Shown piece after piece: positions 1 through 64,000 of a stretch of 64,000 bases of DNA; within the stretch, counting starts at the first letter, position 1; every line of letters begins with the position of its first letter. Under the pieces are notes generated by a model. The model was not told the origin of the DNA. It ran no database searches and worked only from the letters and a program-made list of their open reading frames with translations. Source of the DNA: Monocercomonoides exilis PA203 (lineage: Eukaryota > Protista > Preaxostyla); NCBI GenBank assembly GCA_001643675.2, contig LSRY02000027.1, positions 496,001 to 560,000 on the forward strand, read 5' to 3'. The translations under genes were made by a program, and so were the position numbers.

Positions 1-386
1 TTGCAAATATCAGATTCAATACACCCACTCTTCAATGAATTAGGAAATGAACAAATTATTGAATAACAATTTTTGTTTTCCTCAAAAAAAATTTTTTCCC
101 TGATTTTTTCACCTTTATTCAAATAGAAAAAATTACATGGATTATCCTTTTCCGAAATTGATTTCATAATGCAAATTGCTTGATCGCATGCAATGAAGAT
201 GCACAATATTATTTTGATATTTCCAAATGATGGCATCTATTTATGAATGGCTCTTTTTTTTTGAAAAATATATTTCTTTCGATCATTATTCCCATTCTTA
301 TAACAAAAAGTGTTTTTCAACTTTTCAAAATATACTGAATTCTGTTAAAAATTTTAATTATTTTTCACAAAAAATTTTGATTCCTT

Positions 387-387
<1 letters not shown>

Positions 388-423
<36 letters not shown>
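388..423. repeat. poly(T) tract
   Basis: About 35 consecutive T directly visible. Confidence 0.95.
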
Positions 424-641
424 CGCGCTCTTTTAAAAACATTGATTTGAAAATCCTTTATTATCAGAATCGAAAAAACAAAATGTGCAGTTATTTTTAA
501 TCGCCACTTTTTCCATTTTTCAACACACTTTTGCAATGATTATATCAAAATTTATTCTCACTATCTTTTTTGGAAAAATGAGCAACATCAGTTTGCACAT
601 TCTAATTAAGATGTTGATATTTTTGAAATGTATTTTACAGA

Positions 642-706
642 AATCCCATTGAGAAAAAAATTCTGATCTGATCTCAAACGAAAGTTTGATTTCAAAAAGG
701 ATCAAG
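642..706. repeat. Degenerate solo copy of the right arm of the 1463-1668 foldback element
   Basis: aatcccattgag...tgatctgatctcaaacgaaagtttgatttcaaaaaggatcaag aligns by eye with aatccctttaag...tgatcaaaactcgaacaaaagtgtgatttcaaaaagcatcag (about 1603-1666). Confidence 0.65.
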
Positions 707-1462
707 TATTTTTTCCTCCAACTAGTTTAACAAGAGTAACAAAATAATGAATAAAAAAGGCAAGTATCTTTTCATTAAAAAATGTTTGCATATGGGTATT
801 TTTTTTGAAATCATAAAATATATCGGAGTGCTGATTTATCAAATGTTGTTTATTATTGAATAGAGATTTTATATATAAATGATAAATTTCATCAAAACCA
901 TTTCAAATACAAATGTTTAAGATGAAATAAAGAAAAACATTTGTTTGATATGAATGTTCACTTTTCAGGGATCATTTTCAAATATTCAGATGGAAATTTT
1001 TTTTGGTATTTTTTGATAGAAAAAATTGATTTCAAAAATAATAACCCATATCGTTTCTCAAAATTCTATAATAATTGCATGCACAACTTTGAAATCGAGT
1101 GAGCTGAAAAAAGAATGATGAATGGAGAAGAAACAGAAGAAGAGAATGTTTAGGGAAGATTGCTTCGATTGCTGGAACTTTCCTTTTGAGACCATCAATT
1201 GCGAAATGAACAACATTCTGAGTTTATTGGCAGTATTGTTTAGATGTTTCGATCAGTAATTAATCTTCTCACAAAAATAGGCTAAAATGCAACAACTTGG
1301 AAAGGAATAACTTATAAGATCTGTTGAAGACAAATTCTTGTCAGGGAGACCATTGTCACATTAAAAAAAATGTTGTTCCAGACGACTTTTTTGATTTTCA
1401 AAAATTCAACAAAAAATTCATTCACTCATTTGCGAAAAACAATGGGACAAATATATGAATAT

Positions 1463-1668
1463 GGCTGACACTTTTTGAAATCACACTTTCGTTCGAGTTT
1501 TGATCAAAAAAATATTCTTAAAGGGATATTAGAAATAAATTTGTTTTAATAATAATAACATCGTAAACTATATGTATTATCAGTTTTAGTTCAATTTTAC
1601 TAAATCCCTTTAAGAGAATTTTTTTGATCAAAACTCGAACAAAAGTGTGATTTCAAAAAGCATCAGCC
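1463..1668. mobile_element. Foldback / MITE-like element with about 70-bp terminal inverted repeats
   Basis: 1463-~1530 (ggctgacactttttgaaatcacactttcgttcgagttttgatcaaaaaaat...aagggat) is the near-exact reverse complement of ~1600-1668; AT-rich spacer; no ORF; no clear target-site duplication. Confidence 0.7.
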
Positions 1669-1745
1669 TTTTTTCTTTTTTCTTTTCTTTTATTTTTTCT
1701 TTCTTTTCTTTTTTCTTTTCTTTTCTTTTTTTTCTTTTCTTTCTT

Positions 1746-1781
<36 letters not shown>

Positions 1782-1797
1782 CTTTTTCTTTTTTTTT
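1669..1797. repeat. (TTTTC)n / poly(T) pyrimidine tract
   Basis: Directly visible, abutting the foldback element. Confidence 0.9.
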
Positions 1798-2423
1798 ATG
1801 AATATAACTAACATCATATTAAACGGTTAAGGAATATTCACAACAAAATAATCTTAAATAATCTATCAAATAATAAAAGTCCATGCAGATTGAGGGAATT
1901 GAATATTTTTTCCCCTTCACTCACAACTATTTTATAATAATAAAACGCCAGCAAAGAAAGGGTCATTGAAAGAAAGACAGACCGATCACGAGTTTTTCCA
2001 GGATATTCTGTTTATAAATGATTTTTATTGAAAGAATGAGAAACATGCGCAATAAATGTGTTCCAATCAACAAGTCAAACAAGTTGCAATCACTTGTTTT
2101 TTTCAGTATTTGCCATTTTTCAAATTTATTCAATGTTATCGTCAAGTGTCAAAAATTTTTTGTAGAAGTATTTATCTAACAATATTATATTCAAAGTGAC
2201 AATATTAATATTTTCTCACTATTCTTTTTGCAACATATTATTGAATAATATAACAAGACTAATAATAAAATGAAAGCAGAAAAAGTCCAGAACAATTCAC
2301 AGGTTTTTTCAGAAAAGTTCAAGATTCACACAATTTTTTCAATTCGAACCATATTTATTTTTCGGTAATTGTTATAAAAAGAAAATCTTCTTTATTTATT
2401 GTTAATTCAAAACAACTGAGTAA

Positions 2424-5400
2424 ATGAGATTCTTAAACACAATTCATTGTTTTGCAACTTTGCATTTAGCTTCATTTTTTTTCTGTGTAGATGGTGACCA
2501 ACTTTTCCCAACAAATGACTTATTTAGGTTATGTGGAGATAAAAAATCAAATGCCTGCGACAAAGGTGTGAATTTAGCAATCAATAATAATTTCGATTTG
2601 AAAAAAGTTATTATTATTTTCTCTATCATTATTATTATTGTTTTCATTATTATTATTTTTATTGTTTTCTTCCATTATTCTCAGATCGTTTCGAAATCGG
2701 ATTCAAAAATGCTCTTCTCACACATTTTGTTGAAAGCAATTCCTCGTTGGTAATATCATGTTCAGAACTTTATCATTGCTCTGACAATCCTATTTTTAGA
2801 TGTAAGAGTTTATCGGCCGTTGAAATTTTTGGTTGTTTAATTTGTTTCAAGGAATTTTCCTCTTCATGCCCAATATCTTTGACTGAAAGCACAGCTTCTT
2901 TATCCAATATCAGCCTTTACTGTGATGTACCAACGTTTATTGTTCCCCCTTTTCTGGAATCCAATTTGTCAACTTCTCAATTTGCTTGCTGTGGATTGTT
3001 GACAATGTTTCATTGTTCGTTTTCCTCAATGATGATTTCGTCTTTGCCATTTCTTTTTTCAGAAGCAGTATCTCACGTCTCTGCTATGCATTCTTCTTTT
3101 GAGAACATTTCTTATTTCAAAACAGAGAGACAATCTCGAAATCGTTTCACGGCATCAACAGCTCATCATTACACAACAATCTCCAGCTGCTCGTTTTTTT
3201 CAGTCAATGATGTGTATGATGGTGGACTGTTTCATTCCATAAATTGCCCTTGCTCATCTTTGTCTTCGTTGAATAACACTTTCATATCTTGCAACCGTTT
3301 GTCAAATGTTCGTTATTCTGGAACTGAAGAAAACCCATTATCTCTTGAAAGGACAGTTATTGAGACTGCAGGAGAGCATTTGTTTGTTTGGTGTGAATGG
3401 AAAAATGCGTCACCAAATGGATTTGGAGGTGCTATCTACATATCACACGGCGGATCATCAATAAATGTTTCTCATTGCTTATTCAATGACATTAACAGCA
3501 CAAATGATCAAGCAAACAATCATGGAGGTGCAATATTTATTGCAAATTTGGTAAATGCACTTGTTGATTCATCAAATTTTAGTAAGTGTTGTGCAAATCA
3601 AGGAGGGGCAATGTGCAGCGTTGATCATGTGAAAAATGAGCAATGCAAAGATCTTGTTTTTGAAAATTGTTCCATTTCAAGTGAATATGGGATGGTGTGC
3701 TACTTGCGCCCTCAATATCTTCAAGAATCAGGAACATTCATTTTCTCAAATTGTCGATTTGTGAAGAATTCGGCCGGAGATTCTGCAGGATGCATGTATT
3801 TTAGTTATTATTTACCAGATATCAGCTCCTCAACGTTTTTAATCACCGAAAACGTGTTTCTGTTTAATTTATTAAATGGAACAAGCACAAGTGTAAGTCG
3901 TTACGGAGGAACTGGAATGAATTTTGATGGGCTTTCAGAACAGGCTGCAAGAATATCCTTCATTAAATTTTGTTTTTTCCACCAAAACAAAGCAAACAAT
4001 GGAATGGGAAATGATGTGAGAATAAATGGAGGCAAAGTGACTTCAAATCCTTTTTTTGAATCATATTCAACAACAACAGAAAAGCGAGTGTGGTACAACG
4101 GCACGTCGGATAGCGAAGAATATAATGGATGGCTTCCAGTGGGGATATTTTTACTGACTCGATATACTCATCAAAATGGAAATGATTTGGATGAGCTTTG
4201 TGGGTTGAACGACACAACACCCTGCAGAACAATAGAACATGTTTTCGGAAAATTGAGAAACGATGTTGAGTGCAAAGTAATACTGCTTGAATCATCTTTT
4301 TCTCCCTCTTCTGTGCTATTCATCAACAGCAATAAAGTCAAAGTGATTGGTAATGGAACAGACAAATCAGTCGTAAGAACAAGCATGCTGTCAAACTCTG
4401 CAGCCCTGTTTTCAATTAATGCCGGAGATTTAAGTATATTTTCTTTGGAGATTGATCACAACACTGCAATAGAAACTATTGAACTATTATCTGTTTCTGG
4501 TTCATCTGGGAAGGCTCACCTGAAGCATCTTCTCATCACTTCTACAAGGGCTCAGCCCACTTCTTTTAACAAGCCTTTGTTTGATATTGCTTTCGGAAGC
4601 ATTTCAATTGATTCCTGTATTGTGTCTTCTTTGAGAACAAGCACTCAGCTCATAAGGGCTCCAATTTCATCTTTTTCTGAAATTTCTAACACTAACCTCA
4701 CAGAGGTCATTCGAAGCTCAGGAAATGGAGGAGTGATTGAATGCAATCCGATAAATACGGAGTCATTAACATTGAACAACATCTCGTTTTCCGGGTGCAA
4801 ATGTGAAAGTGGAAATGGAGGATGCATTTCCATTATAATGCAACCTGGCTCAAAAGCGAGACTTGGAGAAATTGATTCGCTGACTTTTGCTGACTGTTGT
4901 GCACAGGGAGCAGGAAGCAACGGATACGGGGGTGCAATTTTCCTGAAATTGGAAAATTCAGCCAATGATTTTGTCTTTGACAAGATGACATTCACCAACT
5001 GCCGTGCTTCGCAATTCGGCAACAACATTTTTATTGAGGTAGCGAATTTCAGCCAAGTGATCAATGCAGATCGGTTGAAGTTCAGCCCTCAACTGAATGT
5101 GCTCACTGATCTGTGCGGATACGAAAATAACAATCACTCATTTGCGATTCCTCTTGTTCTTTATCTCCGAAGCAAACCGACCGAGTTTTATGTTGGAAAT
5201 ACGAATAAAAGAGATTGGCATATGTGTGGATTTGCTGACGAGCAATGCTCAACTGTTGATTATGTTCTCTTGCAACACAAAACATCAAGCGGAGTGTCAA
5301 TTGCTGTTGATGGCAGTTCCACTCTTTCACGAGAGATATCTCTGTCTGAAGGAACCACAAGTGTTCGAGGGATTAGAGCTCAGACACAGCTCATCGTAAA

Positions 5401-8400
5401 CGATAATTCGACAAAAAATCAAGATGGGATGATTATCAGCAGTGCAATAACTTCTTTTTCGAGCATCAAGTTTTATCTGCCAAGCTCGCTCTCTGGAAGA
5501 GAAGCACTGTTTCTGGTGCAGTCAGGATCCTTCTTGTCTGAGCAGTGTGCGCTGATGCTTATGTCAAGCACAACATTATCTTACAGTTTTATTATTTGCA
5601 TGGGTGGAACAAGCGCAGTGAAATCGCTTGTGGTGAAAGGATTCAAATTTACAGAAGCACCTCTGATGATTTCATGCACGAACGGGCAGCTTAACACTGA
5701 GTTATGCAACATTTCGAATACAACTTCCGCATCAAATGAAGGAATAATTGAATGCACAAACGGAGGTTCACTGACTCTTCAGAATTCGACAATGGAAGGA
5801 ATTGTATGTGACAACAAGGCAGCTATAACGATTGAAAATGGAAAAACAGTGAAAGTGGAAAAAATCAACATGAAATCCATTGAACTCGCAAATGGAAATG
5901 GAAGCGCAATGAATATTGTGATGAATACAGGAAATGTTGTTGAGATTAGAGAGTCAACATTTTACAACTGTTTGGCTCACTCGGGTTGTGGAGGAGGGAT
6001 ATATGCTTCGTTTGTTGGAAGCGGAAAGCTGAGCATCGGAAAAGATGGAACATTCACATCGTTTTCAAAGTGTGGAGCAAGTGATACAAGAACTCAATGC
6101 GGATACGGGGGAGGGCTGTTTGTGAAGGCTGCTGGTCAGTTCAATGATTATTATATATCTTCAATCAGCTTTACGAGCAGTGTTGAAAAAAACCATGCGA
6201 CGAAAGGAGGAAACAACATGTTTTTTGATGAAGCGAATTTGGCAGATTTGATGAATTCTGGAAAAGTGGATGTGACGATCTCGACAAATGCAGCAGAATA
6301 CGATGATGCAATGGGCTTCGAAAATGGGGATACGGATTATGCAATTCCACTGGCTCTGTATTTCATTGCTCCCTTTCCTTTGCCAGCACTCGTTGGAGGA
6401 AACAACACAAGAGATTTCAGTGGATGTGGCCACTCGGGCTATCCTTGCTCAACAATCGCATTCACAGTCGATCTTCGTTTTTCTTCATTGGACAAAGACA
6501 TTTTGCTTGATCCTTCATTTATTTGGAGCGAAGAGACAGAAATGAATGTTTGCGAATGGAAAGTGAAATGCGCCCAAAAGAACACAAGAATTGCTGTTTC
6601 TCCACCACCTCCAACAGATTCATCTTCTTTAATAACAGTCACTCAGCCAGCGACAATAACGAATATCACTTTTGTTTTGTCATTATCGCTCAACTCCAGA
6701 ACATCTTTGATTCAGTGCAACGGAAATAGCCTTACATTAAACAGTTGCGGATTTTCGATAACTTATTCAGAAGAAAACAACGAAATCAATTTCATCTTTG
6801 CAAAAATAATCGGAGGAACATTTGTTGCAAATGATTTTGTTGTTGCAGAAACAAATAAAATTGTGTTTTCAGAGAGTCCGTTTTTGTTTGAGGGAGGAAG
6901 TTCGTTCACGATGCAGAGCTGCGAATTCAACGGAATAACAGTGAAGAACGGAAATGGTGGATTGTTAAGTGCATATGGAAATAGAGGAAGCTGTGAGATT
7001 GTGATTGACGGATGCCAGATAAGTTCATCATGTAAAGACGGAAACGAGCTGAAAGGAGGAGCTTTGTTTATCCAGAAACAGGGGAATATGGATGTTACTG
7101 TGAATAACACAAGATTCAGCAGTTGTAATGTGCCAAACAGCGAAGAATCAAACAGTGGAAGAGGATTAGGAGGAGGGATATATTTGAATGTTTCAGATAA
7201 TAATGGAGTTTATTCACTGAAAAATCTGACATTCTTTGAGTGCAAAGCGTGGAAAGGAAACAACATATTTGTGGATGCCATCAACTTAACTGAAGCAGTT
7301 CGAACAGATAACTTCCAAATTGCTTGGAGAGAGATGGAAAAAACGGATTTGATGGGACATGAGCGAGTCTCCTGCAATCGAGATTATGCGATTCCTTTGG
7401 CTGCATTTCTGACTTCATTTTCTGGAAGTGGATATGTTGGAGGCGAGTCAGATGGAGGATACGATCACTCGGGATGCGGATTTTCATTTGCGCCTTGTCA
7501 TTCAATCAGCAAAGTTGTTGAATTGAGATTTGGATCAGCGCAAGAGCAAGGTACTGTTGTGGTTCTTCCATCGTTCCAGCTGGACAGCTGCACAAGGCTT
7601 GCCTCATGTTATGTTTCAATTTTTGCAACAACAAAAGGCACATCAATTTTTGTCTGCAGCAACGCAAGCGCCGATGGTGACGGCTTAATCGAAACAGCAA
7701 CAGAAGTGTCGATTTCGAATATCACTTTTTCAATGCCTTCAAGCTTCGTTGAAGCACCTCGATTATGTCTGATTCTGTGCCAACAATCAACTTTAAGAGT
7801 TTCAAATTGCTCGGTGACAAGGCAAATAGAACGCGAGGCAATTCAATTCAGCATTCTTTGTGCAACAGGAGGCGAAATTCATTTAACTGAATTTGAGCTG
7901 AAAAGAATTGATTTTGGAGAAGTTACAGCAGTCGAGCTGAGCGGACAAGGAACATCTTTATTTGTAGTAGGATGCACTTTTGAAGCGGTTGAGAGTCTGT
8001 CACATGATGGACTGATTCACTTGACTGGTGAATCTTCAGCCGACATCAAGAAGCTAACAGTCAATAGCTCAGCACTAGAAAGTGGCAGTGTTATTTCTTT
8101 TGGGGAAGGAAATGGAATGAAAATTGCATCAAGCGAATTGTCGAACGTGACTCGAAACAACGGGAATGGCTCAGTCTTTTCAGGCGTTATTGGGCAAGGA
8201 AAGCGAGTGGAGATCAGCAACTGTGTGTTTTCAAAAGATATGTGCCAAGGAGAGGTTCCGTTTGGCGGGATGGGGGCATTGAATGTGTCGGATGGAGGAG
8301 AGCTGATTTTCACTCAGAATAGAGTGGAGAGCTGCACAGCACTGGGAGCACAGGGATATGGAGGAGGGCTGCACCTGAAATTCGATGCAAATGCACAGTA

Positions 8401-11400
8401 TTCTATGAAGTCAAACACTTTCACAGGAAATCTTGCTTCAAAGGGAAACGACTTATTACTGCTTTGCGGGAATCCAGAAACGCTGATCAAAGAAGATCTG
8501 TGGTTTGGGACAATCGACGAGCTGAACACGCCTGAGCCAAATTTCTGGGTTATGGACTCGGTCGAAAGCACAGAAATTGATTACTCGATCAAGAAATATC
8601 TGTTTTCTGGAACAGGAGATATCATCTTTGTTGAGGCAGGAAAAAGCACTTTGCCGAACTGTGGAAGCGATGCGAATCCATGCGATCGATTGGAAGTTGG
8701 TGTTGGCAACCTGAAAGAGAACCAAACGACTGTCCAGATCAATAACCACAATTGGGTTTCTGGAGAGATGAGAAGAGATGGTAAATCGCTCACAATCCGC
8801 GGAGTTGCTTCTAAATCAGAACTGAGAATAGAAAGCAACGGTTTCTTCAATGTGGTTGATGATATTACACCAACAGAACTACTGCTCAACAGACTTATTT
8901 TCAAACTACCAATCTCACCGGTAGAAGGCAACGCTGGGGTTATTCAGATGAATGGCGGACGAGTGACAATATTGAATTGTGAATTTGGAGGAAGCGATGG
9001 CTCTGTAGAAGCTGGAAAGCTTTGGATCGTTGTTGGAGGAGGAGGAGAGGCGCATCTTGAGAGTGTATCATTTTCTTATCAGACTTTTCTATTGAGCTTC
9101 GGAATTGCTCGTTTGGAGAGAGGGAAAATGTCCATCAACAATCTGAATGCGTCTCACATAACATCTGAAGGAGATGGATTGATCAAGAAAATTGAAGGTG
9201 AAAGCTTTGAAGCTAAGGCAGCAAATATCACCGATTGCTCCGCTTCTAATGGAGGGATATTTATTCTGAAGAATGTGGAGCAGGCATCAATTTCTGGAGG
9301 ATGCGAGTTTTTGAGATGCAAATCGAACAACAGCGATGGAGGTGTTGCCAAATGTGAGCTTGCCTTCGAGAACAGATTTGATATGGAAAACGTTGTAATC
9401 AGTGAATGTGAAGCCAATGAGACAAGCGGAAGAGGAGGAGGCATTTTTCTTTATTCGAGTGACGATTCCACAAACAACTTCAAATTGGGAGAGATGGAGT
9501 TCATGGAAAATAATGCTTGGTGCGGGAGGGATTTGTTTGTCAGTTGTTCTGATCTGAACCAAACAGTGAGCAAGAGTCGCTTCATCTATAACTTATATGG
9601 CGAAAATGAGGTGTCTGCAGTGGATATGAAAGGCATTGACAAAAGATTTGATGGCGAAGCAATTGATCTACTTCTATTTCTGGTGAAATACGAATCGGAT
9701 GAAGTGTTTATCGATAAAAATGGCTTTGATATGATTGGATGTGGCAGTTTGAACTTTCCCTGCTCGTCTTTTTGGAGAGGTGTGAAAAACGCTAATTTGA
9801 ATTCTTCAAATAGAATTATATGGATTTGCTCAAACGCAATCATTCAAGACGAATTTGATTTATCAAATTTCGAAGTCAAGTCCTCTGTCCCTGAAGAGCA
9901 CGCAAAGTTTGATTTTGCTTCTGAAATACTTGGTTCCGGCTCTTTTTCTGCAATCATCACAAATTCGAAGAATCTTCAATTTTTCCTTGTTGATTTCGTG
10001 TTGCCGTTGGGATTCAACACCAATCGAAAAGTTCTAGTTTCATCTTTCTCTGAAAATGGTGTGCTGCATTTGACTGATTGTGCATTTTCCACAAAGGAAC
10101 AAGACACGCTTTCATATTCTCTGATTTCTGCAAGTGGAGGAACATTTACGCTGATTCGTTGTTCAATTGAAGATGTGAAGTTTGATTTCACACCAATTTC
10201 TGCTTCTTCTTCGGCTGTAATTGAAGCATGCAATATTTCTGGGGCAAAAACAGAGAATGGGGCAGAAGGTGGAGCTCTTCGAATCTCGTTGAAAGCAGAG
10301 CAGCAATTGATGATCAACAAAACAATAGGAAAAAATTGTGAATGCTCACAGACAATTGGAAAAGGTGGGTTTCTTTTTGTAGATAGCACGGATTCAGAAA
10401 GCACCGCTCCTTTTGTTTTTGATGCAATCACTTTGGAAGTCAATGAGGCGAAAATTGGGGAGCATATTTACATTTTGTCGAATGATTTGAATGCAACAGT
10501 CAAATCATCTTCATTTATATTTGATTATTCTTCAATGGAAAATTCATCAAATCTGTTCGTAGGGAGTGACGATACATTTAACAGCACCAACCTTTTCAGA
10601 TTTCTTGAGGGTTATTCGAATTCCCAAATATATGTCTCTTCACTTGGCTTTGATGTGAAGAGGTGTGGAAGTGCAGACGATCCATGCTTTTCTTTCTGGA
10701 AAGGGATGCAGCAGATTGATGGAAGCGAGACAAAAAAGGAGATAATAATTCACGACACGACAGTTTTGAAGGACAGCTTTGTTCTTTCCGACTTCAAGAT
10801 ATGCTCTGGAACAACATCTGAAGTGGAAGCCAGCCATTCGACGTTGGCAGTTAGCCAAGAAGAACCAGCGGAAGGAAAAGGATTGATCAGAAACAATAAG
10901 GCTCTGACATTTTCGTGGATAATTCTATCAGTGGAGTTTATACATGAAAATGGAGAAGAAACCATTGTGAAAAACGAAGATGGAACTTTAACGTTTGAAG
11001 AGTGCTGGTTTTCTTCAACAAGCACGGACAATATGGCACAAAACTATGTGTTTGTGGAAATGGGGAAAGGGGTGCTGATTGTTGATAGCCTGAATGTTGA
11101 AAGGATCCACACGAAGCGAGGCGTATTTGATGTGTTTGGCAAATGTGAATGCAAAATGAACAAAATGAATGTTCTTTCATCCACAATTGAGAGCGGAAGC
11201 ATAATTAACGTGAAGAATGCAGCAGAAACTACAAGACTCAATATGAAAACAATAATAAATATAAATGAATCGACATTCTTTTCTGTTTCAAGGAAGGATG
11301 ATGGATCGTGTGTTAGCAGCAGCAATTGCAGCAGAAAAAGTGTTGAAATGATTGTGAAAAATTCGTCAATCGAGTCGTGCAAAGCTCTTTCGTCTGAGAA

Positions 11401-14400
11401 AGGCGGTTCTCTTTTCTTTTTGCAGAGTTCGGATGGATCGCTGAAAGTGGAAGATTCACGAATAGCGCAATGCTCTTGTTCTGTTGCGAGTGGAAGAGGA
11501 GGCGGAGCATATTTGGAGTGTGAGGAAAGAGGAGAATTGTATTTTCTTTTCAAAAATATCACATTTTCTGGCAATGAGGCTTTTGTTGGCCGAGACATTT
11601 TCATTGAATGCACAAACATCTCGAACCAAATCAACGAGACACAGTTTGCAATGGATTTGAGGGCGGACTCTTTTATTCGCCTGAATGCGATTTATGGGAT
11701 TGATCCAACACTCTCCGAGCCAGTTGATTTGATCGACCTGATTACAATCTATCAGGCAAGCACGATTGTTATCTCGAACATGTTTGGGAAAGGAGGAGCA
11801 AATTATCGGCAGTGCGGAACGAACACTCGTCCTTGCCTGTCTGCTGGATATGGCATTGGTCACCTTGTGGGAGACTTCCTGAAGGTGGTAGCCATTGATG
11901 AACAAAGTGAGATTGAGAAGGAAATTGAGATAAATGATATAACCATCCAATCGAAGAGTTTCATAAAAGCTAAGCTAATTGCTTTATCTGCTATTCCTGC
12001 TATTGAAACTGCTTTGGTCAAAGCCAAAGGAAGAAATCGTCTGGAATCAATTGAGTTCCTGTTTGTGGAATCATTTTCATCTAATCACGAGGCGATTCTG
12101 GAAATTGATGAAGGCAGCATGCTGATCGTCGATGTTGCGTTTAAGCCGGAGAATTTCAATACAAAAGCTTCTTTTAATGAGCTCTTCCGGATGGAAGGCG
12201 GAATGCTGTTGATCAGCCAAGTTTCAGTCGAAAGAATTGATGCAAAGACTTTGTGCACATTCAAAAGAGGAACATGCCAATTTCGATCAGTTTTCATTAT
12301 TAATGTGGTGTCGCTTCGAGATCTGTTTGTTGTGTTGTGCGAAAACATCTCGATGAAGGAAGTGACGATCAGCAATACAACAAGTCAGATGAACATCTTC
12401 AGCTTTGATGGAACTGAGAACAAAGAGCAGAACATCTCAATGAGTGCTTCTTTATCCGAATGTTTAATTTTGAATGTTTCATGCAAAGGAGAGACGCCAA
12501 TTGTTTGTATCATCAATAGGAGAAATGTGAATATCTCAAATTGTGAAATAGGCAATTCCTCGTCAAATGTTGAGAAAGGAAATATGATATCTTTTCTGTT
12601 TTGCTCAAATGTTTTTTTTAATTCCTGCAGTTTCAGTGGAAATTTTCAAAATTCAAAAGAAAATCACATCAATACCACATTGATAGAGATCTGCAAATGG
12701 AATGGATCGCTTGTGGATGTTGCAAAGAGCAACGTAAGAATGAAAGATACCACAATGTGTAATTCGAAAGTTGGGGGGTTGTCTGTCCGTGGAGGAAGTG
12801 TGGAAATTGAAGATTGCAAGTTTGAGAACAACAACCCATCCATTGAAAAATATCTATCAATCAGAAGAAATATTCTCTGCTCGGATTCGGGAATGGTGAA
12901 TGTTGTCAGCTTGAAAGGAGGAGATGGATTGAAGGATAACACATCACTGTGGATTCTGGATGAGGGATGCACATTGGAGGGGATTGCAGGAGAGAGACCT
13001 TCTGCGCTGTTTATCCCTGTGCTGGAGTCGGCAGAGATGGGCAGAGGAGGAGAGAAGATAAGTCTGAGTGTGCGCGGAAAGTTGTTGGTGCCATGCAATC
13101 TGTCGGTGAGAGTGTGCTTCAGAGACGGGAGCGAAGAGCATATCGAGGGTCATGAGATCGAGGAAGATGGATATGTGGGGGAGAATGAAATCCAAACAAC
13201 CATTCTGTCGGCACAGCTGGCAGCGGTGGGTGCAGAGACAGAAGTGTCAGTGTGCATTCTGTTTGGCAGGAAAGATGCTCCTTCATCGACCGGGGCATTC
13301 ATCCTGAAGAACAGAAGTGAAACCCAAGGAAACAGCGATGAAAGAATTGCCGAAGGAGGGAAAGAAGGAAAATCACTTTGGCCAATCATCGTGATCATTA
13401 TGGCAATAATTCTCATGATCGTGATTATTGCATCTGTTGTTGTGACCATCCGATGGAGAAAGCAAAAGAGAAGAACCGAAGAGTTAGAAGAGATTGTGAA
13501 CGATAACATCAGAAAGGATCCGAAGGCATTTGAAATGGTGACGATGGAGATGTCACCCGAGGAGCAGTGGAAGAGAGCAGAGAGGGAAGCAGAGAAGAAG
13601 AATGAAGAAAAGATAAAGAAAAGAGTGTATGAGAAAAGCTTGGGGCACTCCGAGTCATCAGAGCATTTGCTGAGCGAGTGTGGCTCAACTGAATACATTC
13701 TTGGAAGAGATTCTGACAAGATCCCAGAATGGGCACTGGAAAAGGTTGAAGAAGAAGAGATTCGAAAGAGATCACCATCTCCGTCAATTTCTTCCACTTC
13801 CACCACAGACACTTCAGACACAGAATCCACATTTGTTCGCGGAGAGGATCTGTGTCCAACCACCTCATCCATGTCGAACTTAGTGGATGCGATGGCATGC
13901 TCATCCCCTCATGAAAAGCTTATTGTGGACTTGAGGGATTCTCTGTTCATGCTGCTTCATGGAAAGAACAAGACAAAGGAGATGGCGATTGGAAGTCTTC
14001 AGGAGAGGGAGATGACAGCTGCACAGATCCTGTTCTGGGTGGCGAATGGGGCGCTCCACGCCTTTGAGGACGAGGAAGATGACCTCCCTCTTTGGCCAAT
14101 CTGAGCCCGCACATTGTGCTCTTCTCTGAGCACATGGTCATCTGCATTGCCCTCCACTCCGACTGCTCCTCAGACTCAGACTCATCATCCGTCTCTTCAC
14201 TGACCATTGTTTCTTCCTCCTCCAACATTTCGGTGCTGAGCGAGAGATTCACCGACTCGCCTCCTCCTTCGTCAGCATTCGAAGATGAAGATAGCTTCAA
14301 AAAGGAGTGTCTGAGATGGAAGGCGCCTGAATTGCAGATGAACAAGAAGCTGGAGGCAACAGAGAAGTCGGTGGCGTTCTCGATCGGGATGATGCTGTGG

Positions 14401-14793
14401 GAGTGCTTGACATTGACTATTCCCTTTGGCGAATATGAGGCTGCGATTGCTGGAGATAAGATTGCGAATGGAGAGAGGCCTGACCTGAGAAGGCTGGAAG
14501 GGAACTCATACGAGAATGTTGTTCGGGCGAGCCTGTCGGGAGCAGCAGGAGAGCGGCCGACGTTGAGCGAGCTGCGGCGAGAGTTTGTTGGGCACTTTGG
14601 GGGAAAGGCAGCGATGGTGACGATGTCGGATGCAATCGAGTTGTGCGGGTCGGGGGAAGGAGGCGAGAGTGCAATAAAGTCTGTGGCAAATTCTGGAGAG
14701 AGCAGCAGAATGAGCAGCAGAAGGAGTGGTAGAAGTAGTGGCAGAGAAGCAAGAGGCGCAGCAGAGAAGGGGCCGAATGAAGAGGCAGCGTGA
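2424..14793 (+). CDS. Giant (~4080 aa) type-I membrane protein: signal peptide, 8 CGxxxxPC/GGA beta-helix-like modules, TM, C-terminal pseudokinase; 1-nt frameshift near 14089
   Basis: Exon 1 2424-2565 has a hydrophobic N-terminus. A predicted phase-1 intron 2566-2684 (GTGTGA...CTCAG) joins it in frame to ORF 2747-14104. Repeated GGAIY/GGAIF/GGGIY motifs and CG...PC motifs occur at ~4199, 5224, 6425, 7475, 8660, 9740, 10664 and 11813. TM LWPIIVIIMAIILMIVIIASVVVTI at ~13376-13450. Kinase C-lobe motifs (NLSPHIVL, WKAPE, FSIGMMLWE, ERPTL) lie in overlapping ORF 14092-14793. Confidence 0.8.
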
Positions 14794-15400
14794 CTTTGGA
14801 AGGAATGGGTGGGAACAGACAAATTCCAGGAAATGAAATTCTCTTAATTTATCCAAAAAAACAAATCTTGAGGCAATTTATTTTTTATTTTTGAGTTTCT
14901 TTCTTTTTCCATATTGCGTTTCTGTTTTGAAGGTTTCCAGAAAAGTCTTTGAAACAAGCCTGTTTATCGATTGTTCAATTATCAAAGGGAAAAAGAAAAA
15001 AGAAAGAAAGAAAGAAAGAGAAGAAATGTGTTCCACAAATGTGAATAAGTTATTTATAAATTGAAAAATGAAAAATGAAAAAAGAAGGGAAAAAAAAATA
15101 CTCCAAATAAAAGGATCTCGCTTTTGGCATTTGCCAAGCAGGCACACCAAAAGTGGAGGAAAGCAAAAACAAAACTTGTAATTTGAAAAGATTAAAAAAA
15201 AAATGAAAGAAAAAGGAAAATACAAATAAAATCAAAAGCCAAAGACGCACAAATCATCGAAACATCGAAATGAAAGTTATGGCCTCTGCAAAGCGCATAT
15301 TTCAACTCCTTCAAATATCACAGCTTGTGTTTTTTTATTATTTATTAATTTATTTTTTTCCCAGTAGCATTAAAAAGAATATTCATCTCCCTCACACCAT

Positions 15401-15705
15401 TCAAGCCCTTTTGAAAGGAAGCTCCACTTTGCTCCAGTTCATCCGCTGCAGCCCTTCCTTTGGGCGCGAGAGCAGCTGCGTCACTTGCTCCGCCTTCAGC
15501 AGCTTCATCTGTGACACTCCATACGTGCACACAGCAAAACGCACCAGCTGCGGAATGCCGCAAATATAAACAGGCAATTGAACCCCCTCGCAGTAGAAGT
15601 ACACGCACCCTTCCCCTTCTCGGAGGTCAACTTCACACATCACAGCTTGCCCACACTCGAACTTCTGCGCATCCCGCTTGCTCGCTGAATCCGATATGCA
15701 GCCGC
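15401..15705 (-). CDS. 3' exon of a small SPRY/B30.2-like domain protein (5' exons unresolved, may be a fragment)
   Basis: KFECGQAVMCEVDL...VYFYCEGVQLPVYICGIPQLVRFAV resembles the C-terminal strands of SPRY-like domains; GC-richer than flanks; TTTGCAG acceptor near 15705. Confidence 0.45.
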
Positions 15706-15742
15706 TGCAAACAGAGCACACAGCACAAAAGAACACATGCCA

Positions 15743-15780
15743 AAAGCAAGAATCAAAGCAAGAATCAAAGCAAGAATCAA
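15743..15780. repeat. 12-bp tandem repeat (aaagcaagaatc) x3
   Basis: Directly visible. Confidence 0.9.
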
Positions 15781-16409
15781 AATTGGAGAAATGCAAAAAT
15801 TGTCATCAGCCATGTTGCATGGCAAGAATAAATAAATAAATAAAAGTGTGAGAAAGGCAAATCACAATAAATCAGAAATTCATAATCCCAAGTAACATCA
15901 CAACAACAAAAATCAAATAGCACACAATGAATGCAAGCATCCATCCTCTTGAAGAAAAGAAAGTTGAAATTTTTTAATTTCATATTCTTCTTGTGATGGA
16001 ATAGGCAAAATTGATTTCCGTTAAAACAGTTATTTAAGATTGTTTTGCCTTTAAAAATTAACGAGAAATATTTTGTTTTCCCATTTTTAAATATTCACAA
16101 CATATTTTCAAATAAGATATTTATTCAAATAAGAATTCAATTTTTTATTTATTCTTTCTTTCAAACTTGGATTTGCCCGTCAATGGTTTTCTGCAATTTT
16201 AAAAGACATCTTATTGACTTTTGCATTTACAATTTTAACAAAAATCAACATAGGAATTGTTTTTCTTTTTTTCTCTTCTTTACAAAACTGAATGAATGAA
16301 CTTAAAGAAAATCAAACAAGATACTACAGATCAAAATTGTTACTTAAAAATATCAACAAAAAAGATCATCAAAAAATCCTCAAAAAAACCCACGTAAATT
16401 TTTGAATCA

Positions 16410-18566
16410 TTATTCCCAAACGCGATTGGGAAACAATTTTGGTCCAACAACAGGAGCGAGTAATAGCCAGATGTATAATAAGACGCAGGAATAATGAGCT
16501 CCAGTTTTGGCCCACATGGAAGCTGTGCTTATTCTGAGAAAAGAGTTTAATAAATAAATAAACAAATAAAATGATTAAATATGAAATATTTATGATGTTA
16601 GCAAATCAAATCCAAATAAAATTAAAAATTATTTTTTTTTCCACCGTAAAAATACACAACTCAAACCCAGCAGAAAATCCAGAATGTGCGCTTGAATCAG
16701 TTATTGTGTACGACAAAGCAACAGACGTCACATGGCCAGACGCGAGAAGGAATGTCAAGTACAATTTCCAATACTGGAAATTTGACTTTTGACTACCATC
16801 TCCAAGTTCGTCGTTGTCATTATCATCTTTTTGCTTTCGGCTTTGCGAACTGACCGAATCAACATTTTCATTCCCGTTTGCAGACATCAAACCAGGAGAT
16901 GGACTCAAAAGTGGTGTTGAAGAGCTTTCAGATGAAGGTCTGCGATATTCATTTGCTTCGAAATTGAATTTTCAAACAAAAGTTATGAAAAGAAAAAAAC
17001 ACAAAAGATGTTTTTGCACACAGTTCCTGTCTTCTTCATCAGATGCTTCGGTTTCTCTGTTGATTTTTGACGCTGTAGAGAAAGCGACGTATATCAGCGG
17101 GACATACAGAATTATCATTGAAACCACCTTCATCACCACGTCTCGAGGCGTCGATACTTCTGCTGATTTGCTGTGTGAAGCAAAAAAAGGTGCAAATATT
17201 GATGTGATGCATTCTTTATTTGGGTTGGAATTCAAGGCCGTGAAGTTAAGATATGCACAGTACACACACACAAATGAAGTGATGAAAAACGAAGCAGTTT
17301 CAATCTGAAAAGTTGAAATGATCGAAGATAAAAGGCAGGGAAATGGAATTTGTATAAATTTCGAAGATATGCAATCCGTTTTTCAGATTTGACGAAGGAA
17401 AAAATGAAGCATGTGGACGATGTGTTAAAAAGGCAAAAATAAATAAACAATCATGCATTTACAAATTAAAATTTTGTTTTCAGTAAAAATTATAACAAAC
17501 CAGAGCAGTCATTGTGATAAGCAATCCAGACAGCGCAACAGTTATTATTGTCAAAATCAGAAGCGTAGTGCAATCTTTTTGATTGAAAATAAAGTGAATA
17601 ATAAAAATAATAAAAGTAGGCAGGGAAAAAAATTGCTTTTTTGTGCAAACGAGCGTAGATTGCAAATGTTATTCCAATGATAGCGATGTATACAACTGCA
17701 CCTCCAATAGTAAATGTCATTAGAAGTTTAATCCAGTCCTTATTTAGCCAACTATCATTCCAACTGCTAAACATGTCAAGCATGAGGATGACTTGCACTA
17801 TTAAAAATAATATGCTGCATGAAAGCATAAAATAAAATATTCCAGATGCTATTTTCTATACAGAAGTGAAAAAACTAATATGAGGTCAAAACAAAAAGAC
17901 TTGAGCACACCTGAGGAATGAAGTAGCATCCTGCGCAAATGCCAAGAAATAAAATAACTTTCAGTAGCCAACACCCATTGTGAAAAAATGTGCAAAGATT
18001 TTTTTTTCCAGAGCAAGTGAATACTGAAAGAAAAAGCATCAAAGCAAAAAAGCACGTCAACGCAAATCCCATCTACATCAGCAATAAATCAAATTCTCCT
18101 TATAATTTTAAAGGCAATTTTACAAACCTTCACCACAAGCATTTTATTGGAGCACATCTCTAAAGAGCCAACGCATATTCCAACATCTTCGAAAAAAGGT
18201 TTGTTGGAAAAAATTTTAAATCCCTTTTAAATGCGATATAATTATCAAATTATTATGAAATAAAACAAATAAAACCCATATCGATGAAACAAAGATTATT
18301 ACAGTTCCAATTGTCAAAATTAACAGAGAATAGATTCTCGCAGCTTTTTTTTCAAAAAATTTAAAAAAAAAATCACTTTCTATTTTCAAAAATAATTACT
18401 ATTGTTAAACCTAAATCTGTGGGTGGATTATTTCGAGAGCATGAAAAGCAACTATTTGAGCAAAATGAACCAATACACGATCCGATGCAACCTTGAAACA
18501 TACATTACATATAAAATCAACAAAAAAAAATATCAAGTAATTAATACTTCCGCAACAACAGCACAT
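16410..18566 (-). CDS. SERINC: Serine incorporator (Serinc/TMS1/TDE) family multi-pass membrane protein, multi-exon
   Basis: Cys-rich N-terminus MCCCCG/SCIGSCIGSFCSNSCFSC, internal FFHNGCWLLK and ILMLDMFSSWNDSW, YLTFLLASGHV, and C-terminal MWAKTGAHYSCVLLYIWLLLAPVVGPKLFPNRVWE* match Serinc signatures; exons separated by GT-AG introns. Confidence 0.85.
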
Positions 18567-18750
18567 ATTTATTCAAACAAAGCGTACAATCAACGAAACA
18601 AAAAAATCAATTTTACAACCACTTATTTATGGTTCTCACAAAAAAGTGTTTATCCAGAAATAACCTCAAAAAAATAAATAAAATGGAATAAAAAGATAAA
18701 TGGAAAGAATAAAAATTTTGTCAAACGCATTTATTGCAAAATTCGGAATT

Positions 18751-21700
18751 CTAAGTTGAAGTGAAAAAAGATCCAACAAGTTTTCTTGTACCTTGAGGAG
18801 AAACAGGTAGATCTTCTTCTTCTTCGCTCATTCGAAGCGCAAGTGGGATAACTCTTTCGTTCAAAGAAAATGGGCCGCCCACAAAAGGCATCAAAGCCAG
18901 CAGGGAAAGAGGAGGGAGAGGTGGTGGATATCGTGCTTGGCAGGCATCTGCTTGTAGCGGCTGGCTTTGGCTCTGAACATTCTTTCGCTCTCCTCCTTCG
19001 AACGCCCCGAGAATATCAACCTCTGCCGATGCCTCGATCTGTGCCAGTGCCTTCTCTTCGTACTCCCAGTCGATGTAGTTTGAGAGCTGCTCTGACACAA
19101 GTGGTATCCGCGGAAGATGGCTCAGCACACTCACACACAGCCTCGTCACCCGCAGCCTCTCCCAAATTGCATCACCCAGCCACACGACACCTCGATAGAG
19201 ATCGTCAATAGGAGTGGAAGCTGTCACTCTTGCAACTTCCTCTTCCGTCAGCGGCTGCTTCGGAGAGCGGGTGGGTGATGATGGAGCAGGCACAGATGAA
19301 AGTGCGGGTGTTTGAATTGGAGTAATGGCTGAGGCAGGTCGGGGAGGAGTGAAAGGAGCAGGTGACATTGTAGCAGGGGTGGCTTCACCAGAATTCGCAC
19401 TCAGTTCGGACGATGCTTCAGATCCACACTCATTCTGCTTGGCTCCACTGACAGCAAGCCAGAGGAGATGCACGCAGCACCAATAGCCCTGCAGCAGCTC
19501 ATCCAAAAGTGCCAAGCATACTTCAATTCCCACTCCTCCAAGTTCCGATGACTGTCTCACGCCTCCTCCATTCGCTTCGCCAGCATCACCAGCACCTGAA
19601 TACTTGCTGACTTCTCCTTTCTCAATCTTGTCGTTAAGCTCTGCCTTGTCAACTGTGCCTGCAGAATCTGCATGTGCCATGTTCCACCGCACGTCAAACT
19701 CGTGCTTCTTCTCCGCCTGCTCGCTTGCAGCTGGCTCCGCCGAATGTATCGTTGGGCGGATGGAGTTTTGTGGCAAGCTGCCATTTGCCAACGGCACTGC
19801 ATTCTTCGAGCGTTGTCTCAGCGTGTCGCCCAAACGGTCGTTCGTCAAAATGGAGTCGCGCCCAGACAGAGAATCAGCCAGAACAGGAGCACCGAGGTCT
19901 TTAGATCCGAAGCGCTTCTTCCCTTTGAACCTTTTAAGAGAGCCGAAGTCGCCATTCATTGTGTATGATGACAGATCACCGCTCATTCCAGAGGAAGTTG
20001 GGGCAACATAACTTGTGGCAGAGGAAGTCGTCGAGCCAAAGGGATTCATAGAAGTAGCTGCAGATGATGCACTTCCTCCACCACCACCACAACCACTTCC
20101 TCCTCCTGCAATTCCCAATCCAGTTGAAGATGTTCCTGAAGCAGTTGTGCTGTGTGCTGAACCACCAACACCTAAACCAATCCTCCCGCGTGTTGTGGCA
20201 GCTCCAGTTGTGCACACATCAAGCACCAGCCGGCAAGCCTTCACAGCAGACAGCATCACCCGAAGAAGAGGTGCGAGAACAGCCAGAGGGCGGCTGGGAT
20301 ATAGCGAGAAAGAGGGAGATGACGAGAGGAGTGTGAACCAGTCAGTGAAGGAGCAAAGAGTGTAATCGGCATCGCTATTCAACGAAGGGACGATCTGCGA
20401 TGTGAAAAACAGAGCATCGAGATCACTGCTGGGAAGAGGCTTCTGAGAGTTCAGCTGTTTTTCAGTTGTTTTGCGCGACGGAAGAAAATACTCCTTTTTC
20501 TGTGTCGTGAGGACGCTTCTGTGATATTTGCAGATTTTTCTTGTGGAAAACAGATTGACAGCAGCATCATAATTCGGTAGAGATGCTTTCGAAGGCTCAG
20601 AAATAGAATTGCACAAGTGATGGAGCGAATTTCCAGATGAGGGACAAGTAGAGCCAGCTGTAATGTTGATGTTCGCATTCAGATTATTCACAGAGGAAGA
20701 CATTTGCTCCTGCTTGTTACTAATGTTTTTACCCCCTTTCCCATCTCCATCTCCCATTTCTTCAGCTTTCTTCTTTGCCATCTTCATTGCAGCCTTTGGG
20801 TTGCTATTCACAAGCAGTCTCGATGGATTGCACTCTTCCCACTCTGGCCCACACACACAGAAAGGGCAGGCTGGGCAGTACGATCCGTCCAGCCCTCTGC
20901 TGTTGGTCACAAAGAACTTCACTTTGGCAATCGCAAAGCTCAGCAGCGGAATCAGCAGAGAGGACACGATGCTATCTGTAGTGCTGGTTCCGTTGGCTTC
21001 GTCGAGTGCAGACAGAGCAGCTGCGCCTTGTGAGGAGGAGGTGACAGCCATCGTAGACATCTTGTTCATCCACACGTAGAAGAGATCGTCGAGATAGCCA
21101 ATCATCCCAGGCGCAGAGGAGCCAGAGGAAGAGGAGGAAGAAGAAGATCCAGAATTAGATCCACCATTTCCTGGGTAGTTGAGTAAGGCAATGGCAAAAG
21201 CAGGTGGAGCGTGCTGGATGACTCGCAGTAGCAGCGCGATGCTTTTTAAGCAGACGAGAGCGTTCTGCTTCATCGGGCGCTGTGTCAGTTCAGACAGAAA
21301 AGCAGAGTGGGAGAGAGGGTGTGAGTGTGCCTTCCACAGAGGCCACTTGAGGGAGGTGCCATAGCTGGTGTCGAAGGGGCAGGAAGGAAGACAGCGCAGT
21401 GGAGGAGAGGAAGATGGGGGTAAAGTGGAAGAGGAAGGAGAGGAGGAAGGAGGAGAAGAGGAAGAGGAGGAGGAATAAGATGAAAAAGAAGGTGTGAATG
21501 TGTCTATGATTGTATTTGGGGAAATGAATACATTGGAATAAGGATCAGATGAGACAGCAGATGTGTCAGTGGAGCGAGCAGATGAAGTGGATGAAGTGCG
21601 CATGTGGTGTTGTGAATGGCTGAGCGGCTGGGCTGGCAGCTTGGCTGAATGTGCAGCATCGCTTCCAGTCGTCAGCCGGTCAAATGACTGCGAAATGGAA

Positions 21701-24700
21701 TTAATATTGTTCATGTTGTTAATGCTGTTAATGCTGTTAATGTTGTTGATTGTTCCGAATGACACGGGAGGAGAGCTGTCGGCCAAGTCAGGTCTTACCG
21801 ACAGCAGCTGTGTGCAGCTGATTTTTGTATCTGGGCTCCATCGGCAGCCGAAGTCGAGGTAGTGTGTCCATTGGTCAGCCAGCACATACTTCAGGATGGA
21901 GTGGGGCATGGCTGTGAGACGAGTGGGATATAACCTCTTTCGACGACGAGATGAAGAGTAGGAGGAAGAGGAGGAAGAGGAAGATGAAGAAGAAATAGAT
22001 GAAGAAGAAGAAGAAGAGGAGGAGGAGGAGGAGGAGGAGGATGTTGAAGATGATGCTGATGTGATTGTATTTGAAGATGAAGAAGGAGATGGAGTCGGAG
22101 AAGAAGAAGACGATAAGTTTGAAGAAGAAGAGGAGGAGGAGGAAGAAGAAGATGATGATGATGATAGAGGGGTGTTTGTAGATGATCCTGGCACAGCCGA
22201 CGGAGGACGCAGCACCGACGAGCTCATTTGAGTGGACAGCAAAGCAGTTGAATTGGATTGATATGAAGAGGAAAGCTGCTGCATCTGAAGCACATTGGCA
22301 GAGTTCGGCTTCAAGGGAGAGAAGGAAAGCGAGAAGGAAAGAGGGAAAACGGCTGGTCTGTGCGAAAGCGACGCCGCTGCCTCAGAAAATGCAGAGAAGG
22401 CCTCGTTGAGAGAGACCTGATAGTTCGGGTTGCTGAGCACTTTGCTGTTAGGCAGCAAAGAGCCAGTCAGAAGGAGCACCCAACGCGAAAGAAGAGACGA
22501 GGAAGAGCTGGTTGCGCGCTGGCGCTCGAAAAACGCGAGATTTGTGGTTGGAAAGCGGCTGGTGACGAAATATGCCAAGTTGCACTCGGGATCGGGGCTG
22601 GGGAGGAGGAAGCGGAGGACAGAGCGGTGTGGGTGGTTGTGTTTGTGTGGCTGGCTCTGTTGGACTGAAAGAGAAGGGCGGGCAGAATGCTGTGTGGATG
22701 AAGGGAGGGTGGATTGGGCAGCAGAACGAGAGGGTGTGGATGGCTGAGGCTGAGGCTGAAGCTGTGAAAAGGGCTGGGGAGAGGGTGAAGGAGCATTTGG
22801 AGAAGGGGATTTGATTGGTGTTTGTACTTTGCTTTGATTGACGGTTAAAGAGGAAGAAGAAGATGAGGATGATGATGATGATAGAGTTGCAGCCATCACA
22901 TTAGCAGAGGAGGAAATAGTTGATGATGTGGAAGAGTACGAAGAAGAAGGTGAATGCATTGGCGTGTGGAACATCTGCTGCGATGATGAACGAGAATGTG
23001 TTGGTGGAGGATAAACACGCTGTGGAGTGATGAGCTTGCTGGTATTCTGTTTGTGCTGTGTGGAGTTTGAGGCATTCGAAGGCGAAGTCCAAATGTGGAA
23101 GCCCATCCCGTCTGTGTGGTGATCAGCTGCCGGCTGTGCCTTCAGAGCATCAGGCGACCGAAATGCAGACAGAAACGAACCAGAAAGCGGCTTGCTCTGA
23201 GAACTCTTCTCATTCTTCTCTGGCTGGCTCGCTTTCTTCTGGCTGTGTCTGTCTCTGCTGATGTGAAGAGACTCCTTTCTTTCTTTTTTCTTCATCCGCC
23301 GCAGCTGCTCGTGTGTCATGCGCCTGTTGTCGTACTCAAAGTCGTCTTCATCTTCGCTATCATCTCCATACTCCTCAAATCGCTCTTTCTCTGCTGTGCT
23401 GCCCAGTATCGCTGACGGCGGGCGTGCTGAAGGCGCTGCAAATGTTGTTGCTGCTGCTTCGGAGTCTGCACTTAGCTGTTTCTTCCCTCTCTCAACGTCC
23501 TTCTCAGCCTCTCCCCAAAAGTCAAAGTCAATCAGATCATCGTCGTCTTCTCCCTCTCCGTCTCCTTCTTCGCCATCGTCTTCTGCATCATCCACCAAGT
23601 TCCAGTTATCCCCAACAGTTTCTTCGCTCAAGCTGTCTTCTCCAAACTCATCCAACGAAGATTCCGAAGAGCTGTCCTCAGCTTCTGCCCGTTTCCGCTC
23701 TTCTTCTCCGTCCGAATCACCAAATTCGCGTGTGTCCACAAAGAACTGTGCCATGAAGCGCTGCGAAAGCTGCCTCAGCCGCTCTCCTCTCTCCTTCGCC
23801 TTTGCCTCTCTCTCAATCGCACTCTTCACCAAGCTGCCAACACTCGCTGCACGTGCAGAATCCAGCCCAGGTGATGCAATCGGAGACAGAAAGCCAGACG
23901 ATGTGGTGTGCCCATGCGAAGACATCACAAGCGAGCCCTGGGCAGCAAAAAGCGAATGCGGATTGGTTCTGTCAATCGAAGGAGAGGCTTGTATTGGTGT
24001 CATCGGAGCGCTCTTCCCAGCAGCACCTGAATAGCTGCTTAAGTCGGTTGTGACTTGAACGTTGGAGGAAAGCTGATTGTCGTTGACTGAAGAGAAAGTG
24101 CGCGAATGAGCAACTTGTGGAGCGGTCTTTGCTGTTCGTGTGGCTTCGGTGTTTGTGTTCTCTTGTTTGGCTTTGGCGTCTGTGAACATGTCGAGAATGT
24201 CAGAGACGACTCTTTCTTTCTGCTTCTCCTTCTCAAACACGCTGAGGATGTCTGTGATGTCTACCTGCTTCTGCTGGCTCAGCGGCTGCATCGTCTGCGC
24301 GAAAAAGGACGTGCCGCTTGGCTGGTATGGCAAGCTTGTTGTGTTGGAATCAGAATAAATTGTAGGCGAGTGGATGATGGGCTGCTTTGGAGATTGCATC
24401 GACGTGGATGAAAGTGCGGGAGAAACAGTTGGGGTATTCTGTGGCACAGAAGAAGAGAAGGCCGAAGAGGAAGAAGTAGAAGTTGTAAAAGCTGTTGATG
24501 TCATCATAGATGTTGTAGCTGAAATATCAGAGGCGTTTAACAACGATGGACTCGCAGTTGAAGAAGAACAAGGAGAAGCAAAAAAGGATGTTGATGCGAC
24601 TGGATGCCACTGTGATGCTGATGCTGACTGTGAAGGAGCTGAACAATGAGCGTTGTGGTGGAATACATGTTGCTGCGCTGCTGGCTGCTGCTGAACAGAA

Positions 24701-25452
24701 AGTGGAGGAAGATTTGGAGATGGTCTTGTTGACCCAGGAGCAGATATTGGTTGAGAGGGTTTCAGTTTGTCAAACGATTGCAAAGGAGAAGAAAATGAAT
24801 CTTCAAAAAACGAAAGGGATGGCTTATGAGAAATTCTTTCAGAGTTGGATGTATGTTGTTGATGCGTATGGATCTCTGGAATTGACGGAATTGGTTCTGA
24901 ACTTGTCATCTGAAATGATGAAAGAGGAGAACAATACTGTTCTCTCTTTGAATCAAAAAATGAAGTCGATGATTTACTAGGACGATGCACAACTTTGTTT
25001 CCTTCTGTCGAATGGATTGTCTGGTTACTTTTATCATCGGAAGAAGCGAAAAATTGTGATAAAGGCAACGAAGGTTGTTGATAAGTTTGATTATTTGATT
25101 GAGATTGTGTGGATGCTGGAGGATCGGAAATTATTTGAGTTGAAATTGAATTTGAAGGAGGGAAAAAAGATTTCGGAAGCTCTGCGCTGAAAGATTGTTG
25201 GTGAAAAATCTTTTGAGTCTTATCTTGTGTTAAAGCTTGCTGTTGGGGGAAAAAAGAAATCGAAGGGTGTATAACTGTTGATTGTTTCGATGGTTCCATT
25301 TGGGAAGTTGAAGTTAAGTATTGCTGTCCGACAAAAGAGCAGCTTTCGAAAGAAGTGCTGATATTTTGTTGCTTAGGAGCAGAATCCTGTTGAATTGCGG
25401 GAACAAAAAAAGTAATCAACTTTTCATGCTCCCTAAAATGTCGGTCTGTCAT
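18751..25452 (-). CDS. 2233-aa Ser/Pro-rich largely disordered protein with a probable fragmented ANTH (Sla2/HIP1-like) domain
   Basis: Single uninterrupted ORF with poly-Ser and acidic tracts. FLSELTQRPMKQNALVCLKSIALLLRVIQHAPP and SLLIPLLSFAIAKVKFFVTNSRGLDGSY resemble ANTH helices. The ORF is secure; the domain call is tentative. Confidence 0.7.
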   Translation of the reverse strand: MTDRHFREHEKLITFFVPAIQQDSAPKQQNISTSFESCSFVGQQYLTSTSQMEPSKQSTVIHPSISFFPQQQALTQDKTQKIFHQQSFSAELPKSFFPPSNSISTQIISDPPASTQSQSNNQTYQQPSLPLSQFFASSDDKSNQTIHSTEGNKVVHRPSKSSTSFFDSKREQYCSPLSSFQMTSSEPIPSIPEIHTHQQHTSNSERISHKPSLSFFEDSFSSPLQSFDKLKPSQPISAPGSTRPSPNLPPLSVQQQPAAQQHVFHHNAHCSAPSQSASASQWHPVASTSFFASPCSSSTASPSLLNASDISATTSMMTSTAFTTSTSSSSAFSSSVPQNTPTVSPALSSTSMQSPKQPIIHSPTIYSDSNTTSLPYQPSGTSFFAQTMQPLSQQKQVDITDILSVFEKEKQKERVVSDILDMFTDAKAKQENTNTEATRTAKTAPQVAHSRTFSSVNDNQLSSNVQVTTDLSSYSGAAGKSAPMTPIQASPSIDRTNPHSLFAAQGSLVMSSHGHTTSSGFLSPIASPGLDSARAASVGSLVKSAIEREAKAKERGERLRQLSQRFMAQFFVDTREFGDSDGEEERKRAEAEDSSSESSLDEFGEDSLSEETVGDNWNLVDDAEDDGEEGDGEGEDDDDLIDFDFWGEAEKDVERGKKQLSADSEAAATTFAAPSARPPSAILGSTAEKERFEEYGDDSEDEDDFEYDNRRMTHEQLRRMKKKERKESLHISRDRHSQKKASQPEKNEKSSQSKPLSGSFLSAFRSPDALKAQPAADHHTDGMGFHIWTSPSNASNSTQHKQNTSKLITPQRVYPPPTHSRSSSQQMFHTPMHSPSSSYSSTSSTISSSANVMAATLSSSSSSSSSSSLTVNQSKVQTPIKSPSPNAPSPSPQPFSQLQPQPQPSTPSRSAAQSTLPSSTQHSARPSLSVQQSQPHKHNHPHRSVLRFLLPSPDPECNLAYFVTSRFPTTNLAFFERQRATSSSSSLLSRWVLLLTGSLLPNSKVLSNPNYQVSLNEAFSAFSEAAASLSHRPAVFPLSFSLSFSPLKPNSANVLQMQQLSSSYQSNSTALLSTQMSSSVLRPPSAVPGSSTNTPLSSSSSSSSSSSSSSSNLSSSSSPTPSPSSSSNTITSASSSTSSSSSSSSSSSSSSSISSSSSSSSSSSYSSSRRRKRLYPTRLTAMPHSILKYVLADQWTHYLDFGCRWSPDTKISCTQLLSVRPDLADSSPPVSFGTINNINSINSINNMNNINSISQSFDRLTTGSDAAHSAKLPAQPLSHSQHHMRTSSTSSARSTDTSAVSSDPYSNVFISPNTIIDTFTPSFSSYSSSSSSSPPSSSPSSSTLPPSSSPPLRCLPSCPFDTSYGTSLKWPLWKAHSHPLSHSAFLSELTQRPMKQNALVCLKSIALLLRVIQHAPPAFAIALLNYPGNGGSNSGSSSSSSSSGSSAPGMIGYLDDLFYVWMNKMSTMAVTSSSQGAAALSALDEANGTSTTDSIVSSLLIPLLSFAIAKVKFFVTNSRGLDGSYCPACPFCVCGPEWEECNPSRLLVNSNPKAAMKMAKKKAEEMGDGDGKGGKNISNKQEQMSSSVNNLNANINITAGSTCPSSGNSLHHLCNSISEPSKASLPNYDAAVNLFSTRKICKYHRSVLTTQKKEYFLPSRKTTEKQLNSQKPLPSSDLDALFFTSQIVPSLNSDADYTLCSFTDWFTLLSSSPSFSLYPSRPLAVLAPLLRVMLSAVKACRLVLDVCTTGAATTRGRIGLGVGGSAHSTTASGTSSTGLGIAGGGSGCGGGGGSASSAATSMNPFGSTTSSATSYVAPTSSGMSGDLSSYTMNGDFGSLKRFKGKKRFGSKDLGAPVLADSLSGRDSILTNDRLGDTLRQRSKNAVPLANGSLPQNSIRPTIHSAEPAASEQAEKKHEFDVRWNMAHADSAGTVDKAELNDKIEKGEVSKYSGAGDAGEANGGGVRQSSELGGVGIEVCLALLDELLQGYWCCVHLLWLAVSGAKQNECGSEASSELSANSGEATPATMSPAPFTPPRPASAITPIQTPALSSVPAPSSPTRSPKQPLTEEEVARVTASTPIDDLYRGVVWLGDAIWERLRVTRLCVSVLSHLPRIPLVSEQLSNYIDWEYEEKALAQIEASAEVDILGAFEGGERKNVQSQSQPLQADACQARYPPPLPPLSLLALMPFVGGPFSLNERVIPLALRMSEEEEDLPVSPQGTRKLVGSFFTST

Positions 25453-25929
25453 TAAGAAACTGCTAACTAGTTAAAAACCACTTCCTCTTAATTCCCAAAT
25501 TTTTTAATATCTGTTAAGGGTGAAATTTTCAAAGTCTTTAACAATACAAAAAAGTTATTTCAATCAAATATCATGTGAAGAACAAATATCATTTTCTTCA
25601 ACTCACTTAATCTTTTCATATCTTTTCTTTTCTTTTTAATGAAATCGCTTTTTTTAAATAATCTTTTCATATATAAATTTCTAAATATTTCAAATTTCTG
25701 TTTCCACTCATGAAACTTCATTAAAATGGAAGTTAGAATCAGATAATGTGGTTTCAAACATTCAATCGAAGTTTCATGAATGGGAACGTTAATCTTTTCA
25801 AAAAAAGATATTCCAATTTTCGAATGAAAATTAAACAAAATGCTTTTATCAAAAAATAATTAATACTATTTTTTTTTTCAATTTTTTCTTCCAGATAATA
25901 ATCAATTTTCTTCTTCTCTTTCATCTTTT

Positions 25930-26620
25930 TGTTACCTTTCCATTCATCGAAAAATGCTTGATCTGAAACAAAATACCAGAAATTATTCAACCGATTGGAT
26001 ATTTTTTTACGCTGAGCTGAAGGAGTATCAGGTAACTTCACTTATGCAGAATTCAACTGTCCAGACAGCACGCCGTTCTTTTCATATGCAGAATGAATCA
26101 TTGAAGGAAACAATGCAGTTTGGAAAGCCCGTGGCAAGGCATTTGCAACTCCATTTTATCGAATTGATATCAAAGAAGATGATGTAACAACAAATTTTGA
26201 ATAGAAACATCTTTAAAACACAGCAAAAACTCCACAGTCAAGTGATTGCGTTGGATGAGTACTGTCTGGAATAAATGAAACAACGTCAATTGAAACATCT
26301 GCAAATTTTTGCCCAAGATCTGGCTGTGCTCTTGAAGGATATGAATCAAAGAGAAGCATCCATTGGCTTTGTTCATTTCGAGCAATTTTCTTCTTTGAAC
26401 TATTCATGCAGCAGTTTCTCTTCAGCATAGCGAGCAAACAATGCATCAGTCATCCATCCATCATTGTCAACCCAGGCATGAAGCTGCGTGCCGAGCAAGA
26501 CCTTCATTTCTTGTGGTTGTTTTTTTGATGGCCAAAAAATAAGACTTGGCAAAGAATAACCATCAGCAGCATCTGCAACTACAACAGTGGAGTTTGACAA
26601 GTTGATAGGAGCTTTGGAAA
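25930..26620 (-). mobile_element. Decayed pogo/Tigger-type (DDE_1) transposase pseudogene
   Basis: Motifs TVVVADAADGYSLPSLIFW, NDGWMT..LF..Y, LLFDSYPSR and FIPDSTHPTQSLDCGVFAVF match DDE_1 consensus blocks, spread over different frames with stops. Confidence 0.8.
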
Positions 26621-27063
26621 ATCCAGCTGGAACATTTGATTGATGAACAGCTCAACTTTTTGTAGAGCCTGAGAGGTGAAAAGAGGATTCGTCTGAGTTG
26701 AAGATGAGAAAATTGAGTTATCGTGAATTTTGAGAAGAAACAGAATAAATGAAAAAAAAATGTTAAAGAGGCTGCTATTTCTGCACAGATCGACAATGAA
26801 AATTAATATTATGTGAAGTTGTTGTTTTGAGTTCAATTATTCTTATTTCAAACTTGAATAGAACACTTTTTGCATTTTTCATTTTTCTTGTTTTATTCAT
26901 ACCGATGAGTTATCATAAAAAAAAATCACTTCTATTTTTCGAATGAGAAACATATTCGTTTTTCAAAATCATTTATTCAATTTTTCAAAATGCAATTCAC
27001 ATAGCTTCTCATTTGTGATTTTAAACATTCTTTTATTAATAGTGGAAAATAATGATTTTCAAG

Positions 27064-27068
<5 letters not shown>

Positions 27069-27099
<31 letters not shown>
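27069..27099. repeat. poly(T) tract (poly(A) on minus strand)
   Basis: Directly visible. Confidence 0.95.
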
Positions 27100-27100
<1 letters not shown>

Positions 27101-28172
27101 TTCAAAACAAAATAACTTTGTTTCACTCACAAATTAATCAAACTCGCTTTGATTCCCAAATAAATTGGATTTTCATATCCGTGAACGAACTTCATCGTAA
27201 TAATAACATTTTGTTAAGTGACCTCGCAAACTTTTCAAAAAATGAACCATTTTTGTGGATTATTATTTTTTTACGAATAGTTAATCAAAAGTGCATGATT
27301 TTCCGCTGGAAATGCCTGGAGCTCCATATTTTGCCCCAAATGAATGAAAAATTTAATCTTTTTATAATGACGACTCATTTTTTGATAATTATTCCCAATT
27401 GTTCAAAATGAATATTCGAAACAATCTTTTTTTCAATGAAAAATTGGAATTCAAAATTATTCTCTCAAAAAAATTGGGATGCAGTTTCCAAATGTGCAAC
27501 AAAAGCTCCACCTTTAAGTAACTCTTCATTCACCTCAAAAATAACCATAACCACATTTGAACAAAAAGTTTTAACAGTTGAAAATTATCACCCAACTTAT
27601 CCTTTGTTAGTTGAAAATTCATGAAGACATAACTTCTTATCTTATTGAGCACTTTTATTTTTTTTTTAATTTTATTTTATTTAATTTTATTTTATTTTTT
27701 ATGGAATTTGAAACAAAAAAAATATTCATTTCATACAATCCAACTCAATTTTTTTGAAGTTTGCTAAATTTTTCACTTTTTTCCTTTTTTCTCCAAAAAT
27801 CAGCACATTATAAACGCTCATCAAGTTCTTTACTTGTTTCTCCCGCAAAATGACACTCTTTTGAAAAAAATATTCCTTGTTATTTTTCAAAAACAATTAG
27901 CTTGACAAAAAAAATTTAAACTTTAAATTGATAAAGTGAGAAAGAGAGAAAACTGTGAATTTGAAGATGACTATTTTTTTTGATTTTCACGTAAAGAATT
28001 AAAAATGAAAAATCACTTGTAATATATGCTAAACCAAAAATATTGACCAGCAACTAGGTTGGCTATTCACATTCTTCGAATTGTTTATATTTTGGAATTT
28101 TCAACCATAAACATTTTCAGACAAACATAAAAAAATTTTTTGTTAATAAAAGGCAGCTTGTGACTTGGAAAC

Positions 28173-31100
28173 ATGCTGCTGTTTTGGATTTTTGCAACAT
28201 TTTTGCTTGTTTCATTTAGACAGTGCACACTTATTCATTTCAGTCGCGGATTTCATGAAATTTCATTGAAAGAATCAGATCCTGATCTTGGTACATTTAT
28301 TCGCTCAGAAAAATTAAATAGTAGATTTTTTAACATAAATCTCAGGAGAAAATTCGAGTTTTCTAGTCAAATAGTATTGAAAGGTATCTCTATCACTCTG
28401 TCTCTTTTTGATATAAAAATTAAATTAATCTGATTTTAATCTTTGAACAGACATTTCACTGACTCTCATATCATCATTCAATTCAACGCTCACTTCAAAC
28501 ATTTATGAACCTTCGCTATTTTTGTTAGAAAGCGCAACATTGACCTGTGAAAATGTTTTGCTGCCTTTTCCTCGAAATTCAACTGGAATGATAGAATTAT
28601 TGGGGAAATTTCCGTGTAAAATGATGGGGCTTATTATTGCGAGTGATAATGAAGATGATTCCATAAATGGTTGGATTTTTCAAACTGCAGAAACTCCAAT
28701 AGAGATTTACAATTGCACATTTGATTCTTTATCATTTTCATTAAATCCTAACAGTGGCGTTACTAATTCGATTGGTAGACAATGTAATTTTTTAATGTGC
28801 TTTTGTAGGTTTTTTGGAGAAAAAGATATTTCACGTGGAACGTCAGGATTTAGACTTTTTTCAAAAAAGTTATCATCAGTTGACTTGATATGTAATAATA
28901 CTTATTATTCTTCATTGACTGGGACAAACGGGGGAGCACTTTCAATTGCCCCAACGCTATCCAGTTCTGTTAGCTTGGAGGGATGCACCTTCATATCTAA
29001 TACAGCTTCACAATGCGGTGGAGCAGTGTTTATTGATCAAAAATCTGCATCTGTTGCATGTGAGATGCATAAATGTCTTTTTGATCAAAATACTGCGCAA
29101 TTTGGTACGGATATGTTTTTCGTTTATACATACGAGTTGCCGTTTTACGATTATGGAAGTTTTAGTGGATGCATGACCACCACAACCAATGAGAATAGAG
29201 TTCAGTATGTAATTGATGGTGATCCGACATATTTTACTGATCCTTTGTTTCTCAACGATGTTTCTGTATTTGGGATCGGACCGCGTGACATTTCGAAACT
29301 GTTCTACATCTCAAAAAGGAGCATCAGCACAGATGGAGATGGCATCCAATGTGGAAAAGCGGATATTCCCTGCGTCTCTTTCAAGCATTTGTTTGACGTG
29401 AATGTTGAAGATGATGCAGTCGAAACGATTATTGTAGATCAAGGGCAATTCGCAATTCAGCCACTTAACCTTGCTAAAACGCACAGCTTCACCAATCCAA
29501 TAACAATTATTGGATCTGGTTCGTTGCAGACAGTTATTCAGTCAGTGGCAACGACAGACCAATTTATGATAGAAACTGGGCCTGGCCAGTCTTTGCTTCT
29601 TAGTCAGCTGCAGCTGAGGCTTTCGCCTGTGGCAACAGCAACAGGTCTTGTTAGGATTGGCGGCGGAGCTAATTCTCGCGGAGAGTTCGGAGAATTCTGG
29701 ATGAACGACGTGATTGTCTCAGGAATAGAATCATCAACTACACATCAAACTCCATTTATGCTGGAAACTGTCTTCCAAATGAACGGGTTCTTTTTCATTG
29801 AGAATGTGACATTTCACGATATTCATACCCACAATGGATCTTTGTTTCATAATTTCGGAGTGAGGGAATCTGTCATCAAACCCGGACAAAACGCTGAATT
29901 TTTGTTTTGCATCTACAGTCAAATAAGCACTGTTAATGCGCCGTTGTTTATTGGAATGCCTTCAGAAGATTCAGGTGACAGTGCACCAATTTCGTATTCG
30001 CCTTCCTTTGCAATTTTGATCAGAGGCTGCGTTTACGACAGCTGCTGCAGTTCTCTACCAGCAGATTCGCCTTTCACAGGAGCTCTTATGGATTTTAAAA
30101 TATCTTCAGTTAGCGTTCAATACATTGGATGCTGCTTTAGTGGCTGTATGTGTGAATCAAGAAACATGATATCTCTTGATTTTTCATTGCTTCTTCCAGG
30201 GGACACTGCTGGGAAGGTGTCTTTTCTCAACACGAATTTTCTCAACTGCACAGCTGCGTTCCATGGAATGATTGAAACTGCGAGCGAAGTCGGAAGCATT
30301 ATTGATGATTGCACAAAGCATGGCATGATTTTCGTGAAGGCGAGCAAAGAATGGATGGAAAGTGTTAGTTCTGTTGAAGATCAAAGGGTGCTGAATGTGG
30401 AAAGATGCGTCTTTTCTTTTTTCCATTCGTATGTTGGCTCTGCAATTGCAGTACATTTTGCATGCGCTTATATCAGCGACTCTCTTTTTGCTAATCCTCA
30501 GTGCTTCGGAAATGTGCTCTATTTCAACAGCTCAACAGCAACGATAGAAAAGACGATATTCGAAGGGCTATCAATTGAAGAAGAAGAGCCTGTTAAATCC
30601 GGCAGCGCTATTTTGTGCCCAGCAAATAGAAATTTAAGATCAACCACCAGATTTGGACTCATTTATTTTTATAACACTCAATGCAGCATTGTTCAAGGCA
30701 GCTTTACTCATTCACGAATTAGTACTTTAGTCATCGAGGATTCAAATGTGACAGCAACTGAGTCATCGTTTTATCATTGCTATTTCAACATTGGGAATTT
30801 CTCCGACAAAGAGTTAATTTCCACATGCTACGGTAATTCCAACTTGGCGTTTACTGAACTAACTCTCAACAACAAGAGCCCCAGCGACTATGCATCTGAT
30901 CATGCTGCTTCACATTCGATTGGTTTGCTGAGTGATGGAATGTGCCGAATGACGTATCCAACACAGTTTCGTCCGCGCGATCTGCCAATTCCTATGCTCA
31001 ACAGTGCGACGATGTATATCGATGTGAAGAAGAAAGAAGCGTTTATCTACGAAATAGTTGGCAAAGGCTTCTACCCGCTCTCATTTGTTGTTAAGCTTCT

Positions 31101-33085
31101 TGTTGAAAGGGCAGCTGGAAGCACCACCAGAACAGCAAATGAGAACGATGTTGTTGCTGAATTCACGCCTCCACTGACAAGTCAGACGAACATATCATTT
31201 GCGACTGTTGAGATGGAATGGTTTGATCCGCTCAAAAACTCCTATCTGATGTCTGTATCGAATGTTGGAGGCAGACGACCTTCTCAGCTGAATAGAATGA
31301 ACACAATTAGCCAGCAGAAAAGCAACCACAACCAAAACGTCTCTAATTTTGGTGAAGATTCATACAGCAACCCTGTAAATTTAATGGTTGTGGTGATTAA
31401 CGGTCGCAAGTATCAGAACATTATTGAAGCATCACTAGTAAAATGGGGATATTTTATTTTCCCGCCATTTGTCGTGATCCCAATTGGGATACTTGCTGCT
31501 GTTTTAATTTTTAGAAGGAAAAAGCCGAAGAAAGGAACTAAGACATTTGTGAAATATGTGGTTTGTTAAATATTTATGTCAAAAATTTTATATTATCAAA
31601 TGATAATTTTAAAATTTGTGCATTTTGCTTTATTTTTCGTGCCTTTAATTTTATTAGCCGATTCCAAAAGCACCTGTTGTTGTGGCAGATGATCAAAATG
31701 CGATCGAAGAAGATGACTTTGACGATGTGGAATACAACTTCGATTTGAAGGACGAAATTGTGGAAACATTTAAGAAGGAAGAAGGAGCCTTGAATATAAG
31801 CGAACTGTTGGGCTCTGTTATTTCAAAAGAAGACGAGAATGTATTTGAGGCTGGAGATCCTTCAGAAAAGCGTCTTTCAAAGAAGCACAGAGCTAATCAC
31901 AATTCCCAGTCAATGGAGTCATCTGTGTCATCTCAGTCATCTCATCCACTCAGCAACAAATATCCAGATAAAGCAACAATGAAGCACACCAACAAGTCAA
32001 AGCAGACTGCAAAGTTTTATCCAGATGAAGATCTTAAAAATACACATGCCGATAAAAAGAAAGCAAACTCGACATCAAAATATGAGTCGTCTTCTGCGGA
32101 ATTGCCATTAGAGCCTGAAAAGCACCATCATGTTGATGCAACTGCTAAGAAGTCAACTGAAAAGGAGACAAGTCCCGAATTTCTGGCTCAAAGCAAATCA
32201 ACAAAGAAAAGCAGAGACGAAAGAGGGCATTCAAAAGAAAAGCATGCAAAAAGAGGCAGAGCTCGAGCAGGAGGCGATGTTCATCTTCCAGACTCTCCGT
32301 CTGCAGACTCGAGTCAAATGCCTTATTCATCGTGGAGCGTCCGCAGTCAGAGTTCAAACCGCAGCCGCAGCCGCAGTGTAAGCGAAGAGCCAAAATTAGA
32401 TCTGAAATCAAAAGAAAAAGAACGAAGACATAAAACAAAGGACGATGAAGACAGCAGCGCAGAATCTTCATCATCATCAATTATTTCTCGTTCTGAGTCA
32501 AGTGCTGAAGAGATGGACATCAAGCACAACAGCAGGAAAAAGGCAAAAGAGAGTGAAGTTGGTGTTATTGTTGAGCTGAATGGGCCAGACGCGAAAAGCT
32601 CGGCGATAAAGCAAGCGATAAGCGCCATGATGAAAGGGCTGCAGCGCTTTGACGTGCACGATGCGGTTGGGGTTGATGTGACAGCTGCATCAGGCACACT
32701 CTCAGGTCTTGATGCGAGCGCAGCCCTGGACCCGACTCTCCAGCACCATCACACGTATCTCGAGAGGCTGCGCGAGCGGCAGGAACAGGAGCTCAACCAC
32801 AGAGCTGCCCATAAAACAGCCGATCAGCAGTTCCAGACGCGGGTGAGGGTCAAGTTGCATCCAGAGGTGGCTGTTGAAAAAATGAGAAAAGAAAAAAGAG
32901 AAGAAAGGAAAGCGAAAAATGGAAAAGTTTCGAGAGATGTTAAGAGAGAGATTGAAGCACCCAGACGAAGAAAGCAGCATAGAAAGCCCGATGACATTGA
33001 AGGCAATGAGGCTGCGCATAAACATTTGGCTGATGAAGATGAGGAACTGATTGAACAGGATTTGGCAAAAAATAACTTTCAATGA
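28173..33085 (+). CDS. Type-I membrane protein (~1580 aa) of the same GGA-repeat family, with a long charged low-complexity cytoplasmic tail; 3 exons
   Basis: Exons 28173-28383, 28451-31560 and 31658-33085. Introns GTATCT...GAACAG and GTTTGT...ATTAG both preserve frame and join ORFs 28173, 28522 and 31682. Signal peptide MLLFWIFATFLLVSF; GGAL/GGAV + FxxN motifs; CGKADIPC; TM near 31445-31512. Confidence 0.8.
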
Positions 33086-34304
33086 AACATTCTTTGAATA
33101 ATAATAATTGGAAGAAGAAAGGGGCTTATTCAACTTTTGCAATGAAATTGAACACAAGCAAATGAAGAATTCTTCAAAAATTAAATCGACAATTTTCACA
33201 AAGATATTGCGACCTCTTAATCACAAATTGTTTCAGAAACGATATACAAAGTTGAAGTGACTAAATTTAATTATTTCTTAGTGAGTTTAATCAGAAAATT
33301 TAGTTTTGATGAATTGAAAAAGATTCTCATTAACTATCTTTCGAAATATTACAGAAAATTTTGATTGTTTATAATTATTATCCAGTCAGCAGAACTTCTA
33401 AAAGTTTGATGTGTTAAAATCGCAATAATGACTTGCATTGTATCACTTTGCCGCAAGTTATACCACCTTTCAATGATTTCTTACTGAATATGACATTCAT
33501 TTATTTCCTTTTCATATTTCTTTCTTTTTATTTTGTTATTTCCAGAATATTTTTTATGAAATAAAAGTGTGTTTTTTTTTTCGCTTGAAGACAACATTTC
33601 CTTTTGTTGATAAAGCGCATTGTGATTATTTATCTGAGCACATTTTAGATTTTTTTAAATCTTTTCTTTATCAAAAATTTCAATTGATCATTAATTATTA
33701 AACGAAATTGTTTCAAACAAATTATCACTTTTTTTATGTAGCACTGCTTTATGTATTCTGCACTTGTACGCTTTTTGTTTTCAATAACAATTCATACCTT
33801 TGTCTTTTTTTTAAACGATAATATTTGTTTCTCAAATTTTGTTTTGTGAACATGTTAAGAACCGCATTCCTATTTGTTTGTTTTTGATTTTTATTTTTAA
33901 TATTTTAAAAATTTGACTCCTTTGTAAAAGAAGTTTTCTTTTTTTGTTCTTGATCTTATGTGGTTATGAACTCTAACAAAAGTTTTCCTTCATAAAAAAA
34001 AAAAAAAAATCAAATATGTTCATAATAATATTCCTATTTTAACAATCTCTGAAAAACGAAGGGAAAACAAAAACAATTGAACATTCTTCTGAATAAAAGA
34101 AGAAAAATATAAACTCAATGCTATCATATGTTTGAAAATATTCCATATGAATTGTAAATTCAAAAACTTCATGAATGAGGTAAAGTTAAAAAGATAAAAT
34201 AACAAAAAATCCTTATGTAAAAAAAAAAAAAATAAACTAACCACTTCTTAATAATCTTAAAGCAAACATAACTATACAATCACTAACAAATTAAAAAATC
34301 GATC

Positions 34305-37256
34305 TCAAATTTTCACATCATTGATTGTTGTGTATTGCCTTCGTTTTTTTCTTCTTACCACACACACAACAGTCACTATCACAATCACCACCACGACAAT
34401 AGTAAAAACGATTGTAGAAACAATGATTACAACAAGATGTGTGGTAGGCATTTCCTCTGGATCGTCTTTCTTCTGTTTCACCAAGATAACATTTGAAGAA
34501 TGCTTGTTTTCTCCATTAATAACTCCACTCGGATATGTCAAGCGGCATACCACTGACGTGTAGTCATCCACTTCTAACAAAGATGAAGGAATTCTCACTT
34601 TCATTTCTGTCTCATTTGTATATTCTGAAACAGGGCAATTTGTCCATTTCATTTCTTCTCCTTTCTTTTTTTTCGAAGCTTCTAACGTCAGCCCACAAGG
34701 AAACAGATACGATCCATGCACAACTGCCTCAATTTCTTTCTCATTTTCATTTTTGCCATGTTGCTCGTTCTTATTGCACATTTCATTTCTTTTCATTGTG
34801 ATATTCTTCAAATTTGGTGAAAAGAAATATGATTCCATGTTTTCAGCTGCTGTTCCACCTGCCTTTCTGTTTGATTGCATTCCAAAGGGCTTTCCATCCA
34901 ATCCATCACTTCCAGGCATCAATGAGTGTATATTAGTCCAATAACCCTCACCTCCATCGAATCGAATGTTGTGACGCAATGATGGATATTTTTCCCATTC
35001 TTGATCAACTGGATGATTGTTAATAAAGCTACAATTATAGAGATTCAAACTCGATATCAATGAATAAAAAACACCATCACTAATGTCAATAAATTTACTG
35101 TCATTAACATTCGTCATAAACGAAAAATTCAGAAAAAATAGCCCTGAATCCCAAGAGCACAATGGTTTATCCTCTTCATTCATTTGATCAATTCTCTCCT
35201 TTTCAAGATTACCTTCCATTACTGAGAGTCTCTTGTAAGTTTCATAACTTGCACTCTGACTTTTTCTTGTGATGTTTCTGTTTCTCCCATAAATGGTAAG
35301 CTGCGTAATATTTCCTCTTACTTCGTCGCACTTAATCAATTTATATGGAAGAAGCTTTCCTTCTCCTCCAAGAATATTATCGCCCTCTAATCCAGTGTAC
35401 CACGGTCTGAAGATAACATCAGTGATAGTCAGTCCATATGATCCGTGAATCAAATTGAGTGCTTCTCCTTCAATTGCATCCGGATATTCAATATTAAAAT
35501 GTTGAAGTGTAACATGGGTGTTTCTTTCCCCAAACACCGCAATCGACTTTCCAGCTTCCATATTTGTTCCAATTCGAAGTGTTCCTCTATTCTGATCAGT
35601 TATTGTGGATGACACTGAAAAAGCATCTGATATCGATGAAATTCTGACATGCTGAAAACCCAACAATGGTTCATTAACAGGCACCCTTTCAATGATATTC
35701 AGTGTCAAATAATTATATCTTAAATTGTGCTTTATGGTTGTGCTGATCATATCGCACGGTTCTTCTTTTCGCCCGCATGACTTCTCGTTACTTGCTTTGT
35801 CACCTCCCACATAAATATTTGCAGAATAATACGGCAGTCTGTTTTTCTCGTCTGCCAAAAGATCGATTGTTCTCCCTTCTTTCCTATCTTCAAGCAATAA
35901 GTAATTTGACTTCCCATATATCCCTTCCATTTCAAAAGAAAATTGATTTTCGTCAATCTGTTCTTTTCCTGCTGGAAGAGATATAAAAATATATTTCCCT
36001 TTGTCCGCTGTACATTCCGAAATTGTCATCCCTTTTAATGATAACTTCAGTTTTTCAGTTGCTTCATCGGCCACTCGAATATATATTGCTCCTCCTTTTG
36101 ACTCGTCATTTTGCTGCTCATTCCTTTTTCCAATGTTCACATCTGCACTTTTGCACGAACAATTCGAGAAACGGCAGTTGTAAAATGAATAAGAATGTTC
36201 TTTATTCCAGATTTCCAAATAAGCTGCTCCTCCAATTTTGTGCTCTGTCGATTGGCAATTTGAAAATTTACAATTATCAAAATATGTTGATCTGCACTTC
36301 CCCAGAATTGTGATGACTGATTGAGTTTTGCTCCGTGTTGATATTGCTTCCAAAGTCAAATCATATGCATAAACTTTTTGAGAAGCTTCTGCAAATATCA
36401 ATGCATTAATGGAGTTAAACTGTGAGATCTTGACAATTTGAAGCTTCAATGCTCCTGATTTGCATTGAATCAGAATGCAGTTCAGCACGTTCTCAGAACC
36501 TATATTGTCGATATCCAACGTGTTCAGTTCCACATCTGACCCTTCTCCTTCCACAGTAATTAATCCCTGGTTTCTACCGCTTTTTCGATTCGTATCCACA
36601 CATATGTCTGTTCTGTACATGTAAAAGTGTCCCTCTCCTTTCACATTAAACAATGCATCTCCTTCTTGCACTTTATTTTCGTCCAAAGCTGTTGTAATTC
36701 GATTGTCTGTAAACTTCCTGATCCATATTTTGATTTCGCTTCCTTCAATAATAATCGGCTCAAAGTCATATTTATTGCAACTTTCTGCAGTGTAAATTGT
36801 AAGTGTGCTTTTTGGCTTGCAGTGTTCCACTGCCTTCTTAATGGTTTTGCATGGGATTTTTCCATTTTGTCCGCATTCTTCGCTATCAACTCCATTTTCT
36901 CCATCCACATCCACTTCATTTTCCTCATTGTGCATCATTTCTTTTTTGGCAATTTTGTCACGCACCTCTGAGGGTTCTTCCATTTCAAATATGATGTTTT
37001 TATTTGCAACTTCTTCGAGTTCCCTTTCATTTTTCTCAGCTGCGCAATCGTCCTCTTCTTCAACGATTTCATTTTTTTCTTGTTCTGTTATTGCGAAATT
37101 CTGCCTTGGATAATCAATTCTTTCAAAAACACTAATTATATTCTCTTTTTGTAGTGCTTCTTCTTTTCCTCGATTGAAATTGTTTGCTTGACCTTTATTA
37201 CTGCCCGTGTAATTTCTATTGCAGGTGCAGCAAAACATGCATAAAAGCCAAATCAT
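34305..37256 (-). CDS. 983-aa type-I membrane protein of the same family (2 CG...PC modules), short tail
   Basis: Short hydrophobic N-terminus; CGQNGKIPCKTI and CGRKEEPCDMI; GGAAY/GGAIY; C-terminal TM followed by RRKKRRQYTTINDVKI*. Confidence 0.85.
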   Translation of the reverse strand: MIWLLCMFCCTCNRNYTGSNKGQANNFNRGKEEALQKENIISVFERIDYPRQNFAITEQEKNEIVEEEDDCAAEKNERELEEVANKNIIFEMEEPSEVRDKIAKKEMMHNEENEVDVDGENGVDSEECGQNGKIPCKTIKKAVEHCKPKSTLTIYTAESCNKYDFEPIIIEGSEIKIWIRKFTDNRITTALDENKVQEGDALFNVKGEGHFYMYRTDICVDTNRKSGRNQGLITVEGEGSDVELNTLDIDNIGSENVLNCILIQCKSGALKLQIVKISQFNSINALIFAEASQKVYAYDLTLEAISTRSKTQSVITILGKCRSTYFDNCKFSNCQSTEHKIGGAAYLEIWNKEHSYSFYNCRFSNCSCKSADVNIGKRNEQQNDESKGGAIYIRVADEATEKLKLSLKGMTISECTADKGKYIFISLPAGKEQIDENQFSFEMEGIYGKSNYLLLEDRKEGRTIDLLADEKNRLPYYSANIYVGGDKASNEKSCGRKEEPCDMISTTIKHNLRYNYLTLNIIERVPVNEPLLGFQHVRISSISDAFSVSSTITDQNRGTLRIGTNMEAGKSIAVFGERNTHVTLQHFNIEYPDAIEGEALNLIHGSYGLTITDVIFRPWYTGLEGDNILGGEGKLLPYKLIKCDEVRGNITQLTIYGRNRNITRKSQSASYETYKRLSVMEGNLEKERIDQMNEEDKPLCSWDSGLFFLNFSFMTNVNDSKFIDISDGVFYSLISSLNLYNCSFINNHPVDQEWEKYPSLRHNIRFDGGEGYWTNIHSLMPGSDGLDGKPFGMQSNRKAGGTAAENMESYFFSPNLKNITMKRNEMCNKNEQHGKNENEKEIEAVVHGSYLFPCGLTLEASKKKKGEEMKWTNCPVSEYTNETEMKVRIPSSLLEVDDYTSVVCRLTYPSGVINGENKHSSNVILVKQKKDDPEEMPTTHLVVIIVSTIVFTIVVVVIVIVTVVCVVRRKKRRQYTTINDVKI

Positions 37257-37762
37257 AGCACTTTTATGTGAAAAAAAAGGCCAATATATTGATCATTTCC
37301 ATTTTTTATTATATATCTATCATTGTTATTTGGAACAAAATTATTGGCGTTATAAATTTTATTCTATTCAATTATTTCTTGTATTTTTCTCAATTTTTCA
37401 AAATTTTTTTTCGATTTTGTTTGAGAATGTTAGACTTATCATGATTCGATGGAGAAAAAAATTGGTACAAATTTGAATTTTTTTAATAAATGCAAAGATT
37501 TTGTCACAAATGGGACGAAATTTTTTGTTTTATGAATTTTGTTCCACGCAGTTCTTTCAAAGATTTTATTCAATTTTTATATTACTAAATTTAATATTGC
37601 ACGATAGTGTTTGAATTTCAATCATTCGATTGCAGAAAAAGTTCGGAACAAATCATTGAAATCTTCATTAATGAAAGAATTCTGTCCCAAATGCTGAAAT
37701 GGCCCCATAACATAATGTTTGAATTGAAAAACTGAGCTTTATTACTTTAAAGAAAAATTTCT

Positions 37763-40700
37763 ATGCAATTTACAACGATAATTAGTAATAAAATTTTAGC
37801 AGCATTTTTGTTTTCTGTAGTACTTTTTGTGCAAACTGTTATCTCTGAAGATTTGGATTTGGTGGAAGAAGTTGAAAGCGTACCAAACACTGGTTCTCCT
37901 CCTTATCCTCGTGAAGGCTCATTTATCCAGTACATAAACAACTCAAAAAGAAAAGGTCTGTTCATTGGAGGCGGAAGGGATCGTGATGGAATTGTCATGA
38001 AAGATTCATATTTTTTTGATTTGAACCGGAAATTGTGGAATATAGTGCCAACCTATTCTCTTGATGTTCTTCCTGACCGATACATGTGCGTATCATTTTG
38101 CGTTGAAGATGAGATGTATGTTTGGGGAGGTTTTAGTAGTCGTGGACTATCAAAAGAGTTGCTTTCATATAATTTTGAAAGGGGCTCTTGGGAAGTCTTC
38201 CCGCAATCAGGAAGAACACCTTGCGAGAGATTTGCTCCTTGCAAGGTAGAAACATCATCTCATGTTTATATTTTTGGAGGACAAGGATCTCATGGACTAT
38301 TAAATGACATATGGGAACTGGACAAACAGACATTTTTGTGGCGTTGCTTGCGCGAAAATGATCCCACCAAAAATCCACCTCCGATGCGAGATGGAGGAGC
38401 GTGTATATTTAAAAGCTATTTGTTTATTTTTGGGGGACTGACAAGTAATATTAAAGAAAAACCATGCGCTTACAGAATAAACATATCATATCCTGATGAT
38501 TGCCAATTAATTGAAATGATTTTTGATGAACCTTTTAATGGAGCAATTTATCGATCTGGTTTTACAAGTTATGTGTCGGAAACGGAATGCTTCGGAATTA
38601 TATGGGGGGGAAAAGAAGGGACAATTAAAAGACCGATAGATAAATTATTTGTTTTGAATCTTACAGCAGCTGGACTCAACTCTGTTGTTAAAAATGCTAC
38701 TCTTGTTTCATTTAACTTTTACCGCTGGACAATCGGATACGTGGGGACCTCGTGTACTGTGGATGAAGAAGGAACTACTTATGCATTTGGTGGAAAAATC
38801 CAGTCATTCATATCAAATGAAATTTGTTTTCTGAATAAAGAAGATTGGGCAACATCTCAGGATAGTAGATGTATGCACGAACTTTTGAATAACGCATCTG
38901 CTTCTTTCGCTTTTCTTCGTAGCATTCAAAGCAACCATGTTGATATTCTTTCACAAATTGCCGATGATATATCACTTCCCGTACTGAAGCATCAACTTGC
39001 TGAAGTGAATGGAGAAATAGCTGTCATTGGTGGGTACAATCCCGAGCTAAACAAAATGGTTCCATTGAACAAAAAATTCAATCCTCAGGCGATGTCTTGG
39101 TTTGAGTTAGACATATCAAAATATCAAAGCGAAGGAATACCTTCGCTTGGAGAAGCAGCAGTTGTCGCGTTGAATGGAAAAATTTTTGTGTTTGGTGGAG
39201 CAACTTACGATAGCAACGGAGATTTTCTAACGATGAGCAATGATCTTTGGGAGTATAATAAAGAGACATATTCTTGGAGGAAGATAAAAGTGAAAGGCGA
39301 GAAAAAGCCACCGAAAATGTGCCGTTCTGGCGCAACAATATATGAGTCAATTCTGTATATTGTTGGAGGTTGTGATATTAACAAGAATCTATGTAGTGGC
39401 GTCTGGACATTCAATTTTGCTACGTCAGAGTGGTTCGAAATATATGGTTATGCGCATCAAATACAAAGACCAACTATTTTTGTGAAAAGCATAATTCCAA
39501 GAGATTATTTAATTAATGGCAACAAAAGTAATCGTCAACATTTAAAAATTACTCAGAACAGGTCGAAAGTTTTGAATGAAAAAGTTAAAGAAGATGATGA
39601 ACAGCCAATTCCTCATCTATTTGTTTGCGGAGGTGATGATGGGGAAAATCCCATGGAAGGATGCCAAGCACATCCACTAAAAATCACAGGTATATTTCAT
39701 GAATGGGCAAGCTTATCAGGACCATATTGTCCGATAGGAAGCTCTGGAGTTGTTATTGGAGATGGAGAAGTTGGATTTATTGTTGGAGGAGAAGAATCTG
39801 GAATAGCAAAGAAATCGTACCTTTCTATATTCACTTTCGATGAATACGGAGAAATCAAACTTGCCACGCACAAGTATGGCGAAGGCAGAGAAGAGAAAGA
39901 TTTCCCTTTGGTGCATGGAAGTTGCGCTTTCATGATTGATTCGCTGTATTGCCTCGGTGGCTACGCGGTGAGTGAAGGAATGACACCATTGCCTATTGCC
40001 ACAAATAAACTTACGAGAATCAAATTGAAGAATCACCTTTCCGGCTGCTCACCAGGATCGTTCTTCAGTGAAAGCAAAAAACAATGCGATTTTTGTGAAG
40101 ACGGATCATATTCATCACATTTCAATCAAACGAAATGCGAAAAATGTCCTGTTGGAACTAGTTTATGGGAATCTGGAGCATCAATAAGTGCATGCGTTCC
40201 ATGTGAAGATGGAACATTTCAGCCTGAAACTGGAAGCAAAGAATGCATAAAATGCAATTTGAATAACAGTTGTATTGTTGGATCAGCTTCAGACAAGAAC
40301 ACTTTGCAGAGAAAGCCATTTGAATGCACAGAACAGCCGAAATCATATAATCCAAATTCAAATAAAGAAACAATGTTCACAATTTTATTTTACGGGGTTT
40401 CACTGACACTTGGCTTGATTGTGGCTATTGTATGTTTTTGCCTGCCAACGCGCGAAAAGTTGTATAAATTAGATCAATATTCAGACTCGTACAAGAGCAA
40501 TCTTGACGAAAAAACTCACAAAGCGGTGAAGATTGTGAAGAAGACGAGCTACGGCGGTTGCATTTCAATTATTGGCATTTGTTTTGTGGTTGGTGCAGCT
40601 GCGGCTGTGATTGTGCTATTCTTTTTGATAAACACACTCGAGAATCGAATTTATATTGACTCAAAAATCCAGAACATAACGCTAGATAAATTCATCAACA

Positions 40701-41726
40701 AAAAGATGGAGCTCATAATTCGATTGAGAGATTATTCAGGCGAATGTGTAAAGGATGCGAAAGATAAGCAAATTGAAGCGCAAGGCGAATGCTCTCCGCT
40801 TCTTGGTATTGGAAAGACTTCATATGATCCAATAAGTTTGCCTTCGATTTTTTGACAACAATTTTTATGCAATTGCTTTTTCCTGTTTTCATTTTTTTGA
40901 AACATCATCAATCTGTTTAAATATTTAAAAATGTATTTTTTCAGATATTTGTCCCACTGAGCCGGTTGCTATCGAGCCAATATGTTCTCAATCTCCATCT
41001 CCAAACAAATTATTCACACCAACAGCAGACTGCACAATTCAACTTTTAGCAGAGAATATCAGTGCTGATGCAGTTGATCGACGAGTGAAATTTCTTTCGT
41101 TCTATTCAAAGGAGAAAGATGCATTATTTTATGGATTAGACGCATTTATTTCGGTGGATTCTGGAATAAGGAAGCAGAAAGGGTACTTTTTCATTGATTC
41201 AACATACAAATCACAGGCAGAAAGCCATTTAGATGGAGATTCATCGCATGTTTTCAAAGGTGGAGATCAAACACAGATTGTTGCTGAGCTGATGGTTAGT
41301 AAATATGAGGAGAACAAGTGGAAGCATATTGTGCAGATGGGTCACGAAGCAAGCAAAATATCAATTAAACCAAGCTCACAAGTGAAGAGAGAAGATATCA
41401 GTTTTGCACTGAGTGTGGGAGTGGATATATATGTGGAACTGTCGCAGACAGTCGCTGTGACAACAAGGTCATTTAAGACGTCGGCTGTTGGTCTGATCAC
41501 CGCGCTGGGAGGAACTTTTGTGTATTTGAACTACATTGGGAAACTGATTCCTGTGGTGGAATTTATATTTAGTGGGAAGTTGTTCTGTGGCTGCTGCAAA
41601 AAGAAGTGGAAAAAGTCGAACTTTAAAAGAATTGTGGCGAGGGAATCTCTTTTGGATGAGGAGAGAAAGAAGATACAGATGGAAAGTGATGATGTGACTC
41701 AAGACATGGTTGGCTATGCCTTGTGA
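37763..41726 (+). CDS. Kelch-repeat + Cys-rich (GCC2/GCC3, ephrin-receptor-like) multi-pass membrane protein; 2 exons
   Basis: Signal peptide; about 12 kelch blades (YIFGG, LFIFGG, YAFGG, IFVFGG, W-rich spacers); C-x-x-G-S/T-F/Y Cys repeats at ~40045-40280; three hydrophobic segments; phase-1 intron 40806-40944 joins ORF 37763 to ORF 41085 in frame. Confidence 0.85.
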
Positions 41727-42661
41727 AAGAATGAATTCATTTGAAACTGAATTTGATTCCTTCAATTGCAATATCTATTTATTTATTAATTTTTTTTTCA
41801 CTATAGCTGTATTGCATTTTTATAAGTTTCTTTTAATACAAATGTTAAAAATGAGTGAAGTTTCTGTTCTGCTTTGTTTATTGTCTTTTTCTCAAGGAAT
41901 GAAAATGGAATGATGTCATTTGTTTATGCATTTATTTGATAATGACAACCAGAGCAACCATTGCGCTAATAAAGTGATAGTTTTTTTCCTTTTTATTTTC
42001 GCTTTTTTTTCACTGAGAACATATGAATGATGTGAAAACTTTTTTTCATTTCATCAAAATTGGTTTTGTTCATTATTCCATTTCAAAATTTTACGCAAAA
42101 TTTTCATTGACTTGTATTTTCTTCAGTTATGTTAAATGCAACACTGACGAGTCAAAATTCTCAGTCTGACTCTTGTCTCAGAGAATAATCAATTCTATTG
42201 AAAAGATCTATAAATCACATACAAATAACTTGTATTTTTTGGACAACAACTTACTATTATCTTTAAAACAATTCTATTATTTATTGGGTTTTTGTTTGTA
42301 ATTTTTTTTAGAAAGCTTTTTCTGAAGCAACAATTCTCGCCACTTTATTCACTTTCCGAAATTTCCAAGTCAAAAGTCAGTGCATCATTCAGGATTAAAT
42401 AAGGTCATGAAATATGAATAATTACTTGTGTGAACAGAAAATGTTAAAAAGTTTATGAAAAAGAAATGAAATGAAAAATTTCAATTTTGTTCTGAAATAT
42501 TAATGAAATTTCATGAAAACTTATTTGCCTGAAAATAACTCTTAGCTAATTTTTCATGTGTGTTTGTTCCTTTTAAAAAAATGATTTTTCCATAATATTA
42601 TTGAAAACGCATATTATTAATATTTTGTTAAATAAATTAACTGAATTAACTTTGAAATTTC

Positions 42662-43336
42662 ATGGAAGAGATTAAGTTCCGACGTTCTTTATCTCCTCCT
42701 CCTATGCAACAGAGGCAAGAGAGAATGAAAAAGTACAATTATGTTACACCATATCATTATTTGAGTTTTGAACGGATTGCTCATTGGATTGCAAATTCCT
42801 TGCATTACTTGCAAACAAGTCGAATAACAGTTGAAACGAAAAATAAAGATGCAATTGGCTTACCCCATCTTGGAGACAAGTTCTTTGAGAAAAAGATAAA
42901 TTTTGATGAAGAAAAAGTGCAATTTGTAGGAGAAGAGGAAGAAGGAAAAGATCATCAATTTCTTGAAAACTTCATTTTTTCTTTTTATCAGCAAATAGCT
43001 GTTAAAAAACTGAAAGTTAGCGGAGACGAAATTGTTATGAGCATAATTTTTTTGGATTTATTGTGCTTCAACTATTTCAAGGTTGCGGAACTTAGAAATG
43101 ATTTGTCAGTATTACAGCTGCGTTACATGCTTGCGCTAACATTGTATCTTTCAACAAAAATATTTTCTTCAAATCCAATTGACATTGAATTATTTTGCTC
43201 ATCCACTCAACAAAGAAAAGAGGAATTAATTCAAGGGGAACATTTTCTTCTTTTTTGCATAAGTCAGAACGAGAACTTTGATGACTCTTATTTTTTTAAC
43301 GCTCAACAATTTTTGACACACATATCAGCCATTTGA
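42662..43336 (+). CDS. Cyclin-fold protein (Pho80/P-type cyclin-like)
   Basis: EIVMSIIFLDLL...LALTLYLSTKIFS...EELIQGEHFLLFCI follows the cyclin-box helix pattern (A/SxK, then ExxxL). Confidence 0.6.
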   Translation: MEEIKFRRSLSPPPMQQRQERMKKYNYVTPYHYLSFERIAHWIANSLHYLQTSRITVETKNKDAIGLPHLGDKFFEKKINFDEEKVQFVGEEEEGKDHQFLENFIFSFYQQIAVKKLKVSGDEIVMSIIFLDLLCFNYFKVAELRNDLSVLQLRYMLALTLYLSTKIFSSNPIDIELFCSSTQQRKEELIQGEHFLLFCISQNENFDDSYFFNAQQFLTHISAI

Positions 43337-43742
43337 ATTTTTTCAAATATTTTTCTTCCAAAATGAAATCTTAAGTTTTTCATCATCTTTATTTGAAAAG
43401 ACAGAAATTTGGCACTTTTTGATTTTCAAAATTTTAAATTTATATGTTATTTAATTTTTCGTTTTTTATAGATTCTATTTTTATGATAAGTTGAGGTTTT
43501 ATTAAAGAAAGTGGTAAGAACTCAAAGGTATTGAGATTTTTGTTTTAAAAGATATTTCTGTTATTATTATTTAATCCCACGCTGTTTTGCAATTCTTTTT
43601 CGTTTAAACAATCACAACATCAAAAATATAATTTTTTGTGGATGTTAATTTTCTTCATATTTTTTCATAAAATAAAAATCATAATCTCAATTTTTCAGAA
43701 TGATGTTAAAAAAAAAACCTTGTAAAATAAATGGTTCCTTTT

Positions 43743-45653
43743 TCAAGAAGATGAAGGAGTACTAGAAGAAGACGCTTCGTTGTGAGCAGCTGAAAAACAT
43801 TTCCAATATTTACCTTGAATCTCTTTGACTTTACAAATTGCACCGCTGACAGCATCTTTCACCCTTTTTTTAACAGAAGGATTAATTCTTATAACTTCGT
43901 CCATTTCTTCCTCCTCTTTTTCTTTGAATTCATCAGAACCACTGCCTGTATCATTGTCTGCTCTTTTCACCAACCACATTTTCTTTTGCTTCAATGAATC
44001 GAATGACATAAAAGGCTGATGCAGCAACGATTGAACTGTTGCACATACTCCTTCTGCCAATATGCTGTGCGAATAGCCTCCTTCCAACACACACAAAACT
44101 TGGTTCTGAAGAAAGAGAAAGAGAAAGAGAAAGAGAAAGAGAAAGAGAAAGAGAAAGAGAAAGAGAAAGAGAAAGAGAAAAAGAAAGAGAGAGGGTATTT
44201 ATATATATTGATATGCAAACAGAAATATGTTTGAATTTTCATATTGAGGAAAGAAGAAAAATAAATAAATAAAAATAAAATAATAAAATAATAAAATAAA
44301 AGATGAGTACTTTTATTGATGGAATGTGCTGTAATCTTGAGACCATTTCGTGTATTCCCTTTGGAGTGACTAGCATCCTTCCAACGGAATCGCCTTCCAT
44401 TATGTCATATCCGGCTGAAATAAGCAGAAATGACGGAGAATATTCTTGTGCAAGTGGAATAACTATCTCATCTATAATCATTAAGAATTCTTCATCCCCA
44501 CAGTTAACACACGGAAGTGGAATGTTTACGTTGAAGCCTTCACCTTCGTCCTTCCCAGTACTAAGAGATTTAGAACATCAATCAGTTTCATATATATATT
44601 TATATGTTCAAAAAAAAAAAATGAAAATATAAAAAATTATTGAAAGAATTCACTTATGCTTGACAATAAATCATAAAATTGTATTGCACTAACCTTTCAA
44701 TTGATCCAGTATATGGATAAAATCTCTTATCTCCAAAAAGATGAGTAGAAATGTACAGAGTATCTTTGCTTTGATAAAATATTTTCTCTGTTCCATTTCC
44801 ATGATGCACATCGAAATCAAATATCATCACTCTATTTGGTATTTCATGAGTGGCTGTTGAATTTATTGACTTCAATCTCTCTTGCAAATGAGATGCACAA
44901 ACAGCAATATTGTTAAATAAACAAAATCCCTGAGCAGTGTTTGATTCACTGTTTCATATAAAATTAATATATAAAAAATACATAAAAAATAAATTTGATT
45001 GTATTTTGCATAATTTCATAAACATTCACACGAATGATGGCCAGGCGGTCTGCAAAGAACAAAGTAATTTTCAGGCTTGGCATTCTCATCGATAAAGTGT
45101 TGAAGCATAATATCTGCAGCTTCAATACAACTTCCTATGGCCCATAAGCTAGATTCGTAACTTGATTGGCACATATATCTTAATAAAAATGTTATTGATT
45201 TCTAGTTTTTTAATTTTTCTTAAAATTTATAAAATGCACACGTTGAATCGGACGACAAATCTGGACCATCTGTTGTTGGTTGAGTTTTATTGATGTATTC
45301 AAAAAGCGCTTTTATTAAAAAAATATTTTCCAAATTAATAATATCTTTAAATTTGACGATAAAAAATACCTGGTTGATGGATTGTCATGGATTTTATCCG
45401 ATTTAGATGCTCTTTTGTATGGCAAAGTAATATATCTTTTTCATGACCCCGCTGACCTTCATGAATTTGACATTGTTCAAACAATCCGCTTTCCTTCAAA
45501 CTGGACACAATTGCTTCCAAGCGCTCTGGGCATTCAAATCTAATATCAGCACAATACTAACATATTTAAATATTTTTGTGCAAACCGTGGATTCTCTCCC
45601 CTATGCTCAAAAAAGTGTTCAGAAATCCATAAATTTGTCTGCATCATACACAT
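43743..45653 (-). CDS. Histone deacetylase, class II (Hda1/HDAC6-like single domain), about 7 exons
   Basis: Spliced motifs ECPERL, RPPGHH, GFCLFNNIA, DFDVHHGNGT, GEGFNVNIPL, ISAGYD and LEGGY are all intact; start is one of the ATGs at 45653, 45647 or 45644. Confidence 0.95.
44111..44192. repeat. (GAGAAA)n microsatellite inside the last HDAC intron
   Basis: About 11 hexamer copies directly visible. Confidence 0.9.
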
Positions 45654-45671
45654 ACGGGTTAGATCAATATT

Positions 45672-48600
45672 ATGGATTTTTCTGGATTTTTTGTCTATTT
45701 ATTTGTTTGCTTTGCATTTGGCTCAAAAAGTCAAACAGAATTATTTCGATTCACAAGCAGTAATGAAGATGTTATTGTGATCGGACCAACTGGCACAACA
45801 GAAGCGGATTGTGGCAAAGATTCTTCAAATCCATGCAAATCACTGACACATGCAGTTCACATATACCCAGAACATAAACAATATAATGTGTTAAAGGGAG
45901 AAACAATTGAATCCAACGTTGTTACAAAAAGTTTGAATTTTTATTAATTTGCAAATTAAATGATCCAAACTTTAAAATAAACAGAAAATGTTATTTTTAC
46001 TGGAGAAAATAGGAATGAATCAGTGATTTCTGCAGAGTACAAAGAAGGAGCTATTTTTACAATAAGTTCAGGGGCTACAAAATGCGAAAATTTAACATTT
46101 ATCCATTCCCAGCCGGAAAGCGCAACCGATAAGATGTCATTGTTTTTTACAACAAATAGTTCTACGTTAGCTTTACAGAGATGTAATATAATTCCAAAAG
46201 ACGAATTTTATTGTTCAATTTCAGTCATTGTAATTTCAAATGCCTCGTCAACTCTCTTAGACGTATGCATGTCCAAGCTCCGATTTTCAACTGGATCTTG
46301 TATATTTTGTGATGACGTAGTTTCAAAGCTTTCATTATTGAACGTTGAGTTTTCCGATATTTCTTCAACAAACTCAACCAGTGTTATTCTTCTAAAATCT
46401 TCCGAGAAATCTTCTGAACAGAAAGCTGCCACACAAATCGATGGGCAAAAAATAGATATCGTTTCATGTTCAATCACAGGATGTCAGATTGGTACATTGA
46501 TGACGTCTGAAGCTCAAAAAGGAGGATTAATTCAATTTGTTGGAATTAAGAACATAAACAATATGATAACGATCGACTCGCTTACAGTTAAGAAATGCAT
46601 TTTTGCAAAAAGCCAAAACGAGGGTGATGAAAAAAGCGAAGCTGGGGTGATTGATGGAGGAATCATGTACTTTGAGAACACAGCGGTGAATATCAAATCG
46701 TCGATGCTTGTCTTTGACGAGATCAATAAAAATAACGATGAAGAAGCCGAGACATCACATAAGCTGAGAATACGAAGAGGCGGAATGATCTGCTGCATTG
46801 GATGTTCCAGTATATTCGTGAATTCGTCATTGTTTGCAGTTGAAGCATCTTCATTGCCTGCAGGTTCATCTGATGGAGGCGCTTTATTCATCGACAGCAA
46901 CTCGTATGAAGTCACTTCAAGCGACAAATTAGAGAGCATGCCAGCAACGAGAGAGCTGACAATTCTGCATTCTTCTTTCATCGGCCTTTCGGCGCTTGGC
47001 TGTGCTTCAGAGAAAAGCGGGAGAGGAGGTTCTGTGTGCATCATAGCGCCGTTTGCTCAACCTTCGACTTCATCATCTTCTTCTTCTTCAAACTTGAACG
47101 CTGCAGAGTCTGAAAGAACCAATGCCATCGCCAATGCATTCCTGGAAATTTCTATCCGAAGCTCAAACTTTATCAACACAACATCAGCAAAAGCTGGAGG
47201 CGCTATTGCCATCTGCCTGCCAAACTCTGCTTCGACACAGCAAACAATCAGCGAAGACGAGCAGTCTGCGGCTGGGCTGGTCAGCATGCTCATTGAGCAG
47301 ACAGAGTTTTCTGGATGCCACGTGAAAGGAAACGGCGGGTCAGCAAATGGTGTCAGAAGCTTATCTTCCGGAGAGCAGGTGGCTGGAGGCGGTGCAATCA
47401 GCGCATGCGTTGGAAAGCTGGAGATTTCTTATTCTTCTTTTTCACACTGCTCTTCTGAAGGTGTTGGAGGCTGTTTATCTCTTTCCTCTCTTTCGTGTTC
47501 CAAAGATTCAAAAGATTCAAAAGAATCAGATAAATCAAACATGCTGTATGCAGCTTCGCTTTCTATGAACAGTTGCAATATTTCTGATTGCAGCAGTGTT
47601 GGCGATGGAGGCGGGCTCTTTTATGACACACCACTTGCCTTCACTTTGGTCGACATTTCATTCAAAAAGTGCACTTCAAAAGACGAAAAAGGTGGATATA
47701 CAGCTGAGAATGAACATTTCGATAGGGAAATGACGAATGCTAGTGGAGAAGAAAAGCCAGGCCGAGGAGGTGCAATATTCATGTCGAATGCAACTTCTGG
47801 CCTGAACAGAATGATTGACTGCATTTTCATTGAGAATTCGGGAGACGCATCAGCTGGAAACGACATTGTCGACATGTGTGCACATCCTTCGAGGAAGAGG
47901 CACTGGACATTCTCCACCGTCGTCAGCTGTTCGTCCTCGTCTGCACACCCGCGTTTTGTTGCTGCAAAGATAGCTGCTTCTGAAGGCTCATTCTCTGAGC
48001 ATCTGGCTCAATTCACTTCAAATGCAAATGAAGAGTTTGTTAACAGAGACGTGCTGTTGCCTGATAAGGCAAAGCATCGAATGAGCTTCTTTATTGCAGC
48101 TGCTGGGAATGCAACTAAATCCGTTGAAAATGGCAAGGCGACCCAGTCTGAGGACAAACATAATTCATTTACAGGAAATGGAAACGGAGCAGATGTCGAC
48201 GGCTGTGGAGGGAGCCCAGAAGCAGCATGTGCCTCGTTTTCATTCTGCTTGACACAGTCGCTGCATCGTGACCTTTCTGTTGAGAAGCCCGAATACTTTG
48301 CAACCGAAGAGGAGATGAAAGCGATGGGGCTCAGAAAAGAGGTGAGGCTGATGCTTTTGACCGGGGCATTTAAGGATCAAGTGTGTGCTATCAATGTTGG
48401 GTGGACTGACGAAGAAACAAAAAAGAAAACGGGAGTTTTGCTAGAGATCACAAAGGCACAGGGAGCAATCACCCCAACAATTGAATCGTGTTCTTCATTG
48501 AAAAAGGTGCAGGAACTGGAATTGGCTGCCTCAAGCGCAAATCATTTGTCTAATCCAGTGGCAGACAATATGCAGGTGATGTTTGAAGTGTGGGAGATGT

Positions 48601-51600
48601 CGCAATTGAAGATAAATTCTGTGTATTTGCTGCGGCAGTTTGAAAAAGAGGAATTCGTCTTTATTCGAATGAAGGAAAAAGGGCACATAGAAATTAGCGA
48701 CTGCACGATCCAATCACGACATCCCGACTCAGTTGCGTCGAATGACTACTCTCTGATGAACACGTTTCTGCTGACGACGGAAGGAACTGTATCGATCAGC
48801 CGGACAACATTTAAAGACATGAGCCTGCGCAACTGGAGAGGAGCAACGCTTGTGTTCCTCCACCACACACAGTCTGTGCTTCTCGAGAACATCACATTCA
48901 GCAGCGTCCATAAGAAGCACAAGCCCACAACGCCGCTGAAGGAAGAAGAGAAAAATGCGAAATATCATTACGACGAGACTGGCATAAGCAACTCTCCTTG
49001 CTTTGGATCGGCATCGTCTCCTTGTGTTTGTGTTCAGTCGTCTTCTGCTGCCATCAATTTGACACTCGAAAGATGCAATTTCTCTTCGGCCGGTGTTGTT
49101 TTGCAGACAGTTCAAAACCAGTCTGAGATGCAGGCAATTCTGAAGGAAGAAGAAAAGGAAAGGCAAGCAAAATGGAAGCAGGAAGAAGAGAAGAGGAAGA
49201 AACCAATTTCTGAAGAAGAGAAAGAGAGAGAAAGAGAACTGGCAAAATCTCAGCGGATTGATGAGCGAAGATTGAGAATAAGCAAAGGGGCTGTTTTCAT
49301 TGAGCTGCCTCGCAGCGAGTCGCCAGTCAAAATTTCCAACTGCAATTTTTACAACTGCTTTACACAGCAGCAGGCGGTGATTAATGTTCCGGAGGTTCCT
49401 CAGATTTCGTTGCCATGGAGATGGGTCGTGGGAGGTGGAAGCGGAGGAGCAGTCACATTTAGCGGGCCTTTTAAAACGGAAGTTCGTAATTCGATCTTTC
49501 GGAATTGTGAGGCATCAATCACAGGAGGCGGTGTTTTCTTGCAGAACAATGCTGATGTGCTTCTTCAAAACTGTGAATTTAACTCATGCTACCTAAATCT
49601 TCCGTATTCTTCTTCTGAGACAACAGATAAAGATAAGGAATCAGGCGATGTGGAAGAGACGAGAGGAGGTGCAATATATGCTACGAAAAGTAGACTTACG
49701 TGCACAGAAGTGAAGTTTTCTAATTGCGCATGCAGTTCGAGTGGTGGAGCGATATGCACAGAGCTTTGCCAACAGTTTGACTTGAAGGGCTGCAACTTCG
49801 CTACATGCAAATCAGGTAACTTTTCAAATGCGGCAGCGAAGACTGAGGAGCAGTTGCAAACAGCATTCGGAGGAGCGATAAGTTGCTTGAGCAGTATGAG
49901 TAATGGGCCTCATTTCGAGAACTGTGTGTTTGACGGATGCTTAAGCATGAATTTTGGTGGATCAATATTCTTTGGCCAAAGCAAGTCAACTCTTGCAGAA
50001 GATGAAAGGCGTATGAGCAAAGTTTTGGAGACATTGCACAAAGAGGAAGCCGATCTGGAGGAGAAAGGAATGTTCAAAAAAGAAGCGGAAAAGGCAGCAT
50101 GGAGAATCCGGAGAAAGGATGAGCTGATGATGGAGTTGGAAAGCCAACGCCCAAACGGGGGAGTGATAAAAAATTGCATATTCAAAAACTCTTCCACAGG
50201 TAATTTGCTGAATGGAAGAGGGGGAGCTATCTTCATTGAAAAGACTCAGATTCCGAAGTTTGAGAATGTTAGGATGCAGGACAACCTGGCAGGAATTTCT
50301 TTGATGCGACAGCAAAGCGCGTTTGGAGGAAACGACATATTTAACAGCGAGTGGCACCATGCAGCGATGTTGCGGAAGACTCAGAAAAGGAATGCGTCTG
50401 AAGAACAAAAGGAAAAAGAGGCAAAAGACGACTCTTCAGTGTTCTTTACAGGGTGCAAATCAAGTTCTCCTTCGCCTCATTTTTGCGTGGGTATTCTGGA
50501 CGAAGACATCAGCCACACTTTGATAAAAGCTTCTGATGTAAGCTGTGTTGCGTTTGAAGAAGATGCTGAAATGATAAAGAAGGGAATAATGGTGAAAGAC
50601 TCAATTTGCTATGAAGCACAGCAAGCATTTATTGATCCTCAAAATAAAGATAGCAAAGATGAGTATGGTTGCGTGAAATTGTCTCAAGACGATGCCAAAA
50701 TTGAAACAGAACGCGAAATCAAAAGCTGCCATACAATTGCCTTTGCTGTCAAGCAAGTTTCCGCAATCGGAGATCTGTTTGTGAACAAAGGAATTGTTGA
50801 AGAAGCAGATATTCTTGTGAAGAGTAAGTCCGTATCAATTTCTGGAAATGTGGAACGGAGAAATGAAGTTGTTTTTAGTCTGCCAAAAAAGATCAGCGAA
50901 TCATATAACAATCAATTGTCTTATATTTTGTGCATCGAAGAAGGAAAATTGACAGTAACGAAGATATCCTTTGTTCATCAGAATGATATGGAACTCAAAG
51001 AAGCAGCGATTGTCGCCAAAGAGAAATCAGCTCTGGCTTTGGTAGATGTCGAAGTTTTGAATGAAATGCCTTCGTCGAATGTTCTTAGAAACTTTAACGG
51101 AAGAAAAAACAAACTTATCGAATCTGGAACTCCATTTGTGCTTGCTTCAGATGTATTTGATTTAAGCATATCTACACTGATAATGGGAGGCATCACTTAC
51201 AAAGAGCAGCCATCTTCCTCGTTTGGGCAACTTTCTTCATCAAAAAATATTTTGTCTCAGAATGCTTCTTTTTCACCATGCGCAATTTTTGTATTTGGAG
51301 CTGAATCTGTTGATATATCAAATTGTCTTGTTTCGAATATTAAAGCAATATCACAAACTTCCATTCCTCCATCACCTAAGTACAATGAAGCAGAAGCAGA
51401 GCATTATCAATCAGCATCAGTGTTCACTTTACACAGTGTTGGCTTTATTAAGATTTCTTTGTCATCATTCAATAGCTGCTGGACTGAGACCAATGAAAAA
51501 TCAAACGAAAAAGATTCTGAAGTTGTGAAAGATGCATTCATTTCTTCAAAGCAGCTTTCAAATGCTCCATCATCAACACTTCCTTTCAACAAAAACGGAG

Positions 51601-54600
51601 GAGGAGTGATCCGAATTGAAAGCGGAGGCTTAAATGCAGCTGAAGCACTCAAAATTGACAAAGAAAAACATATTTCTAAATCAATATCTATTTCTTCTTG
51701 CCACTTTGAGAATTGCTCATCGAATTCGAAAGAGGCAAAAGGAGGAAGCGTTTTGGTTGTTTTCCCATCTGTTCCACAGGCTGGTCAAACAGCCAACACC
51801 AATTTTGGATTAGACAACTCTTTCGGTCTTGTTCAAAATGCAGATAGTTTCTCTTTGCTTGTGAAGGTGAACATTCTTTCATGCAATTTCATCTCTTCAT
51901 CAGCTGAAAACGGAGGTGCACTGGCAATTTTGAACGAAAATGCGAACATCCGATTGATTGTGTCCAATTCTCGTTTTGCTCGCTGCAAATCGACCGCAAA
52001 AGAAGGTTCATATTCTCAATTCAGTGCGAATGACAAAGAAGCCACTCCAGAATTGAAAACTCCTTTTGGAGGCGGGGCGTTGTTTTTGTACAATTGCGAA
52101 TTGAATATGTCCACATCTTCAATTTCAGGATGCACTTCAGACATGTCCGGAGGAGCCATCTTGATAAACGGGCAATATGCGACTCTGTCTGAATGGCACA
52201 GAACATTCAGCCAGTCGATTTTGGTGCTGAGCAACGTTGAATTCAGAAAGTGCAGATCGAAAGGAGACGGAGGAGCAATATTCATTGATTCACGAAAGGT
52301 GTATAACATTTCTGACAGCAGCTTTATTAACTGCAAAGCGGAAGGCAACGGACGAGGCGGAGCTGTGTATACCGGAGTTAAGACTTGCTCATATTCGATG
52401 TTTAACAATTGTAGATTTAGAAACAATACTGCAGATTTCTCTTCTCTCGGGGAAAATACACAAAAGGGAGGAAATGATGTCTTTGATGACTGTCCGAATC
52501 ATAAAAAGTTTTGGAACAAAAACAACATTCGGAATTGCACTTCCACATCTGAGCAACCTTCATTTGTCATTCCAGGAGGATCAGTCGAAGGCGTGATTTG
52601 GAGAGAAATGAAAAAGGAAGAATTTGAAGCAGAAAGATTGGAAGAAGAAAAAATTAGCATTGAAGAAAAGAAGGAAGAGGAAAAGAGAGAAGAAGAAAAG
52701 AAGGAAGTAAAGAAGGAAGAAGAGAAGAAAGAGATTATGCGTTGTATTGTTGGAGATGACTCAACAAAAGATGTCAAAGGAAAAGACGAAGCAGGTTGTG
52801 GGTCAGAGAAACAGCCTTGCGGATCTCTCTCTTATGCATTGAAAGACATGCTTGAAGAAGTCAAATCAAAGAAAAAACCAGAAAAAATTATTCTGTTTTT
52901 GATGAATGGGGTGTTGAAGGACGAGTCTTGTGCTTTGCTGATTGTTCCACCAAGTGAGCTGTGTTCTCACTGTTCCAATGATCAGCCTACGCAAATAACA
53001 GTTTATGGTGATTCAAACAGCGAGTTGTTATCGTCAAAGAGAATAGAAAAACAAGAAGCATTGATTTGCATACAAAAAGAAGCGAAAGTTCTTATGCATC
53101 ATCTCACATTCAACAGAGGGTTTTCTGGAAATGGCTTCTCATTCCTTCAATTGACAGAAAACAGTGAATTAACAATTATGGACTGCAACGTAACTGTGCC
53201 TGCTAATAAACTATTATTTGATGGAATGCAAATGAACATTAACGAGCACATTGAAAATACTCCTCCTCTTTGCAATGTATTTCTAAGCGCTTCATCTGGG
53301 TCAGCTGTAATTGAGAAGTGCAATTTTGAGCAATGTCAGGTTGCAAGTCGATGCGGTGGATGCATTTGTATCAGAAATACTTCTTCTCTTTCTGTATCAA
53401 ACTCAGTATTTCGAAAAATGAAAGTGATAGCATCGCAAGATCCAATAATGCAGAACAAGGATACAGATGCTGTTTGTGGAAGCTTCATTGATATTAAAAC
53501 AGCACAAAGCAGTTCTCACAAAATATTCAATTGCATTTTTAAAGAATTTGTTTCAACTAACACAGCATGCGGAGCCGTTCGATGCGAAGCTGTTAATCCC
53601 TCTAAAGTGAGTGTGTCTTATTCTCAGCTTGGTTCTTCATCAAATAACGTACAATTAGATAATGCGGAAGATACAAACATATTCGTTAATGTCGACAAAT
53701 GCTTTTTCAGCAATTGCTTCGGAGCTTCTCAACAACCCATGGAAGTATTATTTGATCAAAATATGGAAATAAAATCTGAAGAGAATTTTGCAAACTCTTA
53801 TAAAAACGCTATCAAATGTGGGAGCGGAGGTGTTGCGCTTTCTCTTTTTGGGCAATTTAAGGCAGTGATCAACGAAGGAACATTCAGTGAATGCTACTCA
53901 TCAATGACTGGTGGAGCAATAAACATAACTAAAGCCAATGTTCTCATTTCTTCTGCGAAATTTATAAAGTGCAGAGTGCTATCAAGGCCTCTCGGAAATG
54001 GTGCAGCTGATATATCAACACATATTAAAAATGACAATGAAGATCCTTTCTGGTCCACATATGGAGGTGCAATCCACATTTTCAAAGGTTATCTTTTGAT
54101 TGAGAGATCATCCTTCGATAAATGCTCTTCGTCTTCTATTGGAGGAGCCTTATCCGCTGAATCGTCTTCGATAGTCATCTCAACGACTGAATTCACATCT
54201 TGCGTCGCAGGAGAATTCAGCACAGCACAAGTGGAGTCTTTATCCTCAAAGCCAAAAACCTACTCTCTTGGAATAGGTGGAGGAGTTTATGCTTTGCTTT
54301 GCGCTGTGAATATTTCGAAATGCTGCTTTTATAGTTGTGATTCATTTCTTGGAGGTGGTGCTTTGTTTTTGAGTGGGTGCATGAATGGTGTGGAGGCTGT
54401 TGACTGTGAATTGACAAATTGCCATGCATATGGAAAGCTGATATCCTGCGGAGGAGCCATTTTCCTCAACGGCTCTTCGCCTTTAAAGATGAAGAATTGC
54501 TCATTCAGTAACAATTCTGCTTCTGGAACATCTAAACATGGCAAGCCCTGCTTGCTTAAAGGCAACGATGTTTGCGACTGTGATGTTACTCATTCAACTT

Positions 54601-57600
54601 CATACTTAAAGAATGGCATTGTATCTGGTTGTAATTCTTCTTCTTCGAAACCTCGCTTTACTTTAATTGAATTTGACTGGAGCTTTATAACTGCTGCTGA
54701 AAAGGATGCTGAGTCTTTTGATTGCAGTGTTGGAGAAGATATCAGCTCTTGTGTATTTGATGGCGATTGCAAGAAAAAGGATATGATTCTTGACTTTGCA
54801 ATTGTTGCTGTTTCGGATAAAGATGCATCTGACAGTGCAAAATGTTTATCCCCTAGCGAAAAGATATTCGATGAGCAGTCGAAAAAAGAGAACCCAGATA
54901 AATGCCGAACATTGAGCTTTGTTCTTAAGCATAAGAGCGATTCTTCTGTGATTTCTGTGAAAAAAGGAAAAGTTCTTGAGACAGATCTCGTAATTGAAAC
55001 AAAGACAGTAACTATTACAGGAACTAAAGATTCTTCAGAAGTCATATTTGCATTACCCAAAAAAAGAAGGTCAAACGAAATCAAATGTAAATTATGTATT
55101 TAAAGTGACAGATGGATTGCTCAGTGTTGCTTCATGCTCATTCTATCATCAAAAAGCCAATGAGACTCAAATTGCCTATTTTGTTGTAGAAAAACTTGGA
55201 TCATTATCTCTTGCTCAGTGTATTGTTGATTCAGACATTCAAGATCCAAAAGGTAACTCTTATTCAGAAACACCATTTATTTATGCTTCTCAGAGTTCAT
55301 CTTTAACATTTTTCTTTGTTGCTGCGCAGAACTTATGGTACAAATCGAACATAACAAAGAAAATTAATAAAGAAGAGCAAAGAAAGTGCTTTGGAACATT
55401 TGCTCTAATAAAGAATGCTGACAATGTTCTTATTCTTAACTCAACATTCACAAATATTTCACAAAAGTCTACTGATTCTGATAATTCATTTGAAAACGAA
55501 GAAAATGCTGCTGAATCAGAGGCATCTGTGTTTTGTGTTCAATTGAAATCAAAAACGTCGATGACAATACAAAACTCCAAATTTGTGAACTGCAGTTCAA
55601 AGTCAAGTAGAAGTGTAGCAGGCGCTGTTAGTGTTCGCCCTGAAAGTGTATCTTCCATTGAAAAGTTTCCATATGTTATAATCAAAGAATCTTCATTTAT
55701 TTATTGTGCTTGCCTTAATGGCGAATATCCTCAAGCAGTACAAATAAATAATTGCAATGTTTCCATCACTGCATCAATGTTTGATGGGAAAATGGCTAAT
55801 GAAGCAGGAGGTGCATTTAGCGATATTAATACAGACAATACTAATCCAATATGCTCTTGGAGTGGCAGTCAGCTCCAGTTGATTAATTCTACAACTGGTA
55901 TTACTAATAGTACGATAAAGAATTCTGCTGCTGGAGGAATATCTATCATTGGAGGCTCGCTAACGACGACTAATATCAGCATGATTGATAATGCTCCATC
56001 AACTTTTGAAGCGAAGAACCTGTTTCCATCTGCCCGCAGGAATATCAATTGCGAATCAAAAGGGACTGTTAACATAAAGCAAGAGGAGAAAAAGGTATCA
56101 GCCCAGCAAACGAAACAGATTGGATCTCTTTCTTCAGATGAACTGTGGATTTACAGCGATGGAACATGCCAATTTGGAGGACTTTTGGAGTCTGTTGTTT
56201 CTACTCTATTTGTTCCTGAAGTGGATTCTGCATTCTGTGAGGTTGAAAAGAAGAAAACATTAGAAAGTGGAAACGAGGATGATGCGATGGTGACTGTAAC
56301 AGGGAAAAGGTTTTATCCTTGTGACGTTTCAGCTATTATCACTTCTGCAAATGAACAAAGCATTACAAAGCAGTTAACCGTGCTAAATGAGACAACTGCT
56401 CGTTTCCCTATTTCATTGAAATATATTACTGAGCATCCAACTGTATCTGTTGCAATCCAGTTTGGAAATAAAGTCAAACTTTCAACCAAATCAGTAACTA
56501 TCGTTGTTAAAGAAAAAGTTGAGCCAGTTACGCCTACTCCCCCTCCAACTCCTCCTCCTACACCAACTCCTCCTCCACCAACACCTCCTCCACCAACACC
56601 TCCTCCAACGCCTACGCCTACGCCAGAGCCAGAACCTACACCTGAACCAACACCCACGCCTGAACCGACTCCAACACCTGAACCTACACCAGAACCTATA
56701 CCAGAACCAACTCCTGATCCGACACCTACACCTGCACCCACACCTACACCTGCACCCACACCTACACCTGAGCCAATTCCTTTCCCTGATCAACCGTCAG
56801 ATTCGAGTTCATTTTCTTGGATTGGAGCTATCATAATTGCGGTAATAGTTATTGTTGGATTAATTGTTGGATTGATTGTATTGATAATTCAATTACTTAT
56901 CCGAAGAAGCAGAGCCAACAAAAAGAGAAGAAGGGCAAGCTCACATGCTAAAGAAGAAGATGCTGATGAGGATCGCTTACTAAACTATGAATTGAAGGAA
57001 GAAGAAGAAGAAGAGCAAGATGAGGGATTGGATTTGGGTGTTAAAGAAGAAGATGCTCATCTGTTTGAAGACGATGCATTGATGCCAGCTGATGAATTGA
57101 AAGTGGATAAAGCTAACGCAAATGTAACTCCAACATTAACACAAAATTTTGAACAGACATCGAGCTTGCTTCTCAAAAATGAGGAAAACACACAAGAAAA
57201 TGTTCCAGTCGAATTCATACCAGCAATGTCAACAAATGCTCCTTTTAACACGTATGCTGTAAGACCTCAATTAACTCTGACTCACCGATTGGAAGAAATG
57301 AAATCGAGGGACTCAGCAAAAAGTGAGGGGCAGTCAGATGTGACAGCGCAAAATGATTATGCTTTTGTTTCTGCTGTTTTGCAATCAATTTTGAGAGGTT
57401 TGCGCCATCTGCATTTGAAGGCACCTCCAACTTATGTTGGCGATCTTTCACCGTATAATATTCTTATTGATGAAAATGACACTGTTCTGTTATCATCACA
57501 TCTCAATCGACAGCTCGTCAGCATTTCAGATGACTCAAAAAGCTTGTGGATTGGAGGAGAGAAGAATAGACGATATGTTGCTCCAGAGATATTGTCTTTG

Positions 57601-57885
57601 ATTAAATCAAATGAGGATGCAAAATTAGTCACAAAGGAAGAAAATGAGTCAAAGCAACGAACAGTTATCTACAATAACGGATCTGTTGCAAGCGATGTGT
57701 ATTCTTTTGGAATGATTTTAATGGAAATGGTTACATTTTACAAGACTCTTCATTCTTCTCAGACAGAAGCGGTTGCTATAAAAAGAATGGAATCAATAGC
57801 GATTGACTGCACATCACCTGCCCCTTCAAATCGTCCTTCAGTTGTTCAACTTATTGAAATATTTAAAGATTTGTGCACAAATTAA
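45672..57885 (+). CDS. Giant (~4050 aa) type-I receptor-like protein: signal peptide, about 5 CG...C/GGA beta-helix modules, Pro/Thr stalk, TM, C-terminal pseudokinase; 1-nt frameshift at A7 run 55059-55065
   Basis: Exon 1 45672-45930; phase-1 intron 45931-45984 (GTTTGA...AAACAG) in frame with ORF 46023. More than 20 GGAI/GGAL/GGAV motifs. ORF 55048 continues the module, then TM ~56818-56900 and motifs GDLSPYNILI, YVAPE, SDVYSFGMIL, NRPS. Confidence 0.8.
56527..56787 (+). repeat. Coding Pro/Thr/Glu tandem repeat (PT, PEPT) mucin-like stalk
   Basis: TPTPPPTPPP...PEPTPEPTP...PAPTPTP directly before the TM. Confidence 0.9.
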
Positions 57886-58984
57886 GATCAACAAACTTTT
57901 GTTTGAAATGTTTTTAATGAAGTCTCTCATTTTATTTATTAATTTATTTATTTGTTGACATTTTCCTACAATGCTGGATGCATTTGCATGGATGATGATA
58001 TATAGTTATTTAGTGTAGTAAAGCTCGAATTTTTCTATTCACAAAAGTGAAAATATTTCAATTTGAAATTTTTTGACATAGGTTTTTTTATTAATATGAG
58101 TTCAAAATAGCTCATGATTCACAATTGCATTTATTTTTTTTATTTCGAGGGAGGAAAATTCAATGAAATTGCTTTATTTTATTATTTTTTTTTTCAGTTT
58201 TTCAAATTCCATTAAATCAAAATTGTTCAAGGCAATTTCTTTGCCAAGATGTATTTAGATCTTTTGTCTACACTTTGACAGCAAAGCCACTTTGCAAAGT
58301 TTTTATATTTCTGTTGCTATTCAAGAACGTTTTGAAATTGTATCTCCTTCAAACTTTCGAACAAATTGAATACTCGTTTGAAAAACAAAGCACCATGAAA
58401 GGCAAGCAGAAATAGATTATGACTGTCAATTGAGCTTTCATGGACTTTTTGTACTTGAAATACATATTCATCCGAAAAAAATCAAATAAAAGTTAATCTT
58501 CTTCACAACCTACTCTCAGAATGATAATTCATTTCTATTATTCGAATCTTTTTGAAAAAAGAATCATTTTGATTGATAAATCATCCAATTAAAATTTTTA
58601 ATAAAAGAGGAAATTTTTCATTTATTCATGATATCTTTTTCTTTCATCTGAAAAGATTTAAATTTCTGTTTTTAATTCATAAAAAGATAATTTTTTTAAT
58701 GAACTTTATTCTTAGATGAAGACGAATTCAAACCAACAACCAAGGAGTTTCATAACATAATCGTTGAAATTTTATTTTAAGGAATATCAATAAATGATTT
58801 AAATACTTTTTTGAAGAATTCTTTTCGATGATTAAAAATAAACAATTTTCAACAAAACAATAACAAATTTGTGGTAAATAAAGGTAACAACTATTTAAAT
58901 ATGACAACAACAATAAAAGAAATCTTTGTTTTTAATCTTTGATTCACCAAAATTTCAACTTGATCGAACCCATCATTACTAAAG

Positions 58985-59965
58985 ATGTCAAGTGAAGAAT
59001 TTGACGAAATAGAAAAGAAGCTCAAGGAGTTAGAGACGCAAATTAATTTATTTGCTGATTCAGTTGAACATTTTGGGGTAGACACAAACAAGGTTTGCAG
59101 TGAACATATCTGTTATTTACAACTTTGATGTTTTTATGCTTTTGCTATTTTATTTTACAGACGCGTCAGCAAATAAAGTCAGAAAAGGACAAAATACGAT
59201 CAGACTTGAAATTTGCAAATGCAATGATAAAAGGAGCTGACGAAGATGACCTTCAGCTGGAAACATGGAAAATAGTGTGATATTCAAGTGGGACATAAAT
59301 GTTTTATTTTTATCTCCTTTAATTCGATTTCCATAAAAACAGAAAATAAATGAGCTACAAGGTGCTTACGATTCGGCTTGCACAGATTTTGATCAGAAAG
59401 TTAATTCAACTGGATCTGCAGCTCTTATTGATTCAAGCGCCCCAGCTCCTAAACAACCTAAAACTGAGGAAGACATGCTCGAACTTGGAAAAAAAATTCA
59501 AGCTGTTTGGTAGAATTTATTTTTCGAAAATATTTAGAATATAATTTATGCGTTTTTTTTTTCTGATTTCATTCATTATAAAAACAGGAAACGGAAGATT
59601 CATTGCAAAGAACTGCGCAAATGTCAAGCGAGACAGTAAGCGTTGCACAAAAAACCGCTGTACAATTAAGGAGCCAGACAGAACAAATGAATCGCATTGA
59701 AGATTCGCTTGTTGAATTGGATAGCGATATTGACAGAGGGAAAGCGTTTGTAGATAGTTTTTTGAGAAATTATTTTTCTTCAACTCACATTTAAAATTCG
59801 TTATTTATTATAATATAAATTTATTTATTTAGAGTACTAAGAAGAATGTTTCGTCGAGTGTGGAGTGATAAACTTCTCGTGGTACTTCTTTTGCTTATGG
59901 TTCTTGGAATCGCTGGAGTGCTTATTGCATCTGGAATTATTAATTCAAAAAAGAAGAATAAGTAA
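58985..59965 (+). CDS. Qb-SNARE, NPSN/Vti1-like, 5 exons
   Basis: Spliced product MSSEEFDEIEKKLKELE...ETEDSLQRTAQMSSETVSVAQKTAVQLRSQTEQMNRIEDSLVELDSDIDRGKAVLRRMFRRVWSDKLLVVLLLLMVLGIAGVLIASGII NSKKKNK*; helical N-domain, Q-SNARE heptads, tail anchor; four GT-AG introns. Confidence 0.85.
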
Positions 59966-60540
59966 TTTCAGAGAAACAGCATTTATTTTGTTTTTTTTTA
60001 AAAAATATTATCAAAAATAAACTTCACATCCCAAAACTCAAAATTCACTTTGTTTTATTTTATTTAATATGTATTTTCGTTGAATTTATAGATGATTTTT
60101 CATTTATCTTTTTTTCATTTCATAACTCATTTTTCCATCATTTTTCTTTTTCTTTTGTTTTTGAATAAACGAAATAAAAAATAATTGAATTCCTTGAATT
60201 GCTTTTTTTGAAGGGCAAAGTTCTTGCATAATTGCGAAAAACAACAATTTGTTCCAAACTTTTCCCACTATCTTATCAATATAAATCTAACATTCTTAAG
60301 CAAAATAAATATTGGAAAATTATGAGAATATTGAGAAAAGTCACGAAAAATTATGTGTGAAAAAATAATCAAAAAGTTAAAAATTATTCATTTGGAAAAC
60401 CCTCAAAATACAATTTTGACAATTTTTTCTTGAATTTTATAAAAAAATAACAAAAGTGATATTTGCAAAATAAAAATATAGGTTTATCATAATTATGAAA
60501 AAATGAAAAGGATTATATATATATATAATGGCGCAAGATC

Positions 60541-63500
60541 ATGGCCTCACAAGTTGATAGCTCAACCTCTGCTGTAGATTCGATTTTGGAAGCTTCTGCT
60601 CATGCTCCTGACCTAGCAAAAGTTCAGAACAATCTGGTCAACGAGGTTATATCAAAGAAAAGTACGCAGAAATCTGGAAAATATAGAGATTATGAAGCTT
60701 CAAATTTTGTTCAGATTCCAACCCTTCCATCTTTTCAAGGTTTATAAGCTTTATTGCAATATTATGTATTTTATGTATTTTTAATCTTTAATTATTTGCA
60801 GAAATTTCTCCTTGTGAGTATGACGATCATCTTATAAAAATGCTGGATGCATGTTGCTTTCCAGTCAACTGGAGTGAAGATGCTTCGGAACTCGAAATAC
60901 AATGTCGAGAAAGAAAGGGGCAATATTTAAAGGAAATTCTTCAATTTGTAACAAATCTGCAAGCTGAAACTTCTGATGATGAACCTCACATGGCTTTTCC
61001 AATGTCGACGTGGCCATCAATGAGGAAATTTGTTGAAGCAAACATTATTCATAATGTGCCTCCACCAGATATCATAAGTCAACTTGCAACAGATTTGGAT
61101 GAAGAAGATCCAATTTTGGAGGAATCTTGGCCTCATCTCGAAATTGTTTATGAAATCTTTCTTAAATTCATTCTTTCTCCTGAAGTCGAACCAAAACTTG
61201 CTAAGCTTCGTACAATTGATCAAAAACTTGTTCTTTCTTTATTGATGATGTTTGAATCTGAGGATCCAAGGGAAAGAGAAACGTTGAAATCAATTGTTCA
61301 TCGTATTTATGCGCGTTATACAGCGCATAGATCATTCGTTCGCAGCGCAATTTCTTCTATTTTCCACAACGTCAGTTATTTAGATCTTCGATTCAACGGA
61401 ACAGCAGAAGTTGTGGAGATTCTTCAATCTATTATCTCTGGCTTCACCGTGCCATTGAAGGAAGAATATCAAATTCTTTATGTTAAAACTCTTCTTCCTC
61501 TGCACATGTCAAGTACGCTGCAGATGTTTCACAAGCAGCTTTCAGCAGCCGTTGTGCTCTTTTTGCAGAAGGACCCGCTGTTTGCGTCGATGACTCTGAA
61601 GTATCTCTTCCACATATGGCCAAAGGTGAATTCTCCGAAAGAAGTGCTCTTGCTGAGTGAGATCGAAGATATCATTGACTGCGTGGGTGTGGACGTCATT
61701 ATGAAAGGCCAAAATCCGACTCTTTCGTGGATCACTCCAAATTCATCGCCTAGCCCGTCTCCTGTTCTGTCTTCAATTTCATCTCCTGCTTCAAATAATT
61801 CTCCCAATTTAAGCAGCACACTTGATGCAACATCGCCTCTTCGAGCGACTTCAGTTCAATCTGCTCGTTCCCCCTCCACAGGCGCTTCTGTTCCCCCTCC
61901 TTCTTCATCCCCATCCCCCTTCTCTTCCCCTTCCCCCCAAAAGAAGATGACACTTGTCCACCAGCTCTTCAAGAAGATTGGCGAGTGCATCGAATCCCAC
62001 CACTTCCAAGTGGCTGAGCGGGCACTCACATTCTTCGCGAACGAGAATGTGACGAAGCTGATTGAGCGGACGAAGCTGTCTACGATTCCGCTCCTGTTTG
62101 GGCCACTCTATGCGAACACGAAGAACCACTGGAGCAGCTCAGTGAAGACGCTGACGTATTCGGTGCTGAAGCTGCTGATGGAGACAGACCAGAAGATGTT
62201 CGAGTTCTGCGCGCAGAATGCGAATGCGCGCAATGAGAAGCGGCAGAACCCGCTGAGGTCGCCGCAGCAGTGGCGCCTGCTGGAGGAGAAGGCGCTGACG
62301 AACATACTGCTGGCGAAGAAGAGGCGGAGCACGGAGGCGAATGGGAGAAATGGGAGTGAAGAGAACAATACAAGTGTTAGTGTTAGTGTCAGTGCTAGTT
62401 CAAGTGTTAGTGCAAGAGAAGGTGCTGCTCCAGAACAATCAGCTGTTTCTGATTCTTCAATCAATGCCAACAACAATGCCAAAGAGAAAGAAAAAGAAAA
62501 AGAGAAGGACAATGGAAAGAGCTCAGCTGAGGATGATCTGTTGTGGTGGGAGCCATCCAACTTTGATGAGCTTCCAGACTGCAAAGAATGCCAGCAGAAT
62601 GCTGCTAGCAATAACAAGAGCAAAAGCAATAGAGAAGGTGTTATCAATAACAATAGCAGTAATACTAGTAATACTAGTAATAGTAACAACAGTTGCAGTT
62701 GCAATGATAAAAACAATGCCCATCTCAAAGAAATCGAGCTCTTCCACACGGTGAAGCACAAGCTGTCCACCTCAAATCTTTCACACAGACTGATCGATGC
62801 TCTCTTCACATCCACACTCACTGTGCCCCAGCCAACTTCTCCTCTCTTCTTCTCTTCTCCCTCTCCTTCTCCTTCCCCTCAGCCTTCCCCTTCTTTCACC
62901 CTCTTCTCCTCAAACTCTCTGGCAACTCCTGCCAAACCTAAAGACGCCTCGCTTTCTCTCCTTTCCTCTGCTCTTTCGTCTGCCTCACAAAAAAAGCCAC
63001 ACACAAACAGCACTCAGAGCTTAGCCAATGCGAAGGGAGAAGGAAGCAATAGCAGTAGCAATAGCAGTATCAGTAGCATTAGCAGTATCAGCAGTCACAA
63101 AGTGGAGTATGAGGAGGATGAAGAGGATGGAGTGGAGATGCCAGCAGCGCTTGTGCTGAAGCAGCAGACGCAGCTGAAGCAGCAGTCGGGTGTAAGGAGA
63201 CGGTCTCTTATTCCAGTGGGACACCACAAGGCAACAGCACAGCAGCTGAAGGCATTCCACAAGATAGACAGCATCGATCCTGAACACACGGCGATTGGAG
63301 AGAGCGATGAGAAGGAAGGCGAGGAGAAAGAGAAGGAAAAGGAGAAAGAGAAGGAAGAGAAAGAGAAAGAAGGGAAAACACATGGAGGAATGGAACATCA
63401 TGGAGCTACCACTAATTCCAATGTAAGCAACAGCCACAACATTTCGTTAAGCACAGCCAATAGCACTTCTAATAATAGCAATAACAATAACAACAATAAT

Positions 63501-64000
63501 AGTAATTCCAACTCTTCAGACAAACCCTATGTGATGGCAACTGATGACCCCACGCTTGCCTCTGCCCTCAGTGCAGCCTCGGCCATCAAAGCGAACAGTC
63601 ACATTTCTCCACTCTCTCGTTCAGTGGTGGCAGCAGCACAGTCGCAGAGCGGGCCGAGAAGGAGGTCGATGATTGGGTCAGCAGAGATCGATAGATCGAT
63701 GCAGGAGCATCTGAGGAAGCTGGCGATGGAGGTGAAGGAGAATGAAGGGGCAGGGGAGGAGAGAGAGAAGGAGAAGGAGAAGGAGAAGAAGGAAAATGAG
63801 AAGGAGAAAGAGAATGAATCAAGTGTTGCAATTAGTGGAAAAACTGTGGTAGCATCATCTTCTACTACTGCTACAACTCCTACAGCTTCTTTTCATTCAA
63901 GAATCTCAAAAACGAAAGTTATTGGCAATTGTGATGGTTTTCCAAGAGTTGCATCATCTTCTAGTGCTTCAACAACTTCTTCATCATCATCGCCTTCTTC
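60541..64000 (+). CDS. Protein phosphatase 2A regulatory subunit B' (B56/RTS1 family), 3'-truncated by the window edge
   Basis: Exon 1 60541-60739, intron 60740-60801, then an open frame to the window end (hence absent from the ORF track). Motifs EEDPILEESWPHLEIVYE, FESEDPRERE, ISGFTVPLKEE, WPKVNSPKE, HFQVAERAL, HWSSSV. Confidence 0.95.

What the first reader, a model, noticed from the sequence alone, without database searches (positions are those of the whole stretch)
2424..57885. Candidate undescribed system: a modular family of Pmp-like beta-helix surface receptors with variable module number
Seen: four dispersed genes (2424-14793, 28173-33085, 34305-37256, 45672-57885) make up about half the window. 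They share a grammar: signal peptide, then N modules each opened by a D...CGxxxxPCx(T/S) motif and filled with GG(A/G)(I/L/V)(Y/F) and FxxC/FxxN repeats, then one TM. N is about 8, 1, 2 and 5. In gene 1 the modules are spaced ~920-1200 nt and end in 'GxN/DIF...IPL/IDL'. Known: GGA(I/L/V)+FxxN repeats mark the right-handed beta-helix of Chlamydia polymorphic membrane adhesins and pectin-lyase-like folds. Inference: this is an expanded, diversifying receptor/adhesin repertoire, possibly for recognising gut bacteria or host glycans, that couples a bacterial-adhesin-like ectodomain to eukaryotic signalling tails.
Basis: partly seen in the sequence, partly recalled or inferred. Interest (0 to 1): 0.8.

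Follow-up and report, generated by a model that had tools for sequence, protein, structure and literature searches.

The report
Modular beta-helix surface receptor genes
Four genes in this stretch of the gut protist Monocercomonoides exilis encode membrane proteins whose outer part is a chain of one to nine bacterial-style beta-helix domains; they belong to a huge family, published only as "tyrosine kinases", that may help this bacteria-eating cell recognise or hold bacteria, though no function has been tested.

Summary
The four genes (50.7% of the window) share one plan: signal-peptide exon, N modules opened by a CGxxxxPC motif, a conserved membrane-proximal domain and one TM. The motif occurs 12 times, all in these genes; shuffles give 0.07.

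Gene 1's seven central modules (308-400 aa) align in register. One folds confidently as a complete right-handed parallel beta-helix (VIA-align Z 22.5).

The membrane-proximal domain is the end of a beta-helix plus an IPT/TIG-like Ig domain. It occurs once per protein, with 1445 first-look candidates in the genome.

Tails differ. Genes 1 and 4 carry a catalytically dead kinase C-lobe remnant, gene 3 a conserved 15-aa KKRRQYxxI tail, and gene 2 is unresolved. Genes 1 and 4 each carry a one-base frameshift.

"Pmp-like" holds for the fold and rung motifs but not for family membership. "Diversifying" is not shown (dN/dS 0.16-0.35). Module number does change by in-register recombination.

All 20 strong hits I looked up are oxymonad proteins (Monocercomonoides, Blattamonas, Streblomastix). 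The literature knows the family only as "tyrosine kinases". This scan has found the family before on other DNA of this genome. Function and expression were not tested.

The parts
2424..2565 (+). Gene 1 exon 1: signal peptide and first opener (CGDKKSNAC variant)
   Evidence: ATG ORF. The exon ends one base into a codon (phase 1), before a GT.
2566..2684 (+). Gene 1 intron (inferred): 119 nt, GT..AG, phase 1
   Evidence: Frame continuity between the exon-1 frame and ORF 2591-14101. Not checked with RNA.
2685..4138 (+). Gene 1 head module M0, the most divergent part among paralogues
   Evidence: Only weak matches to the C-half of the module HMM. pN is 0.19-0.30 and pS is saturated against paralogues.
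4139..11752 (+). Gene 1 canonical modules M1-M7. Boundaries: 4139, 5165, 6365, 7415, 8600, 9680, 10604.
   Evidence: In-register alignment A1; pairwise E 1e-7 to 1e-22. AF2 model of M3 has pLDDT 85; beta-helix at Z 22.5.
11753..12643 (+). Gene 1 M8: an opener plus the N-half of a module
   Evidence: HMM positions 5-267, E 6e-11. M7 against M8: E 4e-7.
12644..13366 (+). Gene 1 membrane-proximal domain: the last beta-helix turns plus an IPT/TIG-like Ig domain
   Evidence: Alignments A3 and A4. AF2 pLDDT 89.6. VIA-align Z 9.5-7.9 to Rel/plexin/Met IPT domains over residues 123-225.
13367..13459 (+). Gene 1 transmembrane helix
   Evidence: Hydrophobic stretch at aa 3541-3571.
13460..14793 (+). Gene 1 cytoplasmic tail. 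One base is missing at about 14086 relative to 8 paralogues. The kinase C-lobe remnant lies at 14296-14583.
   Evidence: PF07714 positions 163-257 of 258, 28.2 bits. Frameshift shown by alignment with paralogues. dN/dS 0.07-0.09 upstream of the break.
28173..28290 (+). Gene 2 exon 1 (signal peptide, no opener); inferred phase-1 intron at 28291-28450
   Evidence: Sequence and frames. Not checked with RNA.
28451..31569 (+). Gene 2 main exon: head, one opener at about 29350, membrane-proximal domain 30619-31446, TM 31453-31512, 18-aa tail if the stop at 31567-31569 is used
   Evidence: The head gives a sub-threshold Chlam_PMP match of 18.1 bits. No paralogue at E 1e-10.
31658..33085 (+). Possible last exon of gene 2: a 475-aa K/S/E-rich tail. 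Alternatively a separate gene.
   Evidence: An in-frame GT..AG intron at 31561-31657 is possible. The ORF is unique in the genome. Unresolved without RNA.
34305..37256 (-). Gene 3: one uninterrupted 983-aa ORF. Openers at aa 128 and 494; module A 35832-36929; membrane-proximal domain 34452-35189; TM 34353-34439; tail RKKRRQYTTINDVKI.
   Evidence: At least 47 paralogues. The tail motif is conserved in 2-module and 3-module paralogues.
45672..45930 (+). Gene 4 exon 1: signal peptide and first opener (CGKDSSNPC); inferred phase-1 intron at 45931-45984
   Evidence: Not checked with RNA.
45985..55103 (+). Gene 4 ectodomain: large modules of about 700-800 aa, with openers at about 48192, 50649, 52785 and 54822
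   Evidence: Modules are related to each other at E 1e-6 to 9e-22. Pfam Beta_helix scores 38.4 bits at 49326-49811.
55048..57885 (+). Gene 4 downstream frame. The frameshift lies in an A-run at about 55056-55070. Then: membrane-proximal domain 55810-56487, Pro/Thr-rich linker about 56485-56808, TM 56809-56904, kinase-like remnant 57367-57801.
   Evidence: Pkinase positions 100-217 of 263, 27.8 bits, below the cut-off. Alignment to CTR1: the Asp of HRD is kept and DFG is lost. No close paralogue.

Best explanation
Shown. The four genes are members of an oxymonad-wide family of type I membrane proteins.
- Outside the cell, each protein is a string of complete right-handed parallel beta-helix domains. 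Each domain starts with a Cys-Gly...Pro-Cys cap motif.
- The string ends in a final beta-helix cap plus an IPT/TIG-like Ig domain next to the single membrane helix.
- The N-terminal head and the membrane-proximal part are old and divergent between paralogues. The middle modules are kept alike by gene conversion.
- Modules are added or lost by in-register recombination.

Inferred. The head is the ligand-binding tip, held away from the membrane on a rod of modules of variable length. This bacterivorous cell uses the repertoire to recognise and hold bacteria or glycans.

Inferred. What happens inside depends on the tail.
- Most members, including genes 1 and 4, carry a catalytically dead kinase C-lobe remnant. 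It is under strong purifying selection and would act as a docking scaffold.
- The gene 3 subfamily carries a short conserved KKRRQYxxI tail. It resembles a YxxPhi sorting signal and would send the receptor and its cargo into the endocytic or phagocytic pathway.
For: Architecture.
- Modules align in register.
- AF2 module model: pLDDT 85, pTM 0.88.
- All 50 best PDB matches are right-handed beta-helices, led by Z 22.5 at rmsd 2.9 A over 257 residues. ESM Atlas TM-scores are 0.65-0.75 to Beta_helix/DUF1565 proteins.
- Pfam Beta_helix scores 38.4 bits in gene 4.
- Membrane-proximal domain: model pLDDT 89.6, with IPT/TIG-like matches at Z 9.5-7.9. It occurs once per protein.
- Each protein has one TM.
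- There are 9 to 65 N-glycosylation sequons per ectodomain.

No enzyme signature. The invariant module columns are only Cys and Gly, plus one near-invariant Asp in the cap motif.

Evolution.
- dN/dS is 0.16-0.35 outside and 0.07-0.09 in the cytoplasmic part.
- pS is mosaic (0.09-0.44) in M1-M7 and saturated (0.54-0.77) in the head and the stalk.
- One paralogue carries an in-register M3/M6 hybrid module.
- The gene 3 subfamily has 2-module and 3-module forms.
- Family proteins carry 0 to 19 full modules.

Tails.
- Pfam kinase matches cover only the C-lobe, in M. exilis and in Blattamonas.
- The stretch that aligns to the DFG and activation segment is Ser-rich filler.
- The YxxPhi-type tail is conserved in 25 of 26 subfamily proteins that have a tail.

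Biology. M. exilis feeds on bacteria by phagocytosis, and its prey selectivity is unknown (PMC12308965).
Against: - No expression, localisation or binding data were obtained.
- Genes 1 and 4 have frameshifts, and 7 of the 10 members of gene 1's subfamily, gene 1 included, have stops or frameshifts. Part of the repertoire is therefore dead or dying.
- No positive selection is seen at module scale.
- A YxxPhi motif is short and could be conserved for another reason.
- The fold is shared with enzymes and phage tailspikes as well as adhesins, so it does not by itself show binding.
Confidence: 0.5

Rival explanations
1. A variant surface coat. The family would be a repertoire of interchangeable coat proteins, as Giardia VSPs or trypanosome VSGs are. 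One or a few would be expressed at a time, to escape host immunity or to protect the cell. Pseudogenes and fragments would serve as donors for gene conversion.
For: - Very large family.
- Many pseudogenes.
- A mosaic gene-conversion pattern.
- Divergent heads.
- Earlier notes of this scan describe arrays of head-only fragments (unchecked here).
Against: - The conserved cytoplasmic tails, 15 or about 420 aa long and with dN/dS 0.07-0.09, are not expected of a passive coat.
- The gene copies I looked at are scattered over many contigs, not gathered at a single site; whether they lie near chromosome ends was not checked.
- No evidence for exclusive expression was obtainable.
Confidence: 0.2
2. 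Cell-surface carbohydrate-active enzymes. Each beta-helix module would be a polysaccharide lyase or hydrolase that digests bacterial capsules or mucus at the cell surface.
For: The best structural matches are PL6 alginate lyases, GH28 polygalacturonases and phage depolymerases.
Against: - No conserved acidic or basic residues in the helix body; the invariant columns are Cys and Gly only.
- No CAZy-type Pfam family is matched.
- Sequence identity to the enzymes is 6-14%.
Confidence: 0.05
3. Mostly decaying repeats. The family spread as repeated DNA (it overlaps the assembly's 'unclassified repeats'), and most copies, including genes 1 and 4, no longer make a functional protein.
For: - Frameshifts in genes 1 and 4.
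- Stops or frameshifts in 7 of the 10 members of gene 1's subfamily.
- Treitli 2021 reports overlap of the 'kinases' with unclassified repeats, which make up 35% of the assembly.
Against: - dN/dS is well below 1 over 3800 codons, including comparisons with the intact copies on C23 and C38.
- ORFs of about 1000 to 4000 aa stay open.
- The full architecture is conserved in Blattamonas.
- The single-base breaks lie in homopolymer-rich context and could be assembly errors.
Confidence: 0.15
4. Self or partner recognition. The receptors would mediate cell-cell contact between oxymonads, or attachment to the host gut wall or to ectosymbionts, rather than prey capture.
For: - Same architecture evidence as the main explanation.
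- Relatives occur in Streblomastix strix, which from my own knowledge carries ectosymbiotic bacteria.
Against: - M. exilis has no known symbionts (PMC12308965).
- A repertoire of over 1000 loci is large for self-recognition.
Confidence: 0.1

Closest known systems
Trichomonad Pmp-like surface proteins (TvPmp; Handrich et al. 2019, PMC6701047)
   Same: - Metamonad type I membrane proteins.
- A bacterial-type ectodomain with GGA/FxxN-style beta-helix rungs.
- A single C-terminal TM.
- Short tails with endocytic motifs in many members.
- An expanded family linked to adhesion.
   Different: - 48 genes in T. vaginalis, against hundreds to over a thousand loci here.
- The ATPITK motif and NPx[YF] tails are absent here.
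- The paper describes neither chains of complete capped beta-helix domains, nor an IPT-like membrane-proximal domain, nor a kinase-remnant tail.
Chlamydia polymorphic membrane proteins (Pmp autotransporters; PMC11166332, PMC10715098)
   Same: Right-handed beta-helix passenger whose coils carry GGA(I/L/V)- and FxxN-type motifs; an adhesin role.
   Different: - Pmps end in a Pmp middle domain and an outer-membrane beta-barrel. The proteins here end in an Ig-like domain, a TM helix and a cytoplasmic tail.
- Pfam Chlam_PMP reaches its cut-off nowhere in this window.
Bacterial and archaeal Beta_helix / DUF1565 / Pmp-repeat surface proteins, including methanogen adhesin-like proteins (PMC11532034)
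   Same: - Nearest relatives outside oxymonads by sequence and shape. Metagenome protein P0179 scores E 7e-7 and hhalign 87%. ESM Atlas gives TM 0.65-0.75 and feature score 0.95.
- A similar G-x-D...G....P..T-type N-terminal cap.
   Different: - Prokaryotic anchors (T9SS, LPXTG, S-layer) instead of a TM with a eukaryotic tail.
- Pfam DUF1565 matches only one place in the genome.
Entamoeba transmembrane kinases, and plexin/Met-type receptors
   Same: Works alike in outline: a large, variable ectodomain, one TM and a kinase-like tail that is often catalytically dead. Plexin and Met also place IPT domains next to the membrane. The Entamoeba comparison rests on my own knowledge.
   Different: The ectodomains are unrelated (Cys-rich repeats; Sema/PSI). 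Those tails are full kinase or GAP domains, whereas only about 100-120 residues of the kinase C-lobe are detectable here.

Membership tests
Right-handed parallel beta-helix superfamily (pectin-lyase-like; Pfam Beta_helix PF13229) | Right-handed three-faced parallel beta-helix fold | tested here: met
   AF2 model of gene 1 module M3 (pLDDT 85). All 50 top VIA-align hits have this fold, Z 22.5-16.3. Foldseek and ESM Atlas agree.
Right-handed parallel beta-helix superfamily (pectin-lyase-like; Pfam Beta_helix PF13229) | Sequence match to PF13229 above the gathering score | tested here: met
   Gene 4 piece 48900-50399: 38.4 bits against a cut-off of 25.9. 106 matches genome-wide. Genes 1, 2 and 3 do not reach it.
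Right-handed parallel beta-helix superfamily (pectin-lyase-like; Pfam Beta_helix PF13229) | Conserved catalytic residues of the enzyme families (PL/GH28/PME) | tested here: not met
   The invariant or near-invariant columns of 28 modules are Cys, Gly, Pro and Ala, plus one Asp in the cap motif. This bears on enzyme membership only, not on the fold.
DUF1565 (PF07602) beta-helix domains | N-terminal cap motif and match to the PF07602 profile | tested here: inconclusive
   Only one genome-wide match, 23.4 bits, and outside the window. ESM Atlas features give 0.95 and structural rows carry DUF1565. That the CG....PC opener corresponds to the cap motif is my inference.
Chlamydia Pmp autotransporters | Repeated GGA(I/L/V)/FxxN units matching PF02415 at its cut-off | tested here: not met
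   No match in the window in the genome scan. The best piecewise score is 18.1 bits against 20.6, in the gene 2 head. TIGR01376 does not match. GGx motifs themselves are enriched, 40 against 1.6 expected.
Chlamydia Pmp autotransporters | C-terminal Pmp middle domain and autotransporter beta-barrel | tested here: not met
   No such Pfam hits in any of the four proteins. The C-terminus is an Ig-like domain, a TM helix and a tail.
Trichomonad Pmp-like proteins | Conserved ATPITK motif before the TM | tested here: not met
   A regex search finds none in any of the four proteins. The feature is taken from PMC6701047.
Trichomonad Pmp-like proteins | Single C-terminal TM and a short tail with endocytic motifs | tested here: inconclusive
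   Each protein has one TM. Gene 3 has YTTI (YxxPhi) seven residues after the TM. There is no NPx[YF]. Genes 1 and 4 have long tails.
Protein kinases (TKL group), as the family is published | Complete kinase domain with an N-lobe (Gly-rich loop, VAIK Lys) | tested here: not met
   Pfam matches cover only profile positions 163-257 of 258 (gene 1), 100-217 of 263 (gene 4) and 161-257 in six other members.
Protein kinases (TKL group), as the family is published | Catalytic HRD Asp and DFG Asp | tested here: not met
   Gene 4 keeps the Asp of HRD (VGD) but has no DFG. In a typical member the stretch aligned to the DFG region is Ser-rich filler. Gene 1's LANLSPH in place of HRDLKPxN is my manual reading.

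The most novel reading that the evidence does not exclude
The family is a germline-encoded recognition repertoire of a phagotrophic protist. It comprises more than a thousand receptors assembled from shuffled bacterial-type beta-helix domains, with unique heads that discriminate among bacterial surfaces. It would be wired to uptake or signalling through two new kinds of tail: a free-standing kinase C-lobe scaffold and a YxxPhi sorting tail. That would make it a protist counterpart of the expanded LRR/TLR/RLK repertoires of plants and invertebrates, and the molecular basis of prey selectivity.
Probability: 0.25. Interest if true: 0.85.

Novelty: new variant of a known kind. Interest (0 to 1): 0.6.

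Why it matters
- M. exilis is the model eukaryote without mitochondria. Its largest gene family, and much of the 35% of its assembly called 'unclassified repeats', has been read only as 'tyrosine kinases' (PMC6759080, PMC8767320). The kinase part is a dead remnant, and the bulk of each protein is an undescribed chain of beta-helix domains, so the published reading needs changing.
- The family offers a concrete candidate for how a gut bacterivore chooses or holds its prey, which the latest paper on its culture calls unknown (PMC12308965).
- It is also a clear case of bacterial-type adhesin domains built into eukaryotic receptors, with module number changing by recombination.

Tried and rejected
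- Whole-protein Pfam and NCBIfam scans of the ectodomains gave nothing at E below 0.1. Only piecewise scans found Beta_helix.
- BLASTP of the whole proteins against themselves returned no off-diagonal hits. Cutting at the openers was needed.
- A profile search of PDB sequences with the module found nothing. Foldseek against the PDB gave only weak E-values, 7e-3 or worse. VIA-align gave the clear answer.
Expression, the introns and the two frameshifts stay unchecked.
- The supplementary tables of Karnkowska 2019 are not held. I could not confirm gene by gene that these loci are on the published kinase list.
The stalk alignment was therefore built from proteins already fetched, and no paralogue of gene 4 could be read across its frameshift.
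- An intron as the cause of gene 1's frame change is rejected. Only about 25 nt are open in both frames, and all 8 paralogues have one more base there.
- Enzyme function is rejected as the main reading because no catalytic residues are conserved.
- I never joined exons or read across a frameshift. All searches used single ORF pieces by reference.
Full report
**Source and setting.** The window is G000:C22:496001-560000 of an 82.3-Mb, 101-contig assembly. Protein searches return only 'MONOS_' proteins of Monocercomonoides exilis at up to 100% identity, so the organism is this oxymonad. This scan has met the same family many times on other DNA of this genome. I treated those notes as leads and re-tested what I use.

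**Observation.**
- The strict opener CG.{4,6}PC occurs 12 times in all six-frame ORFs. Every occurrence is in the sense frame of these genes. Shuffles give 0.066 on average and at most 2.
- GG-type rung motifs occur 40 times against 1.6 expected.
- Cutting gene 1 at the openers gives modules of 308-400 aa. M1-M7 match each other in register at 19-26% identity, with E-values from 1e-7 to 1e-22.
- M8 shares only the N-half of a module. The head M0 shares only weak C-half similarity.
- An HMM of M1-M7 finds gene 3's first module at full length (E 3.8e-16) and parts of genes 2 and 4 (E about 1e-5).
- Gene 4 has its own larger modules of about 700-800 aa. They are related to each other at E from 1e-6 to 9e-22.
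- Opener counts are 9, 1, 2 and 5.

**Gene models.** These rest on sequence only.
- Genes 1, 2 and 4 each have a short first exon with the signal peptide. A GT..AG intron of phase 1 follows: 2566-2684, 28291-28450 and 45931-45984.
- Gene 3 is a single ORF.
- Gene 2 may stop at 31569. It may instead splice (31561-31657) into a 475-aa low-complexity exon ending at 33085. Both pieces are unique in the genome, so paralogues cannot settle it.
- Gene 1 lacks one base at about 14086 compared with all 8 paralogues that cover that site.
- Gene 4 changes frame in an A-run at about 55056-55070.
- Either break could be a real lesion or a homopolymer error. Reads were not available.
- I searched every piece by reference. 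I never joined exons or read across a break.

**Fold of a module.** I aligned 28 modules from across the genome (A2).
- AlphaFold gave a confident model of gene 1 M3: pLDDT 85.1, pTM 0.88.
- VIA-align against 48,161 PDB chains gave only right-handed parallel beta-helices in the top 50. The best is a PL6 alginate lyase at Z 22.5, rmsd 2.9 A over 257 residues. GH28 enzymes, phage tailspikes, Rhombotarget A and the Vag8 passenger follow.
- Foldseek and the ESM Atlas agree.
- Each module is therefore one whole capped beta-helix domain.
- Invariant columns are Cys and Gly only, so I see no enzyme site.

**Relation to known families.**
- Pfam Beta_helix matches gene 4 at 38.4 bits when it is scanned in pieces. 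It matches more than 100 other places in the genome.
- Chlam_PMP reaches its cut-off at only 6 places in the genome, none in the window. Its best score in the window is 18.1 bits against 20.6.
- The module profile finds a metagenome 'predicted outer membrane repeat protein' carrying Beta_helix and Chlam_PMP at E 7e-7. hhalign gives 87% over the GG-rung half of the module.
- ESM Atlas features place DUF1565, Chlam_PMP and Beta_helix clusters next after the Preaxostyla cluster.
- I conclude that the modules descend from, or converge on, generic prokaryotic Pmp-repeat/Beta_helix surface domains.
- They are not Chlamydia Pmps: no barrel and no middle domain are present.
- They are not trichomonad Pmp-like proteins by that family's ATPITK hallmark.

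**Membrane-proximal domain.**
- All four proteins share a roughly 240-aa region before the TM.
- It occurs once per protein: 134 domains in 133 of the 180 proteins held.
- In the genome it has 1445 first-look candidates. All 150 that were scored have E of 4e-52 or lower.
- The AF2 model has pLDDT 89.6. It shows the last beta-helix turns followed by a beta-sandwich.
- The sandwich best matches IPT/TIG domains of Rel, NFAT, plexin, Met and EBF, at Z 9.5-7.9. That is a moderate match.

**Tails.**
- Gene 1: PF07714 positions 163-257 of 258.
- Gene 4: Pkinase positions 100-217 of 263, below the cut-off. HRD reads VGD and DFG is absent.
- Six other members and two Blattamonas proteins match only positions 153-258.
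- In a typical member the stretch aligned to the DFG region is Ser-rich filler. The best PDB hit is the ErbB3 kinase domain, which is known to be a pseudokinase (my knowledge, not a tool result).
- These tails cannot be active kinases. Yet the cytoplasmic part of gene 1 upstream of its break has dN/dS of 0.07-0.09.
- Gene 3 has a 15-aa tail, RKKRRQYTTINDVKI. The KKRRQYxxI core is kept in 25 of the 26 subfamily proteins with a tail, at 44-84% overall identity. It fits a YxxPhi sorting signal close to the membrane. That is an inference from general knowledge of such signals.

**Family size and evolution.**
- Gene 3 has at least 47 paralogues.
- Gene 1 has 9 collinear paralogues at 81-88% nucleotide identity.
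- Genes 2 and 4 have no close paralogue.
- In gene 1's subfamily, pS is 0.09-0.44 in M1-M7, in a patchwork that differs from paralogue to paralogue. It is saturated (0.54-0.77) in the head, stalk, TM and tail. This indicates gene conversion of the middle modules around old ends.
- dN/dS is 0.16-0.35 throughout the ectodomain, so diversifying selection is not shown.
- The C52 paralogue lacks window 6727-10077. Its junction joins M3 to M6 at the same module position, alignment columns 143 and 148. This makes a hybrid module and removes three module lengths.
- The gene 3 subfamily has 2-opener forms of about 990 aa and 3-opener forms of about 1350 aa.
- Across 133 proteins, full modules per protein range from 0 to 19.
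- Seven of the 10 members of gene 1's subfamily, gene 1 included, carry stops or frameshifts.

**Distribution.**
- The exhaustive profile search found 4746 cluster representatives at E of 1e-3 or lower, and 437 at 1e-30 or lower.
- All 20 strong hits I looked up are from M. exilis, Blattamonas nauphoetae or Streblomastix strix.
- Blattamonas proteins have the same membrane-proximal domain and kinase remnant. The architecture therefore predates the split of these genera.
- Hits beyond the best 150 could not be inspected. Presence in free-living Preaxostyla or in parabasalids is open.

**Literature.**
- Karnkowska et al. 2019 call protein tyrosine kinases the largest family: 332 members, 320 of them TKL.
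- Treitli et al. 2021 note that these 'kinases' overlap the unclassified repeats, which make up 35% of the assembly.
- Novak et al. 2023 do not treat them.
- No paper pairs Monocercomonoides with polymorphic membrane proteins. The one paper pairing it with 'surface protein' and 'gene family' is an unrelated review. None of the 15 papers listed for oxymonad combined with beta-helix, adhesin or Pmp terms mentions oxymonads.
- M. exilis is a phagotrophic bacterivore whose prey selectivity is unknown.

**Verdict.**
- The functional reading is inference. It holds that these are receptors or adhesins with a variable head on a modular rod, coupled to a scaffold tail or an endocytic tail.

Noticed in passing
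window 37763-40855 (+): A 1030-aa membrane protein with two Kelch beta-propellers (PF24681, E 8e-54; attractin/LZTR1-type) followed by ephrin-receptor-like/TNFR-like Cys-rich repeats and hydrophobic segments. It is a second, unrelated kind of surface receptor, lying between genes 3 and 4.
   Followed up: no
window 18751-25452 (-): A 2233-aa ORF rich in Ser, Gln and Pro, with long poly-Ser runs and no Pfam match. It sits in a stretch of GC 0.51 against 0.29-0.43 elsewhere in the window.
   Followed up: no
window ~14086 and ~55056-55070: Single-base frame breaks in genes 1 and 4, both in homopolymer-rich context (CCTCC-CTC; A-run). They may be real lesions or assembly errors. Gene 1's break would cut off only the kinase remnant and leave the ectodomain, the TM and about 215 aa of tail.
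   Followed up: partly
G000:C52:281500-295500 (L059 + L068): A paralogue of gene 1 with an open 2890-aa frame. It carries an in-register M3/M6 hybrid module and lacks three module lengths. This is a direct example of how module number changes.
   Followed up: yes
window ~56485-56808 (+): Gene 4 has a linker of about 100 aa made of (T/E)P repeats (PTPPPTPPP..., PEPTPEP...) between the Ig-like domain and the TM. The other three genes lack it. The reverse strand reads as a spurious Gly/Val ORF at 56313-56759.
   Followed up: no
window 2566-2684, 28291-28450, 45931-45984: All three inferred first introns are phase 1 and lie just after the signal-peptide exon. This suggests an old shared exon structure, or exon shuffling of the leader.
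   Followed up: partly
P0080, P0171, P0029, P0151 (Blattamonas nauphoetae): Blattamonas relatives reach 5000-6570 aa with up to 13 full modules. Their sources name them variously 'Adhesin-like', 'Protein kinase domain-containing', 'PPM-type phosphatase domain-containing' and 'trimeric autotransporter adhesin'. I saw only the kinase remnant in the two tails I scanned.
   Followed up: partly
G000:C22:489727-490431 (-), C22:609596-610288 (+), C22:620906-621613 (-): More family members, each with a membrane-proximal domain match (E 7e-91 to 2e-80), lie just outside the window on the same contig.
   Followed up: no
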